Assembly: GCA_963675745.2 (NCBI GenBank)
Contig: CAXXWX010000001.1
Location: 64,001-128,000 of the forward strand
DNA from: Phycisphaerae bacterium
Lineage (GTDB): Bacteria > Planctomycetota > Phycisphaerae > UBA1845 > Fen-1342
Direction: 5' to 3'
DNA length: 64,000 nucleotides
Translations under genes and position numbers: made by a program
The notes under the pieces: generated by a model
The model's database searches: none
Told to the model about the DNA's origin: nothing
What the model saw: the letters and a program-made list of their open reading frames with translations, nothing else
Part shown: positions 1 through 64,000 of the stretch, one piece after another
How the letters are laid out: each line of letters begins with the position of its first letter
Position numbering within the stretch: position 1 is the first letter of the stretch

Positions 1-32
1 CTGGTGATACCGGCGCGGACGATCATCGGGGC

Positions 33-2357
33 GTGGGACTATCGCTGTTTGCGCCGAGCACGCTTACCGCACCGACACCGGCAATGACGCCGCGCGTGGC
101 GGCGGCACAGGATGTTAGCGTAAGCGACGTATACCCGTTGATTCCACCGGTGTACGACCCTCTGTTCGTGCGTGGTCCCGTTGAACCAAGTCCGCCGTCG
201 CGTGGCCCGGACTTCGGCTTCCTGGGAATAGCGGCCACCGGCTGGAATCCGCCTGATCCGGATCTGGCCGCCGGGCCCGATCACGTAGTGCTGGTCGTCA
301 ACGGCGAACTGCACGTCTATACGCACGACGGCACCAGCACATTCAGTCAGGTCATCGCCGGCGCCGGCGGTTTCTGGGGCGCGCAGGGCGCGGGCTCTTT
401 TGTTTTCGATCCAATCGCCGTCTATGACCCGCACGCGCAGCGTTTTATCGTGGCCGCCGGCGAACTCTGGAACGACTATGCCAACAGCGCCATCTGTCTG
501 GCTGTTTCGCAGACCTCCGATCCGGGTGACGGTTGGCACAAGTACCGCTGGGAAGTCACCAGCGAAGGCGGCTTCCTCGACTTTCCAAACCTGGGCGTGG
601 GGCCGGATGCGATTTACGTCGCCAACGACTTCTTCAACACGCCGACGGGGAACTTCATCTGGGTGATTCCCAAGGCCGAGACGCTCGTCGGAGACCCCGT
701 GACACCGACGCCCGTGCGGACTTCAACCGGGGCGCGATCGCTCGGCGCGGTGAAAACCTACGATCCAAACGCGCCGGCGCAGTACTTCCTTACCGCGTAC
801 AGCGGCTACAGCAATCGCCTGGCCATGGAGGCCATCACCGATCCGTTGGGCACACCGACGCTGCACAGCTACAGCCTGGTGGTTCCGTCCTTTGCCCAGC
901 CTCCAGACGCGGCCCAGCTCGGCACGTCGAACCTCGCCGACACGATCGACTTCCGCATCAAGAACGGCGTGTACCGCAACGGCTCATTGTGGGCGGTCCA
1001 TACCATCGGTGAGGATAACACGGCGCGCGTGCGCTGGTATGAGATCGTAATGAACGGCTGGCCGCTGAGTGGGCAGAGTCCGGTGGTCGTGCAGGGCGGC
1101 ACGCTCGATTACGGCACCGGCGAGCACACCTGGATGCCCGACATTCACGTTGATGATTTCGGCGACGCCCTGATCTGCTTCAGCCGCTCGTCCTCCAGTC
1201 AATACATCTCCGTGGAACGTGTCATACGCCTGGCCGGCGATCCGATCAGCACCCTGCGCGATCCCGTGCTGATGCAGGAGAGCACCGCACCGGAGACCGG
1301 TGACCGCTGGGGCGACTATTCCGGCGTGGATGAAGATGCCGACGACCCGGGCGTGTTCTGGACGCACAACGAGTATCGCGCGTCGTCCTGGCGAACCTGG
1401 GTCGGCCGGGTTGACGTCGGCGTTGATCCCAATGACTGCAACAACAACGGCGTCCCGGACAGCGTGGACATATCCACCGGCACCAGCCAGGACTGCAATG
1501 GCAACGGCGTGCCCGATGAGTGCGACCTCGACGACGGCACCAGCGGCGACTGCGACGGGAATGGTGTGCCGGATGAGTGTGACCCGGACTGCAATGCAAA
1601 CGCCGTCGTTGACGCGTGTGAGATCGCCGCGGCCGGCGGCCTGGCCGGCGCATACTATGACACGATCGATTTTTCCGGGACACCGATCGGCCGCGTTGAC
1701 GGCACCGTCAATTTCTTCTGGGGAACCAGCGGCCCGATGAGCGGCTTTGACAGCGACACGTTCAGCATTCGCTGGAGCGGTCATGTGTTGACGCCGGCCA
1801 TCGACGGCACGTATACGTTCTTCACGAACACTGACGACGGGGTCCGCCTGTGGGTTGATGACGTGCTCATCATTGACAAGTGGGTTGATCAGGGATCGAC
1901 CGAGTGGTCCGGCACGATCGAGCTCACCGGCGACGCCGCGTACGCGATTGTGATGGAATACTACGAGAACGGCGGGGATGCGCGCGCCGAGCTGCGCTGG
2001 CAACCGCCCGGTGACGCCAAGGTCATCATCCCCGAGACCAGCCTTGCGCCCGCGTTGGACTGCAACGAGAACAGCATCCCCGACGAGTGCGATATCGCCG
2101 GCGGTACCAGCACCGACAATGATGGCAACGGCATACCCGACGAGTGCGAAACGGTCGAATACGCGCTCGGCGATATGAACTGCGACGGCGCCATCAACAA
2201 CGGTGACATTGACCCATTCGTACTCGCGATCACCCAGCCAGGGCAATACCCGGTCGATTACCCGGATTGCGACATCAACAACGCCGACTGTAACCAGGAC
2301 AGCTTTGTGAATAACGGCGACATCGACGCATTTCTGGCGCTGCTGACCGGCGGTTGA
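33..2357 (+). CDS. Secreted multidomain protein: N-terminal beta-rich domain, DCNxNGVPDxCD Ca-binding repeats, PA14 domain, C-terminal dockerin-like tail; start uncertain, possibly 5'-partial
   Basis: PA14-like motifs (DTFSIRWSG, TDDGVRLWVDD, MEYYENGGDA); repeated DCNGNGVPDECD; tail GDMNCDGAINNGDIDPFV...NADCNQDSFVNNGDIDAFLALL; frame open to the window edge. Confidence 0.8.
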   Translation: MGLSLFAPSTLTAPTPAMTPRVAAAQDVSVSDVYPLIPPVYDPLFVRGPVEPSPPSRGPDFGFLGIAATGWNPPDPDLAAGPDHVVLVVNGELHVYTHDGTSTFSQVIAGAGGFWGAQGAGSFVFDPIAVYDPHAQRFIVAAGELWNDYANSAICLAVSQTSDPGDGWHKYRWEVTSEGGFLDFPNLGVGPDAIYVANDFFNTPTGNFIWVIPKAETLVGDPVTPTPVRTSTGARSLGAVKTYDPNAPAQYFLTAYSGYSNRLAMEAITDPLGTPTLHSYSLVVPSFAQPPDAAQLGTSNLADTIDFRIKNGVYRNGSLWAVHTIGEDNTARVRWYEIVMNGWPLSGQSPVVVQGGTLDYGTGEHTWMPDIHVDDFGDALICFSRSSSSQYISVERVIRLAGDPISTLRDPVLMQESTAPETGDRWGDYSGVDEDADDPGVFWTHNEYRASSWRTWVGRVDVGVDPNDCNNNGVPDSVDISTGTSQDCNGNGVPDECDLDDGTSGDCDGNGVPDECDPDCNANAVVDACEIAAAGGLAGAYYDTIDFSGTPIGRVDGTVNFFWGTSGPMSGFDSDTFSIRWSGHVLTPAIDGTYTFFTNTDDGVRLWVDDVLIIDKWVDQGSTEWSGTIELTGDAAYAIVMEYYENGGDARAELRWQPPGDAKVIIPETSLAPALDCNENSIPDECDIAGGTSTDNDGNGIPDECETVEYALGDMNCDGAINNGDIDPFVLAITQPGQYPVDYPDCDINNADCNQDSFVNNGDIDAFLALLTGG

Positions 2358-2390
2358 TATGACGCCAACAGCCACCTGAACACCACGCAA

Positions 2391-2434
2391 GCGCGCCCGG
2401 CAAACTGCTCTTTAAGAGAGCTTGCCGGGCGCGC
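2391..2434 (+). terminator. GC-rich hairpin after the PA14/dockerin gene
   Basis: 13-bp perfect stem gcgcgcccggcaa / ttgccgggcgcgc; no clear U-tract. Confidence 0.45.
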
Positions 2435-2566
2435 CGGCGTGGGATGACCGCATCCTGTCGGCCGTCCCCCCATCAACCCAGCATGTTCGTGATCTTCGCA
2501 TGCGCTGATCGCCGGTTAGGCGCCCAACATGCGCTGTATGATCAGGTGTGTTGAATAAGGGAGCAG

Positions 2567-4108
2567 ATGATGACGCTCAGTCGCAAGCTGATCCTGAGGA
2601 CCGTGGCCCTGGTGCTCGGTTTGGGCCTCCTCGGAACAACATCGCTCTGGGGGTTGCTGGGCTTGCGCGCCAACGTTGACCAGGCGCGCGAGGAGTATCG
2701 CGAACTTCGTCTCATCCAGGGGGTGGACCGACGTGCCGCGGCGGCTCGCGGATTGCTCGCCGCTGAAACGCCGCAGCGGCAAGACGTCGTCGCTGAACTT
2801 CGGACGGCCCTGCTCCCGCTTGAGGAATTTATGGCGTTCCAGCAGACGCAGGGCGACCGAATCCCGGCACATCAGCTACGCGAGAATGACGCCGCTGACG
2901 CGGCCCGCCGACGACTGGTCGACGTACTCGCGGAGATTCAGGCCGAGTCGGTCGGCGAGATGATCGACGCCCAAACCGCCGCACGGGCCGCGCGCGTCCT
3001 TGGCGATGTTGCCAATGACCTGGCGGGTCTGGCTGACGCGATGGATTACACAATCGCCGCGGCGCAGCAGGACGCCACGACGAAACTGCGCACAGCCACC
3101 ATTCTGATGATCTCCGTCACGGCTGGTATCGTGGTGGCGGCGGCGGCCATCGCGTTCGCGCAGTATCGCAGCATCATGCGCCCGCTCCGGACTCTGCGCC
3201 ACGGCGTGCGGCGGATTGCACGGGGGAGTTTCGACGAACGCCTGGAGGTCTTTGCCGATCTGGAATTCAGGGAGCTGGCCGACGACTTTAACCGGATGGC
3301 GGTGCGACTGGACGAGCTTTACCGCGATCTCGATGAGAAGGTCCGCAGCAAGAGCAAGGAGCTGGTGCGCTCCGAGCGTCTGGCGAGCGTCGGCTTCCTC
3401 GCCGCGGGCGTGGCACACGAGATAAACAACCCACTGAACATCATCTCCGGCCACGCCGAACTGTCGCTGAAGCACTTGCGGCAGACCGGCACCACCGATG
3501 AACAAAGTCGCGACTCGGCCGACAGTCTCGAGGTCATCCGGGAGGAGGCCTTCAGGTGTAAGGAAATAGTCCAGAAGCTGCTGTCGCTGGCACAGGCCGG
3601 TCCGGACAGGCGTGAGAGCGTCTCGCTGGCGCGTGTGGTTGACGAAGTAGTCTCAATGGTGCGGGGGCTCAGCCAATACCGCGATCGGCGAGTCCATGTT
3701 GATTGGGACAAAACCGCCAATCCGGCCGTTGTGGCCAACGAGGCGGAGTTGAAGCAGGTGCTGCTGAACTTGACGATCAACGCGCTCGAGGCCGTGGAAC
3801 CCGGACGGGGCGAGATCAACATCCAGGGACGCAACGACGACGGCTGGGTCGCGCTGTCCGTTCGTGACAACGGACGCGGCATGACGCCCGATGTCCTTGA
3901 AAACGTATTCGAGCCGTTCTTCACCACACGGCGTGGCGCCGAGCGGCACGGCGTCGGATTGGGGCTATCGATCTCGCATGCGATCATCGAAGCGCATGGC
4001 GGACGGATCACGGCAGCGAGCACCGGCCCCGGCGGCGGAAGCGAGTTCACACTGTTCCTTCCAAGCGCCGGTGCCGACCGCGGTCCAAGTGAGCCAGGGA
4101 ATGCCTAG
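2567..4108 (+). CDS. Sensor histidine kinase (2 TM, periplasmic helical sensor, HAMP, HisKA, HATPase_c)
   Basis: H-box AHEINNPL, N-box LKQVLLNLTINA, G1 DNGRGM, F-box FEPFFTT, G2 GVGLGLSIS; SD-like gggag upstream. Confidence 0.95.
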   Translation: MMTLSRKLILRTVALVLGLGLLGTTSLWGLLGLRANVDQAREEYRELRLIQGVDRRAAAARGLLAAETPQRQDVVAELRTALLPLEEFMAFQQTQGDRIPAHQLRENDAADAARRRLVDVLAEIQAESVGEMIDAQTAARAARVLGDVANDLAGLADAMDYTIAAAQQDATTKLRTATILMISVTAGIVVAAAAIAFAQYRSIMRPLRTLRHGVRRIARGSFDERLEVFADLEFRELADDFNRMAVRLDELYRDLDEKVRSKSKELVRSERLASVGFLAAGVAHEINNPLNIISGHAELSLKHLRQTGTTDEQSRDSADSLEVIREEAFRCKEIVQKLLSLAQAGPDRRESVSLARVVDEVVSMVRGLSQYRDRRVHVDWDKTANPAVVANEAELKQVLLNLTINALEAVEPGRGEINIQGRNDDGWVALSVRDNGRGMTPDVLENVFEPFFTTRRGAERHGVGLGLSISHAIIEAHGGRITAASTGPGGGSEFTLFLPSAGADRGPSEPGNA

Positions 4109-4697
4109 AGCAAACCGGCACATGCATGTTCTCGTCGTCGAAGATGAACCACGCCTGCGCGATGTTCTCACACGCGCAATACCTGACATGGGCTTCAGTG
4201 TGTGTGGCGTGGGGCGTGCCTGCGAAGCGTTGGACACGCTGGACGAACAAAGGGTCGACATTGCGATTCTCGATCTCAATCTTCCTGACATGGACGGCCT
4301 GGAGCTCTTCCAGCTTATTCACGAGCGGTGGCCACAGACGCAGGTCGTGATCCTGACCGGCCACGGCAATCTCGACGCCGCCAGAAAAGCGATCAGGTTG
4401 GATGTGGTGGACTTCTTGTCCAAGCCGGCGTCGCTCGGCGAGCTTGAAGTTGCTCTCGACCGTGCCCGCCGTCGCAGACCGGACACCGCCCCGCCGGTGC
4501 TCGCGGAGGAGGCTCCCGCGGAGCAGCCACCTGCCGCCGCCGCGCGCACCATGCAGGACGTCGAGCGCGAGCATATCCTCGAAGTCCTGGCTCGCAACTC
4601 CGGCAACCGGGCCGCCACGGCTGCCGAGCTCGGCATCAGCGTTCGCACGCTGTACTACCGACTGTCCGAGTACCAGAGATCAGGCCACCTGCGCTAG
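4101..4697 (+). CDS. Response regulator, REC + Fis-type HTH, no sigma54 AAA+ domain (RegA/PrrA-like architecture)
   Basis: VLVVEDE, DLNLPDMDG, TGHG, FLSKP; C-terminal GNRAATAAELGISVRTLYYRL; ATG overlaps the kinase stop. Confidence 0.9.
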   Translation: MPRANRHMHVLVVEDEPRLRDVLTRAIPDMGFSVCGVGRACEALDTLDEQRVDIAILDLNLPDMDGLELFQLIHERWPQTQVVILTGHGNLDAARKAIRLDVVDFLSKPASLGELEVALDRARRRRPDTAPPVLAEEAPAEQPPAAAARTMQDVEREHILEVLARNSGNRAATAAELGISVRTLYYRLSEYQRSGHLR

Positions 4698-4915
4698 TCG
4701 ATACTCGCGCGCGGCCGCGGATACGCGTCGCCACCCACCGCCGCGACGCAAGCGCCAGCACCGGCGGAACCACGGGCGAGCCTGCAAATCCTGCACGTTT
4801 TGTGAAATCGGCGGGCGCTCTACCTACGATACAGGTGAAATCGGAACACGCACCGCAAGTCAACTGCCGGGCGCGCCGCCAAGCTTGCCCGGGAGGGTCG
4901 CGAGGAGAGGCACTC

Positions 4916-6754
4916 ATGAGGCCGATGATACTGCTGGCGTTTGCATCCGTGACCATCTGGACCGCCACCCTGCCGCAGGGCGCATTGTCCGGCTCCGCTC
5001 TTGATGACTCGCCGCACCAGTCGGTTGCGCGGCTGCCGTCAGTACGGGCGGCGCTGGCTCACGCGACGATCGACGAATATCTGGGGCCCGAGACATGTGT
5101 CGCGTGCCACCAGGCCGAAGCGGAAGATGTCTTCCATTCGGTGCACTACCAGCAGAGCGGCCCGACGCCCAATGTGCCCAACATTGCGGGAACCGCGGGC
5201 AAGACCGATCGCGGCTTCAACACGTACTGTGGCACGCCGGTCACCTCCAGCAGAGCGACATGTGCATCATGCCACGTCAGCTATGGCAGATACACGTCAG
5301 CGACGCTCTCCCTCGAACAACTCCACAACATCGACTGCCTGATGTGCCATCAGGACGAGTACAAACGCGTGCCGGCCGGCCCATTTGAGACGGTCGCGGT
5401 CATCGGAAGCGATGGCCAGCCAAGCACCATTCAGGTGCCGGTCGAGGATGAGACCGGCTTTCAGTACATGCCGGACGAAGCCAACATGAGCATTTCGATC
5501 CTGGAGGCGGCGCGAACGGTCCACCCGACCACGCGCGCATCCTGCCTGAGATGCCATGCCGGCGCTTCGGGCAGCGATGGCGGCAAGCGCGGCGATCTCT
5601 CATTCGTTACGGTGGCTCCGCCGGTCTCATCGGACATCCACATGAGCCCGCAAGGGGCGGATCTGACCTGCCAGAACTGTCACCAGTTCCAGGAGCATCG
5701 CGCGCGCGGGCGCGGACTCGACTTGCGGCCAAACGATCGCGCCGAACGGTTTACGTGCGCGTCTTGTCACACCGATCAGCCGCACGGCGATTACGATCCG
5801 CAAGACGGCGCAAGACGCGATACGCACGCGATGCGCGTGGCCTGCCAGTCCTGCCACATTCCCAGCTTCGCGAAGGATGTGAGCACGGAAATGGCCCGCG
5901 ACTGGACAAGCCCGTTCTATTCACCGGCGGCGTGCAGCGGCCAAGGCGGATGGAAGCCAGAGGAAACGCGCCAAAGCGACGTAACGCCAACCTACCGATG
6001 GTTCGACGGGACCAGCGAGGTGTACGTTCTCGGCCAGGTACCCGTGCAGAACGACGCCGGGGAGTATGCCCTGGGCGTGCCGCTCGGCGGTGTGGAAACG
6101 GCCGGCGCGAAGCTCTACCCGATGAAGGAGCACCGGTCCGTATCCGCGCGTCTGGTCTCGCTCGCCGCCGACTTCGACAATGACGGAGGCGTCGGTTTTG
6201 GCGACTACGCGTCACTGGAGGCGTGCATGACCGGCCCGGATCAATTGCTCACCGGAGGTTGCGAACCGTCGGATCTGGACCTCACCGGCGATGTCGATCT
6301 GGCGGACTTTGCCGCGTTTCAACGCTGCTTCGCGGATGGCTGCGGCACGCTGGGCGAGTTGATTCCACATTCCACGTTCGCGTTCTTCACGACCGGGGAT
6401 TTCAACCACGCCGTCGAGGTGGGCATGCAGAACTCTGGAATGCTCGGACAATGGGAGTTGGTTGACGTACACACCTTCCAGACTGTCAATCACGGCGTCG
6501 AGAACGAGGAACAGGCCTTGGATTGCGGCTCATGCCACGCGAGCCTGGGCGGCGGCCCGGTCAGGATGGACCTTCAGGGAGAGCTGGGATACGAGCTGAA
6601 GGGCCCGGCTTCTCAAATCTGCTTCCAGTGCCATGGCGCCGAGGAACAGAAACCATTCAAGACCGTGCACGATATCCACGTAAAGGACAAGCGCTACGAT
6701 TGCTCCTGGTGTCACACGTTCTCGCGACCGGATCGCGGCTTAACGCCTCCGTAG
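4916..6754 (+). CDS. Decaheme c-type cytochrome, octaheme tetrathionate reductase (OTR)-like core plus 2 extra hemes, with internal dockerin-like insertion
   Basis: 10 CxxCH (CVACH, CASCH, CLMCH, CLRCH, CQNCH, CASCH, CQSCH, CGSCH, CFQCH, CSWCH); OTR-type blocks KRGDL, DIHM, VACQSCHIP.FAK, P.Y.WFDG, AKLYPMKEH, NHGV...ALDCGSCH; signal peptide; SD gaggag before ATG 4916. Confidence 0.88.
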   Translation: MRPMILLAFASVTIWTATLPQGALSGSALDDSPHQSVARLPSVRAALAHATIDEYLGPETCVACHQAEAEDVFHSVHYQQSGPTPNVPNIAGTAGKTDRGFNTYCGTPVTSSRATCASCHVSYGRYTSATLSLEQLHNIDCLMCHQDEYKRVPAGPFETVAVIGSDGQPSTIQVPVEDETGFQYMPDEANMSISILEAARTVHPTTRASCLRCHAGASGSDGGKRGDLSFVTVAPPVSSDIHMSPQGADLTCQNCHQFQEHRARGRGLDLRPNDRAERFTCASCHTDQPHGDYDPQDGARRDTHAMRVACQSCHIPSFAKDVSTEMARDWTSPFYSPAACSGQGGWKPEETRQSDVTPTYRWFDGTSEVYVLGQVPVQNDAGEYALGVPLGGVETAGAKLYPMKEHRSVSARLVSLAADFDNDGGVGFGDYASLEACMTGPDQLLTGGCEPSDLDLTGDVDLADFAAFQRCFADGCGTLGELIPHSTFAFFTTGDFNHAVEVGMQNSGMLGQWELVDVHTFQTVNHGVENEEQALDCGSCHASLGGGPVRMDLQGELGYELKGPASQICFQCHGAEEQKPFKTVHDIHVKDKRYDCSWCHTFSRPDRGLTPP

Positions 6755-6886
6755 GCACTCGGCGACTGATTCGCCGGCGCGGCGGAACTCGGGCGTGTGA
6801 GACCATGGGGTCTCATTGACTGGACGTGCTGTCCGGAACGGAAAGAAGCAGCGCATCCGCCGACCCGCCGCACGTGCCCGGTCTCT

Positions 6887-6967
6887 GTGGCGACCGACGC
6901 CCCGGTCGGACGTGGCCGCCATGATCGGGTCCATGGCGACAACGTCCGACGCGGGAATCGGGCGCCA
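6887..6967. repeat. Long imperfect hairpin / inverted REP-like doublet between the convergent cytochrome genes
   Basis: gtcggacgt/acgtccgac and cgccatg/catggcg arms; starts with GTGG; outer tggcg.ccga / tcgg.cgcca. Confidence 0.6.
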
Positions 6968-6986
6968 GTCAAATGCGGGGAATAGG

Positions 6987-9554
6987 TTAACCGCCGCTCA
7001 AGAGAGCCACGAACGGATCGATGTCGGCGTTGTTCACGACGTCATCACCGTTCAGGTCGGCGTTCATTATGTTGCAGTCCGGGAACGCCGCCGCATAGGC
7101 GGCCGGGTCGGTCAACGCCTGCACGAACGGGTCGATGTCGGCGTTGTTCACAATTCCATCACAGTTCATATCGCCGGGGCTTTCCGACGAGGTGAGCGCG
7201 ATTGATGCCGAGCGCATGACCTCCGGCGGGCACTTGCCGTTGTCGTTCCACAGGTCATACATTTCCTGGCCCAGCGTGTTGGTGGTGTTCTCGTCACGCA
7301 GAAACTCGATGAACTCCTTGCTGGTGCTCTGGTAATACAGGGTCACATCGGCCGACGTGGCGCCCGCGGGAATGCTGTAGTACGTGTCATCCCAGTATTG
7401 CCCGTCCGGATAGCTGTAGCCGACGTGGGAGCCGCCGAAGTTGGCGTAGGCGGCATTCGTAAAGCCGCGCGGCGGAATCCGGTTGTCCTTGAACACAGCG
7501 TTATTCAGCGCGAAGTGGAACGACGGCCCCGGCTCAACACCTACCAGCGGCGCGGTGACTTCGTCAAGCCCGGGTTCAATCTCGTAGATCTTGGCTTCGG
7601 CATCGTGGCCCAGCTCGCCCGTCTCCAGATCGTAAGCAGCCGACTCGGAGATCAGCGTCATGCCGGCGTCATAGAACTTTACGTTGATCCAGATACGCCG
7701 GCCTTCCGGATAGCCGGTGGGCAACTTGTGACCGGTTTCGTTGGTCACGGTGACTTGCAGGTCGTCACCGTCCTGTTCCAGATCCAACTGCGCCGCGTTC
7801 TGAAGCATGTACCTGGCGCGCAGAATGCCGGCCTGCAAGGCCGCATCGTTGACTTCTCCTGGATAGAGACCGTTTATCAACCCTGGGTACCAGGTGCTGC
7901 CGCCGGTCATGTCGTGAAGCGGCAAGTCGGTGCGCGTGGGCGGCGTGCCGAAATTGCAGCCTTCGCCGGTGACGTCGTGCATGTGGCAATCCTGGCAGGT
8001 AGCGACGTAATCCTTGTTACCACCGAACTGCGGGGCATAGACGCCTTCGGGCGAGTTATATTCGCTGTTGAACCACTCGCTATAAGTACGCTCGACCGGA
8101 GCGATGGTGTTGGCGGAAAAGTCGGTCGCCGTCGTGTCGAAGGCGTTCGGCACGTAGTGGCCGAGTCCATCCTTCTCGAACGCCGGGTTGCTGACGTCAT
8201 GACAGGTGCCGCACAAGGCCGCTTCGCGGTGGAATGGAGAGACCAGGATGGGGTGCCCGCTGGTGGCATCGACGAAAGGCCCCCGCCTGGCGCCGGTGGG
8301 ATCGATCGTGCCCATGCCGGTGCCGAAGGTGCTGGCCGGGAAGCTGAGTGCTGCGAGGATTGCCGCGTCTTCCGGCGGGTTCGCGCCCGGATCGTAAATC
8401 GGATCAACGAGGCGATGGCAATAGTCACAGGCCACGCCGCTCTCGTCGGTCACCAGCATCTGGCTGCCATCAGTCGGCACCGAGCGGCCCTGCAACCAGC
8501 CGCGCGGCAGGTGGCATCGCAGACAGATATCGCCAGAGTCGGGCGCATCCTGGTTGGCGATGGTCATGTTGGCCATGAAGATCAGGTCACGCGACGCCTG
8601 AGACATCATGCTGCCCTGCCAGTTGTAGTAGGGCTCGACGGCTTCATCGTAGCCGCCGTGGCAGGGCGAGCAGGCCTCGGGCGGGTTCAGAATGCCCGCC
8701 TCCAGCGGCTGTGTGCCCGGCATGTCGAAGTCTCGCAGCGTGGTGGGGGCGAGTCCGCCGGGGGGTGCCTCGACGTTGAAGGCCGCGTCGCTATCATCCT
8801 GACCCTGGTTGAATGCGTTGTCAGTCGCCACCACGCGGAATATCGCCTCGGTGGTGGGCCGGTTGGCCACAAACCAGGTGTAGCTGCCGGTATTGGGCAA
8901 CCCGAAAGCCAATGCGCGGAAGGTCGCGCCGTTGTCGTCCGACGCATAGAGGTCGATCGCGGCGATGCCGCTGGCGTCGCCGGCGGTCCACTGCACCGTT
9001 GTGCCGGCGTTACCCACATACGTCTCGCCGCCGTTCGGGACAATCACCGCGACGGTCGGCGGCGTGGTATCGCTGCCCGTGCTGGGCACGAGGTGGGTCT
9101 GAATCTCGGCAATATCGACGTTGGCCGTGCTGCTCACATTGGCCGGCGTCAGACCCGGGAAAGTCGGCGTATTCGCGTACGTGGTGACGTCGGTCGCCTC
9201 GATGAGCGTACTGAACCCATCACCATCGGGGTCCTCGTTCTCAATCGACTGAACGGCCTGACGCCGCCCGTTGGGGTTACTGGAGAAATTCGGCAACACC
9301 TCCTCCAGGCGTGCCCCGTACGGGTTGCGTGTACCGCCGCCGGTGAAGTCGTAGTGGCAGACGCCGCAGTGGTCCGGTTGGCTTGGTACCGTCCCGATTG
9401 TCGTCGTCTCCGCGTCCGGGTAGACGGCAAAGAACGCATCACGAATGTTGCTGCGGGCCTCCGCGCTGGGAATGCCCACGGCGACACAAAGCACAACCGG
9501 TACCAGAAGCCAGAGCGTGGTATTCGATACGCGAGTGTGGGTGTGAGTGTACAT
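6987..9554 (-). CDS. Hexaheme c-type cytochrome: N-terminal monoheme domain, Ig-like domain, c554/c552-like multiheme core, C-terminal dockerin-like tail
   Basis: 6 CxxCH (CGVCH, CSPCH, CLRCH, CDYCH, CGTCH, CQDCH); signal peptide ending AEA; GHKLPTGYPEGRR motif; tail GDMNCDGIVNNADIDPFV; SD ggagg before ATG 9554. Confidence 0.88.
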   Translation of the reverse strand: MYTHTHTRVSNTTLWLLVPVVLCVAVGIPSAEARSNIRDAFFAVYPDAETTTIGTVPSQPDHCGVCHYDFTGGGTRNPYGARLEEVLPNFSSNPNGRRQAVQSIENEDPDGDGFSTLIEATDVTTYANTPTFPGLTPANVSSTANVDIAEIQTHLVPSTGSDTTPPTVAVIVPNGGETYVGNAGTTVQWTAGDASGIAAIDLYASDDNGATFRALAFGLPNTGSYTWFVANRPTTEAIFRVVATDNAFNQGQDDSDAAFNVEAPPGGLAPTTLRDFDMPGTQPLEAGILNPPEACSPCHGGYDEAVEPYYNWQGSMMSQASRDLIFMANMTIANQDAPDSGDICLRCHLPRGWLQGRSVPTDGSQMLVTDESGVACDYCHRLVDPIYDPGANPPEDAAILAALSFPASTFGTGMGTIDPTGARRGPFVDATSGHPILVSPFHREAALCGTCHDVSNPAFEKDGLGHYVPNAFDTTATDFSANTIAPVERTYSEWFNSEYNSPEGVYAPQFGGNKDYVATCQDCHMHDVTGEGCNFGTPPTRTDLPLHDMTGGSTWYPGLINGLYPGEVNDAALQAGILRARYMLQNAAQLDLEQDGDDLQVTVTNETGHKLPTGYPEGRRIWINVKFYDAGMTLISESAAYDLETGELGHDAEAKIYEIEPGLDEVTAPLVGVEPGPSFHFALNNAVFKDNRIPPRGFTNAAYANFGGSHVGYSYPDGQYWDDTYYSIPAGATSADVTLYYQSTSKEFIEFLRDENTTNTLGQEMYDLWNDNGKCPPEVMRSASIALTSSESPGDMNCDGIVNNADIDPFVQALTDPAAYAAAFPDCNIMNADLNGDDVVNNADIDPFVALLSGG

Positions 9555-9738
9555 GCAGTCCGCCTCCAGATGTGTTGCCGCGCCTCCGTGACCAGAATCA
9601 CTGCGCAAGCGTTCCGTGCCCTGAATCCACGGTCTGCACATAGCTGGCCACGGTCGTGAAGCCCCCGCACCGTGGTAAAGCAGACACCACAATTGACATG
9701 GTGTCATGCCTCACGGACAACTGGATATGCCTGTAGGG

Positions 9739-9767
9739 ATATTACCGGGTACCGGCCACGGCGTCAA
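9739..9767 (-). promoter_or_regulatory. Sigma70-type promoter for the hexaheme cytochrome
   Basis: Minus strand TTGACG-17 bp-TAATAT. Confidence 0.7.
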
Positions 9768-9834
9768 GCAATTCGGAGTGTCGGGGTCGGATATAGGCCG
9801 TACACGCCCATTACTCGCGGCATGCCCTCGGGGA

Positions 9835-12258
9835 TCAGCGCGCCGCCCCGTCCGTACCACGCAGTTTGCGGAGTTGCCGTAGACAATAGCGGCCAAGGCG
9901 CTCGCGCTGGCTGCCGTGCGGCATGATCCGAACACGTGTGCGATAAAGCGCTTGAAGCAGGCGCCAGGCGGCGCTGTTGTGAATGCTGGTAAGCTGACGG
10001 CGGATATCCGCAAACTCGGCGGACTCCTGGGCCGTGCGGGCGTCGAGCGCCTGGTAGTTCCGCCAGAGCTGGTCGGCCTCGGCGGACTTCGCAGCCAGCC
10101 GGGCGTCAAGCTCGTGGTACTGACTGAGCAGATCGCCCGCCTCCGACCATTTCTGATCCAGCACGCCGCTCAGCCGCGTGAACTCGACCGCCTGGTTGGC
10201 CGCTTCGTCCAGGTAACGCGGATCAACGCTGTCCAACGGAAGGCGGCGCTGGCCGTCCTTGAGCTGGCGCAAGAGCTCTTCCATTCGAGCGCCCATGTGC
10301 TTCAGTTGAAAGTGCTCAACGACACGGCGGCGCGCGTTGGCGCCCATCGCATGACAACGCTCGGGATCGCGCAGCAACGCGCCGAGCTGTTCGCTGTACT
10401 GCTGAACCTCCGTGTCGGCATCCGCGCGGGGCAGGAGTATGCCGCAGTCGGGCGTAACCAGCTCGCGCTGGCCGCCAACCACGGCTCCGACAACCGCCAC
10501 CCCCATCGACATGGCCTCGTAGATCGAGAGCGCGATGCCCTCCCAGCGCGACGGCAGGAAGAAAACATCGCAAGCGTCAAGCAGTCCCTTCATCTGGTCA
10601 TTGGGCACGTTACCGAGCAGCGTCACGCAGTTTTGCAGTTCGTGTTCAGCCACGTATTGCTTGAGCCAGGGGAAGTCTTCACCGTCGCCGGCGACCAGCG
10701 CGCGGAAGCGCACACCGGCTTGGGATAGCTCGTTCATCACGCGCGCGAAGACGCGCGGTTGCTTTTGCTCGCAGATGCGCCCCGCGTAAAGCAGGACCGG
10801 CAACATCTCATCGGCGATGCGGTGTTTTCGGCGCTGCGCCGCCCGCAGGGCCGCGTCGGGCTTCCAGAAATCCGTATCAATGTTGATGTGCACCACTTCG
10901 ATGGCGTCCGGGTCCGCACCGCGCTTGACCATCCACGATTTCAGGTGCTGCGAGGCCACCACGTTCAGATCGAGAATGCTCTGGCACGCGACGGCGAACC
11001 GCGGATAGCCGCCGTTCTTCCAGTAGTCCTCCTCCATGTGACAGTAATCGCAGTAGGCCGGCTCGGGACAGTGGCCCCGCAGGTATGGCAGCAACAGGTA
11101 GCCGATCTCGCTATTGCTGACCACGACCACATCGGGACGCCGTGAATTGATGAAATAGCGCGCGAACGCGGGGAAGTCGGTGAGGCGCAGGAAGTTGTCG
11201 AGGATGAAGATGTCGGGCGTGTGGCTGGCGAACTCCGGGGCCCAGGTGTTATCGCCGGGCTGGGTGGCCAGGATCGACACCTCCCATCCGCGCTGCACGA
11301 GCTGTGCGGTGAGATCGAGATTGAACTTGTCGGCCCCCCCCATTGTCATCCATGGCAGGATCATGACGACGCGCGGGCGTGACTTGGTCAGGATGTTGAT
11401 CGACGGCACGTGGGTGCGGATCGCGTCGTACGGCATGTGCCAGCGCCGTTCGATCTTGGGAAACCCCTTGTCGTACAGCTTCGGGAAGCGCTCGCGCAAC
11501 TGCTTGGCAAAAGCCGCCTGTCGCGCGCCGCTGTCGAGATTCTCCCAGCGGTCGCCGTGATCCTCGCGACGCCGGTACCAGGCGATGTAGTCGGGAATCG
11601 TGCCGCCCCACAGGCCCAGGTTCGCGACACGCAGCCAGAAGTCCCAATCCTCCATGCCGCCGCGGATCGACTCGTCAAAGCCCCCGGCGCGCCGATGGGC
11701 ATCGCGGCGGATCATGGCCTGTGCGGTGATCCAATTGGCGGTCAGGAACCCATCGGCCTTGTCAAACCCGTGATCCCACAGATATTCCTGCGCGCCGAAA
11801 CCCACAGTGCGGCCATTCGAGACCGCGTACTCGGGATACGATTCGAGGTGCCAGTAGAGTTTCTCCAGCGTGGTGGGTTCGAGCAAGTCGTCGTCATCGA
11901 GCAGAAACGCGCGATCGGTCGTCGCGGCGGCGAAACCGGTGTTGCGCGAGGCGGCCAGCCCTTTGTTCTGCGGGTGGTCGATGACCCGGATGCGAGCGTC
12001 ACGATCGCGGTATTGATCGAGAATGCGCAGGGCGCCGGCATCGGTCGAGGCGTCGTTGACGATCAGCCACTCCCACTGCTGCAAGCTCTGCCGCAGCACG
12101 GATTGCGCGGTTTCGTGAAAGATCTCGCGCGTGTTGTAAAACGGCGTGATGACGCTGACCACGGGTCGCGCTTGCGCGTCGTCCAGGTCGTATTCAAACC
12201 TGGGGCGCCGGTTCGAGACGGGCGTATTGCCGTAATCCGGGCGCCGTGGATCAATCAT
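9835..12258 (-). CDS. Bifunctional glycosyltransferase (GT2 + GT4) with C-terminal coiled coil
   Basis: VSVITPFYN, VNDAS, LDDDD, EDWDFWLR (GT2); LPSRWEGIALSIYEAM (GT4 EX7E); heptad tail ending SAAWRL. Confidence 0.9.
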   Translation of the reverse strand: MIDPRRPDYGNTPVSNRRPRFEYDLDDAQARPVVSVITPFYNTREIFHETAQSVLRQSLQQWEWLIVNDASTDAGALRILDQYRDRDARIRVIDHPQNKGLAASRNTGFAAATTDRAFLLDDDDLLEPTTLEKLYWHLESYPEYAVSNGRTVGFGAQEYLWDHGFDKADGFLTANWITAQAMIRRDAHRRAGGFDESIRGGMEDWDFWLRVANLGLWGGTIPDYIAWYRRREDHGDRWENLDSGARQAAFAKQLRERFPKLYDKGFPKIERRWHMPYDAIRTHVPSINILTKSRPRVVMILPWMTMGGADKFNLDLTAQLVQRGWEVSILATQPGDNTWAPEFASHTPDIFILDNFLRLTDFPAFARYFINSRRPDVVVVSNSEIGYLLLPYLRGHCPEPAYCDYCHMEEDYWKNGGYPRFAVACQSILDLNVVASQHLKSWMVKRGADPDAIEVVHINIDTDFWKPDAALRAAQRRKHRIADEMLPVLLYAGRICEQKQPRVFARVMNELSQAGVRFRALVAGDGEDFPWLKQYVAEHELQNCVTLLGNVPNDQMKGLLDACDVFFLPSRWEGIALSIYEAMSMGVAVVGAVVGGQRELVTPDCGILLPRADADTEVQQYSEQLGALLRDPERCHAMGANARRRVVEHFQLKHMGARMEELLRQLKDGQRRLPLDSVDPRYLDEAANQAVEFTRLSGVLDQKWSEAGDLLSQYHELDARLAAKSAEADQLWRNYQALDARTAQESAEFADIRRQLTSIHNSAAWRLLQALYRTRVRIMPHGSQRERLGRYCLRQLRKLRGTDGAAR

Positions 12259-12361
12259 CTTCTGTCATGCCTCCAGCGCGTGGCACACGCCGCGGTGTGC
12301 CCGCGTGGTGCGACTGCACTCGGACCGTTGACGCGTCCGCCATTCCGTGCCCATCACGTGC

Positions 12362-15049
12362 TCAACTCGGTGGCAAATCCTTCAACAGCCGCGTCCGCCG
12401 CAGGATACGGAAGAGACGCTGTTGTTTCCAGCGTTGCTGGCTGTCGCGCGCATCGGCCATCGCATCGCGATCACGTTCCAACGCCGCACCCAACTCAGAG
12501 ATCTGCGACCGTTGCCGCTCTATCACGGCCTGTAACTCATCGACCATACCCGCGAGCTTGCGGCGTTCGGCGTCGTGCCCGGAGTTCGCCTTCTCCAACT
12601 CGGCAACCCAGGCGCGCAGCTCCTCGATTGCGTTGCGTTGATCGGCGGCCGCCGAGCGGTGCAGCTTCCACTGCTCCTCAAGCCAGTCCTTGCCCTTGGC
12701 CAGATCCTGCGAGTTACGCTGGAGCTCCGCGATAACGTGCTCCTGGTCGGCGACCTTGGACGCAAACCGGCACCGCTGCTCGTCAAGCCAGGACTTGGCC
12801 TCCTCGAGGTTCTCCGCCCACCGGCGCAGCTCGGCGATCGTGGCGTCGCGTTCACGAATCTGCCGCAAGTAGTCGCGGCGCTTGTCCTTCAGCCACTCGC
12901 GCGAGTCCTCGTGGTCGGCCGACCATTCTTCAGTCGTACCGGCGGCCTCCTCCTGCAATACATCAATCCACCGTCGCAGATCGCGGGAATCACGCTGATA
13001 GAGAGTCAGTTCGCGAGAGAGATTCGCGTGCGTGCGCGACCAGGCGTATCCAGGGCGTTCCTTCCAGAGGTCCAGGACGCCCAGGCCATAGGCGCAGCGC
13101 GCCGCCAGATCGGCGAGTTGGGCCACTTCGGGCAGACCGAATGTCGCCGGACGCGCGATATCACCCCAGACGTTGGCCCAGTCGCCCTGTAGCACACGCC
13201 GGGCCTCGCGCAGGCCGCGCTGCCAGCTCTCGCGTGTGGCATCGAGCTTTCCGTCCAGAAGGTCGAGCATGCCGACGTGGAAACAGGCGTCGATGGTCTT
13301 GGTTGCCAGCAATGGGCTGAAGCGCACCGGATTCAGCTCGGCACACGCCGCGAACGCCGCTCTGGAGGCATCTCGGCGTCCGACTTTCAGGAGCAACCGG
13401 GCGATGACGTACTGGTTGGAGATCCGCCAACGCCACGCGTGAGCGGTATCGTCGGCCTCGGCGTGGTAGGCTTCGATGCGCTCGGCCAAATGCGCTACTT
13501 CATCGTGCGTGGTGGAATCGCTCTCGAGGAGACGATATGCCAGCACGCAGATCGCCGCCCCCGCGTCCGCCGAGCCGGGCCGCGCCGCGTTCAGCACATC
13601 TTGAGCAAGATCGTGAAGCAGTCCAGCGCTCGTTGCACGCAGGCCGATGGACACCATACCCCGCACCAGCCAGGGATTGTCGTAGTCCCGGTTGAAAGCG
13701 GTGATGTGGCAGTTTTCGATATCGGCATAGTCCGAGCCAGTGGTCTCACGGTAGCCCGCCGCCGCCGTGGCTACCGGGTCCTTCATTCCGACGGCCACCC
13801 ACCACTCGGCGTCGCGCTCCTGGAGTTCGGCGGGCGGCGCCTCGAACAGCTTGCGCTGGCCGTTGGCAAGCTTGAGCGCGCCGCCGGCAATCTGTCCGTA
13901 TGCCTTCTCGAGGCGGAAACGCTCGGACAGCTCTTCGCGCAGACGCGGCCAGGTGTAGACGTGCTGGTGATGCGGGTTGGGGTCGCGGCCGGTCTCGTCG
14001 GTCCATTCATTGGGGACGCTGACGATGATGCGGCCGGCCGGTCGCAGCACTCGATGAATCTCACGCAGGAAATCGCGCGGCTGGCGCAGGTGCTCGAGCG
14101 TCTCCATCACGACGGCCAGGTCGACTGACTGATCGGGCAGAAAAGCCAGTTCCGCCGCATCAGCGCAATGGAATTCGACATCGGAGTAATCCGGTGCGAA
14201 GCACGCGTTGGCATATGCAATCGCGGACTCGCTGTTGTCCACGCCGATCACGCGCGCCGCCGCACTGCCGGCTGTCAGGATTGCGGTGCCATAGCCCATG
14301 CCACAGGCCAAGTCGAGCACAACATCGCCGGGGCGCACGTAGGGCAGCGCCAATGCATAGCGCGCAATGTGCGCATCCGAGCGGCGCCCGCTCTCACGCA
14401 ACATATCAGTGTGCAGCGTGCGTTCGCGCTGAAGGGTCTCAAGCGGGAACGCCGCCACCGCGGCGGCCGGCATCTTCTCAAAGATCAGCATGATCTGAGG
14501 AGGCTCATACTCGAGCATCTCGTAGTTGATAACGCTTTGCAGACGCGGGTGACGCCGAAACCCGGCTTCAAAGAACCGGCGTTCCCACCAGGCGCGTTCG
14601 CGCACCGTCAGGTGCCAGCGCCGATCACGGTCCGGCGCCGTCGCCACCGTGAGGAAAGCGAACCGCCGCGCCACGCGGTGAAGCTCGTGAACGGCTTTGG
14701 GGATGTCCTCCTCGGCGAGATGTTCGAGAACATCCGTGCTGACCACTGTCTCGAACGCGCTGTCGTCGAATGGAAGCCGCAAAACGGAGCCCTGGCAAAA
14801 TCGCCCGGGGGCAAGCGAATTCGTATATTCAACAGCGCGCGCGGAAACGTCTATCCCGGTGGCATCGATGCCAGCGGCGAGAAAAACGCGCACCAGGGCC
14901 CCCATGCCACAACCGACATCGAGCAATGAGCCGGTGCCGCAGGTCGAGAGCACACGCTCGGCCAGCGCCTGCGCATCCTGAAACGAGTGCTGACCCCAAC
15001 GGTCGGCCCTGCCCCAGTAGTCGTCATAAAGCCCGGCGTAGTCAGGCAA
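12362..15049 (-). CDS. Tandem class I SAM-dependent methyltransferase with helical middle and long C-terminal coiled coil (glycan-modifying)
   Basis: Two motif-I boxes LLDVGCGMG and VLDLACGMGYG; DVLEHL / ETLEHL; NPHHQHVY; coiled-coil tail; TTG start with purine-rich SD. Confidence 0.85.
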   Translation of the reverse strand: MPDYAGLYDDYWGRADRWGQHSFQDAQALAERVLSTCGTGSLLDVGCGMGALVRVFLAAGIDATGIDVSARAVEYTNSLAPGRFCQGSVLRLPFDDSAFETVVSTDVLEHLAEEDIPKAVHELHRVARRFAFLTVATAPDRDRRWHLTVRERAWWERRFFEAGFRRHPRLQSVINYEMLEYEPPQIMLIFEKMPAAAVAAFPLETLQRERTLHTDMLRESGRRSDAHIARYALALPYVRPGDVVLDLACGMGYGTAILTAGSAAARVIGVDNSESAIAYANACFAPDYSDVEFHCADAAELAFLPDQSVDLAVVMETLEHLRQPRDFLREIHRVLRPAGRIIVSVPNEWTDETGRDPNPHHQHVYTWPRLREELSERFRLEKAYGQIAGGALKLANGQRKLFEAPPAELQERDAEWWVAVGMKDPVATAAAGYRETTGSDYADIENCHITAFNRDYDNPWLVRGMVSIGLRATSAGLLHDLAQDVLNAARPGSADAGAAICVLAYRLLESDSTTHDEVAHLAERIEAYHAEADDTAHAWRWRISNQYVIARLLLKVGRRDASRAAFAACAELNPVRFSPLLATKTIDACFHVGMLDLLDGKLDATRESWQRGLREARRVLQGDWANVWGDIARPATFGLPEVAQLADLAARCAYGLGVLDLWKERPGYAWSRTHANLSRELTLYQRDSRDLRRWIDVLQEEAAGTTEEWSADHEDSREWLKDKRRDYLRQIRERDATIAELRRWAENLEEAKSWLDEQRCRFASKVADQEHVIAELQRNSQDLAKGKDWLEEQWKLHRSAAADQRNAIEELRAWVAELEKANSGHDAERRKLAGMVDELQAVIERQRSQISELGAALERDRDAMADARDSQQRWKQQRLFRILRRTRLLKDLPPS

Positions 15050-15256
15050 GTACGCGGTCCCTCTCTCTTCTCACGCCGCACAACCGGCCGTTGCCTCTAC
15101 TCGCTCGTATGACAAGGGCGGCATGGTGCGGTTGGCGGGTTGGCGGAACCCCGCGGGCCCCCGCTCCCGGCACGCTTCCAGTGGCCACAACTTAGAGCGC
15201 GAGACCACAATCCGCAAGCGGCGCTGATTCGCGTGCCCGGCGCCGATGCGCGTCGA

Positions 15257-16336
15257 TCAGTCGCATGGCAGTTGCACTGGATTCTCCAGCACCGAAACGC
15301 GCCCACTGTCCGCGTCAACCTCAACCAGCGCACCAATCGGCAGGGTTGCGTTGTGCCGCGCGTGCCCCACCGGGAAGTTCCTGATTACCGGGACGCCCAG
15401 CGGCGCGAAGTAGTCCAGGAGTACCTGATCGAGGCTCAGGCTTTCCTCAGCGTCTTTGGGATCGCAATCGCTGAACTGCCCCAGAATGACCCCGGCGAGG
15501 TTGTCCAGCTTGCCCGCCAGCCGTAACTGGCACAAGCAGCGGTCGATCCGGTAAGGGCGTTCGCCGACATCTTCCAGCAGCAGAACCCGGCCGTCGGTGT
15601 CGATTTCGTACGGCGTTCCGATCAGGGCGGCGACGAGCGAGAGATTGCCGCCGGTCAGCCGCCCGCGGCCGACGCCGGGGGACATTACCTCGACCGGCGC
15701 GACATCGGCCGGGATTTCCAGCACATATCCCACCGGGGGCGCCTCGTCCTCGGGAGGCGCGTATTGCTCTTGAAGCAGCGCACGCCAGAAGTACCGGGCC
15801 GAGAACGGGTGCAGGTTGTCAGGGCTGCCCAGGCCCCACATGGGGTTAGGGCTGTGAAAGCTGACCAGGCCGGTCTTCGCCTGGATCGCCAGATGCAACG
15901 CGGTGATGTCGCTGAACCCCACCAGGATCTTGGGGTTACGCCGAATCACATCGTAGTCAATCCGGTCAAGGATGCGTGTCGCGCCATAGCCGCCGGTCCC
16001 GGGGAAGATGGCGCGCACATCAGGGTCCTCAAACGCGGCCATTAGCTCGCGCACGCGCACATCGTCATCGCCGGCGAGATAGCCGCGTCGGCGGTAGAGG
16101 TCATCCGGCACGCTCACCTCAAAACCGCGTTCTTCAAGCCGGCTACGCACCAGTTCCATGCGTGTGCGGTCCAGCGTGCCGGCCGGCGCGACAAACGCGA
16201 TTTTGTCGCCGGGCTTCAGCGCCGGAGCGAAGATGGGTGATAGCGGGCCTTTTTCCGCGACACATCCAGGCGCGACACCCACCATCAGGATCCACACCAG
16301 GCCGGCGACGCATCTTGCAGCCATGCACCCGTCCAT
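15257..16336 (-). CDS. ldcA: LD-carboxypeptidase (peptidase S66), probable lipoprotein
   Basis: GGYGA, GFSDIT (Ser), GGNLSL, LLEDV (Glu), PVGH (His); hydrophobic N-terminus with APG-C; SD ggagga. Confidence 0.9.
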   Translation of the reverse strand: MDGCMAARCVAGLVWILMVGVAPGCVAEKGPLSPIFAPALKPGDKIAFVAPAGTLDRTRMELVRSRLEERGFEVSVPDDLYRRRGYLAGDDDVRVRELMAAFEDPDVRAIFPGTGGYGATRILDRIDYDVIRRNPKILVGFSDITALHLAIQAKTGLVSFHSPNPMWGLGSPDNLHPFSARYFWRALLQEQYAPPEDEAPPVGYVLEIPADVAPVEVMSPGVGRGRLTGGNLSLVAALIGTPYEIDTDGRVLLLEDVGERPYRIDRCLCQLRLAGKLDNLAGVILGQFSDCDPKDAEESLSLDQVLLDYFAPLGVPVIRNFPVGHARHNATLPIGALVEVDADSGRVSVLENPVQLPCD

Positions 16337-16674
16337 CAGCTCATCCTCCTGCCGGTTTGCTTGATGCCGAGGTGAGAATGGTGACACGCCTGCCGGATCC
16401 ACGCAACGCGCTGACGGCCGTTAGCGTCGTTAGCCCGTGCGGCGTGCATCCGGCGGCTGACAGAGCGAAAAACCTCACCAGCCCTTGCGGACGACCGACG
16501 TGTCGCTAGCATGCTCGGCATAGGTGAGGGCCATCCACTCAGCGCTGCCGGCGACTCGAGGCAGGTGCCGTCGCGTTGAGTTTTGTGGAAATTTCCAAGG
16601 GCAGGCGTCCGTAAACGCGTGAATAGATGTGAGGAACAGGTGTTCCCACCACAATCTCTGCAAGCTAGGAGTCC

Positions 16675-17997
16675 ATGCCCATGCGAAATGTCCTGTGTTT
16701 TCTGACCATCGTGCTGACTTGCACCTTCTTCCTGATGCCGACTACCGGGTGCCCCAATATAACCACACCACCGGTCGACGGCGGTGACGGCGGTGACGGC
16801 GGCGACGGCGGTGATGGTGGCGACGGCGGCGACGGCGGCGACGGCGGCACCGCCATGTTCACGATCGTCAAGACCGACATCGCACTGCGCGCGGATGCCG
16901 ATCTCGAGTGCGGCGACGACCTGATCGCCTTTGGCACCGACACGCTCACCGGCGTGTCCTACATTATCCCCTCACAGGCACCCACCGCCGGCACGCCCGT
17001 CGCGGACAGTGCCATGTACAGCAGCAAGGCGTTTGCGGTTGGTGGCGACACGATCTTCCTGGTAGGCGCCAACACCGCGGCACTGGCCTTCCAGGTGAGC
17101 GTCTTTGACGTGCCGACCGCCACCATTACGCAGACCTTCCCGGCGACCGAACTCCGGCTCGCGAATGTCCCCGCGGCCGCGGACGACGTCGGGCACATCC
17201 AGGCGGACGGCGACTATTGCGTGGTCCGGTGTGATGGTAACGAGGTTACCGACGGCAAGATTCTCAAGGTCATCGACGTCAGCGGCGCGGCACCGGCGCT
17301 GATTTCCTTTGACGTGAACCCGGCCTCATCGGGCTTTGCACTCAGCCAGGTCGCTGTTGATGCGGCCACCAAGACGGTTGTCGCGGTCGCCGACGACATG
17401 TTCCACATCTACGACATCGATAACCCGACCGCCGCCCCGACACAGATCGCCGCGCCGGACGGCATCGGCGACACGCAGATCCAGATCTCGGGTAACTACA
17501 TCATCGCCGCGGACGACCAGGGCTATGAACATGCGATCCTGGTCGATATCGCCGGCGGCACGACCATCGCGCTGACCGAGGGATTCGTCAACGCCAGTTC
17601 CTCGCTCGGCATCGGCGGCACCACGTTTGCGTTCTTCGCTGACGCGGATGCGGCTGATAAAGGAGAGCGGGCCGCGGTCGGCGCCACGCCCGGCCCCGGC
17701 TATACCAAGGCCGCCCTCGATAACCAGATCGACGGCTCGACCAACAACAACGGCCTGGTCGGTTTTGCCAGCGACCTGTGCGTCGTGCCGGATGGCAGCT
17801 ACATCTTCATGAGCGGCGCGTACCTGCAGTACAGCCCGGGAACGGCATCGTTCACCGTCCCGGCCGATCCGGAAGGAATCGATCCGTACGCGTGTCAGGC
17901 CTGGGATATCGATTGCAGCAGCAACACCGTTGGTTTCAAGACCGCTCACAGCTACGCGGGAAGCGCCGAGAGTGTCGGCTACATCATCCTGCCATAG
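16675..17997 (+). CDS. Lipoprotein of unknown function, beta-rich, with DGG-repeat linker
   Basis: Hydrophobic leader ending TTG-C; (DGG)x8 tether; SD aggag. Confidence 0.75.
   Translation: MPMRNVLCFLTIVLTCTFFLMPTTGCPNITTPPVDGGDGGDGGDGGDGGDGGDGGDGGTAMFTIVKTDIALRADADLECGDDLIAFGTDTLTGVSYIIPSQAPTAGTPVADSAMYSSKAFAVGGDTIFLVGANTAALAFQVSVFDVPTATITQTFPATELRLANVPAAADDVGHIQADGDYCVVRCDGNEVTDGKILKVIDVSGAAPALISFDVNPASSGFALSQVAVDAATKTVVAVADDMFHIYDIDNPTAAPTQIAAPDGIGDTQIQISGNYIIAADDQGYEHAILVDIAGGTTIALTEGFVNASSSLGIGGTTFAFFADADAADKGERAAVGATPGPGYTKAALDNQIDGSTNNNGLVGFASDLCVVPDGSYIFMSGAYLQYSPGTASFTVPADPEGIDPYACQAWDIDCSSNTVGFKTAHSYAGSAESVGYIILP
16777..16848 (+). repeat. 9-bp tandem repeat GAYGGYGGY x8 (coding DGG)
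   Basis: Directly visible. Confidence 0.95.
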
Positions 17998-18064
17998 TTG
18001 GCATGATGAGTGTGGCGCCACTACCAGGGCGACGCACTGCTGAGGCACAGCGACGCATTACAAC

Positions 18065-18100
18065 CGGGCGAGAGTACGCTAACACGGGTGCTCTCGCCCG
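18065..18100. terminator. Hairpin downstream of the lipoprotein gene
   Basis: cgggcgagagtac / gtgctctcgcccg stem. Confidence 0.5.
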
Positions 18101-18215
18101 CTGTTGTTGGCGTATGCCGCAAGTACCGCCAGCGCGGCCGTCTCTGCCCGATGAAGGGCAATGGGCAAAGGGCTCGGGGTGGCCGGGGATCCTTGTTTGG
18201 CTATAATAGGCAAGG

Positions 18216-18533
18216 ATGGACGCACTTATTCAGATCAAGCGGCTAGTGCTGCGCGGGAATGTACGGTTTACCGAAAAAGCCCGCGGCGAAATGGAAGCCG
18301 ATGATTTGAGCGCTGTCGACGTAATTGAATCGATTGTCAACGCGCAGACCATCATGAAGACACTGCGGTCGCGCAGCGGTGCAAAGCGATATGCCGGCGA
18401 GAAACTCTATGTCATCAAAAGTTTCAGCTACGACGGGACGCTCATCTACACGAAAGGCGCAATCGTCAAGCAGGGCAAACGCGAAGTCTTCTACATCTTC
18501 GTCTCCGCCAAGATCGCGACGCTCTCCGGCTAA
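18216..18533 (+). CDS. DUF4258-like small protein (RelE/MqsR-type toxin candidate)
   Basis: VRFTEKARGEMEADDL..DV.E.I pattern; IYTKG; TATAAT at 18201-18206 just upstream; paired with a Zn-finger ORF. Confidence 0.6.
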   Translation: MDALIQIKRLVLRGNVRFTEKARGEMEADDLSAVDVIESIVNAQTIMKTLRSRSGAKRYAGEKLYVIKSFSYDGTLIYTKGAIVKQGKREVFYIFVSAKIATLSG

Positions 18534-18723
18534 ACGCCCTTCGCTCGAAGTATGCGCATCATGCGGATCCAAGCGTGTCCAACGTCGCCGGGTCGTGGTC
18601 CGCCTGAAGGATGGTCGCACGGTAACTGGCGTCGAGGCCGATGTTTGCGCCGCCTGCGGCGAGCGCTACTATGACCTCGAAGCAATGCAACGGCTCGAAG
18701 TCGAGCACCGTGACCGCGCCTGA
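18409..18723 (+). CDS. YgiT/MqsA-type zinc-finger protein without HTH; start uncertain
   Basis: CASCG...VEADVCAACGERYYD motif. Confidence 0.65.
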   Translation: MSSKVSATTGRSSTRKAQSSSRANAKSSTSSSPPRSRRSPAKRPSLEVCASCGSKRVQRRRVVVRLKDGRTVTGVEADVCAACGERYYDLEAMQRLEVEHRDRA

Positions 18724-18795
18724 CCGCCAATGAAGCGGGGCGTCCTTGCCGTCTGAACAGTAGTCGGTGCTATCCGACAGCCCCCGCGACGCTCG

Positions 18796-20652
18796 TTAAT
18801 CAACCCGCGTCGCCGCCGGGGGTTTTACGCTCAGTTGGACGAGTTCGGCCTGTGGCGTGCCCGGCAGCGCGTGGCTGGCCGGCGCCCCCTCCGCGCTGCG
18901 CATCGGGATGGGACTGGCCGGCACCTTGCTCTTCCGGCGGATGTCGCCGCGCATCAGGCGAATGGCCCAGCCGAATGTGCGCCGGATCGTCTGCACAGTG
19001 CCAAGCATGCCAAACAACTGCGTAAGGGCGTCGGCGAGATAGAGCTTGCTCTTGGGGCGCACCAGCGCGTACAAAAAACGCGCCGGGTTATAGAAGTACA
19101 GGTACGCCACCATGATGTTTATCTGCTTCTTCCAGGGCTGCTTGTGCTCCGAGGCGACAACGTAATTCGCGTCCATCATGTGCGGCTCCACCGGCCGACC
19201 GGCGACGCTCTCATATGCCAGACCCGTCGTAAACGCCTCGGCATACAGCTTGGAACCGGTCGCTGGCGTGATCATCAGGACTTGCAGGCTGATCGCGCCG
19301 GCTTTCCGCAACAGACGAGCCTGGTTGAGCAATCCGTAGGGTCTCGGTCCGCGTGACACCAGCGGTTGGGTGTCGTGGTGCATCATCATCGGCATCGGGC
19401 AGATGCCATGCCGCCGAAGCAGGCCAAACGCCTCCGTCGTCTTGTCGACGCTCTGCCCTTTCTTGACCAATGTGGCCGTCATGTCCTCCACGCCGATCCA
19501 GAGCGCGCGAATGCCCGCGTTCCGCGCAAGCGGCAGGTGCTCTTGCAGCTTCAAGGCGTCGTGGACGGTGACCTCGGTGCCCCAGCGGATTTGCTTGCGG
19601 ATCGGCGCGCCGTCGATCTCCGTGCGGGCCAGCGTTTCCAGAATGTCCAGCGTGCGCTCTTCGTCGTTAAAGAAATTGTCGTCGGCCCCGAAGAAATAGC
19701 GCAGGCCGTACTCGCGTCCGAGCCTGGCCACCTCCGTGGCGATGCGCTGGCCGCTCTTCACGCGGTGTTGCCGCTGGTTGTACGCCGGTATCGGACAATA
19801 GGGGCAGGCGAACTTGCACCCGAACGTGAGGACCAGTGAGGAGATCGGGCTGTACCTGCGAACCCGGTTTGCCGGAACAGCCAGCGAGGCCAGGGTCGCC
19901 TTTCGGCTCGGGGGCTCCAGCAACTGGTAGCCCAGCACTGGATGCGGTAGCTCGTCGAGGTCGCCAACCAGGCGCTGGATGCCGGTGTCCACCAGCTCTT
20001 CCGCCGCGCCGTCGCGATCGGTCCGTGCATAGACCAGACCGGGAATGTCATCGAGCATGCCGCTGTTACGAGCCCGCACGAAGGTTGATCGCAGCGATTC
20101 GTCGTTTGCCCGGATCGCGAGCAGAACCTCCAGGAGGCTCAGCAGAACGAACTCTTCGCCGGTCACCGCGACATCCGCCCCCCACGGGTCGAGCGGATTG
20201 CCGCTGAAGACATCCCACGGCTCGTATATCGTCTTTGGCCCGCCGGCGATGATCAGCGGGCGGTGGGCCGGATCGATCCGGCAGGCGTCGCGGATCAGGG
20301 CCTCGCACTGGGCCGAGTGGATCTGCATACTCGAGACCATGAATATGTCCGGCGTGCGCCCGTCCAGGCGCATCTGCGCGGGGCGGAAGTTCCGGTTCCA
20401 CTGCTGCAAGACAATGCGGGTCTTGTCAAACCCGCAGTCGAGCATGGCCGATCCTATGGCGCGCACACCGGCCGGCGCCATGCGCGTGTCCGCATAGACA
20501 AAGGGCAGCATCCGCGTGCGATGGTCGAACGCGCAGGCGATCACCGTGGTGAGATCATGCCGGCGGGAGATGTTCCGCAGGCGTTGACGCAGGCCCAGCA
20601 ACTCGCCCGGCCTCAGCAGTTCGTCGCCCCGTGTACGACGAGGAAGTTCCAT
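18796..20652 (-). CDS. B12-binding-domain-type radical SAM protein
   Basis: CKFACPYC (CX3CX2C); IIAGGP, AVTGEE, FGADDNF, IGVE motifs. Confidence 0.85.
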   Translation of the reverse strand: MELPRRTRGDELLRPGELLGLRQRLRNISRRHDLTTVIACAFDHRTRMLPFVYADTRMAPAGVRAIGSAMLDCGFDKTRIVLQQWNRNFRPAQMRLDGRTPDIFMVSSMQIHSAQCEALIRDACRIDPAHRPLIIAGGPKTIYEPWDVFSGNPLDPWGADVAVTGEEFVLLSLLEVLLAIRANDESLRSTFVRARNSGMLDDIPGLVYARTDRDGAAEELVDTGIQRLVGDLDELPHPVLGYQLLEPPSRKATLASLAVPANRVRRYSPISSLVLTFGCKFACPYCPIPAYNQRQHRVKSGQRIATEVARLGREYGLRYFFGADDNFFNDEERTLDILETLARTEIDGAPIRKQIRWGTEVTVHDALKLQEHLPLARNAGIRALWIGVEDMTATLVKKGQSVDKTTEAFGLLRRHGICPMPMMMHHDTQPLVSRGPRPYGLLNQARLLRKAGAISLQVLMITPATGSKLYAEAFTTGLAYESVAGRPVEPHMMDANYVVASEHKQPWKKQINIMVAYLYFYNPARFLYALVRPKSKLYLADALTQLFGMLGTVQTIRRTFGWAIRLMRGDIRRKSKVPASPIPMRSAEGAPASHALPGTPQAELVQLSVKPPAATRVD

Positions 20653-21017
20653 GGTCCAATCGCTCCAATAGAGACGAGTCACCGGGAAGTCTACCGCAAA
20701 CCGGTAAACGATGCGTCAGCGCCCGGCCCCGGAATCCGTGGGGCGCCGACGACAGAGGGCCCGCCGGCCCGCGACGGTGCCGCCCCACCTGCAACGATCA
20801 TAGTCGCGCCCCGAGATTTGGTGACGTTACCGGCGACGATTCCAACAGCGCGCTCCGCAAGTTGTGGCCCACTGTGCCGACCCGGGCGTGAAGGGCGGCA
20901 ACTGTGCGGATACAATGTTCACTCACCACCGATCGACGCGGACGGGGTTTCGACGTTGCGGGTTCCGCACACCCGTTGCTGCCGCGGGAATACGGTGGCG
21001 CCAACACGGGCAATTCC

Positions 21018-22031
21018 ATGATCGACGCAGCGCTTCCAGCCGGCTTGACCAGCCGCCCGGCTACGCTTGACGATGTCGAGCGCGCCGCTGCCCTGGCCAA
21101 TTACACGGCGCGCGAGTTCACGGGCGCTGACAAGACCACGGCTGAGGATTTGCGCGTCGAATGGACCTCGCCTGCGCTGACGTTGGCCACAGACACTCGG
21201 TTGGTGTGCAACAGTTCGGGCGATGCGGTGGCATTCGAGGAGGTCTACTGTCGGCCGCCGTACGTGATGCAACGCGCGTGGGGCGCGGTTCACCCGGAAT
21301 ATCGCGGGCGCGGCATCGGGACGGCCTTGCTGCAATGGGCGGAGCAACGCGCTCGCCAGCATGTCCCCAGTGCCACACCGGGAGCGCGTGTGGTGCTGAA
21401 TGTCGGCGTTAACGCCGACGATAACCCTGGTCAGGAGCTGCTTGCCGACAATGGTCACACGGTCGCCCGGCACTTTCTGCGAATGACGATCGACCTCGAC
21501 GCCCCCCCACCGCCGCCACTCTGGCCGCCGGACATTTCCGTGCGCACATTTGTCTTGGGTGTGGACGACCGCGCTGCGCTCAAGTGTACCGATGACGCGT
21601 TCCGTGACCACTGGGGCTGGGTCGAGAGCGACTTCGACGAACACTTGCGTGAGTTTCAACACTGGCTCACAACCCGCCCCGATTTTGACGAGTCGCTGTT
21701 CTGGCTCGCCGAACACGCGGGCAAGATCGTCGGCGCGTGTTTCGCCTGGCCCACGCATGAAGGCGATTCAGACCTTGCCTACATCGCCGTGCTCTGCGTG
21801 CTGCGCTCATACCGGCGGCGCGGAATCGCCCGGGCACTGCTGCTGCACGCTTTCGGCGAGTTCCACCGACGCGGCAAGCCACGCGTCTGCCTCGGCGTCG
21901 ACGCGGCCAGCCTGACCGGTGCCACAACGCTGTACGAAGCGGTGGGCATGCGGACAACTCGCCGCTTTATGCTCTATGAGAAGGAGCTGCGTCCGGGGAC
22001 GCGCACCACAACCGACTCGCTGGACGATTGA
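21018..22031 (+). CDS. Tandem GNAT N-acetyltransferase (MshD-like architecture)
   Basis: Two acetyl-CoA motifs VHPEYRGRGIGTALL and YRRRGIARALL; LGVDA...A..LYE.VGM. Confidence 0.9.
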   Translation: MIDAALPAGLTSRPATLDDVERAAALANYTAREFTGADKTTAEDLRVEWTSPALTLATDTRLVCNSSGDAVAFEEVYCRPPYVMQRAWGAVHPEYRGRGIGTALLQWAEQRARQHVPSATPGARVVLNVGVNADDNPGQELLADNGHTVARHFLRMTIDLDAPPPPPLWPPDISVRTFVLGVDDRAALKCTDDAFRDHWGWVESDFDEHLREFQHWLTTRPDFDESLFWLAEHAGKIVGACFAWPTHEGDSDLAYIAVLCVLRSYRRRGIARALLLHAFGEFHRRGKPRVCLGVDAASLTGATTLYEAVGMRTTRRFMLYEKELRPGTRTTTDSLDD

Positions 22032-22092
22032 CGCGGCATCGCGGTGGCGGCTGCGAGAACGGAGTCGAACCGCCACGCCCGCGGCCGAGACG

Positions 22093-23841
22093 CTACTCAC
22101 TGCATGGAGTACGCTGCGGTACCGGCGTCGCCTCTTCGTAGGCACCCGGCTCCACCGCCGCATGCTCCGGCGAGAGCGGGCGCGGTGTCGGCTTGGACGC
22201 ATGGACCAGACCGTAGGTCATCATCCCGCCGGACAGATTGTGCGGCGTCAGGCCACGATGCCTCAGTATGCGTGTCGCGTAGTAGGCACGCTGCCCAACG
22301 GCGCAGTACACAGCCACCGGTTTGCCAGACGGAATCTCCTCCCAGCGATTGCGCAATTCTCCGAGAGGAATGTTCACTGCGCCGGGAATGTGTCCGGCGG
22401 CGAACTCGGTCGGCTCGCGAACATCGATAATCGTCCAGCGCTGCGGCGCGTCCTCGGCAAAGTCTTCCGCGTACGCCAGGCATTCATCCTCACGCAGCAC
22501 GTTGTTCGCCACGTAACCCGCGATGTTCACGGGGTCTTTCGCCGCCCCATACTGCGGGGCATACGCCAACTCCAACTCCTCGAGATCGGCCACCGTCATG
22601 CCGGCCTTCAGCGCGGTGGCCAGGACATCGATGCGTTTGTCCACACCTTCGCCGCCGACAATCTGCCCGCCGAGAATCCGGCCGTTGTCCGGCGCGAAGA
22701 GCAGCTTGATCATCATCAACTGTGCGCCCGGGAAATAACCGACGTGCTGGCCGCGATGTACATAGACTTTCGAATAGGGAATCTCGCGGCGGGTCAGCGT
22801 CTTTTCCGAGGCACCGGCTGCGGCGCAGGTCAGATCGAACACGCGCAAGACGCTCGTACCAAGCGCGCCGGCATATCGAACATCGCGGCCGAACATATTG
22901 TCCGCGGCTATGCGCCCCTGACGGTTGGCGGGGCCGGCCAGCGGGATGTACGCCGGGCCGTCGAGCACCGCATCGCGAATCTGGACAGCATCACCAACGG
23001 CGTAGATGTTGGGATCATCAGTGCGCATGCGATCGTCGACAAGCACGGCGCCGCGCTCCGATACGCCCAGGCCCGCGTCACGGGCCAGCGCCGACTCGGG
23101 CCGCACGCCGACTGCCAGCACGACAACATCGGCCTCGAGCGTCGCGCCGCTCTGAAGTGTGGCGCGCACGCGATGCTCACAATCCTCGAAGGCCGTCACA
23201 CCATCTTCGAGATAGAGCTGCACGCCGTGCTTTTCGAGCTCCATGTGCAGGCAGGCGGCGACCTCGGTATCCAGTGGTGGCATGACTTGCGGCAGCAGTT
23301 CGACCAGGGCCACGTCTAGGCCACGGCGTCTGAGGTTCTCGGCCATTTCAACGCCGATGAATCCCCCGCCGACAACCACCGCGGTGCGCGCCCCGGCATC
23401 AACCGCGCGCTTGACCTTGTCCATATCCTGCATGTTGCGCAGCGTGTAGATCGACGCATGATCAACACCCGGAATGGGCGGGACCAGCGGTGCCGCGCCT
23501 GGTGACAGCAACAGCTTGTCATAGCTCTCGGTGTATTCGCGCCCGGACTCCAGATCGCGGGCGTGTACGCATCGGTTGGCGCGGTCAATCCGTGTCACTT
23601 CAGTTCGCGTGCGAATGTCCAGCACGAAGCGGCGTTGCAGAGCCTCCTTGGTCTGCACCAGCAGCGCGTGACGCCGCGCAATCTCGCCACCGATGTGATA
23701 AGGCAATCCGCAATTCGCGAACGACACATCGTTGCCGCGTTCGAACATGACGATTTCGGCGGTTTCATCCAGCCGGCGCGCGCGCACGGCCGCAGTGGCG
23801 CCACCGGCGACGCCACCAACGATTACAAGTTTGCTGCCCAT
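22093..23841 (-). CDS. CoA-disulfide/persulfide reductase with C-terminal rhodanese domain (CoADR-RHD / Npsr-like)
   Basis: GGVAGG, SFANCGLPY, GGGFIGVE, YAPQY, rhodanese DVRE...GHIPGA...YCAVGQR. Confidence 0.92.
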   Translation of the reverse strand: MGSKLVIVGGVAGGATAAVRARRLDETAEIVMFERGNDVSFANCGLPYHIGGEIARRHALLVQTKEALQRRFVLDIRTRTEVTRIDRANRCVHARDLESGREYTESYDKLLLSPGAAPLVPPIPGVDHASIYTLRNMQDMDKVKRAVDAGARTAVVVGGGFIGVEMAENLRRRGLDVALVELLPQVMPPLDTEVAACLHMELEKHGVQLYLEDGVTAFEDCEHRVRATLQSGATLEADVVVLAVGVRPESALARDAGLGVSERGAVLVDDRMRTDDPNIYAVGDAVQIRDAVLDGPAYIPLAGPANRQGRIAADNMFGRDVRYAGALGTSVLRVFDLTCAAAGASEKTLTRREIPYSKVYVHRGQHVGYFPGAQLMMIKLLFAPDNGRILGGQIVGGEGVDKRIDVLATALKAGMTVADLEELELAYAPQYGAAKDPVNIAGYVANNVLREDECLAYAEDFAEDAPQRWTIIDVREPTEFAAGHIPGAVNIPLGELRNRWEEIPSGKPVAVYCAVGQRAYYATRILRHRGLTPHNLSGGMMTYGLVHASKPTPRPLSPEHAAVEPGAYEEATPVPQRTPCSE

Positions 23842-24055
23842 TCGTGTCTCCAGCCGCTGCCTCTCGGGGTAAAGGGTAAGCGTGTCCCCTCGGCCAAGGA
23901 TGGCCATTGAAGAGATATTAGTCCACATTCCGGCCGCGGGCCAGTAATCTTGCCTATCGAGTGTCCGAAACCCCCGCCGCCTGATGTATGACGTAGATAT
24001 CGGACGCTGGACTCGCTGGCCCTATAGGTACCGCATATAGCGGACTTGAATTCGC

Positions 24056-24104
24056 TGTTGATATTATATTTGACATTATTCAGTTGGATATCAACAATAT
24101 TAAC
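24056..24104 (+). promoter_or_regulatory. AT-rich promoter with flanking inverted repeat (probable operator)
   Basis: TTGACA 24070-24075, 17-bp spacer, AACAAT 24093-24098; tgttgatat (24056-24064) / atatcaaca (24088-24096). Confidence 0.7.
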
Positions 24105-24434
24105 ATGACCACTCCACACGGCGATACATTGTGGGTCGAGCTGCTCAGCGACGAGGATTTGGCGTTCGTCAAGCGTTTCGTGCTCGCGTCCGGGTCGCTG
24201 AAGAAAATCGCCGGCGAGTACGGCGTCTCCTATCCAACCGTTCGGCTGCGTCTTGATCGACTTATCGCGAAGGTCGAGGTCGCCGACAGCCAATCCACCG
24301 CCAGCGCATTCGAACGCGTTCTGCGGATGCAATACGCCGATGGCAAGATTGACATGAATACCCTTCGGACGTTGCTGGAGGCCCACCAGCGCGAATTGGA
24401 GAACACCCATGAGAGTCACGTTCGCGATCATTAG
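24105..24434 (+). CDS. DUF2089-family HTH protein
   Basis: LSDEDLAFVKRFVLASGSLK.IA..YGVSYPTVRLRLDRLI signature. Confidence 0.85.
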   Translation: MTTPHGDTLWVELLSDEDLAFVKRFVLASGSLKKIAGEYGVSYPTVRLRLDRLIAKVEVADSQSTASAFERVLRMQYADGKIDMNTLRTLLEAHQRELENTHESHVRDH

Positions 24435-25287
24435 CGTGCTGGCAAGCCTCGGCATGTCGGCCCTCGCCGACCAGCAGACCATCGCCGAGCGCGGGTGGGC
24501 TGAGCTGGCGTCCGGCGATCAGTCGCTGGGCGGTGAGGTACTGCCACCGAACGCCGGCGCCGAGTTTGAGCACTTGAAAGTCGTCAACTCCGCCCAGGCC
24601 GGCCAGAGCATCCACTTGCTGACGATCGATCAGCCCGCAATCACGACCGCGCAGTACGCGATCGTCGGACAGGTGCGTTGCGAAGATGTGGCTGGGAAGG
24701 CGTATCTGGAAATGCTCAGCCGTTTCCCGGATGGCGGCGAGTACTTCACGCGCAACATCAGCAGCCGCGGGCTTCAACGCGCTCTCAGCGGCTCATCGGA
24801 CTGGCGTGAATTCCGCCTGCCCTTCCGATTAGGCCGCCAGACGCAGCCGCCAACGCGTATCACCGTCAATGTGGTGTTTCGCGGCGGTGGTACTGTGTAT
24901 CTCAGCCCGCTGCGGCTGGTCCAATACGACAACGCCGCCGAAATGCTCGAGCCGACCGGCGCCTGGTGGTCCGAGCGCCGGGCCGGCCTGGTCGGCGGTC
25001 TCGCGGGTGCGTTCATGGGACTATGCGGTGCGGTAATCGGGACGCTCGGCGGTATGGGACGCGGTAAGAGCATCGCAGCGGCGCTCTGCGTCCTACTCTT
25101 TGTCGTGGGTCTGGCTTCGCTGGTCACCGGCGTTGTGGCCCTGGCGCTCTCACAGCCATATGCGGTCTGGTATCCGCTGCTCTTGATCGGGTCGCTCGGG
25201 GCCATCCTGCCGCCGGCAATCTGGCCGGGCATGCGCCGGCGTTATCAACAGGCCGAACTCCGGCGAATGCAGGCGCTGGATGCATAA
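24409..25287 (+). CDS. Membrane protein: signal peptide, jelly-roll-like extracytoplasmic domain, 3 C-terminal TM helices
   Basis: GSSDWREF.LPF...G.GTVYL beta-sandwich pattern; hydrophobic C-terminus; overlaps the DUF2089 gene. Confidence 0.7.
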   Translation: MRVTFAIISVLASLGMSALADQQTIAERGWAELASGDQSLGGEVLPPNAGAEFEHLKVVNSAQAGQSIHLLTIDQPAITTAQYAIVGQVRCEDVAGKAYLEMLSRFPDGGEYFTRNISSRGLQRALSGSSDWREFRLPFRLGRQTQPPTRITVNVVFRGGGTVYLSPLRLVQYDNAAEMLEPTGAWWSERRAGLVGGLAGAFMGLCGAVIGTLGGMGRGKSIAAALCVLLFVVGLASLVTGVVALALSQPYAVWYPLLLIGSLGAILPPAIWPGMRRRYQQAELRRMQALDA

Positions 25288-25463
25288 AGCGCGTTAGACG
25301 GACCTGTAGTCAGCAGGTGCGGCAAGCCGCCCTACGCCTACCGGATGAGTCGTTCGCGGCGATAGGCAATGTAACGGCCGGCGCCCCGCCGGCCGGGGGC
25401 TATTGGATGTTCGCACCGGGCAATGATGTCGGGCGTGCGGATACGCATGCCTGAATGAGCGGC

Positions 25464-26594
25464 TCAGCCGGCCTTCGCGGGAGGGGCGTAGCGCGCTGCT
25501 TTGGCGCCAACCTCCGCGATGAGCTGGTTAAACGAGTCGGCGAATTTGCTGATGCCCTCGTCCAGCAATTGATCCGTAACCGCCCCCATGTCAATCCCGG
25601 CGAATTCGCCCAGTCGGCGCATCGTCTCAAAGGCCTGCGCCGCATCTTGCTCGATCGTCTGGGCGGCGACGCCGTGGTCGCGGATCGCGTCAAGCGTGTT
25701 GGGTGGCACGGTGTTGACCGTGTTCACCCCGATAAGCGGATCGACATACATGGTGTCGGGGTAGACCGGGTTTTTGGAGCTCGTGCTGGCCCAGAGCGGG
25801 CGTTGCGGACGCGCCCCGTCGGCGCGTAGGCCTATGAACCGATCCCCCTCAAAGATCTCTTTGTACTTCAAATACGCGATCTTGCCGTTGGCGACGGCGG
25901 CCATACCCAGCAGTTCCTCCAGGTAGTCCTTGCCCTCCGAGATCTTCTCGCCGAGCAGTTTGTCAACCAACGTGTCAACACGGCTGACAAAGAACGACGC
26001 CACCGAGCTAACGGACGCGAGCGGCCGGCCCGTCTCCGCGAATCGGCGCAGACCCTCAATGTACGCGTTGGCGACACGCTCATACATCGCCACCGAGAAA
26101 ATCAACGTCACGTTAACATTGATGCCTTCACCAATCAGCGTCAGTACGGCCGGCAGACCCGCATCGGTCGCCGGGACTTTGATCATGACGTTGGGCCGGT
26201 GCAGCACGTGAAACAGCCGCCGGGCCTCCTCGACGGTTCCGGCGGTATCGTGGGCCAGCTCGGGCCGCACTTCGAGGCTCACGTAGCCGTCGCGTCCGTG
26301 AGTTTCGTTATAGACCGGGCGCAACACGTCGGCAGCGTCGGCGATGTCCTGCAAGGCGAGCGCTTCATAGATCTGTCCCGCGCCTTTGCCCACTTTGGCC
26401 AATTCGCGAATCTGCGCGTCGTATAATTCGCCTTCCGCAATCGCCTTTTGGAATATCGTGGGATTGGAGGTAACGCCGGCGATGCCCTCTTCGACGAGAT
26501 CGGCCAATTCTCCGCTTTGCAATAGTTCCCGACTGATGAAGTCCAGCCAGATTGCCTGGCCGAGCGCCCAAATCTGCTCAATACGGTTGGTCAT
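25464..26594 (-). CDS. tal: Transaldolase
   Basis: GVTSNPTIF, VSLEV, NVMIKVPAT, NVNVTLIFS, SVASFFVSRVD, PLWAST. Confidence 0.97.
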   Translation of the reverse strand: MTNRIEQIWALGQAIWLDFISRELLQSGELADLVEEGIAGVTSNPTIFQKAIAEGELYDAQIRELAKVGKGAGQIYEALALQDIADAADVLRPVYNETHGRDGYVSLEVRPELAHDTAGTVEEARRLFHVLHRPNVMIKVPATDAGLPAVLTLIGEGINVNVTLIFSVAMYERVANAYIEGLRRFAETGRPLASVSSVASFFVSRVDTLVDKLLGEKISEGKDYLEELLGMAAVANGKIAYLKYKEIFEGDRFIGLRADGARPQRPLWASTSSKNPVYPDTMYVDPLIGVNTVNTVPPNTLDAIRDHGVAAQTIEQDAAQAFETMRRLGEFAGIDMGAVTDQLLDEGISKFADSFNQLIAEVGAKAARYAPPAKAG

Positions 26595-26898
26595 ATCGCC
26601 ATGTATCCCAGCACCGCCGCAGCGGCGTCAGACGGTTCACCCATTGAACATCTCATCGCGACGCCACACCGTTGCGCACGGTCATTGCGCGGCACCGCGA
26701 TCCCTAGGCCCGCATTGTAGTGACACGCAAACGGTGCGTGCAACCGCGCAGCGGGCGGCCGATCGCTCGTTACACGTGCGGCCGCCGTCGCGTACAATCA
26801 TGCCTGGAGGCAAACGGCACACAGCCGGCGTACACCGGAACCGCAAGCCGGGCTCCGCGAGGCGCGCTCGTGCGCGCAGGAGCCCTGCGAGAGGCGCT

Positions 26899-27729
26899 GT
26901 GAAGGCACCAGAATCACCCGAAGACGCGCGGAACGGCACGCTCCATGAGCGCCTCGGCGCCCTGCGCCGCACAACACGCGGGCGCGCGGCAAACCAACGC
27001 CACACAACCAGCGGCCGCGAGCGTCCACCACTAAAGGACATCATCGGCGGGCGTCCGGCGCGCGGCGCCGCCCGGTGCTGGATTATCGAGACGCCCTTTG
27101 AAAGCATCTGCCCCACGCATTCGCTACGCGCCGGCGATTTCGCCGGGCCGCGCATCTATACGCCCCCGCGCGGCGAGCGAATTACCATCGATCTTCCCCA
27201 CGCGTGCCTGCTGGACATTGAAACCGGCGGGTTGGCCGGTACGCCGGTGTTTTTGATCGGAGCCGTGGCTCTGGATCGTTGGCCACCGGTGACAATGCAA
27301 TGGCTGGCGCGCGACTATCCCGAGGAACGCGCGATCCTCCAGCGCTTTGCCACATGGGTGCGCCGACGCCATTGCTGGGTGACCTTCAACGGCAAGAGCT
27401 TTGACGCACCGTTTTTGCACGATCGCTGCGTGGTCAGTAATGTGCGGCTGCCGGCGGCGCGCGCGCATCTCGACCTCCTGCACGCCGCAAGGCGTCATTG
27501 GCGTGAGCGGCTGCCTAATTTCCGCCTGGAAACACTGGAGCAGCAGGTTCTGGATCGGCGGCGGATTGGGGATGTACCGGGGCGTGATGTGCCGGATCTG
27601 TTTCACCACTACTGCAAAACCGGCAACGCCGCTCCGCTGCGTCCGGTGCTGGAGCACAACCAGATTGACCTGATTTCGTGCGTGGAGTTGCTCGTACGCA
27701 TGACGCGGAAGTCCGACAAGGAGACATGA
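26899..27729 (+). CDS. RNase H-like DEDD exonuclease (YprB/MrfB-like); start uncertain
   Basis: LDIETGGL, TFNGKSFD.PF, HLDLL, LEHNQIDL. Confidence 0.85.
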   Translation: MKAPESPEDARNGTLHERLGALRRTTRGRAANQRHTTSGRERPPLKDIIGGRPARGAARCWIIETPFESICPTHSLRAGDFAGPRIYTPPRGERITIDLPHACLLDIETGGLAGTPVFLIGAVALDRWPPVTMQWLARDYPEERAILQRFATWVRRRHCWVTFNGKSFDAPFLHDRCVVSNVRLPAARAHLDLLHAARRHWRERLPNFRLETLEQQVLDRRRIGDVPGRDVPDLFHHYCKTGNAAPLRPVLEHNQIDLISCVELLVRMTRKSDKET

Positions 27730-29273
27730 TGACGCCGCGCAACATCTTGCGCTTGGCCGGCATCGCATTGTTCGCCGCTGGTTTGTACGCCGGTGAACCT
27801 GTTCGGCCAGGCCGTTCGCCCAGCGCCACGCCGGAGTTCTCGCCTGAGCGTTTCATGCAACACGTGAGGTATCTGGCAGACGACGCGCGCGGCGGTCGCG
27901 GGACCGGGTCACCGGGCGTGAAAGCCGCCGGCGACTACATTGCCCAGCGCCTGGCGGAATTCGGCTGCGCGCCGGCCGGCGACGATGGCACGTTCTTCCA
28001 GGAATTCCAGACCATGCCCGCCAACCGGCTCGACGATGAGGCGGCGTTATTCGAGATTGAGGGGGACGAACGCGCCTGGAAACTGCGCGAAGACTGGGTG
28101 CCGATGCCGTTCTCCGCACCCGGTGTCATTCGCGGCCCGGTGGCCTTTGTCGGGTATGGCATTGAGGCGACGAAGTACGGCTACGACGACTATGCCGGAT
28201 TCTCCGCGGCCGGAAAAGTCCTGTTGATGTTGCGCTACGAGCCGCCCGCGGATGAACCCGGCGCTGAGTTCGGAGGCAAGCGGCGATCAAAGCACGCCAA
28301 CTTCTCGAGCAAGGTTGGCGCCGCCGAGCGGCACGGCGCAAAGGCACTTCTGATTGTTGACCCACCCACCACGGCACGGGCGGGTGAGGAGCTTTACCCC
28401 TTTGCGCTGTTCACCAACACAAGCCCGATGGCCCTTCCGATCCTCCATGTTTCGCGCGAACTCGCCGACACGCTGCTCGCGCGCGCCGGCGAACCCGACA
28501 TAAGCGAACTCGAGCGCGAGATAAACGCGGACCGGAAGCCGGCCTCGCGGAACCTGCGGGGAGTGCGCGTTGCCATCGACCAGGGCCTCACCCACGGAAA
28601 GACCCCGGCGCGCAACGTGCTCGGCTTGCTGGCCGGCGCCGGCGACACCGCCGAGACCATCGTCGTCGGCGCGCACTACGACCATCTCGGCTGGCGCGTC
28701 TGCAATCGTCTGGGCGGACAAGCCGTTATCCACAATGGCGCGGATGACAACGCTTCAGGGACGGCGGGCATACTCGAGATCGCGCGCGCCGTCAGCGACG
28801 GCCCGCGACCACGGCGGAACACGCTGTTCATCGCTTTCGGCGCCGAGGAAATCGGCCTGCTTGGCAGCCGACACTTCGTCGGCCATCCGACCATCCCGCT
28901 CGACGACATTCAAGCCATGATCAACCTCGACATGATCGGGCAGTTGTACGGACGCCGGGTGAAGATCCACATGGAGCCGCGCGGCCGCGTCATGAAGCGG
29001 CTGCTACGTGCGGCGTCCACGTCGGCCGGACTGCCGTACAGCCGTCTTTCGGGGATGTGGGGCAGCAGCGACCATGCGCCGTTTCAGAGCGAGGGCATCC
29101 CCGTGATATTCGCGTTCTCAGGGCTGCACGCGCAATATCACCAGCCTGAGGACGACTGGGAATTGATAGACCCGCAAGGCGCCACGAAGATCATCACCAT
29201 GCTGCACGAGGTCACATGGGAGCTTGCGAACCTGGCCGAAGGCCCCCGCCGCGAAACGCCGCTGGGTGAATAA
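27726..29273 (+). CDS. M28 family aminopeptidase with PA domain, secreted
   Basis: VGAHYDHLG, NGADDNASG, AEEIGLLGS, NLDMIG, SDH, YHQPED; ATGA overlap with the upstream stop. Confidence 0.92.
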   Translation: MMTPRNILRLAGIALFAAGLYAGEPVRPGRSPSATPEFSPERFMQHVRYLADDARGGRGTGSPGVKAAGDYIAQRLAEFGCAPAGDDGTFFQEFQTMPANRLDDEAALFEIEGDERAWKLREDWVPMPFSAPGVIRGPVAFVGYGIEATKYGYDDYAGFSAAGKVLLMLRYEPPADEPGAEFGGKRRSKHANFSSKVGAAERHGAKALLIVDPPTTARAGEELYPFALFTNTSPMALPILHVSRELADTLLARAGEPDISELEREINADRKPASRNLRGVRVAIDQGLTHGKTPARNVLGLLAGAGDTAETIVVGAHYDHLGWRVCNRLGGQAVIHNGADDNASGTAGILEIARAVSDGPRPRRNTLFIAFGAEEIGLLGSRHFVGHPTIPLDDIQAMINLDMIGQLYGRRVKIHMEPRGRVMKRLLRAASTSAGLPYSRLSGMWGSSDHAPFQSEGIPVIFAFSGLHAQYHQPEDDWELIDPQGATKIITMLHEVTWELANLAEGPRRETPLGE

Positions 29274-29330
29274 GGCACCTGGCATTTGGGGGAGTGCAGC
29301 GGCCAACGCTCCGCCGGGACGTGAATCTGC

Positions 29331-29984
29331 TCAGTCGGGCTGAGCCGACGACGACTCTGAAGGCACGGCCTGCGCCTCATCTGATGCGGCACCGCCACTG
29401 GCGAGCGCCGTACCAACGCGCTCGTGTTCGCGTATCAGCGTGACGGCCGAGGCCGGGTGTTCCGGGTTCTTGGGATTGGGGACCTTCCTGACGCTGACGA
29501 TGCCCATGCCGTGCAATTCGTCCAGCATCTCGCGGGCTTCTGGTGGTGTCAGGCCGATCTTGGCGAACATTTCCTTGACGATGTACCCGGCCCACATGAA
29601 TTCGTGCGTCTGCTCCAAGCGGTCGAACTCGCGCACAAACCAGTCGATCTGCTCATCATGGTCGAGCGTCACATCCGCCCTAAAGCCGGTAGGACCGGCA
29701 CTTGAGGCCTCGGCGTCGTCACGGCGTAACAAGGCATCGCCGGCCGTCGGTCGGTGGTGCTGGGGCTGGAACTCTATGTTCAGTTCGATCTGGAACGGCT
29801 TGAGGAGTGCGTCGCGCAGGGGACGGTCCGGGGCCATCGGCCGGTCCTCCGCGTCGAGAAACCGGACCGATTTGGCGTCAAAGACCTCACACAGCAGCCG
29901 TTCCACATCAGCGACGTTGTTGTTTCCGTGCGTCCGTGCGAGTCGATAAAGCACGGAGCGCAGGTGCGATTTCCAAGTATGCAT
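29331..29984 (-). CDS. Hypothetical protein with C-terminal winged-helix-like segment
   Basis: Open frame with plausible composition; C-terminal EAREMLDEL..MGIV...KVPNPKNP.HP.SA.TL. Confidence 0.6.
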   Translation of the reverse strand: MHTWKSHLRSVLYRLARTHGNNNVADVERLLCEVFDAKSVRFLDAEDRPMAPDRPLRDALLKPFQIELNIEFQPQHHRPTAGDALLRRDDAEASSAGPTGFRADVTLDHDEQIDWFVREFDRLEQTHEFMWAGYIVKEMFAKIGLTPPEAREMLDELHGMGIVSVRKVPNPKNPEHPASAVTLIREHERVGTALASGGAASDEAQAVPSESSSAQPD

Positions 29985-30272
29985 TAGCGCCCTCTCTAAC
30001 CACAGTCTAGCCCGCGCATGTGCGTGTGCAAGCAAAAAACGGCGATTCCCGGGCACGAATGGGCCGCACGGCGTCGCGGCCGGTTCGAGCGCTGGCGCAG
30101 CCTGATCGGCGCGGGCCGCGCTTGGTGGTCGCGCGTGACAGGCGCATAAAAAAAGAAAACAGTGGATGAAACCGGGAGACAGATCGCTCTGTCGCACGCC
30201 GCCCTTACGGGCGACTGAGAATGTGCTGACTGAATGCCGTCGGCCGGAGCCGTCGGCTTTCCAGGTATCCCC

Positions 30273-31859
<1,587 letters not shown>

Positions 31860-32080
31860 AAGAATCTGCGATCTCGACCCGTTTGGGTCGCTATCTATCC
31901 TGTAAATCGGAATCGACCAAACGGCCTCGCGCTGTGTGCGAATCCGTCTGGGTGTTCACCGTGCAAACCAGGCGTAACAACGCCCGAATGCGGCGAACAT
32001 CGGTTGCGTTTCGAGACAGCGCGGCCATCACAGCGGCCGCCGCGCCGCTCGTCACATTCTCACAGTTTCATCCACTGTTC

Positions 32081-32148
32081 ACTTGTCATAGATCTACCGG
32101 CCCTGTCAGGACGGTCCCGCATGTTAGCAGCTTCGCGCCCGCCTGCAA
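32081..32148 (-). promoter_or_regulatory. rRNA promoter and boxA-like element
   Basis: Minus strand TTGCAG-16 bp-TAACAT with GC-rich discriminator; boxA-like GATCTATGACAA near 32083-32094. Confidence 0.75.
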
Positions 32149-32414
32149 GCCCCCGGGCAGCGAAAACAGAGATTTTCCACGAAAAGCCCGAACGCGTGCG
32201 GCAAAATGCACCAAAATCAACTCCGCGTGACCCTCGATGGGACACTTGCCGATCGTGTATATTGAATCAAGGAATACCCCAGGGCACCAGCACGGAACGC
32301 GCCGGCGGCCGAGACGCATCGTCATGCCGCCTGCCCAGGAGCGACCCAAGACGCACCGAAGACACGCTGGGGGCTTGCCGATCAAGCCACTTACTGCAAC
32401 GCAGGAGGCATAAC

Positions 32415-34589
32415 ATGATCCATCAACGGAGCGTAACCTACATCGCCACATCCCTTGCTATCGCCGTATTTATCGGAACTTTAGGCGGCTGCCCAGGCTT
32501 TGTGTTCCCACCGCCGGGCACGCAGGACGACCCCCTAAACGGGTCGCCGGGCACCCCCGCCAAACTCATCGCTTTTGACTCCCCTGAGGCACTGCTTGAC
32601 TACTTCAAGACCGAGGGTCTGCGCCGAATCGAGCCCGACCCCAACCCGGTCGGGTTTTTCGATCTCTTCGGCATAGCCGCCCCGACCGCGGCCTCTCCCG
32701 GCGGGACCTTGGATGACGTGGCCAGTTTCGATCAGGCCGCGCCCGAAGATTCACGAGGCGGTGACGGCGGCGAGAATGCCGACGATTACTCCACGACAAA
32801 CCTGCAAGTCGCCGGCGTCGACGAAGCCGACATTTTCAAATCCGACGGCACTAACTTCTACTTCGCCAGCGGAAACCTGATCCGCATTCTCCAGGCCACT
32901 CCACTGGCGGACATGGCCGAATTGTCCACCATCGAAGTCGGCCACCAGATCAACGAAATGTACTTCTACCAGAACTTCCTGATCGTGATGGCGGTCCGCT
33001 ACGAGGAGTACCAGGGCGACGGCGTGGCCAGCCCCGGCATGCCTGAGCCCGCCATGGATGTCGGCTACGGCGGCTCCTATTACTACGGCGGCGTGCCGCG
33101 ATACATCATCGCGCAGATCGACATCAGCGATCCGGCCAACCCAGCGCTTGTTCATGAACTCGAGGTCGACGGCCTGATTCAGAATTCGCGTCTCACCGAC
33201 GGCCGGCTTGTGGTCATCACGAGCGTTTCGCCGAACATGCCCTACGACGGGCCGGCCATTCAAGCGCTGGAGCTGGATGACCTGATGCCAAACGTGCGCA
33301 CCGCGGCCGGCGCGGTGCCAATGGTCCACTGGAGTGGCTGGTACCATCCCGCCGAACACGACGGCTATCAAACCACCGCGGTCGTGACCATCGATGCCGG
33401 CAATGTCGAATCGATCATCGGAGCACTCGCCATCGTCGCGGACGCCGGCGTGGTCTACATGACGACGGACGCGCTTTACGTAACCGACGATGACTACAGC
33501 GATGACTATGGCTACCGGCCGATCACCGCGATTCACAAGATCACATTCGACGAAGCCGGCGTGCCTCAGTATGCCGCAAGCGGCAGCGTGCCGGGCCGCG
33601 TGCTGAACCAGTTCTCGCTGGACGAATACGAGGATCATCTGCGCCTGGCGACGCACGTTGAGGACTTCAGCTTCTTCTTCGAACCGTGGTTCCCTGACGT
33701 GATACTGTTCTCGGATGTGGCGGTGAGCGTTGGCAACGCTTCTCTGCGTGAGCAGGCCAACGAGCCGTCCGAGCCCTACAACGCGGTTTGGGTGCTGGGC
33801 CAGGATGGCGGCGCGCTGGAAATCACCGGCTCCGTCGAGAACATCGCGCCGGGCGAAGATATCTACGCCGCCCGCTTCCTGGGTGATCACGGATTCCTGG
33901 TCACGTTTGAGCGGATGGACCCGCTGTTCGTACTGAACCTCACCGATCCGGCCGACCCGCAACTGCTGGGCGAGCTCGAGATCCCCGGGTTCAGTGAATA
34001 CCTGCACCCCTATGGCGAGAACCACCTCATCGGCGTCGGCAGATCAACCGAGATCTCGGAGTGGGGCGGCACCATCGAGACGGGTGTCCAGCTCTCACTG
34101 TTCGATGTGAGCGACTGGGCCAATCCCACCGCCGTACAGCAGATCACCATCGGCGAGCAGGGCTCGTTCAGCGACGTCAGCAACACGCACAAGGCCTTCA
34201 CATTCCGCGAGGCGGACGGCCTGCTGGCGCTGCCGGCGGTTGTCACGATCCAGCGCGGCATGGAGTGGGGCTATCCGGTGTACGGTTACGAAGAGTCCGT
34301 GCTGCTGTTCCAGGTATCGACCGAAACGGGCTTCACGCAGCTCGGCCGGTTGGACGTCGCATATGAAGACGACGCGCCGCAGGATGACTGGTGGTATCAG
34401 AACTCCTGGCGCCGGGCCGCGTTCATCGGCGACACGCTGTATGCGGTCGCCCCCAGCGGCGTGCGCGGCGCGCCGCTTGACGACCTGTCAGCGGATTCGT
34501 CCGTGGGCTTCCCCCTCGTGACGACCGACTACTACTACGGGTACATGGACACGGTCGACGACGATGTTGACAGAGAAATCGACGAATAG
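32415..34589 (+). CDS. Beta-propeller-domain lipoprotein (Beta_propel / YkwD-unrelated secreted family)
   Basis: Lipobox LGG-C; YSTTNLQVAGVDEADIFKSDG, GRVLNQFSLDEY, EDIYAARF, DPLFV, GELEIPGFSEYLHP; SD aggagg before ATG 32415. Confidence 0.88.
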   Translation: MIHQRSVTYIATSLAIAVFIGTLGGCPGFVFPPPGTQDDPLNGSPGTPAKLIAFDSPEALLDYFKTEGLRRIEPDPNPVGFFDLFGIAAPTAASPGGTLDDVASFDQAAPEDSRGGDGGENADDYSTTNLQVAGVDEADIFKSDGTNFYFASGNLIRILQATPLADMAELSTIEVGHQINEMYFYQNFLIVMAVRYEEYQGDGVASPGMPEPAMDVGYGGSYYYGGVPRYIIAQIDISDPANPALVHELEVDGLIQNSRLTDGRLVVITSVSPNMPYDGPAIQALELDDLMPNVRTAAGAVPMVHWSGWYHPAEHDGYQTTAVVTIDAGNVESIIGALAIVADAGVVYMTTDALYVTDDDYSDDYGYRPITAIHKITFDEAGVPQYAASGSVPGRVLNQFSLDEYEDHLRLATHVEDFSFFFEPWFPDVILFSDVAVSVGNASLREQANEPSEPYNAVWVLGQDGGALEITGSVENIAPGEDIYAARFLGDHGFLVTFERMDPLFVLNLTDPADPQLLGELEIPGFSEYLHPYGENHLIGVGRSTEISEWGGTIETGVQLSLFDVSDWANPTAVQQITIGEQGSFSDVSNTHKAFTFREADGLLALPAVVTIQRGMEWGYPVYGYEESVLLFQVSTETGFTQLGRLDVAYEDDAPQDDWWYQNSWRRAAFIGDTLYAVAPSGVRGAPLDDLSADSSVGFPLVTTDYYYGYMDTVDDDVDREIDE

Positions 34590-34659
34590 CGGCAACGACA
34601 GGAACGACCACAGGTAGGGCATCATCTCCGAAGTGCATTCGGCGCCCGGCCGCACAGCG

Positions 34660-36900
34660 CTAGTCGGCTGGGACCGGTGATGGCATCGGCTCAGTCTTGG
34701 GCCGGCCGGGCGACGGATGCATGGAAAAGACCAGCAGGACACCCACAACGGTCAGGCCCAGTGCCGCCGCCGTCCAGATCGGCGACACAGCGCCATCTTC
34801 CGCGCCGATCACACCGGCGTCTGCGAGCGCGGTCTCCAGGGCCGGCACTTCGCTCAGTAGAATCAGCATCGCATTGTGCATCATGTGAGCGATGACCGCC
34901 GGCCAGATCGATCCGCCGCGCAACACCAGGAGTCCGAACAGCAGCCCCAGCGCTCCGGTGACGATCAGTCGATATACGCTGTGGTGAAACATGGCGAATG
35001 CAAACGCGGTGATAAGCAGTGCCGCCCATTTGCCGAGCGACCCGCGCAGGCCTTGCAGCACATACCCTCTGAAGAACAGCTCTTCCACGAAACCGGGCGT
35101 GAACGCCAGCGCGACAAGCACCAGCCAGAGCGGCGCGGCGCTGATCATCTGCTGAATCTGGGCGTGGCCGACTTCGGCCTCGGGCGGTATCGGCATCCAG
35201 CCGGCCTGAAACGAGAGCCAGGCGGCCGTCAACAGCCATGTCGAACACCCGAAACACAGCGCGGCCAGCAGCCCCGCGACGCGCGGCTTGTGAAGGGCGA
35301 ACGCCGTCAGCGGCCGCACACGCGTGTAGACCGCGGCCATGTATGGGAACAGCCCCAGCAACCCTGTCAGCAACAGCACCAGTCCGGAAAGGTACCGCAC
35401 CGGCTGCGCCAGCAGCTCGACGCCCAGCAGCGTCTGGCTGATGAAGAAGTGCAGCAGATAGGCCACCGCGAGTACAAGGAATGCCATCGCCGCCGTCGGT
35501 ACCGCGCGGGCCTTGAAGAACCGTCGCACGAACAGGGATTTGATCGACCCGCTGTCAGCGAACAGCACGGCTTCCTGCCCGAAGAGCTTGGCGGCGACCG
35601 CCACCGCCGCGCCCGCGTAGATCGACGACGACATCGTCACCCACAAGATGTTCAGCGCGTCGATGCGCCCCATGAACAGATCGCGCGTGAGCAGCACGAT
35701 GTTCGCCACCGGAATCACCAGCAAGGGGCCTTCGAGCCGTGAGCCGGGCAGGGTCCCCACCACTGCCGGAATCATCGCCGCCACCATCACCGGCATCACG
35801 TAGTTCTGGGCTTCCTTAAAGCTGCGGGCAAAGCTGCACACCGCGAGCAGCGCGGCGCTGAACATCACCGCCAGCGGGATGAGCACTATGAGCACCCAGG
35901 GCATGGCGGCCAGTGGGAAAACCACTTCGCCGCCTTTGGCCAGAATGTCACCCAACCCGCCCAGGTAAACGGTCCCCGCCACGGAGAGCAGGTTCAGTGT
36001 CGCGCTCAGCATCCCGATCAACGTCACCACGATGAACTTGCCCGCGATCAGGTCCACGGTCGGCACCGGGGCGACCATCAGCGTCTCAAGCGTGCCGCGC
36101 TCGCGCTCGCCGGCGGTCAGATCGATGGCCGGATAGATCGCTCCCGAGATGGTCATCACGATCAGAATGAACGGCACGATCTGACCCAGGATCGACCCGC
36201 CGACGCGTTCGGGCGTCGCCACCAGGTCCACCTTGATATCCAGCGGCGAGAGCACGGACGGGTCGAGCCCGTGCTGCGTCAGACGGACCTCAACCATCTT
36301 TGCCTGGAGCCGCGAGAGAATCCCCTGCAAGCCGGGGGCGGCGTAGCGATAGCTGCGGTACTCCGTCTGGTCATAGACGAGCGTCACGTGCGACTGCGGG
36401 CCCGAATCAAATGTCGGCAGCGGCCCGTCAACCAGAATGCCGACATGGGCGGCGCCGCTCTTGACTGTCTCACGCACATTCTTGGTGATCAGAATCCGGA
36501 AGTCCGGCGGCCGGCTGCGCGCGTCGGCGTCGGCGGCTTCATCATTGCTGGCGATGACGTCGGGTGGCGGGGCCGCCTCGGCGGTCGGGTTCTCGCGCAT
36601 CTCCTGTCGCAGCTCGGGCAAGTCCTCCGCCGCGACATCCACGCCGGCCGGATGACGCGTCAGGTCCGCGTCGATGCGCGCCCGCAGCCAATGCGCGACC
36701 TGCTCATCGGCGACGGCGATGATGTACACCTCTTGCTCCATGCTGGTCGATTGCAGCTCGAACGCCTGGAGCGACCCCAGCATGAGGGCCGGGTAGAGGA
36801 TGATCGGCACAATCACCATGGCCATCACGGTGCGCCGATCACGCAGCGTGTCGCGCAGCTCTTTGCGCCAGATCGTGTTAATCCGCGAGAATCGAGTCAT
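34660..36900 (-). CDS. ABC-2 permease (NatB-like) fused to a CPBP/Abi intramembrane metalloprotease
   Basis: KELRDTLRDRRT, AGERERGTLETL; CPBP motifs EELFFRG, FAMFH, AHMMHN. Confidence 0.9.
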   Translation of the reverse strand: MTRFSRINTIWRKELRDTLRDRRTVMAMVIVPIILYPALMLGSLQAFELQSTSMEQEVYIIAVADEQVAHWLRARIDADLTRHPAGVDVAAEDLPELRQEMRENPTAEAAPPPDVIASNDEAADADARSRPPDFRILITKNVRETVKSGAAHVGILVDGPLPTFDSGPQSHVTLVYDQTEYRSYRYAAPGLQGILSRLQAKMVEVRLTQHGLDPSVLSPLDIKVDLVATPERVGGSILGQIVPFILIVMTISGAIYPAIDLTAGERERGTLETLMVAPVPTVDLIAGKFIVVTLIGMLSATLNLLSVAGTVYLGGLGDILAKGGEVVFPLAAMPWVLIVLIPLAVMFSAALLAVCSFARSFKEAQNYVMPVMVAAMIPAVVGTLPGSRLEGPLLVIPVANIVLLTRDLFMGRIDALNILWVTMSSSIYAGAAVAVAAKLFGQEAVLFADSGSIKSLFVRRFFKARAVPTAAMAFLVLAVAYLLHFFISQTLLGVELLAQPVRYLSGLVLLLTGLLGLFPYMAAVYTRVRPLTAFALHKPRVAGLLAALCFGCSTWLLTAAWLSFQAGWMPIPPEAEVGHAQIQQMISAAPLWLVLVALAFTPGFVEELFFRGYVLQGLRGSLGKWAALLITAFAFAMFHHSVYRLIVTGALGLLFGLLVLRGGSIWPAVIAHMMHNAMLILLSEVPALETALADAGVIGAEDGAVSPIWTAAALGLTVVGVLLVFSMHPSPGRPKTEPMPSPVPAD

Positions 36901-37630
36901 CCGCTGCCACCAGGCTCAGAAAGACCTCGCTGAGCCGCTGCACGCCGGTCTGTTGGCGCAGGGCCTCCAGATCACTGTCGGCGATGAGTTTACCGTTATG
37001 TATCAGCCCGATGCGCCGGCAGAGGGTTTCGATCTCATCCAGCGCGTGCGTTGACAGAACGACCGTTTTGCCCGCCGATGCCTGGCTGTGGATGAATCCC
37101 AGGATCAGGCGGTTGCTGAGCACGTCGAGGCCGAGCGTCGGCTCGTCCATGATCAGTACCGGCGGGTCGGCGATCAGCGCGCGGGCGATGCTGGTACGCT
37201 GTTTCTGCCCGGTCGACAGCGCTCCGCAGCGCAGACGCATGAAGGGCGGCATATCCAGCCACTCCACGAGCTCCTGGATACGCTTTTGAGCCTGCGCGCG
37301 ATCCAGCCCGTACAGAGCCGCGAAGTATTCGAGCACCTCCAGCGGTGTCAGCCGCGCGTAGAGCTCGGTGCGGGCCGTGAGGTAGCCGATGCTGCGTTTC
37401 ACGTCCTCCGGGCGGTCGGTCACGTCAACGTCATTGATGTATACGCGTCCGCTGGTCGGGCGCAGGAGCCCGCCGATCATGCGCAGCGTGGTGGTCTTGC
37501 CGGCCCCGTTGGGCCCGAGCAGACCATAGATTTCGCCCGGTGACGCCTCGAACGTGATGTGATCGACAGCGGTTTTCTCGGTCCCGTCCGGATTGGGAAA
37601 CCGCTTGGTTAGCTGCTCGACACGGATCAT
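36878..37630 (-). CDS. ABC transporter ATP-binding protein (NatA-like)
   Basis: Walker A GPNGAGKT, LSTGQKQR, Walker B IMDEPT, H-loop STH. Confidence 0.93.
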   Translation of the reverse strand: MIRVEQLTKRFPNPDGTEKTAVDHITFEASPGEIYGLLGPNGAGKTTTLRMIGGLLRPTSGRVYINDVDVTDRPEDVKRSIGYLTARTELYARLTPLEVLEYFAALYGLDRAQAQKRIQELVEWLDMPPFMRLRCGALSTGQKQRTSIARALIADPPVLIMDEPTLGLDVLSNRLILGFIHSQASAGKTVVLSTHALDEIETLCRRIGLIHNGKLIADSDLEALRQQTGVQRLSEVFLSLVAADDSILAD

Positions 37631-37952
37631 AAAGTTCCAATAATCCACGGCATACAGGGGCCGGTGTTCATATCTATCGTCGATCGGCGGCGCATTCCTG
37701 ACACGATTCGTCAGTTGAATTCGCCGGCGAGGCCAACAGAGTGTATAGCATTTTCGCCTCGGCGTAATGTTCGCTGATTCCCTTTCCGGCGCAGCAACGC
37801 CACGCGGACAGCACTGGACACGGCAACCGCCAAGTCGCTACCTTGTGGATACTGGGGGCGGCAATGCTCTACCGGGCCGCCGCCGCCGCGTGCATATCGG
37901 TGTCGGAGTGGTGGGAAGCGTATGGTGCGGTAGCAACAAGGGAGGGTCGGCG

Positions 37953-40062
37953 ATGAGAACACTGGCACTGACCGCGGCAATGCTCATCTGCGCCACGGCG
38001 GCGCGGGCGGATACGGTTCTGGTGGAACCGGTCGGGCAGATTGGTGGGGTGTGCAATGACGTGGCCGTCGTCGGTGATCTGGCCTACATGGGTATCGGCC
38101 CCCGCCTGGTGATTCTGGATGTGTCCGACCGGTCCAATCCGACCTTCCTGGGCCAGTCGGAGGTGCTGCCGGATATTGTCTTCGGCGTAACGGTCTCGGG
38201 CGACTATGCTTACGTGGCGGCTTCCTACGCTGGTCTTCAGGTGATCAACATCTCGGATTCCGCCGCCCCGTTTCAGGTAGGGGCGTACGACACGAGCGCG
38301 GCTGCCTGCGACGTCGTGGTCGTGGGCGACTACGCCTACGTGGCTGATCACTACCGCGGTCTGAAAGTGATCAACATCTCGAATCCGGCCGCCCCATTTC
38401 TGGCCGGCGCTTACGACACGAGCGGGCAGGCCGTCGACGTAGTGGTCTCGGGTAGCCATGCCTACGTGGCTGATTATCACGGCGGTCTTCAGGTGATCAA
38501 CATCTCAAACCCGACTGCCCCGGTTTTGGAGGGTGCATGGGATGACGCAGACGGATCCGCCTCCGGCGTCGCGGTCGCCGGTGACTACGCCTATGTCGCG
38601 TACGGCATTGCCGGTCTTCAGGTGATCAACATCTCAAACCCGGCCACGCCTGTGTGGGTGGGCGCCTGCGATACCAGCGAGTCCGCCAGCGATGTCGCGA
38701 TCGTGGACAATCACGCATTCGTGGCGAGTAACTACTCTGGTCTTCAGGTTGTGGACATCTCAGATCCGGCCGCCCCCGTCCGGGACGGTGGATGGGACAC
38801 AAGTGGGCGTTCAGACGCCGTGGTGGTCTTGGGCGACTACGCCTACGTGGCAGACTACATGGCCGGTTTTCAGATCATCAACATCTCGGTCCCAGCTGCC
38901 CCCGTACAGGAGGGCGCGTACGGCACGTTCCACGTCGGCGCCGTTGCGGTCCTGGGCACGCACGTGCACGTGGCGGGAGGGTATGTCGGTCTTCAGCTCG
39001 TCAACGTCGCGAATCCTGCTGCTCCGTTCGAGGAGGGCAGACTCGACACGAGCGGGAGTGCCTCGGGCCTTGCGGTCTTGGGTGACTACGCCTACGTGGC
39101 GGACTGGGAGGGGGGTCTGCAGGTGATCAATACCGCGAACCCGTCCGCTCCGTTTCGTGCGGGCGGATGCAACATGAGCGGGCGTGCCAGGGGCGTTGCG
39201 GTCGTGGGCGACTACGCCTACGTGGCGGCCTGGGATGCCGGTCTTCAGGTGATCAACATCTCGAACCCGGTCGCCCCTGTCCCGGAAGGCGCGCACGACA
39301 CAAGCGGGTTGGCCAACGCGGTGGCGGTCTCGGGCGATTACGCGTACGTAGCGGATCGCGATGGCGGTCTTCAAGTGATCAACATCTCCAATCCTTCCAG
39401 CCCCACGCTGGCAGGTGCATGCGCCACAAGCGGGTATGCCTACGACGTGGCAGTCTTGGGTGACTACGCCTACGTAACGTGCGGCAACGCCGGTCTTCAG
39501 GTAATCGACATTTCGACCCCCGCCGCTCCGGTCTTGGCCGGCACGTACGAGACGACAGATCCCGCTGCGGGTATTGTCATCTCTGGTGACTGTGCTTACT
39601 TGGGAGTCGGCTCCACCGGTCTTCAGGTGATCAACATCTCGAACCCGGCTGCCCCGCTCCTGGCAGGCGGGCACGACACGAGTGTCGGCAGGCGGCGCCG
39701 TGCGGCGGTGTTGGGCGACCACGCCTACGTCGGCGATGGGGAGGGTGGCTTGGTCATCCTGCACGTCACACCCGACTGCAACGAGAACGGCGTTTCCGAT
39801 AGCGACGACATCGCCGGCGGCGCGAGTACCGACCTTAACGCCAACGGCATCCCGGACGAGTGCGAACGGCTGCTCGGCGACATGAACTGTGACGGGTTGG
39901 GCCAACAACGGCGACATCGACGCGTTTGTCTTCGCCATGTCGTATCCCGAGCAATATCCCGACGAATACCCGGATTGCGACATCATGAACGGCGACATCA
40001 ACGGCGACGGGTGGGTCAATAACGGCGATATCGACGCGTTTGTGGAGTTGCTCGTGCAGTGA
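37953..40062 (+). CDS. Secreted LVIVD-repeat protein (14 repeats) with C-terminal dockerin-like tail; one +1 frameshift at ~39900
   Basis: 14 ~42-aa units GDYAYVA...GLQVINISNP; removing one G at ~39900 restores GDMNCDGLANNGDIDAFV...NGDINGDGWVNNGDIDAFVELL-stop. Confidence 0.85.
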
Positions 40063-40076
40063 GCCGGTGAATTGCT

Positions 40077-40292
40077 CGTGCGAGAATCCTCTCTCGCACG
40101 TTCCTTTGCGGGAATCACATCCCGCGGTCATACGATGCGCGAAGCGGCTCTCGCCGGCGTGGGTGCGAGATATGAATCTCGCACCAGCGTGCGATTAGTT
40201 GACGGCGTTGGGTGCCATGCCGACGGCTGTTCGCGTCGGCATGCTTTTCCGCCGACGAGGACACCTTTGCCGGTTGAAAACCGGTTCCACAA
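40077..40292. repeat. Cluster of REP-like palindromes between convergent genes
   Basis: cgtgcgaga/tctcgcacg (40077-40100), gcggga/tcccgc, ggtgcgagat/atctcgcacc (40162-40185), catgccgacg/cgtcggcatg, and a minus-strand GTGG-aaccggttttcaaccgg. Confidence 0.7.
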
Positions 40293-40295
40293 CCA

Positions 40296-41119
40296 CTATG
40301 CGACCGCGTCGCGGATACGCTGGCAGGTGGCGAGCACACGCTCAAGATCAGCGAGCGGCCAGACGGTGGCCGCGTCACTGTGTGCGTTCGGCGGGTCGTC
40401 GTGTACTTCCATAAACAGCGCGTCGATGCCCGCGGCGACCGCCGCACGGGTGAGCAGCGGCACGAAACGTCGCGCGCCGCCGGTGGTGGAACCCTCGCCG
40501 CCGGGGTATTGGACCGAATGGGTGGCGTCGAAGACTACCGGGGCGAACTCGCGCATGGTCTCGAAGCCGGTGAAATCGTTGATCAACCGCTCATACCCGA
40601 AGGACGTGCCCCGATCCGTGACCAGAACGTTCTCATTGCCGCTCTCGCGCACCTTCTCAACGGCGAGCCGCATCTTCTCGGGTGAGAGGAACTGCCCCTT
40701 CTTGATGTTGACGCAGCGGCCGGTCTTTCGCCGCCGCCACGAGCAGAGTCAGTCTGACGACACAGGAACGCGGGGACTTGTACGCAATCCAGAACTTCGC
40801 CGGCGGCCGCGGCCTGCGACGGCTCGTGAATATCGGACAACACCGGCACGCCGACCTGGTCGCGGACGGCGGCCAAAACGCGCAGCCCCTCTTCCAAGCC
40901 AGGTCCACGCCGCGAGTGAACGCTCGACCGATTGGCCTTGTCGAAGCTCGCTTTGAAGACAAACGGCAGCCCGACCTTGGCCGCGATGCCGGCGATCTGT
41001 TCGGCCAGCCGCAGACTGTGCTCGAGGGTCTCAATCACGCACGGGCCGGCGATCAGAACCAGCGGATTTCCAGCGCCGACTTCGTAGCGTCCGATCTTTC
41101 CAGTCTTTTGGGCATTCAT
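40296..41119 (-). CDS. kdsA: 3-deoxy-8-phosphooctulonate (KDO8P) synthase, interrupted by two +1 insertions (probably sequence errors)
   Basis: IAGPCVIE, FKASFDKANRSS, PAFLCRQTD, NIKKGQFL, DATHSVQ, LFMEVH spread over three frames; breaks near 40747 and 40727. Confidence 0.9.
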
Positions 41120-41205
41120 AACGGCATCTTATCATCGACCAGCCGCGCTCGACCAGAGACTGGCGAGATGATTGGACACCGGGCCTTATCTTTCACACGG
41201 TTGAA

Positions 41206-42324
41206 GTGTCCCGGGAGCGAACACGAGTGGTCGCAGCAAGGCACAATAACGCAACAGCATTGGCGAGCACAGCCAGCCGGACCCGCCGCGGCCGGGCGCG
41301 CCGGTTCACATGGTCGGTTCGGCTGTTGTTGCACGGCGTGCTGGTTGTCGCCGCGGTCTGGGGCGGGCCGTTGGTCCGTCCAATGGCCATCTGCTCGATA
41401 GTGATGGCGATTCTGGTTGATTTGGACGGCGTGACGCGTCACCTGTTGCGGACCGCCGGGCTGGCGCTGGCCGTCTGGGTGGCCGCGAGCTTTGGCAGTG
41501 CGGCGAATGCGAGCCTGGCGCCGGTATTCGGCACCGGCCGCATACTGGGGATCGGTAACGGCACCATCGCGCTGGGTGTCGGCGTTTTCCTCGCCACCAT
41601 GCTGGTGTCGGGCATATTCACGTGGGGGCTGCGCCGCAGGCCGTGGCTGAGCGCGTTTAACCACGCCGGTGGCGGCGTACTGGGCGCGGCGGAGGGCGCA
41701 TTGCTCATCGCGACGTTGTTCTGGGCGATTCAGATATTCTCCGAACCGATCAAGCTGCTGGCTGAGCAGACGCCCAGCAACGCCGCCAGCAGTCTGTCGC
41801 CGCTTGTGCAGCTTCGCCAACTGGAAGCGCGCTTTGCGGAAGATCCGGCCGCCGGCTTGTTTGCCAAGCACAATTGTCTGGCCGCGTTGCCGTTCATCCA
41901 GAGCGCGCGCAGCGTGGTTGACATCGCGTGCGATCGGTCGGCGATTGCCGCCCTGGCCGACAGCGATGACTTGCGAAGGCTGTTTGAGGAACCGGAGTTT
42001 CAGGCGAAGATCAGTGCGTTGCGCGAGCACCCCGATGTGCAGATCGCGCTACAAGAGCGTGATGTTGCCGCGCTGCTGCGATCGCAACCGCTGGCCGACC
42101 TGATCAATGATCCACAGCTTCTGACCGCCATGCAGACGCACCTGCCGAATCTGAAGACGGCCTTGGGTGAGACCGAACACGCCAAGCTCACCGAGCTGGC
42201 GGCGAATCTCGACGCCGATGAGTTGCGCCGCTTGCAGCGGATGGCTGGTTCGATGCTGGCGCACGTGCGGCTGGGAGAATCAATCGGCCTGGGTCGGGGA
42301 CCACAAACGGCGTGCGCGGATTAG
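41206..42324 (+). CDS. CvpA-family-like membrane protein with soluble C-terminal extension; start uncertain
   Basis: Several TM helices and NHAGGGVLGAAEGALL resembling the CvpA motif. Confidence 0.6.
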   Translation: MSRERTRVVAARHNNATALASTASRTRRGRARRFTWSVRLLLHGVLVVAAVWGGPLVRPMAICSIVMAILVDLDGVTRHLLRTAGLALAVWVAASFGSAANASLAPVFGTGRILGIGNGTIALGVGVFLATMLVSGIFTWGLRRRPWLSAFNHAGGGVLGAAEGALLIATLFWAIQIFSEPIKLLAEQTPSNAASSLSPLVQLRQLEARFAEDPAAGLFAKHNCLAALPFIQSARSVVDIACDRSAIAALADSDDLRRLFEEPEFQAKISALREHPDVQIALQERDVAALLRSQPLADLINDPQLLTAMQTHLPNLKTALGETEHAKLTELAANLDADELRRLQRMAGSMLAHVRLGESIGLGRGPQTACAD

Positions 42325-42340
42325 CGGTGCCTCGGCAGAG

Positions 42341-42372
42341 CGGCAGGTCTGGCTGCACTCGACCTGCCCTAC
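42341..42372 (-). repeat. GTAG-type REP-like palindrome
   Basis: Minus strand GTAG-ggcaggtc...gacctgcc. Confidence 0.6.
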
Positions 42373-42381
42373 ATGTCTATC

Positions 42382-44160
42382 CTACACGGTGGGCGCGGCC
42401 GAAGGCCCGGTTGCGTCGGCCGGCTTCCAGTCGATCACGCGCAGCTCGACCCGGCGCTGGTTGTTCCACTCGTTGATGATCGGCTCGAAGGCAACGCGCA
42501 AGCGCGGGTGTTCGGCGAGCCACTCGACATCCTTGCCTCGGCCAAAGGCGATGGCCTTACGTGTCTCCTGACCTTGCCGCACGCTGAATTGCAGGTGGCT
42601 GCCGTTGCGCCCGACGGCGCGCGGCGGCCCGGCCAACTCGACGACGCCGGTGGCCAGGCGCACTCGGTGGTTGCCCGGGCCGAAGGGGGCCAGGCGTTGC
42701 AACGCATCCACCACGCCCGAATCGAGCTGCGCGAGCGTGACTTCATCGTCGAGATACAGCTTCGGCCGCAGGTCCTTGCTGGTCAGGCACTGGGCCGCCT
42801 CGGCCTGAAACGCCTTGGTGAAATCATCGATCCGCGCTTGCTCGATCTTGACACCCGCGGCCATGGCGTGACCGCCGAAACTTACCAGGTGGGGCGCACA
42901 ACGACTCAGAGCCTCGTGGAGGGGAAACCCCTTGATGCTGCGACCCGAACCCTGGCCGGCCTCGCCATCGAGGGCGATGAGCACCGTCGGACGGTGAAAG
43001 CGATCGACCAGGCGTGAGGCGACAATGCCAACAACGCCGGCATGCCAATCCGCGCTGGCCAACACGATGCCGCGACATGTGTCCCGATCGAAACCCAACT
43101 CGGTCACCAGGGCTTCGGCCTGCTTGGTGATGCCGCGTTCGACGCTTTGCCGCTTGCGATTCTGGGCGTCGAGCGTCTCGGCGATCTGCCGCGCCTGCTC
43201 GGGGCCGGCCCGCGTGAAGAGCTCCACGGCCAGTCGCGCGTGTCCCATGCGGCCGATCGCGTTAAGTCGCGGGGCGAGCATAAAGCCGACATCGTAATCG
43301 TCGTAAGAGCGTTTCTCGGCCAGACCCGACACATCGATCAGCGCGCGCAGGCCGGGATTCTGCGAGTGTTTGAGCTGACGCAGGCCGAACGTCGCGATGA
43401 TGCGGTTCTCGCCGATGAGGGGGACGATGTCGGCAATCAACCCGAGGGCGGCGAATGCGGTCGCATCGAGCAGGAACTCACGCCACTCGGAGCCGACCTG
43501 CCGCGCGCCGCCGAGCTCGCGCGCCAGAGCCCAGACCACCTTGAGGGCCACGGCGGCGCCGCACAGATCGGGATTGCGCGACACGCCGCACGCCGTGGGA
43601 TGCACGATGACATCGGCCGGCGGCAACTCCGAGCGCGGTTCGTGATGGTCGGTGACGACTACGGTCAGACCGAGAGCATTGGCGTGCGCAACCTCCTCGA
43701 GCGCGGTGATGCCGCAGTCCACGCTGATCAGCACATCGGCACCGTCGCCCTTGATCTGATCGATGGCTTCGCGGTTCAGTCCATAGCCTTCATCAAGGCG
43801 GCTGGGAATGTAGAAGCTGACGTCACCGCCCGCGAGCTTGAGCGCGTGCCACAGGATGGCCGTGCCGGTCACGCCGTCGACATCATAATCGCCATAGATC
43901 GTAACCTTGCTCCCGGCACGGATCGCCTGGGCCAGACACGCCCCGGCCTCGACGGCCCCGGGCAACTCCTCGGGTGGGCACAGCTCCTTGAAGTCGGGAT
44001 TCAGAAAACGGTGAATGTCGCCCGCCGACTCGGCACCACGGTTGAGCAGCACCTGGGCGAGCAGCGGTGCGACGCGCGCGGCGGCGGCCAGCTCGTCGCG
44101 TCGCGGATGCGCCACCGCGATGATCCAGTCACGCTCTGGATGGCTCTGGGTGGTAGGGAT
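42382..44160 (-). CDS. recJ: Single-stranded DNA exonuclease RecJ
   Basis: GDYDVDG, SVDCG, TDHH, PRLNAIGR, GVVGIVASRL, GSGRS, GGHAMAAG; start either GTG 44115 or in-frame ATC 44160. Confidence 0.96.
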   Translation of the reverse strand: MPTTQSHPERDWIIAVAHPRRDELAAAARVAPLLAQVLLNRGAESAGDIHRFLNPDFKELCPPEELPGAVEAGACLAQAIRAGSKVTIYGDYDVDGVTGTAILWHALKLAGGDVSFYIPSRLDEGYGLNREAIDQIKGDGADVLISVDCGITALEEVAHANALGLTVVVTDHHEPRSELPPADVIVHPTACGVSRNPDLCGAAVALKVVWALARELGGARQVGSEWREFLLDATAFAALGLIADIVPLIGENRIIATFGLRQLKHSQNPGLRALIDVSGLAEKRSYDDYDVGFMLAPRLNAIGRMGHARLAVELFTRAGPEQARQIAETLDAQNRKRQSVERGITKQAEALVTELGFDRDTCRGIVLASADWHAGVVGIVASRLVDRFHRPTVLIALDGEAGQGSGRSIKGFPLHEALSRCAPHLVSFGGHAMAAGVKIEQARIDDFTKAFQAEAAQCLTSKDLRPKLYLDDEVTLAQLDSGVVDALQRLAPFGPGNHRVRLATGVVELAGPPRAVGRNGSHLQFSVRQGQETRKAIAFGRGKDVEWLAEHPRLRVAFEPIINEWNNQRRVELRVIDWKPADATGPSAAPTV

Positions 44161-44312
44161 TGCTGCGGTCCTCCGGGTTATGCGTTCTGGTGCATAGCGT
44201 AGAGCATTCTGGGCTTTCGCACGACGGCCCGTCCGCGGCCCGGCTGGAGAAATCTCCGCCAGCAGCGTCTTCGGCCGCCAAAGACGGGCGCCGCGCCGGC
44301 TTTGGATCGGGT

Positions 44313-45188
44313 CTAGCCGACGTATTTTGACAGGAGCACGCCGTAACGCCGCGCGGTCTCAGGCGTAATTCGCTTTCGATCTGTCCACAGCGCCAAATCG
44401 AGGGCATCGTGCGCCGGGCTGGGCGGCAGCGGTTTGTCCGCCAGCGCCGCGATCGCCGCGCGCATCAGCGTGATCGCGTTGCCCGTCGCGGCGCGCAGAT
44501 GGCCGATGATCTCTTCAAGCAGCTTCTGTTTCGGCAGGGCCGCGTCGTGCGGTTTCCAGCAATCGTAGTCGGTCACCAGCGCAATGAGCGCATACGCAAT
44601 TTCCGCCTCACGAGCCAGCTTGGCCTCGGGCATGCTGGTCATGCCGATTACGTCCCCCCCCCACTGCTGGTGCATCTTCGCCTCGGCGATCGTGCTGAAG
44701 GCGGGCCCTTCCATGCAGACATATGTTCCGGCGGCGTGCACGGTGGTGTCCACCGCGCCGGTGCTTGCCAGCAGATGCTCGCGGAGTACGTCGCAATACG
44801 GCCGGGAGTACTCCACGTGGGCCACCACGCCTTCGTCAAAGAACGTGGGTGTGCGGCGGAAAGTCTTGTCGATCACCTGGTCAACGATCACGAGGTCGCG
44901 CGGGCGGAATTCCTCGCGCAACGAGCCGACGGCGCCGCTCGCGATGATGTGTGTCACGCCGAGCGACTTCAGCGCGTAGATGTTTGCGCGGTATGGCACC
45001 GTTGAGGGGTTGTAAACGTGCCCGTCGCCGTGTCGGGCTAGGATCGCGAGATCGAGTCCGTGCCACCGGGCGCGGTGAATCGGGCCGCTGGGTTGGCCGA
45101 AGGGGGTCTCGATGAGGCGTTGCTCACCGGCTTGCTCCTGCCCGAGCAGTGCGTCACCCAATCCGGTTCCGCCGATCAATCCAATCAT
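44313..45188 (-). CDS. mtnP: S-methyl-5'-thioadenosine phosphorylase
   Basis: IGGTG, RHG.GH, YRANIYALK, MEGPAFST.AE, GMT..PEAKLAREAE, VTDYDCW. Confidence 0.95.
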   Translation of the reverse strand: MIGLIGGTGLGDALLGQEQAGEQRLIETPFGQPSGPIHRARWHGLDLAILARHGDGHVYNPSTVPYRANIYALKSLGVTHIIASGAVGSLREEFRPRDLVIVDQVIDKTFRRTPTFFDEGVVAHVEYSRPYCDVLREHLLASTGAVDTTVHAAGTYVCMEGPAFSTIAEAKMHQQWGGDVIGMTSMPEAKLAREAEIAYALIALVTDYDCWKPHDAALPKQKLLEEIIGHLRAATGNAITLMRAAIAALADKPLPPSPAHDALDLALWTDRKRITPETARRYGVLLSKYVG

Positions 45189-45263
45189 GCTGCTGCTCCT
45201 GTGTGGCCGGCCCGCCGGCGTATGCTCACGGTCCCGGATTCGCTCGTAGCGGCCGGATAACGA

Positions 45264-45295
45264 TCAGTCCCCCACCTCAAGAGGTGGGGCACCCG
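45264..45295. repeat. REP-like palindrome; a near-identical copy lies inside the TPR gene
   Basis: tcagtcccccacctcaagaggtggggcacccg; stem ccccacctc/gaggtgggg. Confidence 0.75.
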
Positions 45296-45308
45296 ATTGT
45301 GGCGGCCG

Positions 45309-47597
45309 CTACACCTTTTTCAGTGAAGCGTGCTCCAGTATCAGATCCTTCGTGCCGGCGCCGGCGAACACGATCGAGGCCGAGGTCAACCCTCCAACCG
45401 AGCTGATCCGGCGCACGCACCCGATGCCGTATTCCTCGTGCTCGACAAATGTACCGGGCCGCCAGTCGGCGTAAGGGGTAGACGGTTCGTGGTCGCCGCG
45501 ATCGGCGGAGACATCAATCATGCGATCCGCCGGGTCGCCTGGCGCTTCCGTGAAGGAGCGCCGGCGGATACGTCCGGGTTCACCGATTTCCTCCGGCGCA
45601 AGCTGGTCGTCGAGGCGTACGAAGCCGTCGCGCTGATTCGCCCCCCGCCCCCAACGCGGCCTGGCGAACGACTCGGTGAGTATCGCGTCGTCCGGCAATT
45701 CGCGTATGAACTGGGACGTGGCGCGCGGCACCAGGCTGCCCCTGATGAAGCGCTGCCGAGCGTGACTCAGGTACAGTCTCTGCCGGGCCCGCGTGATACC
45801 TACGAAACACAGTCGGCGCTCCTCCTCCACATCACCATCATCCCGCATTAGAGCTTGATCATGTGGCAGCAGGCCTTGCTCCAGGCCGACGATGAACACG
45901 ACTGGAAACTCGAGCCCCTTGGCCGCGTGCAGCGTCAGCAGCAGCACTGCATCCACTTTCTCATCCACGCTGTCCTGGTCGCTGGTCAGGCTGACGCGTT
46001 GGAGAAAATCCTCCAGGCTGCCGTCGTCGAAGTCGTCATCGTATTGCGTCGCAGCGCTCACCAACTCGCGCACGTTGGCCAGCCGGTCTTCGCCCTGCTC
46101 TTCCGACTCTTTCTCCAGGGCGACTTCGAGCCCGGACCGTCGCAGCACCTCGCCGACGGCCTGTGCCACGCGTCCCTCGCAACACGCGCTGATCTCATTG
46201 AGCAGCGCGGCGAACCTGCTCACCTTCTTCGCCGCGGCCGACTTGATCGTCGGCACCTGATCGACCTTTGTTACTGTCTGCAGCAAGGTCTGACCTTCCC
46301 GCTCGGCATGGTCGATCAGGCGCTGCACAGTCGTCGCGCCGATGCCGCGGGCCGGCGTGTTGATGATCCGCAACAGCGCTACCTGGTCGGCGGGATTCAC
46401 GATCACCCGCAGGTATGCCAGCGTGTCCTTGATTTCTTTGCGGTTGTAGAACTCGACGCCGCGCGCTATGCGATACGGAATCCCCTCGGCGCGCAGGGCT
46501 TCCTCCAGACCGCGCGTGATGGCGTTTATGCGGTACGCAATGGCGAAGCTGTTGTACGAGCCGCCGCCGACGTGGAGCTGCGCGATGGTCTCGGCGATGC
46601 GGCGGGCTTCGTCCCGGCCTTCGGCGAATTCCCAGACCGTGACCGGCTCGCCCTCCTCGTTGTTGGTCCAGACGTCTTTGGCCTTGCGGCGCGTATTGCA
46701 GGCAATCAGCTTGGAGGCGGCGCGGCAGATGTGCTTGGTTGAGCGGTAGTTTTCTTCGAGCCGCACGATTCGCGCGTCGGGGAAATCATGTTCGAATTCG
46801 AGGATGTTGCGTATGTTCGCGCCGCGCCAGCCATAGATGCTCTGATCCGGGTCACCAGTCGCACAGATATTGCCGTGGTGCCGCGAGAGCGACCTGGCGA
46901 TGAGATACTGAGCGTGGTTCGTATCCTGGTACTCGTCGATCAGCACGTACTGAAAACGTATGTTGAGCCGCTCGGCGATGTCGGGATGGTCACGCAGCAC
47001 CTGAGCCACACGCATCAGCAGGTCATCGAAATCCACGGCGTTGCGCTGCCTTAGGAGCTGGTCATAGGCATCGTAAACACGCGCGAGCATGCGCTGATCG
47101 TGGAAGCTCGCGCGCTCGGCGAATTCCGCCGGCGTTTGCAGCCGGTTCTTGGCGTGGCTGATCTTGGCCAGGGCCCGCTCGGGGCGCAGCAGTTGCTCGG
47201 GGATGTCGCAGAGCGCGAGGGCGTCTTTGATGACGCGCTTCTGGTCGGTCTGATCGTAGATCGAAAATCCGGGCTGCACGCCGCCGAGAGTGCCGAACTC
47301 GCGGAGCAGCCGCACGCACAACGCGTGAAAAGTGTAGACCCACATGCCGCGCGCCACGCCGAGCGCTTCGATGCGTTGTTTCATCTCGCCGGCGGCCTTG
47401 TTGGTGAACGTGATCGCGAGAATGTTGTGCGGCGCCACGCCGGTGTGCACGAGGTATGCCGTCCGCCGCGTGATTACGCGCGTTTTACCGCTGCCGGGCC
47501 CGGCCAGCACCAGCAACGGGCCGTCGCGGTGCATCACGGCTTGCCGCTGCGGCTCGTTGAGGTTCTGCAGGATCATCGTCGCAGCGCCGCCGGCCAT
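45309..47597 (-). CDS. pcrA: ATP-dependent DNA helicase UvrD/PcrA
   Basis: AGPGSGKT, TFTNKAA, DEYQDTN, GDPDQSIYGWRGA, LEENYRS, TLHAAKGLEF, EEERRL.FVGITRA; alternative start at 47576. Confidence 0.95.
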   Translation of the reverse strand: MAGGAATMILQNLNEPQRQAVMHRDGPLLVLAGPGSGKTRVITRRTAYLVHTGVAPHNILAITFTNKAAGEMKQRIEALGVARGMWVYTFHALCVRLLREFGTLGGVQPGFSIYDQTDQKRVIKDALALCDIPEQLLRPERALAKISHAKNRLQTPAEFAERASFHDQRMLARVYDAYDQLLRQRNAVDFDDLLMRVAQVLRDHPDIAERLNIRFQYVLIDEYQDTNHAQYLIARSLSRHHGNICATGDPDQSIYGWRGANIRNILEFEHDFPDARIVRLEENYRSTKHICRAASKLIACNTRRKAKDVWTNNEEGEPVTVWEFAEGRDEARRIAETIAQLHVGGGSYNSFAIAYRINAITRGLEEALRAEGIPYRIARGVEFYNRKEIKDTLAYLRVIVNPADQVALLRIINTPARGIGATTVQRLIDHAEREGQTLLQTVTKVDQVPTIKSAAAKKVSRFAALLNEISACCEGRVAQAVGEVLRRSGLEVALEKESEEQGEDRLANVRELVSAATQYDDDFDDGSLEDFLQRVSLTSDQDSVDEKVDAVLLLTLHAAKGLEFPVVFIVGLEQGLLPHDQALMRDDGDVEEERRLCFVGITRARQRLYLSHARQRFIRGSLVPRATSQFIRELPDDAILTESFARPRWGRGANQRDGFVRLDDQLAPEEIGEPGRIRRRSFTEAPGDPADRMIDVSADRGDHEPSTPYADWRPGTFVEHEEYGIGCVRRISSVGGLTSASIVFAGAGTKDLILEHASLKKV

Positions 47598-47601
47598 ACC
47601 A

Positions 47602-47644
47602 CCCTCACTCCCCTAATCCCTCACTCCCTCAATCCCTCATTCCC
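47602..47644. repeat. 8-bp tandem repeat (CCCTCAYT-like) x5 filling the intergenic space
   Basis: ccctcact cccctaat ccctcact ccctcaat ccctcatt ccc. Confidence 0.95.
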
Positions 47645-48682
47645 TTAGTCCCTCTCTTCCAACCCCGGCAGCAACTCCGGCTGATAGTTGTTGTAGTGCT
47701 TCCAGCTCTCGATCTGCTCCGCCGTCGGCGCACTGCTCGTGTACGCCGCCCAAACGAGCGCGTTCAGCATGTCGGTGGCGTCCGCCAGGCGGCTTTCAAT
47801 GAACTTCTTGCCGGCGGGGCCGTTTAACTCTCCATCGCGCTCCAGGCGATAAAGTGGCTCGACTTGCGCCAGGCCGCGGCGAATATGCTCGGCGATATCC
47901 TGCCAGGGATCCTCGGCATTCACCTTGCGCGCGAACGTCACGCGCGGCTTCAGCGTTTGGTACGTGATCGCATGGTGCGCGATAACGCCGCCGTCGATGT
48001 ACTTATGGAAAGTCCGCTCGGTGGTGTATCCGTGTGGGTTGTCGCCCGCCCAGCCGTTGTAGTGCTTGGTTGTGTGCAGGGGCTGCGCCGCGTCGGCAAC
48101 GAAGTGGGCCAGGTTACCGAGGTGGTCGATGGCAATGCTGCGGGCCTGGAGCAGTTGATGACGCCGCGCCGGTTCGTCGATCGCCTCGAGGATGCGCACT
48201 TGCTGAAAGGCGGCCTGAAGGTAAGCGTACTCCTCGGAGATTGCGTAGGGCAAAAAGCCCGGCCATTCGTGTATCCGCGCCGCGTCGCCGTCGGCATCGT
48301 AGGCATCGATGCGGTCCGGCTTCGTGTGCTTGGCCAGCACCAGCGCGCGAACGTACTCACGCCGCAACCTGGGTAGCGATTCGAGAGTCAGGCCGAACTG
48401 ATCGAGCAGTTCGACGTCCATAAAATGATCGGGATAGGTGACATGCTGAAGGGGCAGCGCCGGCCAGCCGCGCCACCGATCGACCTGGTTGGATTGAAAG
48501 GCAATCCGGTGACGGACCGATGGGGCGCGCAGCCATGCCGGGGCTTCGGCGGGCAGACCGTCGAGCGCAATGTAAGTAACTGTACGGTGGGTGTGGGCGT
48601 CCCAGGCGTCCGCCCGTTCCGCTGGCATGGCCACGGCCGCAACCAGCATCAGGATCGCAAGGTGGCAAGGGTGTCGCATCAC
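47645..48682 (-). CDS. Secreted S1/P1 nuclease / Zn-phospholipase C fold protein
   Basis: Signal peptide ending ADA, mature N-terminus WDAHTH (W1/H6), HFMD, HFVADAAQPLH, H...D motifs. Confidence 0.82.
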   Translation of the reverse strand: MMRHPCHLAILMLVAAVAMPAERADAWDAHTHRTVTYIALDGLPAEAPAWLRAPSVRHRIAFQSNQVDRWRGWPALPLQHVTYPDHFMDVELLDQFGLTLESLPRLRREYVRALVLAKHTKPDRIDAYDADGDAARIHEWPGFLPYAISEEYAYLQAAFQQVRILEAIDEPARRHQLLQARSIAIDHLGNLAHFVADAAQPLHTTKHYNGWAGDNPHGYTTERTFHKYIDGGVIAHHAITYQTLKPRVTFARKVNAEDPWQDIAEHIRRGLAQVEPLYRLERDGELNGPAGKKFIESRLADATDMLNALVWAAYTSSAPTAEQIESWKHYNNYQPELLPGLEERD

Positions 48683-49014
48683 GGCAAATCTCCCATAACA
48701 TCAGCCCTGTCAAGTGGTTACAGCCACCGAGGGCCATTGCGCCAAGCGTCGCCCCCAGGTATGTGCGTAATAATACCGATGGAAACGTCTTCGCGACAGG
48801 CGCATTGTGTTAGTAGACGTCCGCATTGCTTTCCGACGGCATTTGAATAAACTCCAATATTGCGGCCGAGGTGTTGCTCCCACATGTATGCAATGCCCAA
48901 GTGAAGACAATTAAAGCCGTTGCGGACCTATGAGGTTTGGCGGCGTGTGGTTTCGGACGAGCCGCCCTGCCGGCTCAAAACGGGTATGTTCACCAGAAAC
49001 AAAGGAACGATGAG

Positions 49015-49857
49015 ATGCGATTTACGATAACTGCTGCCGTATTGTTGGTCGGGTTGTACGGGATTACGCCGGCGTTGGCGGACAATTGTGACAAAGACGC
49101 GGCCAAGGCCATGAAGTGCGGCACGAAGTCCGACAAGTGTGATGCCAAGAAGTGCTGCACGACGTCTGACAAGGGTGATGCCAAGAAGTGCTGCGCGGCG
49201 TCCGAAAAGGGCCAGACGACCAAGGTCGTGGCCTATGAGGACAAGGAAGGGCACGACATCCCCAAGGACCAGTGCGCTTCACAGTGTGCGAATAAGGTCG
49301 CCAAGGGCACGCCGCTGATGTGCTTTGTCGTGGGCGACAAGCAGACCAACTGCCCGGGCGAGGCCGAGGAACTGGCAGGTGGCGACGCCAGCAAGATCAA
49401 GTACGCCGTCGGCGAGAAGAAGTACGACAACGAGGCTGATGCCAAGAAGGCATATGGCGAGGCGCTTGACGGCTATCTGAAGGAGATCACGCAGGTTCAG
49501 TATGTGATCGGCAAGGATGTCACCTGCTGCGCCGTGACAGCGGGCTCAATGGCCAAGAAGCAGAATGCGCCGATTCGTTATCGCGTGGCGATGGTCGACT
49601 TCGAGGACAAGAGCGAGGCCGAGAAAGCCGCCAAGCTTGCGACCGAGGCTTCGGAAAAGGTGCATATGACCTGCCTGGTTGATGGCAAGAAATACCAGTG
49701 TGACAAGCAGGCCGAAGCCGCCTGCAAGGCAAGCGGCAAGAAGGCCAAGTTTGTGATCGGCGACGTAACGACCGACTGCGATGTGACGGCGAAGATCCTC
49801 GTGCTCCGGTCGAAGATCGACGCAGCCGCTGAGGCCGTCGCCAAGATCCACGGCTAG
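49015..49857 (+). CDS. Secreted Cys/Lys-rich protein with internal repeats, function unknown
   Basis: Signal peptide ending ALA; 17 Cys; repeated (F/Y)V(V/I)G(D/K)..T.C units. Confidence 0.75.
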   Translation: MRFTITAAVLLVGLYGITPALADNCDKDAAKAMKCGTKSDKCDAKKCCTTSDKGDAKKCCAASEKGQTTKVVAYEDKEGHDIPKDQCASQCANKVAKGTPLMCFVVGDKQTNCPGEAEELAGGDASKIKYAVGEKKYDNEADAKKAYGEALDGYLKEITQVQYVIGKDVTCCAVTAGSMAKKQNAPIRYRVAMVDFEDKSEAEKAAKLATEASEKVHMTCLVDGKKYQCDKQAEAACKASGKKAKFVIGDVTTDCDVTAKILVLRSKIDAAAEAVAKIHG

Positions 49858-49895
49858 GCCGATTCGAACGTAGCCGTACAGGTGACACTCTCAAG

Positions 49896-49928
49896 TCCGT
49901 AGTGGCCGACGCGGTCGGCTGCTACGGA
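49896..49928. terminator. Hairpin between convergent genes
   Basis: tccgtagtggccgac / gtcggctgctacgga. Confidence 0.55.
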
Positions 49929-51736
49929 TTTGTGTTTTCAGGCTTGTCGGGGGGACCAAGGCTGACCAGCGTGTCGCCGGGTTTCGGTGTCTGGTCGGTC
50001 TGCGCCGTGAGTGGCTTAGCGCTGCCGCCGCGGATGACGACCAGCGGCAGTACATCAGCGCCATAGCGCTCCCGGAAGGCATCGAAGTTGAAACTCTCGG
50101 TCAGCGGTGTCGCGCGGATCACCGCGCCGGCGGCCACACGCTGATTCAGCACGCCGAAGGTCTGCTCCGAGCCAAACAGGATCCGCCCGTGCAACTCGTG
50201 TGCAAGCATCGGCTTTCCACCGCGCCCCTTAGCCGGCGCGACCTGATAGACTTCCTTTCGACCAAAGGTGCGTTCGAAGCGACGCACCGCCAGCGCGTTG
50301 ACTTCATCATTGGGGGTCACGGCGAGCGCGCGTCCCAGGCCCTGAAAGTCGAGTTGCTGCTCGAGGAAGTCCACTAGCACGTTGCCCTCGAACGCCGGCA
50401 GGCCGGCCATGCGCGCCGCGCTTGTGTGCGCGCGGTTGGTGTCGATCAACAGCACGCGCAGCCCTTCGCGCTGCAAGACCTCGGCGAGCGAACGTGCCCA
50501 GCGGTGCGCGCCGACGATCAGGAATCCTTGCGGATTCGGATCAGCCACGCCCAGCCGTCGTGCCAGCAATGGTGCGGTCAGCCCGTAGACCGCCACGGTC
50601 GCCACAATCACGAGGAATGCGAGCGGTCCCAGCAGCGCGGCCCGTGGATCATGTTCTTCGAGGCGCAACGCGAACACCGAGGCGATTGCGGCCGCCACGA
50701 TTCCGCGCGGCGCAAGCCAGGAGAGTAATACACGCTCGCGCCAGGCCAGGCCCGTGCCGATGGTCGAGCTGAGCACCGCCAGCGGGCGGATGATCACAAT
50801 CAACACCGCGACGAACAGCAGGCTGCCCCAGCCGAGCTGCGCCAGATCATCGATGGTCAAGCGCGCGCTGAGCAGGATGAACAGCGTCGATATGAGCATC
50901 ACACGCAGGTGCTCTTTGAATTCAATGATATGGCTGACGTTTGCCAGACGCTGGTTCGCCAGCACGACACCCATCACCGTGACCGCAAACAGACCGGACT
51001 CCTCCTGCACCAGATCGGCCGCCGTATAGGCCACTGTAACGAACATGAGCGAGATGGCATTGTGGAGAAAATCGGGAATCCAATGGCGGCGAATGAGCAG
51101 CGCCAGGGCGAGAGCCCCCACGAAACCAAGCGCGCCGCCGAGGACGACCGTCTTCAGCATCCCGACGATCGCGATCGAAGTGACTTCCTGATAGCCGCCG
51201 GCCAGCAGCGATTCAAAAACCAGGACGGCCAGCAGCGCGCCTATTGGATCATTGACGATACCTTCCCACTTGATGATCGAGCCAAGCTGGGCGGTTGGGC
51301 GCAGGAATCGCAACATGGGCATGATCACGGTGGGTCCGCTGACCACCAGCACCGCCCCGATGAGCAACGCCGCGCTCCACTGAAGCCCGATCAGATAGTG
51401 GGCGGCGACGGCTGCCAAGGCCCAGGTTACCAGGATGCCAACCGTGACCAGGCGCAGCACGACGCTGCGCACGTCTTTGATTTCGCGCAAGTCCAGGCTC
51501 AGGCCGCCTTCGTACAGGATCAGCCCGACCGAGAGCGAGACAATCGGCAGCAGGAGGTGGCCGAAGAGAGAATCAGGAGCCAGTTCTCGCGCGTACGTGT
51601 TGGCGGCCAGACCGGCACCGAATCCGAATAGCAGCAGCAACAGGATCGACGGCAGACCGAAACGCCATGCGATCCACTGGGCGCTGACACCCAGCGCGAT
51701 GACGGCGGTCAGGGCTAGCAGCATGTGCTCGGACAA
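49922..51736 (-). CDS. CPA1/NhaP-type cation:proton antiporter with C-terminal TrkA-N-like domain
   Basis: LYEGGL, SGPTVI, WEGIVNDPIG, ESGL, APRGIVAAA; about 12 TM helices; IVGA...LIDTN. Confidence 0.9.
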   Translation of the reverse strand: MSEHMLLALTAVIALGVSAQWIAWRFGLPSILLLLLFGFGAGLAANTYARELAPDSLFGHLLLPIVSLSVGLILYEGGLSLDLREIKDVRSVVLRLVTVGILVTWALAAVAAHYLIGLQWSAALLIGAVLVVSGPTVIMPMLRFLRPTAQLGSIIKWEGIVNDPIGALLAVLVFESLLAGGYQEVTSIAIVGMLKTVVLGGALGFVGALALALLIRRHWIPDFLHNAISLMFVTVAYTAADLVQEESGLFAVTVMGVVLANQRLANVSHIIEFKEHLRVMLISTLFILLSARLTIDDLAQLGWGSLLFVAVLIVIIRPLAVLSSTIGTGLAWRERVLLSWLAPRGIVAAAIASVFALRLEEHDPRAALLGPLAFLVIVATVAVYGLTAPLLARRLGVADPNPQGFLIVGAHRWARSLAEVLQREGLRVLLIDTNRAHTSAARMAGLPAFEGNVLVDFLEQQLDFQGLGRALAVTPNDEVNALAVRRFERTFGRKEVYQVAPAKGRGGKPMLAHELHGRILFGSEQTFGVLNQRVAAGAVIRATPLTESFNFDAFRERYGADVLPLVVIRGGSAKPLTAQTDQTPKPGDTLVSLGPPDKPENTNP

Positions 51737-51819
51737 ACACGGCTCCTTCGGCGATTGGCCCCCATATTCTGGTCAACGGTGGTGCATGCCGCAACGGGGC
51801 CGGGTGAAGTGGCGCGGTG

Positions 51820-52986
51820 CTATTCGGTCCCCAGCGCCTCCGCCAGCCGTGCGCTTATGTCCGGTTGATCGGATGCAACCGCGAGCGAGCGCCGCCAGGC
51901 GCTGATCGCCGCTTGTTGCAGATCATCACGCGCCGGATCGCGCTGATACAGGGACCAAGACAACGCCGCGAGCAGGTTCAGCGCCGGCGTGTGCCTGGGC
52001 CGCGCTTTGACGACACTGGCCGCCAGCTCGCGCGCCTCTACCAGCCGGCCCAGGTGCCGTAGCGCCAGGGCCTGATTGAGGACCAGGTCCAGGTCGTCTG
52101 GCGCAAGCGCGGCGGCCGCGGCGAAGTCGGTCGCGGCCGCCTCCCAGTCGCCCAGATCGGCGCTGACTTCGGCGCGATGGGCATGTGCGTCGATGTCCGT
52201 GGGCCGGAGTGCGATCACCTGATCCCAGGCATTGCGCGCCGCCGCCAGACGCCCAAGAACCTGCCGGCAGACGGCGAGATTGTGCCAGGCATCGACACGC
52301 TGCGGGTCCAGCTTGACGACCGTATCAAGCGCGTCGGCCGCGCTGCCCCAGCGCTGTGAACGCATCAACGCACCGGCGAGGCGAAAACGCGCGGCCACAC
52401 TCTCGGGCTCAAGCGCGCACAGCCGTTCCAGCAGGTCGGCGGCTTCCGACCAGCGCTTGAGCCCATCAAGCGCCTCGACGGCATCACGCAGCGCCGCGGA
52501 GTTGTAAGGCTCCGTGGCGAGCGTCCGTTTGGCGATGTCGAGTTGCCGCTCCAGCCGTAGTTGGTTTGCATCACTCGTCCAGTGAACCGGCGTAGGGTCT
52601 GGCTCGGAGGGCGGCTCGCGGGAAACTTCCACGTCTTGAGACGGCGTCGTAGCAGGACTCGACGGATTCCCCGCCGGGTGCCCCGCGGCTTGCCGTGGGG
52701 GACGGGCTTGGGACACTTGTTGCTCTTGAGAGTCGTGAGAGTCAGTCCCCCACCCCAAGGAGTGGGGCACCCGCCGAGGGTCCGTTTGCGGGGCTTGAGT
52801 CGCCACAGGGGCTCGACCAACAGCAACGTCAGCCGCTGCGGTGTCGGGCGCAGGTGCCGATGTGGGCGCCGCCGGTGCTTGCGGCCGCGTGCGCAAGGCT
52901 GTCCATACCTGCCAGCCGGCCAATACGGCCATCAGCACGCATGCCCCGACGACGGCTGCTATCAGCCTCATACTCGGTCCATCCAC
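51820..52986 (-). CDS. Membrane-anchored TPR protein with long Pro/Gln-rich linker
   Basis: N-terminal TM helix; repeated TPR patterns (AWHNLA, A...P). Confidence 0.8.
   Translation of the reverse strand: MDGPSMRLIAAVVGACVLMAVLAGWQVWTALRTRPQAPAAPTSAPAPDTAAADVAVGRAPVATQAPQTDPRRVPHSLGWGTDSHDSQEQQVSQARPPRQAAGHPAGNPSSPATTPSQDVEVSREPPSEPDPTPVHWTSDANQLRLERQLDIAKRTLATEPYNSAALRDAVEALDGLKRWSEAADLLERLCALEPESVAARFRLAGALMRSQRWGSAADALDTVVKLDPQRVDAWHNLAVCRQVLGRLAAARNAWDQVIALRPTDIDAHAHRAEVSADLGDWEAAATDFAAAAALAPDDLDLVLNQALALRHLGRLVEARELAASVVKARPRHTPALNLLAALSWSLYQRDPARDDLQQAAISAWRRSLAVASDQPDISARLAEALGTE
52675..52773. repeat. Inverted REP doublet (REPIN-like) inside the TPR CDS
   Basis: cgggtgccccgcggcttgccgtgggggac ... 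gtcccccaccccaaggagtggggcacccg; right copy matches 45264-45295 at 29/32. Confidence 0.75.
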
Positions 52987-53023
52987 ATACCTGCCAAAGC
53001 ACGCCCCGGTTCCGCGTGGGCAC

Positions 53024-55777
53024 TCACGTTACGTGCAGTGCCTCAACCACATTCGTACGCGCCGCGCGCCGGGCGGGAAGCATGCCGGCGAGCACACATA
53101 GTCCCACGGTCAACACGACCGACCACGCCAGGAATCCCCACGGCAAGTGCAGCGCGATCGAGAATCCCCACATGCGTTCGGTCAGGAGTGTGGTATTCGC
53201 CGCCAGGTGCAAGCCCAGCCCGATGCCCAACGCGCTGCCGATCAGTCCCAGCACGAGTGCTTCGCCGATTACCAGCCGCAGAATCTGTCCGCGCGTGGCA
53301 CCGATCGCCCGCAACATGGCGAGCTGTTTGGCCCGACTGGTAACGTTGGCGGTCATCAGATTCGCCACACCCAACGCCGCAACTATCAAGGCCATGGACG
53401 GCACCATCGTGAGTAGACGCGTCACGTTGGTGAGTTGGCTGTCGATTTCATCCTTCAGTTCGGCGACGGTGCCGTAGTTGGCATACGGCGAGCCGAGCGC
53501 GACGGCAATCTCGTGCAGCTTGTCGCGCTCGCGGAAGCGCATCCAGCGGCGTTCAATGGGGATGTTGCGATCGTAATAGGCCTCGTCGTAGCGAACGCTG
53601 AGGTACTCCCAATTCTCCTGCGCGGGCGGCCACCCATCCGGCACGGGTTCCGGCGGCAGGTCGAAGTTCGCCAGCAGGATACGCCGACCTGTCAGGTTGA
53701 ACAGCGCCTCCATGTCCGCGTTGGTCCCGATGACCGACCCGGACGCGACGACCTGCATCTGCGAATTCAACTCGAAGTAGTTGGCCGCGATGTCGAGGGC
53801 CGGCGATGTCACCACCGCGGCGATTTTGAACTTAAACGGCCGATTGGCGAAATACACAGTGATCTCGTCGCCCAGATGCTTGTCGCGCGAACGGGCAAAA
53901 TCATCGGCCACCAGTACGTGGCGGCCGCGCTCCAGCAAGGTTTCGGCGGCGGAGCGCTCGCCCTCCACAAAGGTGGCCTGGACGAGATCGAGAAACTGGT
54001 GCGGCTCGATTCCAAGAAACCACGTGAGGCCGATCTGATACTTCTGGAGCATGGGGGGACGTTCGATCACGCTCACATTGACCGCGTTACAAGTCGTGAA
54101 CGATTCGATCCCGGAGATGCCCGCTATTACTTCGTCGCAATCATCCGGGCCCGGGCGCATCTGGTCGATACTCCAGATGAATGCCGCCGGGAACTTCTTC
54201 GGAAACTGCCATCCCCCCTTGAAGCTCTCGCTGAACACCATCAGGCCGACGATCAACGACAGGCCGACCATGAGTCCGCAGGCGATTCCGGTCGAGCGCC
54301 AGACGGCGTGTCCTACCTGGTCCTGCAGCAGCCGCGTACGCACCACCAGCACACGTGCGGCCAGCACAACGGCCAACGAACCGATGATCCAAACCACCAG
54401 CGGTGCCGCGCACGCGTATGCCAGGTAGAGCAGCACGATCGCCAGCGACGCGCTGTGCACGAAGTTCGGCGAGCGCATGACCCAGAACTCCAGCACGTGT
54501 CCCTGGGCGAGGATCAGTGCGAGGGCCAGGGCAAACGCCGCCCACAACCAGACGGTTCGCGGTTTGCGGGCGCGCGGGTGCGCGGCCTCGAGTGGCGAAA
54601 CGGTCAGGGCGGCAAACATCGGCAGCACGGCGGCCACGAGTGTGGTCGCCAGCCCGCCGATCACCGCCAGTAGAATCCCCGCGCTGCTGACTGTGAATCC
54701 ACCCACGTACTGCGGCGCAAGCCAGACGCTGATCAGGGCCATGCCGAGGCCGATCGGCACGCCGGCGATCACGCCGATGGCGCCGAGCGGTGCGACTTCG
54801 AGCCCCACCAGGATAGCAAGCTGCCGGCCGGTTACGCCAACGCAACGCATCAGGCCCAGTTGCGAGATGCGCTCAATCATCCCCATGCTCAGCGTGCTGA
54901 GAATGATGAACAGGGCCGTCAACATCGCGACCGAGCTGAGCAGCGCGAGGACGAGCTCCTGCTGGCTCTGAGCGGCCTTGATCTGTTGCATGCGCCCCGC
55001 CGTGCTGCGCACAGTGGCGGTCTTGCCGGAAAGGCGTTGGCGAATTGTTGCGATAACGTTGCGTTGCGTCTGCCGGATGCCCTCCACGCTGTCGTCCGCC
55101 GAAACAACGTCGATTGATGAGATCAGGTATGGTTCATCGGTGATGGCCTGAAGCGTGCGCAACGGGAGCAGCGCGAGCCCTTTCTGGAATCGGGCGATAC
55201 GCCGGCGCTCCACCAGGCCGACAATGCGCAGCGCGCGCGGGTCTCGGCCACCGTGACGCCAGACGAGTAACACATCGCCGACGCCCACACCGTGCTCGTC
55301 GGCCAGGTCATGCTCCAGCACGCAAGCGTCCTCATCATCGCCGGCGAGCATCTGGCCGGCGGTGATGGGCCAGTCACGCACGTACGGCTCACGTGCTGGG
55401 TCTATTCCATAGAAGTCGACTTTGGGTGTCCACTCGTTCAGGCGCGGGGGATGGGCGGCGTCCGCGGCTTTGATCGGCAGTCCGGGCAAACGCCGGCTCA
55501 TCAGCGGTGCGGCGTGGCGCACACCGTCGGTCTTTTCGATGTCGCGGACCAGCAGGTGTGAGAGCTTGCCCGCGCTGCCGAGGGTTGACTCGACACTGAT
55601 GTGGCTCTTGCCGATGTACTGATTGGCCCAGTCGAGCACGGTCGTGCGGACGGATTCGAACGAGCAGGTGACCCAGACCACGGCACCGGTGCCGAGCGCG
55701 ATGGCCAGTATGGCCCCGCACGTGCGCACCGGGCGCGCTTTCCAGTTCTTGGTGGCCAGTTGCGACCAGTGCTGCAT
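53024..55777 (-). CDS. FtsX/MacB-type ABC permease with duplicated architecture
   Basis: Two ER..(Q/E)L..(M/L)R.(V/I)G.T..Q motifs, two periplasmic domains, C-terminal PARRAAR. Confidence 0.9.
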   Translation of the reverse strand: MQHWSQLATKNWKARPVRTCGAILAIALGTGAVVWVTCSFESVRTTVLDWANQYIGKSHISVESTLGSAGKLSHLLVRDIEKTDGVRHAAPLMSRRLPGLPIKAADAAHPPRLNEWTPKVDFYGIDPAREPYVRDWPITAGQMLAGDDEDACVLEHDLADEHGVGVGDVLLVWRHGGRDPRALRIVGLVERRRIARFQKGLALLPLRTLQAITDEPYLISSIDVVSADDSVEGIRQTQRNVIATIRQRLSGKTATVRSTAGRMQQIKAAQSQQELVLALLSSVAMLTALFIILSTLSMGMIERISQLGLMRCVGVTGRQLAILVGLEVAPLGAIGVIAGVPIGLGMALISVWLAPQYVGGFTVSSAGILLAVIGGLATTLVAAVLPMFAALTVSPLEAAHPRARKPRTVWLWAAFALALALILAQGHVLEFWVMRSPNFVHSASLAIVLLYLAYACAAPLVVWIIGSLAVVLAARVLVVRTRLLQDQVGHAVWRSTGIACGLMVGLSLIVGLMVFSESFKGGWQFPKKFPAAFIWSIDQMRPGPDDCDEVIAGISGIESFTTCNAVNVSVIERPPMLQKYQIGLTWFLGIEPHQFLDLVQATFVEGERSAAETLLERGRHVLVADDFARSRDKHLGDEITVYFANRPFKFKIAAVVTSPALDIAANYFELNSQMQVVASGSVIGTNADMEALFNLTGRRILLANFDLPPEPVPDGWPPAQENWEYLSVRYDEAYYDRNIPIERRWMRFRERDKLHEIAVALGSPYANYGTVAELKDEIDSQLTNVTRLLTMVPSMALIVAALGVANLMTANVTSRAKQLAMLRAIGATRGQILRLVIGEALVLGLIGSALGIGLGLHLAANTTLLTERMWGFSIALHLPWGFLAWSVVLTVGLCVLAGMLPARRAARTNVVEALHVT

Positions 55778-55790
55778 CCGGCCCTCCAGG

Positions 55791-56579
55791 CTAGCCTGCC
55801 AGATCCTGATAGCGCGCGGTAACCGTGGCCACGTCGTCCGGACCGGTCGGCTCGACGCCGCCCACTACGCGGCCGTCCTTGAGAATCACAACGGCACCGG
55901 CGTAGGCGGCGCCATTTGCCTCGTGAGTGACCATCAGGATTGTCTTGCGTTGCTCGTTGGCAACACGCCGCAAGAGGTCCCAGATCTGCGCCGACTGCTT
56001 CGAGTCGAGATTGCCGGTCGGTTCGTCGGCCAGAATGATGGCGGGGTCGTTCAGCAGTGCCCGTGCAATCGCCACGCGCTGTTGCTCACCGCCGGAGAGC
56101 GCGTCGGGGCGATGCTCGGCGCGCGTTTCCAGGTGTACGAGCGCCAGCAGTTCATCAACACGAGATGAGATTCTTCGCAACGGCGTGCCGTCCACGAGCA
56201 TGGGCAGTGCCACATTCTCGCGCGCCGTCAACGTCGGCAGCAGGTTGTAATCCTGAAAGATGATGCCCATGCGGCGACGGCGAAAGATCGTGCGCGTGCG
56301 GTCCGACATGCGCGCGAGGTTTCGGCCTTCGACGACGACCTCGCCGGCGGTCGGCGGTGTCAGCCCGCCGACCAGGTGCAACAGGGTGCTCTTGCCCGAA
56401 CCGCTGGCCCCCATTATCGCGGTGAACGAGCCCGCGGCCACGCGTAGATCCAAACCGTCGAGGGCCACGACGCGCAGACCTGAGGTGTCGTAGACCTTCT
56501 GGACGCCGTTGACCTCGAGGACCACATCGGTCGGCGGCTGACTGTCGGTGGCTGCATTCGCGGCATTCGGTTCAAGCAT
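55791..56579 (-). CDS. ABC transporter ATP-binding protein (LolD/MacB-like)
   Basis: [38 protein letters not shown]. Confidence 0.95.
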
Positions 56580-56699
56580 TGGGGCAGTGTATGCCTGGAC
56601 GGCGCCCGGCTCAACGCGCCGCCGTGACCTAGAGAGAGTGCATGCTGGCTAAACACGTCCGACTCTGGGGGGGCGGACGCTACGGGAGAGCATACCACC

Positions 56700-58625
56700 C
56701 TAGCGACCAGTGTTTACGCAAAGCGGGACGAGGGGCGTTGGGGTGCCGCGCTTGGCGTTCATCAGGTCCATGAAGCGGCTCGTGGCGCTGCGGCGACCCT
56801 CCTCCATCGACACAAGCTGAAGCGCGATGGGTTTATCGGAAAGCACGGCAACCTCGGCCCCGGCGCGCAGCGTGGTCGGCGACGCCGCCAGCGACGGGAG
56901 ATCAACGCCACGTTGCAGCGCGGCGCGGTACCACGTGCGCAAGGATTCATCGAGCGTCCAGGCCGACGTCGTCAGAACCGTGGCGGAAGGCATGTATATG
57001 ACCCAGCTCGGCGGCGTGGTGCTGCGCCATTCGGTGCCGGCCAGCAACGTGCCTTGCTCAAAACCAAACCAGGTACCGGTCAGCGGCGCGTCAGAGGCGA
57101 TGATGATGCGCGGATCCTTGAGCCCCGCGGGCGGACCGGGAGCCGCCAGGGCCACGCGCAACACCTGCTCGGGACTGGTCTGCGGCGGGATGATCTTCTG
57201 CAAATACTGATCGGTGTATTCAACCGTGGCCATGCGGGCGGCGTACTGCTCGCGATACACGGCCACGCCGCAATACCGCGGCGCGCTGCCGGGCGTGCTG
57301 CCGCGCAGCTCAAACATCTCGACAAAGAGATAAATGAGCTGGCTTTCGCCTAGCTCGCTCTTCAACTGGGCGATGCTCAGCGGCGCGATGTTCACGCCGA
57401 GCTCGGCGGCCTTGGCTCGCTGGATGCTGGCAAACAGCGCATCGGCGGCGCGCAGGTCGGTCACGTTACCTGCGCTGGAAAGCTGCTGCTCGACGGTTGC
57501 CTGGGCGGCAGCCCGCTCCTGCCGGGAGCGACCGCGAAAGGTCGAGGTGAGCGGCAAGCGTGCGGGTTCGACGTAGCGCCCCGCGGCGGCGCGCGCCGCC
57601 CAGCCGTTCTGCGGGTCAGCGACCGCATCCCAGCCGCGGCCGTCCACAGCACGCACCGCCTGGACCAGCGGCGTCACTTGTGCGGCCAATTGCTGACGCG
57701 CGGTCGAATCCGCCTCGTCACCGGCCGAAAGCAACCGCGCCAAAGCGGACCAGATGCGCAGATTGTCTTGTTCGAGACGATCGGCCATCTGCGACCACGC
57801 CTGCGGCGTGTCGGTGTAAGGTATCGGGCTGGCGGTTGCGGCGCGATCGGTGGCATCAACACCGATGGCACGGTCCAGCAGAGCCGCGGCGATCTGGAAT
57901 GACCAGTCCACCGCCTGGCGCTGCTCGGGCAGACTGATCGGCCCGGCCGGGTTTGATGTCCAGGTTGCGTGCTCGGCGATCAGGTCATTTCGCAGTGCCA
58001 GCAGGCGGGGGAAAGCGGCCAGATCGGGAGAACTTGTCAAGCTCGCCAGGGTTGTCCGCGGTGCATCCCACACCTGCGGATCACGTCGGGGGATCAGCTT
58101 CGCGGTTGGCACGCCGCGCGAAAGCAGCGTGAACTTGACGTACGCTTCGAGATCATAGTAGTTGGCCTGCGCGTCCATCCATTGGCGCAGGGCATCTGGA
58201 TCGGTGATGTCGTCGGTCGCCTGAAGTTGCGCGATGAGCTCGTCGAGCAGAGCCAGCTCGTCACCGCACGCGCTCAACAGCCCCGTCCAGCGCTCTGACG
58301 CGGCCTCGGCCAACTGCTGGGCGGCCGCGCGGCCGTTAGGTTGCTGCCGCGTGTAGCGCACCTGCTCGACCAGCCAACGGGCCTGGTCACACGGTGTCGA
58401 CAGCAGCCGGCTAAGTTCGATTAAATCAGCGGGTGGCAGGAATTCGTCGCCCGCGGCACCGCGCAGCGTCTGCACGATTGCGTTGAGCGCCTCGCGCTCG
58501 GCGGGTTCCTGATACGCGGGTTGATTCGCCTGGGCCACGGCGGGGCCGGCAAATGCGGTCAGCAGCGCCAGGCACACAAGCAGTTGAGCCGATCGCCGAA
58601 GACAGGTTGTACCGGTCGTTAACAC
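56700..58625 (-). CDS. Secreted helical protein with degenerate CHAT-like C-terminal region; start uncertain
   Basis: Signal peptide ending AVA-Q; QRAKAAEL, LSIAQLKSEL, RIIIASDAPL, VIYMPSATVL segments. Confidence 0.6.
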   Translation of the reverse strand: MLTTGTTCLRRSAQLLVCLALLTAFAGPAVAQANQPAYQEPAEREALNAIVQTLRGAAGDEFLPPADLIELSRLLSTPCDQARWLVEQVRYTRQQPNGRAAAQQLAEAASERWTGLLSACGDELALLDELIAQLQATDDITDPDALRQWMDAQANYYDLEAYVKFTLLSRGVPTAKLIPRRDPQVWDAPRTTLASLTSSPDLAAFPRLLALRNDLIAEHATWTSNPAGPISLPEQRQAVDWSFQIAAALLDRAIGVDATDRAATASPIPYTDTPQAWSQMADRLEQDNLRIWSALARLLSAGDEADSTARQQLAAQVTPLVQAVRAVDGRGWDAVADPQNGWAARAAAGRYVEPARLPLTSTFRGRSRQERAAAQATVEQQLSSAGNVTDLRAADALFASIQRAKAAELGVNIAPLSIAQLKSELGESQLIYLFVEMFELRGSTPGSAPRYCGVAVYREQYAARMATVEYTDQYLQKIIPPQTSPEQVLRVALAAPGPPAGLKDPRIIIASDAPLTGTWFGFEQGTLLAGTEWRSTTPPSWVIYMPSATVLTTSAWTLDESLRTWYRAALQRGVDLPSLAASPTTLRAGAEVAVLSDKPIALQLVSMEEGRRSATSRFMDLMNAKRGTPTPLVPLCVNTGR

Positions 58626-58763
58626 GCTAAGCCGCTCGCGGACAACACACACGCAGAACCTCGCGGCGGCACCGCACCACCGCCTCCCGCTTCGCATCCC
58701 GGGAACGCCGTCCAGGTCTCACCGACCGGCGGAGCCGATCGGTGAAACGTGGACAGCTATTGA

Positions 58764-61700
58764 TCAGCGACGACGACGCTCGCTCTGCCGCAGCAGGTGC
58801 AGCCCGACGAGGCAGGCGACGATCACCGGCATCATTGCGAATCCGCAGAACGGAACCGCCGGCGCCGGCTGCGCCTCGGTCGGGCTCTGTGCGAGCGGAT
58901 CGAGCTCGTTGGGCACGCCGTCATTGTCGAGGTCGGCATCACAAGCGTCACCAAGTCCATCGCCGTCATAGTCAAGCTGGTTGGCGTTGCTGGCGGTCGG
59001 GCAGTTGTCAGTCGGAATGAGCTGCTCGGTGGGATCATCGAGCAAATCTAGCCAACCGTTGCCCACGATGGCCCCGTTGGTGTCGCGGATCAGGCGATAG
59101 GTCCCAAACAGCGCCGCGCCCTGATTGGCGCTGCCGGCGCGGGGGTCAAACGGTCCGGCGGTGCCCTGACCGAGGCCGCCGACGTCGTAGCCGTCACTTA
59201 GCGTGCCATCGTTGCTGAAGTCGATGCCGAAGGCTTGCTCCAGGGTGGCCTCGTTGTAGCGTGTGAAGTCCGGGAACCCGTCGCCGTTGGCATCCGGCGC
59301 CTCGAGGACGCCGTCGCCATCCTGGTCGAAGTCCAGCAGCAATCGCTGGAACTCGGCTATGGTGGCGGGGAAGTCGTCGACATTCTCGCCGGCCGCCTGG
59401 AAGTCGGCGCGGAACTGAGTCAGGTCGGCGTCATCAAACACACCGTCGCCGTTGGCATCAAACCCCCAGCGGGCGGGGTTGATCTGCGGCGCGGGATCAG
59501 TCGCGTCCGGCAGGCCGTCCTCATCAGTATCGGCCAGCGTCGGGTCGGTGCGGATACCCGGAATCGGCTTGCTGACCGCCCGGCCGCGCCGGGCGATGAG
59601 ATCGCTCAAGCCGATGCTCTCGGTAACGAGGCTGGCAAAGTCCAGATCGCCGTTGGCATTCAGATCTTCGCCGTCGTTCAGCGCTCCGTCGCCGTTGGCA
59701 TCCTCGGCGAGAATAGCCCAGCGCGCCCAGGTGTTGACCTCATCCCAGTCACTGATGCCATCGCCATCCGTATCGGCGACGCGTGGGTTGGTCATCACGC
59801 GAGTGACATACTGGCTCTGGAAGCGGCCGGAAATGGAATCAGCCGGGAAGCGCGTCAGCGTGAAGCCGTCGCCTTCCTCCTTGTCACTGAGTCCGTCGCC
59901 ATCGGTGTCCCACATGCGCGGGTCGGTTTCGTTGGCATCGACAACGCCATCCCGGTTGACGTCTTCCTCGCCATCGGTCAGACCATCATTGTCGGTATCC
60001 GAATCAGCGGGATTGGTGTTGATCTGCCGTTCGAGCGAATCACTGAGACCGTCGTCATCCGTGTCGATCTCGGTATCGAACGTGCGCGTGTTCTCCGCCG
60101 GAATCTCGGGTGAGCCGGCGTTGTCGGCCGGGAAGACCACACCGGCCGGGATCAGGAAGCCTTCTTCCTCGTCACGCCGGATCAACCCGTCGCCGTCGAT
60201 ATCGGCGTTCGGGTCGGCGGTGGAGTTCGGCGTGGCCGCGATGTTGTTGGTCTCATCCTGCTCGGTCACGGCGGCGCCATCATCGATCTGGGCCTTGAGG
60301 AAGAAGTTGACATCCGCAAACGCCGTCGACGGGATGTTCAGCGTGACCGTGCGTGAGTGAGCACCGACGGTCTTGTCGGCGGCGTCGGTAATGGTGACCG
60401 TCGCAAACTGGACATCACCGGCGAGCGAGTCGATGTCCGAATCCGCCGACACGTAGAAAGCGATGGTGAAGTCCTCGCTGACCTGGTTCTCGTTGACGCT
60501 GTAGTTGATTGTCGCGCTGAAGTCCTCATCAAGCGCCGTGCCGGGGAACGCCAGACGCGTGAGCACCAGATCGACCGTGAAGGCCTCGGCCGTGCTGGCG
60601 ACGTTGTTGGTGACCTCTTCCGACTCGGTCACGAGCCCGACCGGGTCAAGCTCGGCGACAACAACCACATTGCTGGCGGTGGTGATGCCGCGGGACAGGA
60701 ATTCGGTTGGCAGGTCGATGGTCATGGTGTGCGCGCTGGGCGTCACCTGATCGGCGGCGGTCACCGTATCGCGGAGCACATCATCGATCGCGCCGTCGCC
60801 GGTCGTATCCAAGCCGAGCCGCACGGTGAAGCTGGGCACGTCAGCGGGACTGTTGACGACGTAGGTGACCCGGGCGCTCGATGAAGCGCCGCGGATACTC
60901 GCAATCACGAGCTCGACGGCCAGATCAACGTTGAGCGTCCTCGTCGCGAAGTTGTCGGTTTCGATCGTCTCGAGAATCGCGTTGGCGCTGTCGAGCTGCA
61001 CGACAAGCTGGTCGCCGTTGCGGACGATGCCGTTCAGATCCGGCCGTATATCGCCGAGCGAAACCGTATGCACACCAGGCGCCCGCGAACTGGCGTCGTT
61101 GACGTCCACGAATCCAAACTCGGTATCGATCGGCGTGGCATTGTTCGGGTCGCGCTCCAGACCGAACGTGATGCGGAATGGATCGACGGTGGTCGAACCG
61201 GTGACGGTGTATGTGATCGACAAATCCGTGGTTGTGCTGGTCTGTGCCAGCGTGATCGTGGGACCTGAGAGGTCGGTACCCGCGGTGATGCTGAACAAAT
61301 TCGAATTTACGGTGAGCGCTGCGGAGGTGGCGGTCAGCCGATAGCCGCTGCACACCGTATCAACCGTCAGGTTTTCGGTGGCGGTCCACTCCGCCAAGCC
61401 GGCGACGGCATTGATGGTGGCCGTACCGCCAAGCGTGCCGCCACAGCCCGCCGGGTTCACCAGCGTCAGCGCGATGGGGTCGTTGTTACCAACCACGCGG
61501 TTGTTGGAGGCGTCGATGACCTCCACGGAGACCACGAGCGGCGTGCTGATGTCAGAGTTAGAGGGCTGGACAACATAGCGCAGGCCGGTGGCCGCGCCCG
61601 GATCGAAGACGATCGTCGCCTGCTGGGTAATGGTCACGCTATCGGTAGCATCGATCGCGCGGAGGGTAACCGTCTTGGCTTCGGTGGCGGTCACGTCGAA

Positions 61701-64000
61701 GGTGACGACCCCGGTGGCGTCTGACTGTCCGGAGGGCGCGCTAATCGTGACGTTGGTCGCACCGCCGGTCGCCACTTCAAGCGTGACATCATGGTTGGGG
61801 ATGGGGTTGTTGGTGACGTCGCGCAGCGTGATCGTGACGGTCTCGACATCGACGCCGTTGGCCACCGCCGATCCGTCGGTGGCAGTCACCGTGGAATTGG
61901 CGGCGCTGGCGGAACTGGCGGTGAAGGCAACGGCGGCCGTCTGAGCGATGGTGACTGTGTCGGTCGCGTCCGTGGCCTCAAACGTGACGTTCTTGGCCTG
62001 AGTTGAACTGACGGCGAAGGTTACCGCGCCGGCTGCGTCTGTCGTGGTTCCGCCCGGCGCACTGATCGTCACGTTCGCCGCCCCGCCGGCCGAAACTGCC
62101 AGCGAGACGGTGTTGCCGGCCACGGGATTGTTGTTTGCGTCGAATAGTGTGACGGTGATGGTGTCGGTGTCGACGCCATCCGAAAGCGCTGTGCCGGCGG
62201 TGGCGACGACCGTGGAGTTGGCCGCATTTGTTGTAGCCGCTGAGAAAGTCACATCGGCCGTGTCAGTAACGGGGACGGCTTCGGTCGTATCAGTTGCGGC
62301 CAGCGTGACCGTCTTGGCCTCGGTCGAGCTGACGGTGAATACGGCCTGGCCAGCACCGTCGGTAACGACCGGCGCGCTGATGGTGACATTAGCGGCGCCG
62401 CCGGCGGAGACCGCCAGCGCGACCGTGTTGCCCGCGACGGGGTTGTTGTTCGCATCCAACAGCGTAACGGTGATCGCTTCAGCGTCGATCCCATCCGCAA
62501 TCCCGGTACCATCCGCCGCAACGACGGTGGACGTGCCGGCACTCGTCGGGCCGACGGTGAACGTCACGTTCGCCGTCTGCGTGACAATCACCGAGCTCGT
62601 GGTGTCGTTGGCCTGGAACGTGACGGTCTTGGCGACGGTCGACGTTACGGTGAATGCGGCCTGTCCAGCAATGTCCGTCACGACTGGGTTGGGAGTCATG
62701 ACGACGCCGGTCGCATCGCCAACCACCTGCAACTGAACCGAGTGTCCAGAGACGGGGACAAACGCCACGTCAGCCAGCGTCACGGTGATGATGTCGTTGT
62801 CGACGCCATCGGCGACCGCCGTGCCGGTCGCGGCCACGACTGTCGAATTGCCGGCGTCGGTGGAACCGGACACGAAGTTGATAGTCGCCGAGTCTTCGAG
62901 TGTGACATTGTCGTTCGTGTCGGTCGCGATGATCTGTACAAGCTTGGCAACCGTCGAGGTGACGTTGAGCGTGACCTGACCAGCGCCGTCCGTCGCGGCC
63001 GGGGCGTCAACCGTCACCCCTGTGGCGTCACCGGCCACTGAGAGTTGCACAGTGTGGCCAGAGACCGGGTTGTCGTTGGCGTCATGGAGCGTGACCGTTA
63101 CGGCCTTGAATGCCGCCCCGTCGGCCTGGACATCGCCGGCCGGGGCCGTCACCGTCGAGCGGGTGGTACGGGAATCGGTACGACCAACGACAAAGTTGAC
63201 GATCGCGGTATTCGTGATCGTGATGTTCGCGCCGGTCGTGTCGGTGGCCTGGAACGTGACGGACTGCACGGAACTGGACTCGACCTGGAAATGTGCGACG
63301 CCGGCGCTGTTGGTCACTCCGGCACCGGAGCCCAGGTTCAACGGCGTGATCGTCACATCTCCGGCGTTGCCGACGGTGACCGCTAGCGAGACGGTGCGGC
63401 CGATGGCCGGGTTGCCAAGAGCGTTGAGGCACGTGACGACCACGACGTCGCTGTCAACACCGTCGGTCTGAGCCGTCCCGTCGACCGGATCGGCGTAGGA
63501 CAATCCGGCATTGCTGATGTTCTCGGTGAAGGTGATCGTCTCGGTGGCGGTAACCGTTACGCCGTCAGTGGTATCAACCGCCTCGAACTCGGTGCCGCCC
63601 GGGTCGTGCTCCGTGTCCGAGCGCACCAGAAAAGTCGCGACGCCGGCGGAATTCGTCGTCACGGGGGAGGTGACAACCGTCACGCCGCCACCATTGTTGA
63701 TCGCGGTCAGGGTTACGGTGTGGCCGGTCACGATTGGGTTGCCGGCGGCGTTGCGTAATGTGACGGTGATCTGCTCAGTGTCCACATCGTCCGCGATCGC
63801 GGTGCCGTCAACCGAGGCTATGGTCGAGTTGCCGGCGTCGCTTTGAGTCGCGGTGAAAGTCACCGTATCTGTGGCCGTGATCGTCACGTCAGGAGCGGGC
63901 GTGGTATCAACAGCCTCGAACACCGTGGCGCCGGGATCATGCACAGTGATGGACGACACGACGAAGGTGACGACGCCCGATGCATCGGTGGTACCGGTGG
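58764..64000 (-). CDS. Giant surface protein, 5'-partial: at least 7 invasin/intimin-type Ig (Big_1) repeats, CARDB-like domains, DTDGDGLSD Ca-binding repeats, TSP3-like repeat, C-terminal Cys-Gly/TM/basic anchor
   Basis: Repeats ADG.D...[16 protein letters not shown]...TD.AG...F.V.ST.AK.VT; E..ETNN; DNCP..SNA.Q.D.DGDG.GDACD; tail [29 protein letters not shown]; frame open to the window end. Confidence 0.9.

Follow-up and report, generated by a model that had tools for sequence, protein, structure and literature searches.

Why should multiheme cytochromes of a Phycisphaerae bacterium carry the same calcium-loop modules as adhesins and hydrolases, and to what would such modules attach them? 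The question is raised by five genes at the start of the window, the 64,000-nucleotide stretch of contig that was analyzed here. Paired-loop, dockerin-like modules are present on genes 1, 4 and 5, and the genes for a sensor kinase and a response regulator are located between gene 1 and genes 4 and 5 (Table 1). The sequence-only reading of this stretch recognized three secreted proteins with paired Ca-loop motifs, which were confirmed as genes 1, 4 and 5, and two multiheme cytochromes next to a two-component system, which motif and domain matches corroborate (10 and 6 CxxCH motifs in genes 4 and 5, respectively, by motif count). The start of gene 1, which that reading placed at position 33, had to be moved: the gene extends upstream, off the window, and its stop-to-stop frame of 1292 amino acids begins at C1:62479 of the contig. 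A possible lipoprotein-like signal (..LALALHVGC) was noticed by eye in gene 1. For genes 4 and 5, no lipobox was seen, nor any porin gene for or beside them, in agreement with the original remark that no anchor is evident for the cytochromes.

Table 1. Features of the five-gene locus, in coordinates of the window
Feature	Coordinates	Strand	Description and basis
Gene 1, C-terminal 784 amino acids of a protein of up to 1292	1..2357	+	Start upstream of the window; Cys-rich CNGNG-V/I-PDEC repeats, PA14 domain (amino acids 546-679 of the window part; 85 bits), terminal house dockerin tag
House-flavour dockerin module of gene 1	2166..2351	+	109 bits against the genome's own tag profile
Sensor histidine kinase	2567..4108	+	HAMP, HisKA and HATPase_c, by domain matches
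Response regulator	4107..4697	+	Receiver (REC) domain and Fis-type HTH, no AAA+ domain; start approximate, overlaps kinase stop
Gene 4, decaheme c-type cytochrome, 612 amino acids	4916..6754	+	Homolog of PDB 1SP3; member of Pfam Cytochrome_cB
Flavour-A dockerin-like module in gene 4	6170..6331	+	Loop between conserved YPMKEHRS and GELIPHSTF
Gene 5, hexaheme c-type cytochrome, 855 amino acids	6987..9554	-	CxxCH count and domain matches; order: signal peptide, one-heme N-terminal part, Big_7 Ig domain, pentaheme core, house dockerin tag
Pentaheme core of gene 5, 519 amino acids	7206..8762	-	Helical five-heme cap and Ig-like beta-sandwich; Thermochromatium tepidum cytochrome c552 fold
House-flavour dockerin module of gene 5	6990..7196	-	Profile, alignment and AlphaFold model

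In the modules of all three genes, two D-x-[DN]-x-D-G loops each precede a helix, and these loops are invariant across 40 tails. Dockerin_1 (PF00404) is the best or second-best Pfam match of each module and is covered almost in full, but the scores for genes 1, 4 and 5 (12.4, 13.1 and 16.8 bits, respectively) are all below the cut-off of 22.9 bits. The NCBIfam model of GC-type dockerins, NF041540 (cut-off 29), aligns with the tail of gene 5 at 21 bits over half of the profile and has no match in the modules of genes 1 and 4; its best score genome-wide is 19.1 bits. When a profile of the 40 tails was compared with PDB sequences, the first 16 matches were cellulosomal dockerins (best E-value 0.0015). 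The AlphaFold model of the house tag, the flavour found in genes 1 and 5, has a pLDDT of 90.3, and every one of the top Foldseek rows is a dockerin entry, with 6kgc_B at a target-normalized TM-score of 0.82, an rmsd of 1.9 A and 30% identity. The house tag aligns with the second variety in this genome, flavour A, at an hhalign probability of 81.6% (E-value 1.1e-5), and some flavour-A members of the genome pass the Dockerin_1 cut-off at 25-36 bits. The house module is thus a dockerin homolog with a confidently predicted dockerin fold. The description of all these modules as tails holds for genes 1 and 5, where they are C-terminal, but fails for gene 4, in which the module belongs to flavour A, unlike those of genes 1 and 5, and forms an insert of about 65 amino acids within the enzyme.

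The two cytochromes belong to different families. Gene 4 aligns with the octaheme tetrathionate reductase of Shewanella oneidensis (1SP3) at an E-value of 8.3e-44 over most of the enzyme, the heme motifs included, but has ten hemes instead of eight, in addition to the dockerin-like insert, and its score of 234.8 bits against TIGR04315, below the cut-off of 375, leaves it outside the octaheme tetrathionate reductase subfamily. Judged by sequence, it is a decaheme relative of that enzyme. The insert occurs in 13 of 120 homologs, all of them the closest relatives and both fetched Phycisphaerae loci among them; close relatives of gene 4 were detected in 3 of the 301 genomes of the class.

Gene 5 is a pentaheme cytochrome of the c552/ExtKL type with one extra heme. 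The model of its core (pLDDT 95.8) superimposes on T. tepidum cytochrome c552 (5ZE8) with a VIA-align Z-score of 24.1, at 2.7 A over 328 residues and 24% identity; the Foldseek E-value is 1.2e-15 and a profile-to-sequence search gives 5.3e-9. Like c552, Geobacter ExtKL/MccSep and the PHC proteins of cable bacteria, which belong to the same pentaheme family according to two reports (PMC11976967; bioRxiv 10.1101/2025.11.18.688581), the core consists of a helical cap, which holds five CxxCH motifs, and a subsequent Ig-like beta-sandwich; unlike these proteins, gene 5 possesses the one-heme N-terminal part, the Big_7 Ig domain and the dockerin. With the NCBIfam model of ExtKL, NF040886 (cut-off 250), gene 5 reaches 26.6 bits. 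The five core CxxCH motifs are invariant in 56 alignment rows, five histidines that are candidate distal heme ligands are conserved in the core, and these counts give no hint of an open coordination site. The polysulfide reductase MccSep is described as having a conserved Sec/Cys catalytic site, U325, and a heme-ligating cysteine, C239 (bioRxiv 10.1101/2025.11.18.688581). The core of gene 5 contains no conserved non-heme cysteine (C269 is found in 30 and C511 in 7 of the 56 rows), and there is no in-frame TGA in the gene. A very large, unstudied family of cytochromes (972 representative clusters at E <= 1e-30) is hereby placed in the c552/ExtKL fold class, which includes a recently characterized sulfur-reducing enzyme. 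As for location, cell fractionation placed the characterized relative MccSep in the periplasm, according to that preprint, and T. tepidum c552, another characterized relative, is likewise periplasmic or soluble, which speaks against the cell surface.

Beyond the locus, a profile for which the tails of genes 1 and 5 served as seed matches 156 ORFs of the genome at 30-123 bits, a similarity far beyond chance; flavour A is found in 58 ORFs, and the two flavours jointly in 211. The tagged proteins include a subtilase, a BNR/sortilin protein, FGE-sulfatase-like enzymes, PA14/adhesin-like proteins and very long adhesin-like proteins, so that the suggestion of a tag shared with adhesins and hydrolases stands. 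In a rough signal-peptide test, export was apparent for 155 of 188 tagged ORFs versus 781 of 2299 controls. A third dockerin-bearing cytochrome, with 9 hemes, is encoded directly upstream of the genes for the small and large subunits of a NiFe hydrogenase, a setting that fits a periplasmic role. On a rough gene set, the tag was not significantly enriched in cytochromes (3 of 21 multiheme versus 195 of 4255 other genes; one-sided Fisher p = 0.07). The tag is a feature of the lineage: of 11 genomes sampled in the family, the source genome included, 6 have it in 95 or 96 of the 96 candidates scored, and five further genomes have it in 142-150 of 150 candidates scored; 10 of 10 genomes of a sister family have 8-31 copies, and most other families of the order have none.

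In clostridial dockerins, loop positions 10-11 set the specificity for cohesin. The same positions of the house tag align with the S-T pair of a Clostridium thermocellum dockerin, which is the pair mutated in PDB 2CCL, to go by the title of that entry. In the source genome, these positions are NG in 129 and 122 of 147 tags (first and second repeat, respectively), and so they are in both repeats of gene 1, whereas both repeats of gene 5 have NA, a minority variant. In G263, the pair is VG in 14 of 14 tags and in G169 V/I-L in 12 and 13 of 14, and five further genomes have FF, FG, GF or FD, with only 3-4 tags each; the sample is small, at 3-4 tags each, in six of the genomes, and its rows are those ranked best against the source genome's own profile. 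Five orthologs of gene 5 each have the pair of their own genome. This uniformity within a genome and difference between genomes, with the gene 5 orthologs following their hosts, points to a genome-specific partner; gene conversion among the tags could explain part of the uniformity within genomes.

On balance, it seems somewhat probable that the products of genes 1, 4 and 5 are exported with dockerin-fold Ca-loop modules which serve as address tags and dock to a genome-specific, putative envelope partner. Under such a scheme, Sec export and heme attachment would come first; the module would then fold around Ca2+ and bind the putative partner via loop positions 10-11, and this binding would retain the cytochromes and some 200 further proteins at the outer envelope.

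The endings of gene 5 homologs bear on the side of the outer membrane on which this would take place. Of 120 close homologs, 51 match the profile of the house tag, and most of the remaining ones were judged by eye to terminate in a different dockerin flavour; the tails of two homologs, P0016 and P0064, pass the Dockerin_1 cut-off (27.0 bits). The 16 orthologs have the house flavour, other flavours or no module, and the three that lack it, one of which comes from G227, a genome with 95 tags, indicate that the tag is dispensable. Of 106 distant representatives of the core, 19 have Por_Secre_tail and/or FlgD_ig domains, 6 have Dockerin_1 and one has IPTL-CTERM, all above the Pfam cut-offs; other homologs end without any such domain. 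The combination of tag and heme accordingly recurs in relatives, a point in favour of the sequence-only reading. The TM-plus-basic tails of four gene 5 homologs had no match at E <= 0.01 among NCBIfam and Pfam models of sorting signals. T9SS-type and IPTL-CTERM signals direct cargo to or past the outer membrane. The presence of these sorting tails at the same place in homologs from other phyla favours the surface, and it counts against a different arrangement in which the modules hold proteins on the peptidoglycan or the inner face of the outer membrane and the cytochromes are ordinary periplasmic redox enzymes, as does cargo typical of the cell exterior, namely, the subtilase, PA14, BNR and very long adhesin-like proteins. 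Such a periplasmic tether is unlikely, if far from implausible: c-type hemes and the two invariant cysteines of the house module require nothing but a periplasm, a 9-heme cytochrome upstream of NiFe hydrogenase subunits is a typical periplasmic pairing, and MccSep/ExtKL are periplasmic by fractionation (bioRxiv 10.1101/2025.11.18.688581).

The genome was also searched for the receptor that a dockerin would be expected to meet. The cohesin profile PF00963 gave one match of 25.3 bits and one of 17.6 bits within an RHS-repeat protein. The domain at C13:85611-87977 is a true cohesin homolog (21 of its 22 PDB matches are solved cohesins; best E-value 4.4e-6), which has no paralog in the genome and only one relative in a large protein database. 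Within the family, 12 of 31 genomes have it, but a search of the tag-rich genomes G169, G183, G215 and G227, and of the other genome of the same genus, did not detect it. As a general receptor of the tag, this single-copy domain, not found in four tag-rich genomes, was rejected. A 4887-amino-acid ORF was likewise discarded as a cohesin, its weak match being taken as spurious in an RHS/He_PIG repeat protein. No scaffoldin or other multi-cohesin protein was found in the genome.

The five genes are not a conserved unit. Gene 4 appeared in none of 16 gene 5 neighbourhoods, only 2 of which have a kinase nearby, and in a clustering of flanking ORFs the only recurring neighbour was a kinase (3 of 17 loci). 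The Phycisphaeraceae ortholog of gene 4 at locus L117, the one informative Phycisphaerae relative, retains the insert, and neither a two-component system nor gene 5 lies within 6 kb of it. The five genes were therefore rejected as an operon or conserved locus. A scan for promoters and terminators gave counts within chance. The two-component system is probably a mere neighbour of gene 4, or at most its local regulator. These results go against the proposal, made in the sequence-only reading, of a dedicated cellulosome-like redox assembly, with both cytochromes on a surface cohesin scaffold and the two-component system controlling the locus as a unit. The tails being dockerin homologs with a predicted dockerin fold, the existence of a real cohesin homolog in the genome and in other members of the family, and the dockerin on a third cytochrome next to a hydrogenase all agree with that proposal; nevertheless, the sole cohesin does not track the tag, the module is borne by only 3 of 22 multiheme ORFs, and the tag is common to about 200 non-redox proteins, which makes a dedicated assembly improbable.

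The address-tag reading also has to be set against one in which the C-terminal module is read by a putative outer-membrane translocon or processing enzyme, with genome-specific residues that match the machine. The module lies at the extreme C-terminus in 148 of the 156 house ORFs (and C-terminally in 44 of the 58 with flavour A), in the position of the T9SS and IPTL-CTERM signals of the homologs, and the uniformity of positions 10-11 in each genome would suit a dedicated machine. However, 8 modules of the house flavour and 14 of flavour A lie inside the protein or at its N-terminus, among them those of gene 4 and of two FGE-sulfatase-like enzymes, which is hard to square with a terminal signal, and binding modules with this fold act in a known way; a sorting signal is accordingly quite doubtful. 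Finally, it is highly improbable that the modules have no partner and are Ca-dependent stabilizers or spacers, orphan dockerins kept uniform by gene conversion, even if no receptor was found in the genome and dockerin-like modules are widespread in the absence of cohesins (Peer et al. 2009, as cited in PMC9012536 and PMC5244752), because the source genome combines freely varying linker columns (entropy 2-3 bits) with nearly fixed positions 10-11, and these positions differ between genomes and shift in step in both repeats.

Extending the address-tag reading to the entire genome leads to a tentative proposal, possible rather than probable, of cohesin-independent dockerin display, whereby about 5% of the proteome, respiratory and hydrogenase-linked cytochromes included, would be displayed on a non-cohesin receptor via a genus-specific two-residue code, in an envelope-wide 'planctosome' of redox enzymes, hydrolases and adhesins. 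Non-cellulosomal dockerins are widespread and, in the literature as far as it was covered, their function has long been unsettled. This lineage offers a clean test case, with tags that number 150-250 per genome and are nearly identical, a code of two residues, at the classical recognition positions, that changes from genus to genus and a highly conserved cytochrome that wears whichever tag its host uses; the combination of many tags, a shifting code and a cytochrome that follows the host implies that the partner can be found. Should the tag indeed keep multiheme cytochromes at the envelope, respiratory proteins could in this way be positioned without a lipid anchor or porin.

The modules resemble clostridial type I dockerins (6KGC, 4DH2, 1OHZ/2CCL; PF00404) in their two tandem Ca-loop-plus-helix repeats of about 65 amino acids, their mostly C-terminal position in secreted proteins and the lineage-specific residues at loop positions 10-11; they differ in the two invariant cysteines, the scores of the three modules of this window below the Pfam cut-off, the internal position of one module, the non-cellulolytic cargo, cytochromes included, and the lack of a detected co-occurring cohesin or scaffoldin. 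With the T9SS C-terminal domain (Por_Secre_tail), IPTL-CTERM and PEP-CTERM-like tails, they share the place after the pentaheme core and the role of a lineage-specific mark on a large exported set. Those tails are recognized by secretion or sortase-like machinery and usually removed, whereas a dockerin is a reversible, Ca-dependent binding module and has no transmembrane segment. ANME archaea likewise combine an abundance of multiheme cytochromes with a large repertoire of non-cellulosomal dockerins (PMC9012536, PMC5244752), for which a role in 'MHC adhesion' has been speculated (PMC5244752); unlike the case here, a fused dockerin-cytochrome is not described for ANME in the examined sections of these two papers, and in S4 Data of PMC9012536, the 19 inspected of the 20 occurrences of 'cytochrom' are words within the descriptions of other domains. 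For freshwater Phycisphaerae (Nemodlikiaceae), the 'Planctosome' hypothesis (Andrei et al. 2019, PMC6461901) likewise starts from cohesin and dockerin modules without a link to cellulose and proposes an envelope-tethered multiprotein complex. That model consists of a few peptidases, an adaptor and an anchor with cohesins; the system described here, unlike it, has no cohesin that tracks the tag and comprises some 210 tagged proteins, a genome-specific residue code and cytochromes as cargo.

We conclude that the module shared by genes 1, 4 and 5 is homologous to dockerins, though divergent, that its fold is predicted to be that of a dockerin, and that its Ca and partner binding are putative. In genes 1 and 5, it consists of ~65 aa with two D-x-N-x-D-G loops at the C-terminus, whereas the similar two-loop module of gene 4 is internal; the sequence-only reading was right on the five genes, their heme counts and these modules. 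With each module scanned alone, Pfam Dockerin_1 is the best or second-best match over almost the full profile, at 12.4, 13.1 and 16.8 bits, all below the cut-off of 22.9 bits, and the NCBIfam 'GC-type dockerin' model matches the gene 5 module only (21 bits, below the cut-off of 29). The profile search and the AlphaFold2 model (pLDDT 90.3) were based on an alignment of 40 tails from the same genome, in which G-D-x-N-C-D is invariant, as are two cysteines. The first 16 matches of this profile among PDB sequences are cellulosomal dockerins (best E 0.0015), and the top 25 among the Foldseek matches listed for the model are all dockerin entries, the best being 6kgc_B (target-normalised TM 0.82, 1.9 A rmsd, 30% identity, probability 1.00), with E-values that are weak, as expected for such a small domain. 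The flavour of genes 1 and 5 (hereafter, house flavour) and that of the gene 4 insert (flavour A, 68-81 bits to its profile) match each other in a profile-to-profile comparison (81.6% probability, E 1.1e-5), and flavour-A members at loci L004-L011 exceed the Dockerin_1 cut-off (25-36 bits).

Features of the stretch, of its genome (contigs C1, C15) and of related sampled genomes (G numbers); positions without a contig are those of the window, L numbers are fetched loci
Feature	Position	Strand	Description
Gene 1	1..2357	+	final 784 aa of a protein whose stop-to-stop frame (1292 aa) begins upstream of the window; PA14 domain, 85 bits
Gene 2			histidine kinase, HAMP-HisKA-HATPase
Gene 3			response regulator, receiver + Fis-HTH
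Gene 4	4916..6754	+	10 CxxCH motifs; tagged, flavour A, internal
Gene 5	6987..9554	-	6 CxxCH motifs; tagged, house flavour, C-terminal
Tag of gene 5	6990-7196	-	N-A at loop positions 10-11 in both repeats
Cys-rich repeat in gene 1	1425-1640	+	D-C-N-G-N-G-[IV]-P-D-E-C-[DE], 3-4 times
Frameshifted tag	~39,880-40,056	+	third house-tagged gene of the window; one frame ..NGIPDECERLLGDMNCDG, remainder in another frame until the stop
Tag-rich island	C1:20151 to C1:73710		14 house-tagged ORFs
9-heme cytochrome	~40 kb upstream		tagged, flavour A, internal; directly before NiFe hydrogenase small and large subunit genes
Second redox cluster	C1:27292-36249 (L050, L051)		upstream of the window; holds the 9-heme cytochrome and NiFe hydrogenase
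FGE-sulfatase-like proteins	C15:110779-112215; C1:248804-250048 (L053, L054)		N-terminal house dockerin
Shorter gene 5 paralogs	G169:C1:434503-436575; G169:C1:1580586-1582661; G263:C9:6059-8236		house-tagged
Tetrathionate-reductase-like paralogs	G209:C165:2915-3937; G221:C40 (L092, L093)		one in-frame TGA each

The six-frame translation of the genome (ORFs of at least 80 aa), searched with profiles from its own tails, contains 156 ORFs with the house flavour, the module lying at most 8 aa from the C-terminus in 148, and 58 with flavour A (GDxDGDGDVD..C..GP..GC..D.D.DGDVD..DF..FQ), C-terminal in 44; 211 ORFs carry either flavour and 3 carry both. Export of the tagged proteins is well supported, with 155 of 188 tagged ORFs export-like in a rough signal-peptide test, compared with 781 of 2299 untagged controls. 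Among the cargo sampled in the island that lies immediately upstream of the window are a subtilase and a sortilin/BNR protein, and many of the proteins sampled lack a Pfam match; two FGE-sulfatase-like enzymes (formylglycine-generating enzyme family) with an N-terminal tag are also in the sample. Among the 22 ORFs with at least three CxxCH motifs, 3 bear a module, so that enrichment of the tag on cytochromes is not clear (one-sided Fisher p = 0.07, rough gene set). The 9-heme cytochrome also contains thrombospondin-type repeats, and its cluster includes three house-tagged ORFs, of 340 aa, 252 aa (one-heme) and 495 aa. The Cys-rich repeat of gene 1, for which Pfam has no family at a useful score, stands before many tags genome-wide and immediately precedes several house tags. 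The frameshifted tag reflects an assembly error or else a pseudogene.

The gene 5 family is very large. A word-indexed search finds 1887 proteins at E <= 0.001, and the best 120 of these, at 67-79% identity (the query's own record excepted), have six CxxCH motifs in 119 cases and, by their source names, come with one exception from Phycisphaerae/Planctomycetota MAGs; an exhaustive search with the body alone finds 7808 at the same threshold, of which 972 reach E <= 1e-30. Matches occur in 61 of 301 sampled genomes of the class, concentrated in the order of the window, where three families have them in 15/18, 12/12 and 7/12 genomes. Only one structural relative of the conserved core (519 aa; model pLDDT 95.8, pTM 0.93) is clear, namely Thermochromatium tepidum cytochrome c552 (5ZE8), a pentaheme protein. 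It is matched by Foldseek at E 1.2e-15, by VIA-align at Z 24.1 (2.7 A across 328 residues at 24% identity; runner-up Z 6.9) and, in sequence, by the core profile at E 5.3e-9, in a match that includes the N-x-x-x-H-x-x-P-T-G motif. Shorter paralogs (~740-780 aa) that lack the N-terminal one-heme part also end in the house tag, so that a single genome can tag several members of this cytochrome family.

Gene 4 is clearly homologous to octaheme tetrathionate reductase from Shewanella (1SP3, E 8.3e-44), but carries ten hemes rather than eight and scores 234.8 bits on TIGR04315 (cut-off 375). Its family comprises ~550-aa decaheme proteins scattered across several phyla. The ~65 aa insert is present in only 13 of the best 120 homologs, the closest relatives, always in the loop between YPMKEHRS and GELIPHSTF, with a flavour that varies among orthologs; both Phycisphaerae gene 4 loci fetched have it, and the Anaerolineae and Acidiferrobacterales loci fetched do not. 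The two paralogs with an in-frame TGA, from related genomes, may be selenoproteins.

The five genes do not form a unit, and the window shows the edge of an island rich in tagged genes. The dedicated redox locus that had been proposed was not borne out: no gene 4 homolog lies within 8 kb on either side of any of 16 full-length gene 5 orthologs, a kinase does in 2 of 16, and ORF clustering recovers only the kinase as a recurring flanking gene (3 of 17 loci, this one counted). Of the 301 genomes sampled, 3 contain a close relative of gene 4, and in the two other than this one it has no insert; the Phycisphaeraceae ortholog (L117) has neither a two-component system nor gene 5 within 6 kb.

The tag itself is lineage-specific. 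In 6 of the 11 genomes sampled from the family (this one counted), 95 or 96 of the 96 scored candidates match the house flavour, and in five further genomes 142-150 of 150 do; 10 of 10 genomes of a sister family have 8-31 matches, and most other families of the order have none. The tail of gene 5 follows the tag of its host genome: 13 of the 16 orthologs carry a dockerin module, of the house flavour in 5 (in tag-rich genomes) and of other flavours in 8, and 3 have no module, including that of G227 despite at least 95 tags in that genome. The combination of hemes and tag does recur in relatives.

Within the module, positions 10-11 of the two loops are nearly fixed in each genome and different between genomes, unlike the linker columns, which vary freely within the genome of the window. 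The pair is NG in 129 and 122 of 147 tags in this genome, VG in 14/14 in G263, V/I-L in 12 and 13 of 14 in G169 and, with 3-4 tags each, FF in G141, FG in G183, G215 and G233, GF in G227 and FD in G287; 5/5 gene 5 orthologs examined bear the pair of their own genome. In this genome, the gene 5 tag has a minority pair, NA (7 and 18 of 147), which may mark a sub-specificity. In alignment, positions 10-11 correspond to the S-T pair of a dockerin from C. thermocellum, the main cohesin-recognition pair. The S-T pair is mutated in PDB entry 2CCL, according to its title. Such a pattern would be expected of a binding module that co-evolves with a partner specific to each genome; part of the uniformity could come from gene conversion among tags.

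As for such a partner, Pfam Cohesin has one borderline match in the genome (25.3 bits vs 24.1). The protein that carries it is 789 aa long and has a signal peptide, beta-helix repeats and its own house tag. This domain is a real cohesin homolog because the PDB matches of a profile built from it and five relatives are solved cohesins in 21 of 22 cases (best E 4.4e-6). It is not, however, the general receptor of the tag because it is single-copy, is rare in a large protein database (one relative there) and, of 31 family genomes, was found in 12, which include neither four tag-rich ones (G169, G183, G215 and G227) nor the other one from this genus. Of the cellulosome-like assembly envisaged in the sequence-only reading, a true cohesin homolog was thus recovered, but one that does not track the tag.

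Other lineages place sorting signals where gene 5 has its tag. Among 106 distant representatives with a complete C-terminal end of the core, 19 have a C-terminal Por_Secre_tail and/or FlgD_ig, the latter counted as a T9SS-type domain in this position, 6 have Dockerin_1 and 1 has IPTL-CTERM (Pfam's own cut-offs), and in roughly twelve the core is followed by hardly any sequence; in four close homologs, the tail is a transmembrane helix followed by a basic stretch. The T9SS and IPTL tails of homologs, along with the nature of the other tagged cargo, point to the surface as a candidate final compartment of the tagged proteins; the periplasmic or soluble state of MccSep (see below) and c552, and the dockerin on the hydrogenase-linked upstream cytochrome, point to the periplasm.

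Taken together, the feature is real and unusual: a system of dockerin tags that is very large and confined to a lineage, that counts three multiheme cytochromes among its cargo, and that apparently has a recognition code particular to each genome but lacks a cohesin to match. In the literature consulted on dockerins with multiheme cytochromes, there is no description of a dockerin fused to a cytochrome, and 19 of the 20 occurrences of 'cytochrom' in the ANME supplement (PMC9012536) include no such fusion; searches on dockerin in Phycisphaerae, dockerin and cohesin in Planctomycetes, and multiheme in Phycisphaerae gave nothing closer. Non-cellulosomal dockerins are already on record (Peer et al. 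2009), a peptidase 'planctosome' has been proposed for another Phycisphaerae family (PMC6461901), and ANME archaea are described as having many dockerin/cohesin proteins (PMC9012536). On the cytochrome side, a pentaheme family that unites c552, Geobacter ExtKL and the PHC proteins of cable bacteria is described (PMC11976967), and ExtKL, renamed MccSep, is reported to be a periplasmic polysulfide reductase for which a heme-ligating Cys and a selenocysteine are essential (bioRxiv 10.1101/2025.11.18.688581). The gene 5 family keeps all five core heme motifs but no further invariant cysteine (C269 in 30 and C511 in 7 of 56 rows), and gene 5 scores 26.6 bits on the NCBIfam ExtKL model (cut-off 250); hence, gene 5 shares the fold class of MccSep and is not assigned to its enzyme family.

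Follow-up and report, generated by a model that had tools for sequence, protein, structure and literature searches.

To our knowledge, dockerins are understood almost solely through their cohesin partners. Among the closest described systems are the clostridial type I dockerins (CaDoc0917, 6kg9/6kgc; C. thermocellum Xyn10B, 1ohz/2ccl; 4fl4), which share with the tail reported here a size of about 60 amino acids, duplicated Ca-loop/helix segments, the fold, near-identical half-repeats and a usual position at the C-terminus of secreted enzymes; their passengers are cellulases, whereas those of the tail are mostly proteases and adhesin-like proteins. A 'planctosome' has been hypothesised for freshwater Phycisphaerae and rests on cohesin-dockerin pairing (Andrei et al. 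2019, PMC6461901), the only relevant study found in the literature on dockerins and Phycisphaerae. The likeness extends to the Phycisphaerae host, the non-cellulolytic character, the dockerin-tagged M12B and M14 peptidases and an adaptor-like protein combining cohesin and dockerin, however the available text of that account contains neither a Cys-stapled variant nor the copy number described below, and about half of the tail-rich genomes studied here have no cohesin. The NCBIfam model NF041540, 'GC-type dockerin domain-anchored protein', shares the concept of a dockerin-type C-terminal anchor on varied passengers; no literature was found under the name 'GC-type dockerin'. PEP-CTERM/exosortase and T9SS domains are also comparable in that one short C-terminal tag serves many unrelated exported proteins, but the tail has no transmembrane helix or beta-sandwich, is not strictly terminal, and has a dockerin-like fold with Ca loops. 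In Bacteroidota, T9SS tails sit on proteins of the C25, S8 and beta-helix families.

The window analysed, a stretch of 64,000 nucleotides from a Phycisphaerae bacterium, contains three copies of this tail, hereafter class A, on three different passengers (Table 1). All three, proposed in the initial annotation, are real, the first two exactly as described: tail 1 reads GDMNCDGAINNGDIDPFVLAITQPGQYPVDYPDCDINNADCNQDSFVNNGDIDAFLALLTGG and is followed by a stop at 2355-2357, and tail 2, of 62 protein letters, by a stop at 6987-6989. Tail 3 is present, but in the window as assembled it is not the single reading frame that had been claimed, being split by one extra base within the G run 39894-39896. 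The LVIVD frame ends in GDMNCDG (39876-39896), the first seven residues of the tail, and the remainder, WANNGDIDAFVF...ELLVQ, reaches 40059 in another frame. In two public runs of the same sample (X1/X2), a 305-base contig with a low read depth of only 5.4 and 2.7 matches 39619-39927 with 0 substitutions and is shorter by one base at 39894, by two at 39685 and by one at 39696. With these differences applied, the whole reads as a single open frame in which tail 3 is intact and the LVIVD repeat regular; because the public-run contigs lack the extra base and the frame is thereby restored, the break is probably an assembly indel.

Table 1. Tails and passenger genes in the window.
Feature	Position	Strand	Evidence or remark
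PA14-domain protein gene, 3' part	3..2357	+	ORF listing; PA14 match
Cys/Asp-rich linker, CNxN-G-I-P-D-E-C repeats, TSP3/Dicty_CTDC-like	2055..2168	+	Directly N-terminal to tail 1
Tail 1, class-A dockerin-like module, two Ca-loop/helix repeats and Cys pair	2169..2354	+	HMM 99.5 bits
Gene for six-CXXCH protein (multihaem-like)	6987..9707	-	Motif count; ATG 9554 is the probable start
Tail 2, class-A dockerin-like module	6990..7175	-	HMM 96.6 bits
LVIVD beta-propeller protein frame	37767..39896	+	LVIVD E 1.1e-139, 12 stretches
Tail 3, remainder including stop 40060-40062	39889..40062	+	HMM 101 bits; frame differs from LVIVD frame

Two of the passengers were correctly named at the outset, the LVIVD propeller and the PA14 protein, whose PA14 domain (E 5.8e-24) occupies residues 536-669 in the translation of 33-2354 (about nt 1638-2039). 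The PA14 gene extends beyond the 5' edge of the window (whole frame G000:C1:62479-66354), where a lipobox-like signal peptide is encoded, and is the last in a row of eight tail-bearing genes. The third passenger had been called a cytochrome; its six CXXCH motifs are present, with Pfam cytochrome matches only below threshold, and a signal-peptide-like stretch follows its probable start. The LVIVD protein probably starts at ATG 37953 (MRTLALTAAMLICATAARA/D) and matches TIGR04312 choice-of-anchor B (E 3.7e-30). A linker precedes its tail at 39774-39875, and genome-wide 20 of 138 tail ORFs have the linker motif among the 100 residues that precede the tail, as against 11 of 3396 other long ORFs.

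The dockerin likeness with two near-identical half-repeats suggested in the initial annotation is upheld by column counts, by profile matches to solved structures and by VIA. The motif D-x-N-x-D-G-x-[VI]-N-N-G-D is kept in both loops in more than 90% of 161 copies, giving two 12-residue Ca-binding loops with a helix after each, as in a type I dockerin. A profile of 140 tails matches the solved dockerins 6kg9, 6kgc and 4fl4 at E 8e-5 to 1e-4 over positions 3-63. An AF2 model of the tail (pLDDT 96.6) has helices at 15-26 and 53-63; a Foldseek search of the PDB returned 30 rows at E<=10, all 30 from cohesin-dockerin entries, the top-ranked matches being type I dockerin chains (TM 0.56-0.71), and VIA comparison with the clostridial dockerin CaDoc0917 gave Z 8.5 and an rmsd of 1.9 Å over 61/66 residues. 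These profiles and models place the tail among the type I dockerins, as a diverged form particular to one lineage and stapled by a predicted disulfide, with Ca2+ binding likewise predicted. Unlike clostridial dockerins, it scores below the Pfam cut-off, carries a co-varying Cys pair and, within its 62 residues, has a signature of its own, N-C-D-G...N-N-G-D-I-D-[AP]-F-V, with N-N-G-D-I-D-[AP]-F-V in the helix segments. Against Dockerin_1 (PF00404, cut-off 22.9 bits) tails 1, 2 and 3 score 12.3, 16.8 and 12.9 bits; eight class-A tails appear among the genome matches below the cut-off, none of the 13 places above it is class A, and the one tail protein of 160 with PF00404 at E<=1e-4/1e-5 owes it to a separate class-B module (see below). 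The tails also stay under the curated cut-off of NF041540 (29 bits), tail 2 reaching 21 bits and tails 1 and 3 giving no match, and the best genome place scores 19.1 bits. Since Pfam and NCBIfam models miss the tail, the exported set goes unrecognised in MAG annotations, for which a dedicated HMM is the remedy.

The Cys pair, with one residue in loop 1 and one just before loop 2, had been called invariant and is kept by 145 of 148 gap-free copies. Among 257 domains of the best 150 global-search matches, which include some proteins of the source genome, 188 have both Cys, 33 neither and 14 a single one, the two residues being gained and lost together. Mean identity between tails is 65% (10,011 pairs, 142 tails), and different codons are used at 44% of identical residues. 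Because synonymous sites are scrambled, the conservation of the tail reflects purifying selection; gene conversion as its cause is ruled out by the same synonymous differences.

An HMM built from the three tails retrieves 160 ORFs (E<=1e-3, scores up to 125 bits) in the 5.2 Mb source genome, which is 91% complete; the set was stable across three HMM iterations, and the resemblance among its members is not due to chance. These ORFs make up ~5% of a crude set of 3233 non-overlapping ORFs, and the frames that hold ~11 of the 160 copies are short or broken. With this copy number and with 151 of 161 domains ending within 7 residues of the stop, the module is the genome-wide modular tag that the initial annotation proposed. 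Its claim of unrelated passengers, mostly with signal-peptide-like N-termini, is likewise supported by a Pfam survey and an N-terminus count. Pfam families are found on 92 of the 160 passengers and on none of the other 68; they include 20 peptidases (seven S8, eight C25, and M28, M12B, M14, M6 and trypsin-like), 17 proteins of beta-helix/PMP type, 10 that are FGE-like and 8 related to glycosidases. Beta-propeller proteins and a multihaem protein are also among the passengers. A signal-peptide-like N-terminus was scored for 108 of 131 tail ORFs versus 766 of 1838 control ORFs, by a crude home-made heuristic that used approximate gene starts and has a high background (42% of controls).

The module is also found away from the C-terminus: in two FGE-like proteins it follows the signal peptide directly, and in YD-repeat proteins it is internal, preceding YD/RHS-like repeats. 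In other genomes it occurs in tandem; of the best 150 global-search matches, 74 contain 2 to 5 module copies per protein, and elsewhere there are proteins consisting of a signal peptide and three modules and nothing else (P0001). Because of these N-terminal, internal and tandem occurrences, the tail is better regarded as a binding module than as a terminal signal.

A second dockerin-like family, class B (GDxDGDGDVDxxDF...C..GP...GC...DxDGDVDxxDFAxFQ), occurs in the same genome with about 62 further modules, 49 of 65 domains being C-terminal. Homologous to class A, it likewise has two loops and a Cys pair of its own, and an iterated class-B profile also retrieves 149 class-A ORFs; unlike class A, it is recognised by Dockerin_1, accounting for the 13 places over the cut-off. 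The class-A tail is limited to two or three families of one Phycisphaerae order, being present in 17 of the 18 sister genomes within the family, which are kin and not independent samples, and in none of 120 genomes taken from the rest of the phylum, while class B extends across the order (29 of 31 genomes).

The source genome encodes a single cohesin module, on a tail-bearing 789-aa protein of PMP repeats, cohesin and tail (G000:C13:85611-87977). It is a genuine cohesin homologue, scoring 189.7 bits with a lineage cohesin profile that matches solved cohesins at E 1.3e-6. It is possible that the tail plugs into this cohesin, in which case the C13 protein, itself ending in a tail, could self-chain and carry other tail-bearing proteins; the near-identical half-repeats, as in dual-binding dockerins, and the tails on M12B and M14 peptidases, as in the available text of the published model (PMC6461901), fit such an arrangement. 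We nevertheless consider it improbable, as a single cohesin would have to serve 160 tails and about 62 class-B modules, and the class-B modules, given their wider distribution, are an equally good or better candidate cohesin ligand. The phyletic coupling of clostridial dockerins to cohesins is also absent: across the 31 genomes cohesin (E<=0.001) is present in 9 of 17 tail-rich versus 5 of 14 tail-poor genomes and was not found in the other 8 tail-rich ones, three of which have at least 150 tails (per-genome counts of 150 being lower bounds) and are 95-98% complete. One tail-poor genome has 14 cohesins and zero tails, and the picture is unchanged with the Pfam cohesin model (8 of 17 and 6 of 14). 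The stretches that separate tandem modules in proteins from other genomes gave no match to the cohesin profile. A complex prediction of the C13 cohesin module with the tail and two Ca gave a score of 0.02 (mark 0.32), which speaks neither for nor against binding. The tail is thus probably not a classical cohesin ligand, as the initial annotation had suspected, although cohesin may play a role in some genomes, given the nine tail-rich genomes that have one and the placement of the C13 cohesin on a tail-bearing protein. The co-occurring partner which that annotation looked to is missing as far as cohesin is concerned, and no other partner was found among the neighbouring genes and other candidates examined.

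The initial annotation raised the possibility of a secretion tag. On this reading the tail would be an export or sorting signal for an outer-membrane translocon or processing enzyme, comparable to T9SS C-terminal domains or PEP-CTERM/exosortase, and possibly cleaved. The strong C-terminal bias is in keeping with this, as are the C25, S8 and beta-helix passengers, and in 5 of 44 PEP-CTERM ORFs a 42-56% identical paralogue carries the tail instead; the T9SS tail itself (PF18962, Por_Secre_tail) has 0 matches at E<=0.01 in the 91% complete genome. The occurrences after signal peptides, within proteins and in tandem do not suit a sorting signal, however, nor does a folded Ca-loop domain with neither hydrophobic helix nor basic tail. 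The tail lacks the hydrophobic segment of PEP-CTERM (PF07589), a system the genome already has, with 45 matches that fall in other, smaller ORFs, and no dedicated machinery was identified; this reading appears quite unlikely. Slightly less so, but still doubtful, is that the module has no dedicated protein partner and serves Ca2+-dependent folding, stability or solubility, sticks to polysaccharide or matrix (CBM-like or Ca-bridged), or self-associates. Class-A and class-B modules vastly outnumber cohesins across the order, proteins made only of a signal peptide and three modules exist, and no recurring receptor candidate emerged among 198 non-tail neighbour genes. Yet most surface positions are near-invariant in 142 paralogues despite scrambled synonymous sites, which exceeds the usual need of a stability domain and fits one specific ligand, and the module is limited to one order.

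We favour, at slightly better than even likelihood, a cohesin-independent docking or anchoring module. The genome fuses the module to ~160 Sec-exported proteins, in most cases at the very C-terminal end; after export it would fold with Ca2+ and an oxidised Cys pair and, as the fold and conservation suggest, dock its passenger to one common receptor, either at the surface of the cell or within the extracellular matrix, a receptor that would not be a recognisable cohesin, and docking would keep the exported 'degradome' with the cell. The PEP-CTERM paralogue swaps and the choice-of-anchor B match of the LVIVD passenger are consistent with an anchor-like slot for the tail. More tentatively, a new receptor (protein or glycan) or Ca-bridged self-association might gather ~1 in 25 proteins into a surface coat of enzymes and adhesins. 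If true, the cellulosome principle would have been arrived at a second time, independently, by a diderm planctomycete. A different receptor, if it exists, would explain how proteases, glycosidases and adhesins are held at the surface of uncultured Phycisphaerae and would supply protein display with a new plug-and-socket pair, small and Ca-switchable.

Two candidates for a socket were rejected: a 4887-aa ORF considered as a scaffoldin, which has a weak Pfam cohesin match (17.6 bits), no internal repeats and an RHS/YD-like end, and the PEP-CTERM ORFs, which are heterogeneous with no family larger than two. Beside small groups, the sole larger recurrent family among the neighbour genes consists of seven large proteins with TPR-like ends, from which, judged by eye, it looks regulatory. 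PEP-CTERM ORFs are weakly enriched within 2 kb of tail genes (10 of 44 versus 11.4% of controls, p 0.024).

The ~62-residue dockerin-like module that ends three proteins of the window (tails 1 to 3; class A) recurs throughout the genome. An HMM built from the three tails and run against 76,230 six-frame ORFs recovered 160 ORFs with 161 domains, a set that was constant through three iterations, and 151 of the 161 domains end within seven residues of the stop, bearing out the proposal of the initial annotation that this is a genome-wide C-terminal tag. Tail genes are spread across 25 of the 28 contigs in runs of up to eight genes, one eight-gene run being closed by the first ORF of the window. 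Mean identity is 65% among 142 tails (10,011 pairs), with different codons at 44% of identical residues; this rules out recent gene conversion as the cause of tail conservation, which is therefore attributed to selection.

The tail has the dockerin fold, as a variant with a predicted Cys staple that is poorly catalogued. The three window copies score 12 to 17 bits with Pfam Dockerin_1, below its cut-off of 22.9, and NCBIfam dockerin_GC detects tail 2 only, at 21 bits against a cut-off of 29. A profile from 140 tails of this genome (alignment A1) matches the solved type I dockerins 6kg9, 6kgc and 4fl4 along the entire length of the profile (E 8e-5 to 1e-4). The AF2 model of the tail is confident (pLDDT 96.6), and all 30 Foldseek rows obtained with it come from cohesin-dockerin entries, the type I dockerin chains ranking best with TM 0.56–0.71 and, for so small a domain, E values of at least 0.18. 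VIA-align superposes 61 of 66 residues on the clostridial type I dockerin CaDoc0917 (Z 8.5, rmsd 1.9 Å). The consensus begins G-D-[LM]-N-C-D-G-x-[VI]-N-N-G-D-I-D-[AP]-F-V-x-A-[LIV]-[TS]-x-P-x-x-Y-x-x-x-[YF]-P-x-C and continues D-x-x-x-[AG]-D-x-N-x-D-G-x-[VI]-N-N-G-D-I-D-[AP]-F-V-x-L-L, so that the two halves are nearly identical; that both carry the same NN(G/A)D had been noticed earlier. The architecture comprises two canonical 12-residue Ca loops with helices, and we infer Ca2+ binding. Of 148 gap-free copies in this genome, 145 carry both Cys. Among domains from the best matches of the global search, some of them from this genome, 188 have both, 33 have neither and 14 have a single one; since the two residues are present together and lost together, the pair fits a Cys5-Cys34 disulfide.

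Tails 1 and 2 read exactly as first described, each directly followed by a stop. Tail 3 was only partly upheld: its residues are encoded, but the window as assembled lacks a single frame for them, the frame switching after GDMNCDG. A 305-base contig found in two public runs of one sample has no substitutions against window positions 39619–39927 and differs by small deletions only (two bases at 39685, one at 39696 and one at 39894), with read depths of 5.4 and 2.7 that give modest support. Applying these differences yields a single open LVIVD frame with tail 3 intact and turns the aberrant stretch SVGRRRRAAV into a regular LVIVD repeat, so the break is read as a probable assembly indel and not as the mark of a pseudogene. 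That only small deletions are involved suggests indel errors of the homopolymer type in the assembly, and some of the approximately 11 of 160 tail copies in short or broken frames may stem from the same type of error. Three near-identical truncated tail fragments (G000:C15:32313-32576, C17:82995-83225 and C17:87947-88228, on contigs of the window's own genome) end in one shared junction (…NGDGQVNTFDTLSGVKGRPA…), possibly reflecting a repeated insertion or a breakpoint of rearrangement, and adjoin an intact YD/RHS-like gene with an internal tail (C17:85126-86865).

Positions of the three class A tails in the window
Feature	Position	Strand	Reading
Tail 1	2169-2354	+	ORF translation, stop follows
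Tail 2	6990-7175	-	ORF translation, stop follows
Tail 3, first part (GDMNCDG)	39876-39896	+	ends LVIVD frame
Tail 3, other 55 residues	up to 40059	+	different frame from LVIVD

The passengers named in the initial annotation stood for the PA14 protein of tail 1 (E 5.8e-24) and the LVIVD propeller of tail 3 (E 1.1e-139), which also matches 'choice-of-anchor B'; the "cytochrome" of tail 2 has six CXXCH motifs and sub-threshold cytochrome matches only. All three have signal-peptide-like N-termini, one with a lipobox-like end. Genome-wide, Pfam families (threshold E<=1e-4 in the first 70 proteins and 1e-5 in the remaining 90) were named in 92 of the 160 passengers and none in 68. These include 20 peptidases (seven S8, eight C25, M28, M12B, M14, M6 and trypsin-like), 10 FGE-sulfatase-like, 17 beta-helix/PMP/NosD and 8 glycosidase-related proteins, and many propellers (FG-GAP, BNR/sortilin, LVIVD, Kelch and WD40). 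By heuristic calling of gene starts and signal peptides, a crude criterion found a signal-peptide-like N-terminus at any of the first 12 starts in 108/131 tail ORFs versus 766/1838 controls and at the first start only in 52/131 versus 238/1838, and a looser one in 117/131 versus 1168/1838. Two FGE-sulfatase-like proteins (G000:C1:248804-250048 and C15:110779-112215) carry the module N-terminally, immediately behind the signal peptide. A Cys/Asp-rich repeat, C-N-x-N-G-[IV]-P-D-E-C (TSP3/Dicty_CTDC-like; window 2055-2168, 39774-39875 and also 1425-1650), which probably binds Ca, lies upstream of the tail in 20/138 tail proteins versus 11/3396 other ORFs. A histidine kinase/response-regulator pair (2567-4697, plus strand) separates tail genes 1 and 2, and an ABC ATPase together with a large permease whose end is CPBP-like (34660-37648, minus strand) adjoins the LVIVD gene upstream.

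The closest concept in print is the 'planctosome' proposed for freshwater Phycisphaerae, which relies on cohesin pairing (PMC6461901), whereas the tail described here is uncoupled from cohesin. Pfam gives only a partial cohesin match in this genome (25 bits), and a lineage profile from six cohesin-like modules (A2), which matches solved cohesins at E 1.3e-6, finds exactly one module, on a 789-aa PMP-repeat protein that itself ends in a tail. Among 31 genomes, cohesin modules occur in 9/17 tail-rich versus 5/14 tail-poor genomes with A2, and in 8/17 versus 6/14 with the Pfam model; A2 found no cohesin module in three genomes with at least 150 tails (95–98% complete), and one genome has 14 cohesins and no tails. 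This distribution speaks against a general receptor role for cohesin, in line with the doubt voiced initially, and classical cohesin pairing is quite improbable. A 4887-aa ORF (G000:C13:160684-175344, minus strand) without internal repeats has an RHS/YD-type C-terminal region and matches the Pfam cohesin model weakly and in part (17.6 bits).

We lean slightly towards a cohesin-independent docking module, in which the tail would dock or anchor exported passengers to one common ligand. This reading draws on the fold, a shared constraint that covers nearly all exposed positions, the exported nature of the passengers and an exchange with PEP-CTERM: for five of the 44 PEP-CTERM ORFs there is a paralogue, 42–56% identical, with a class A tail instead, so that, judged by sequence, one passenger type occurs with either anchor type. 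PEP-CTERM matches number 45 in this genome, in small ORFs (e.g., C24:16746-16808 and C3:16805-16864), and no T9SS tail was found in it. That the tail has no dedicated protein partner is rather unlikely. A sorting signal is highly doubtful; the module also lies directly after signal peptides, internally and in tandem, which opposes a strictly terminal export signal and the possible "secretion tag" suggested at first. The contributions of this analysis are a whole-genome census, the distribution in the order and the phylum, the uncoupling from cohesin, a test for selection, the exchange with PEP-CTERM and the probable assembly error in tail 3.

Of the 18 further genomes in the window's family, which are kin and not independent samples, 17 carry the tail at E<=1e-5, with 53 to at least 150 matches per genome in twelve family genomes outside the genus and 34–89 in three genomes of the genus. 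Four genomes of this family count as tail-poor. In a second family both genomes have the tail and in a third it is weakly matched, and it was not found at this threshold in 10 sampled genomes from 8 other families of the order; none of 120 sampled genomes elsewhere in the phylum had a match at E<=1e-10. The records that hold the nearest copies are labelled as MAGs of Phycisphaerae, Phycisphaerales or Planctomycetota. A search of 1.84 billion representative proteins gave 12,482 matches at E<=1e-3, of which 6,234 reach E<=1e-10. The best 150 of the 12,482 include 74 with two to five copies, 125 with the module at the end and 27 with it at the start. One protein from another metagenome (P0001, 222 aa) has nothing beyond an N-terminus resembling a signal peptide and three modules in tandem, and other multi-copy proteins have up to five modules with TSP3-like spacers between them; such proteins could be cross-linkers.

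A second dockerin-like family of this genome, class B, which has its own Cys pair and is recognised by Pfam, comprises 65 domains in 62 ORFs; it occurs in 29 of the 31 genomes across the order and is likewise uncoupled from cohesin. One class B module (DFDNDGGVGFGDY...CMTGP...GCEPSDLDLTGDVDLADFAAFQRCF; 6170-6331, plus strand) lies within the window's 10-CXXCH multihaem cytochrome gene (ORF 4802-6754; octahaem family TIGR04315, E 2e-69, below cut-off), an unusual insertion for a cytochrome.
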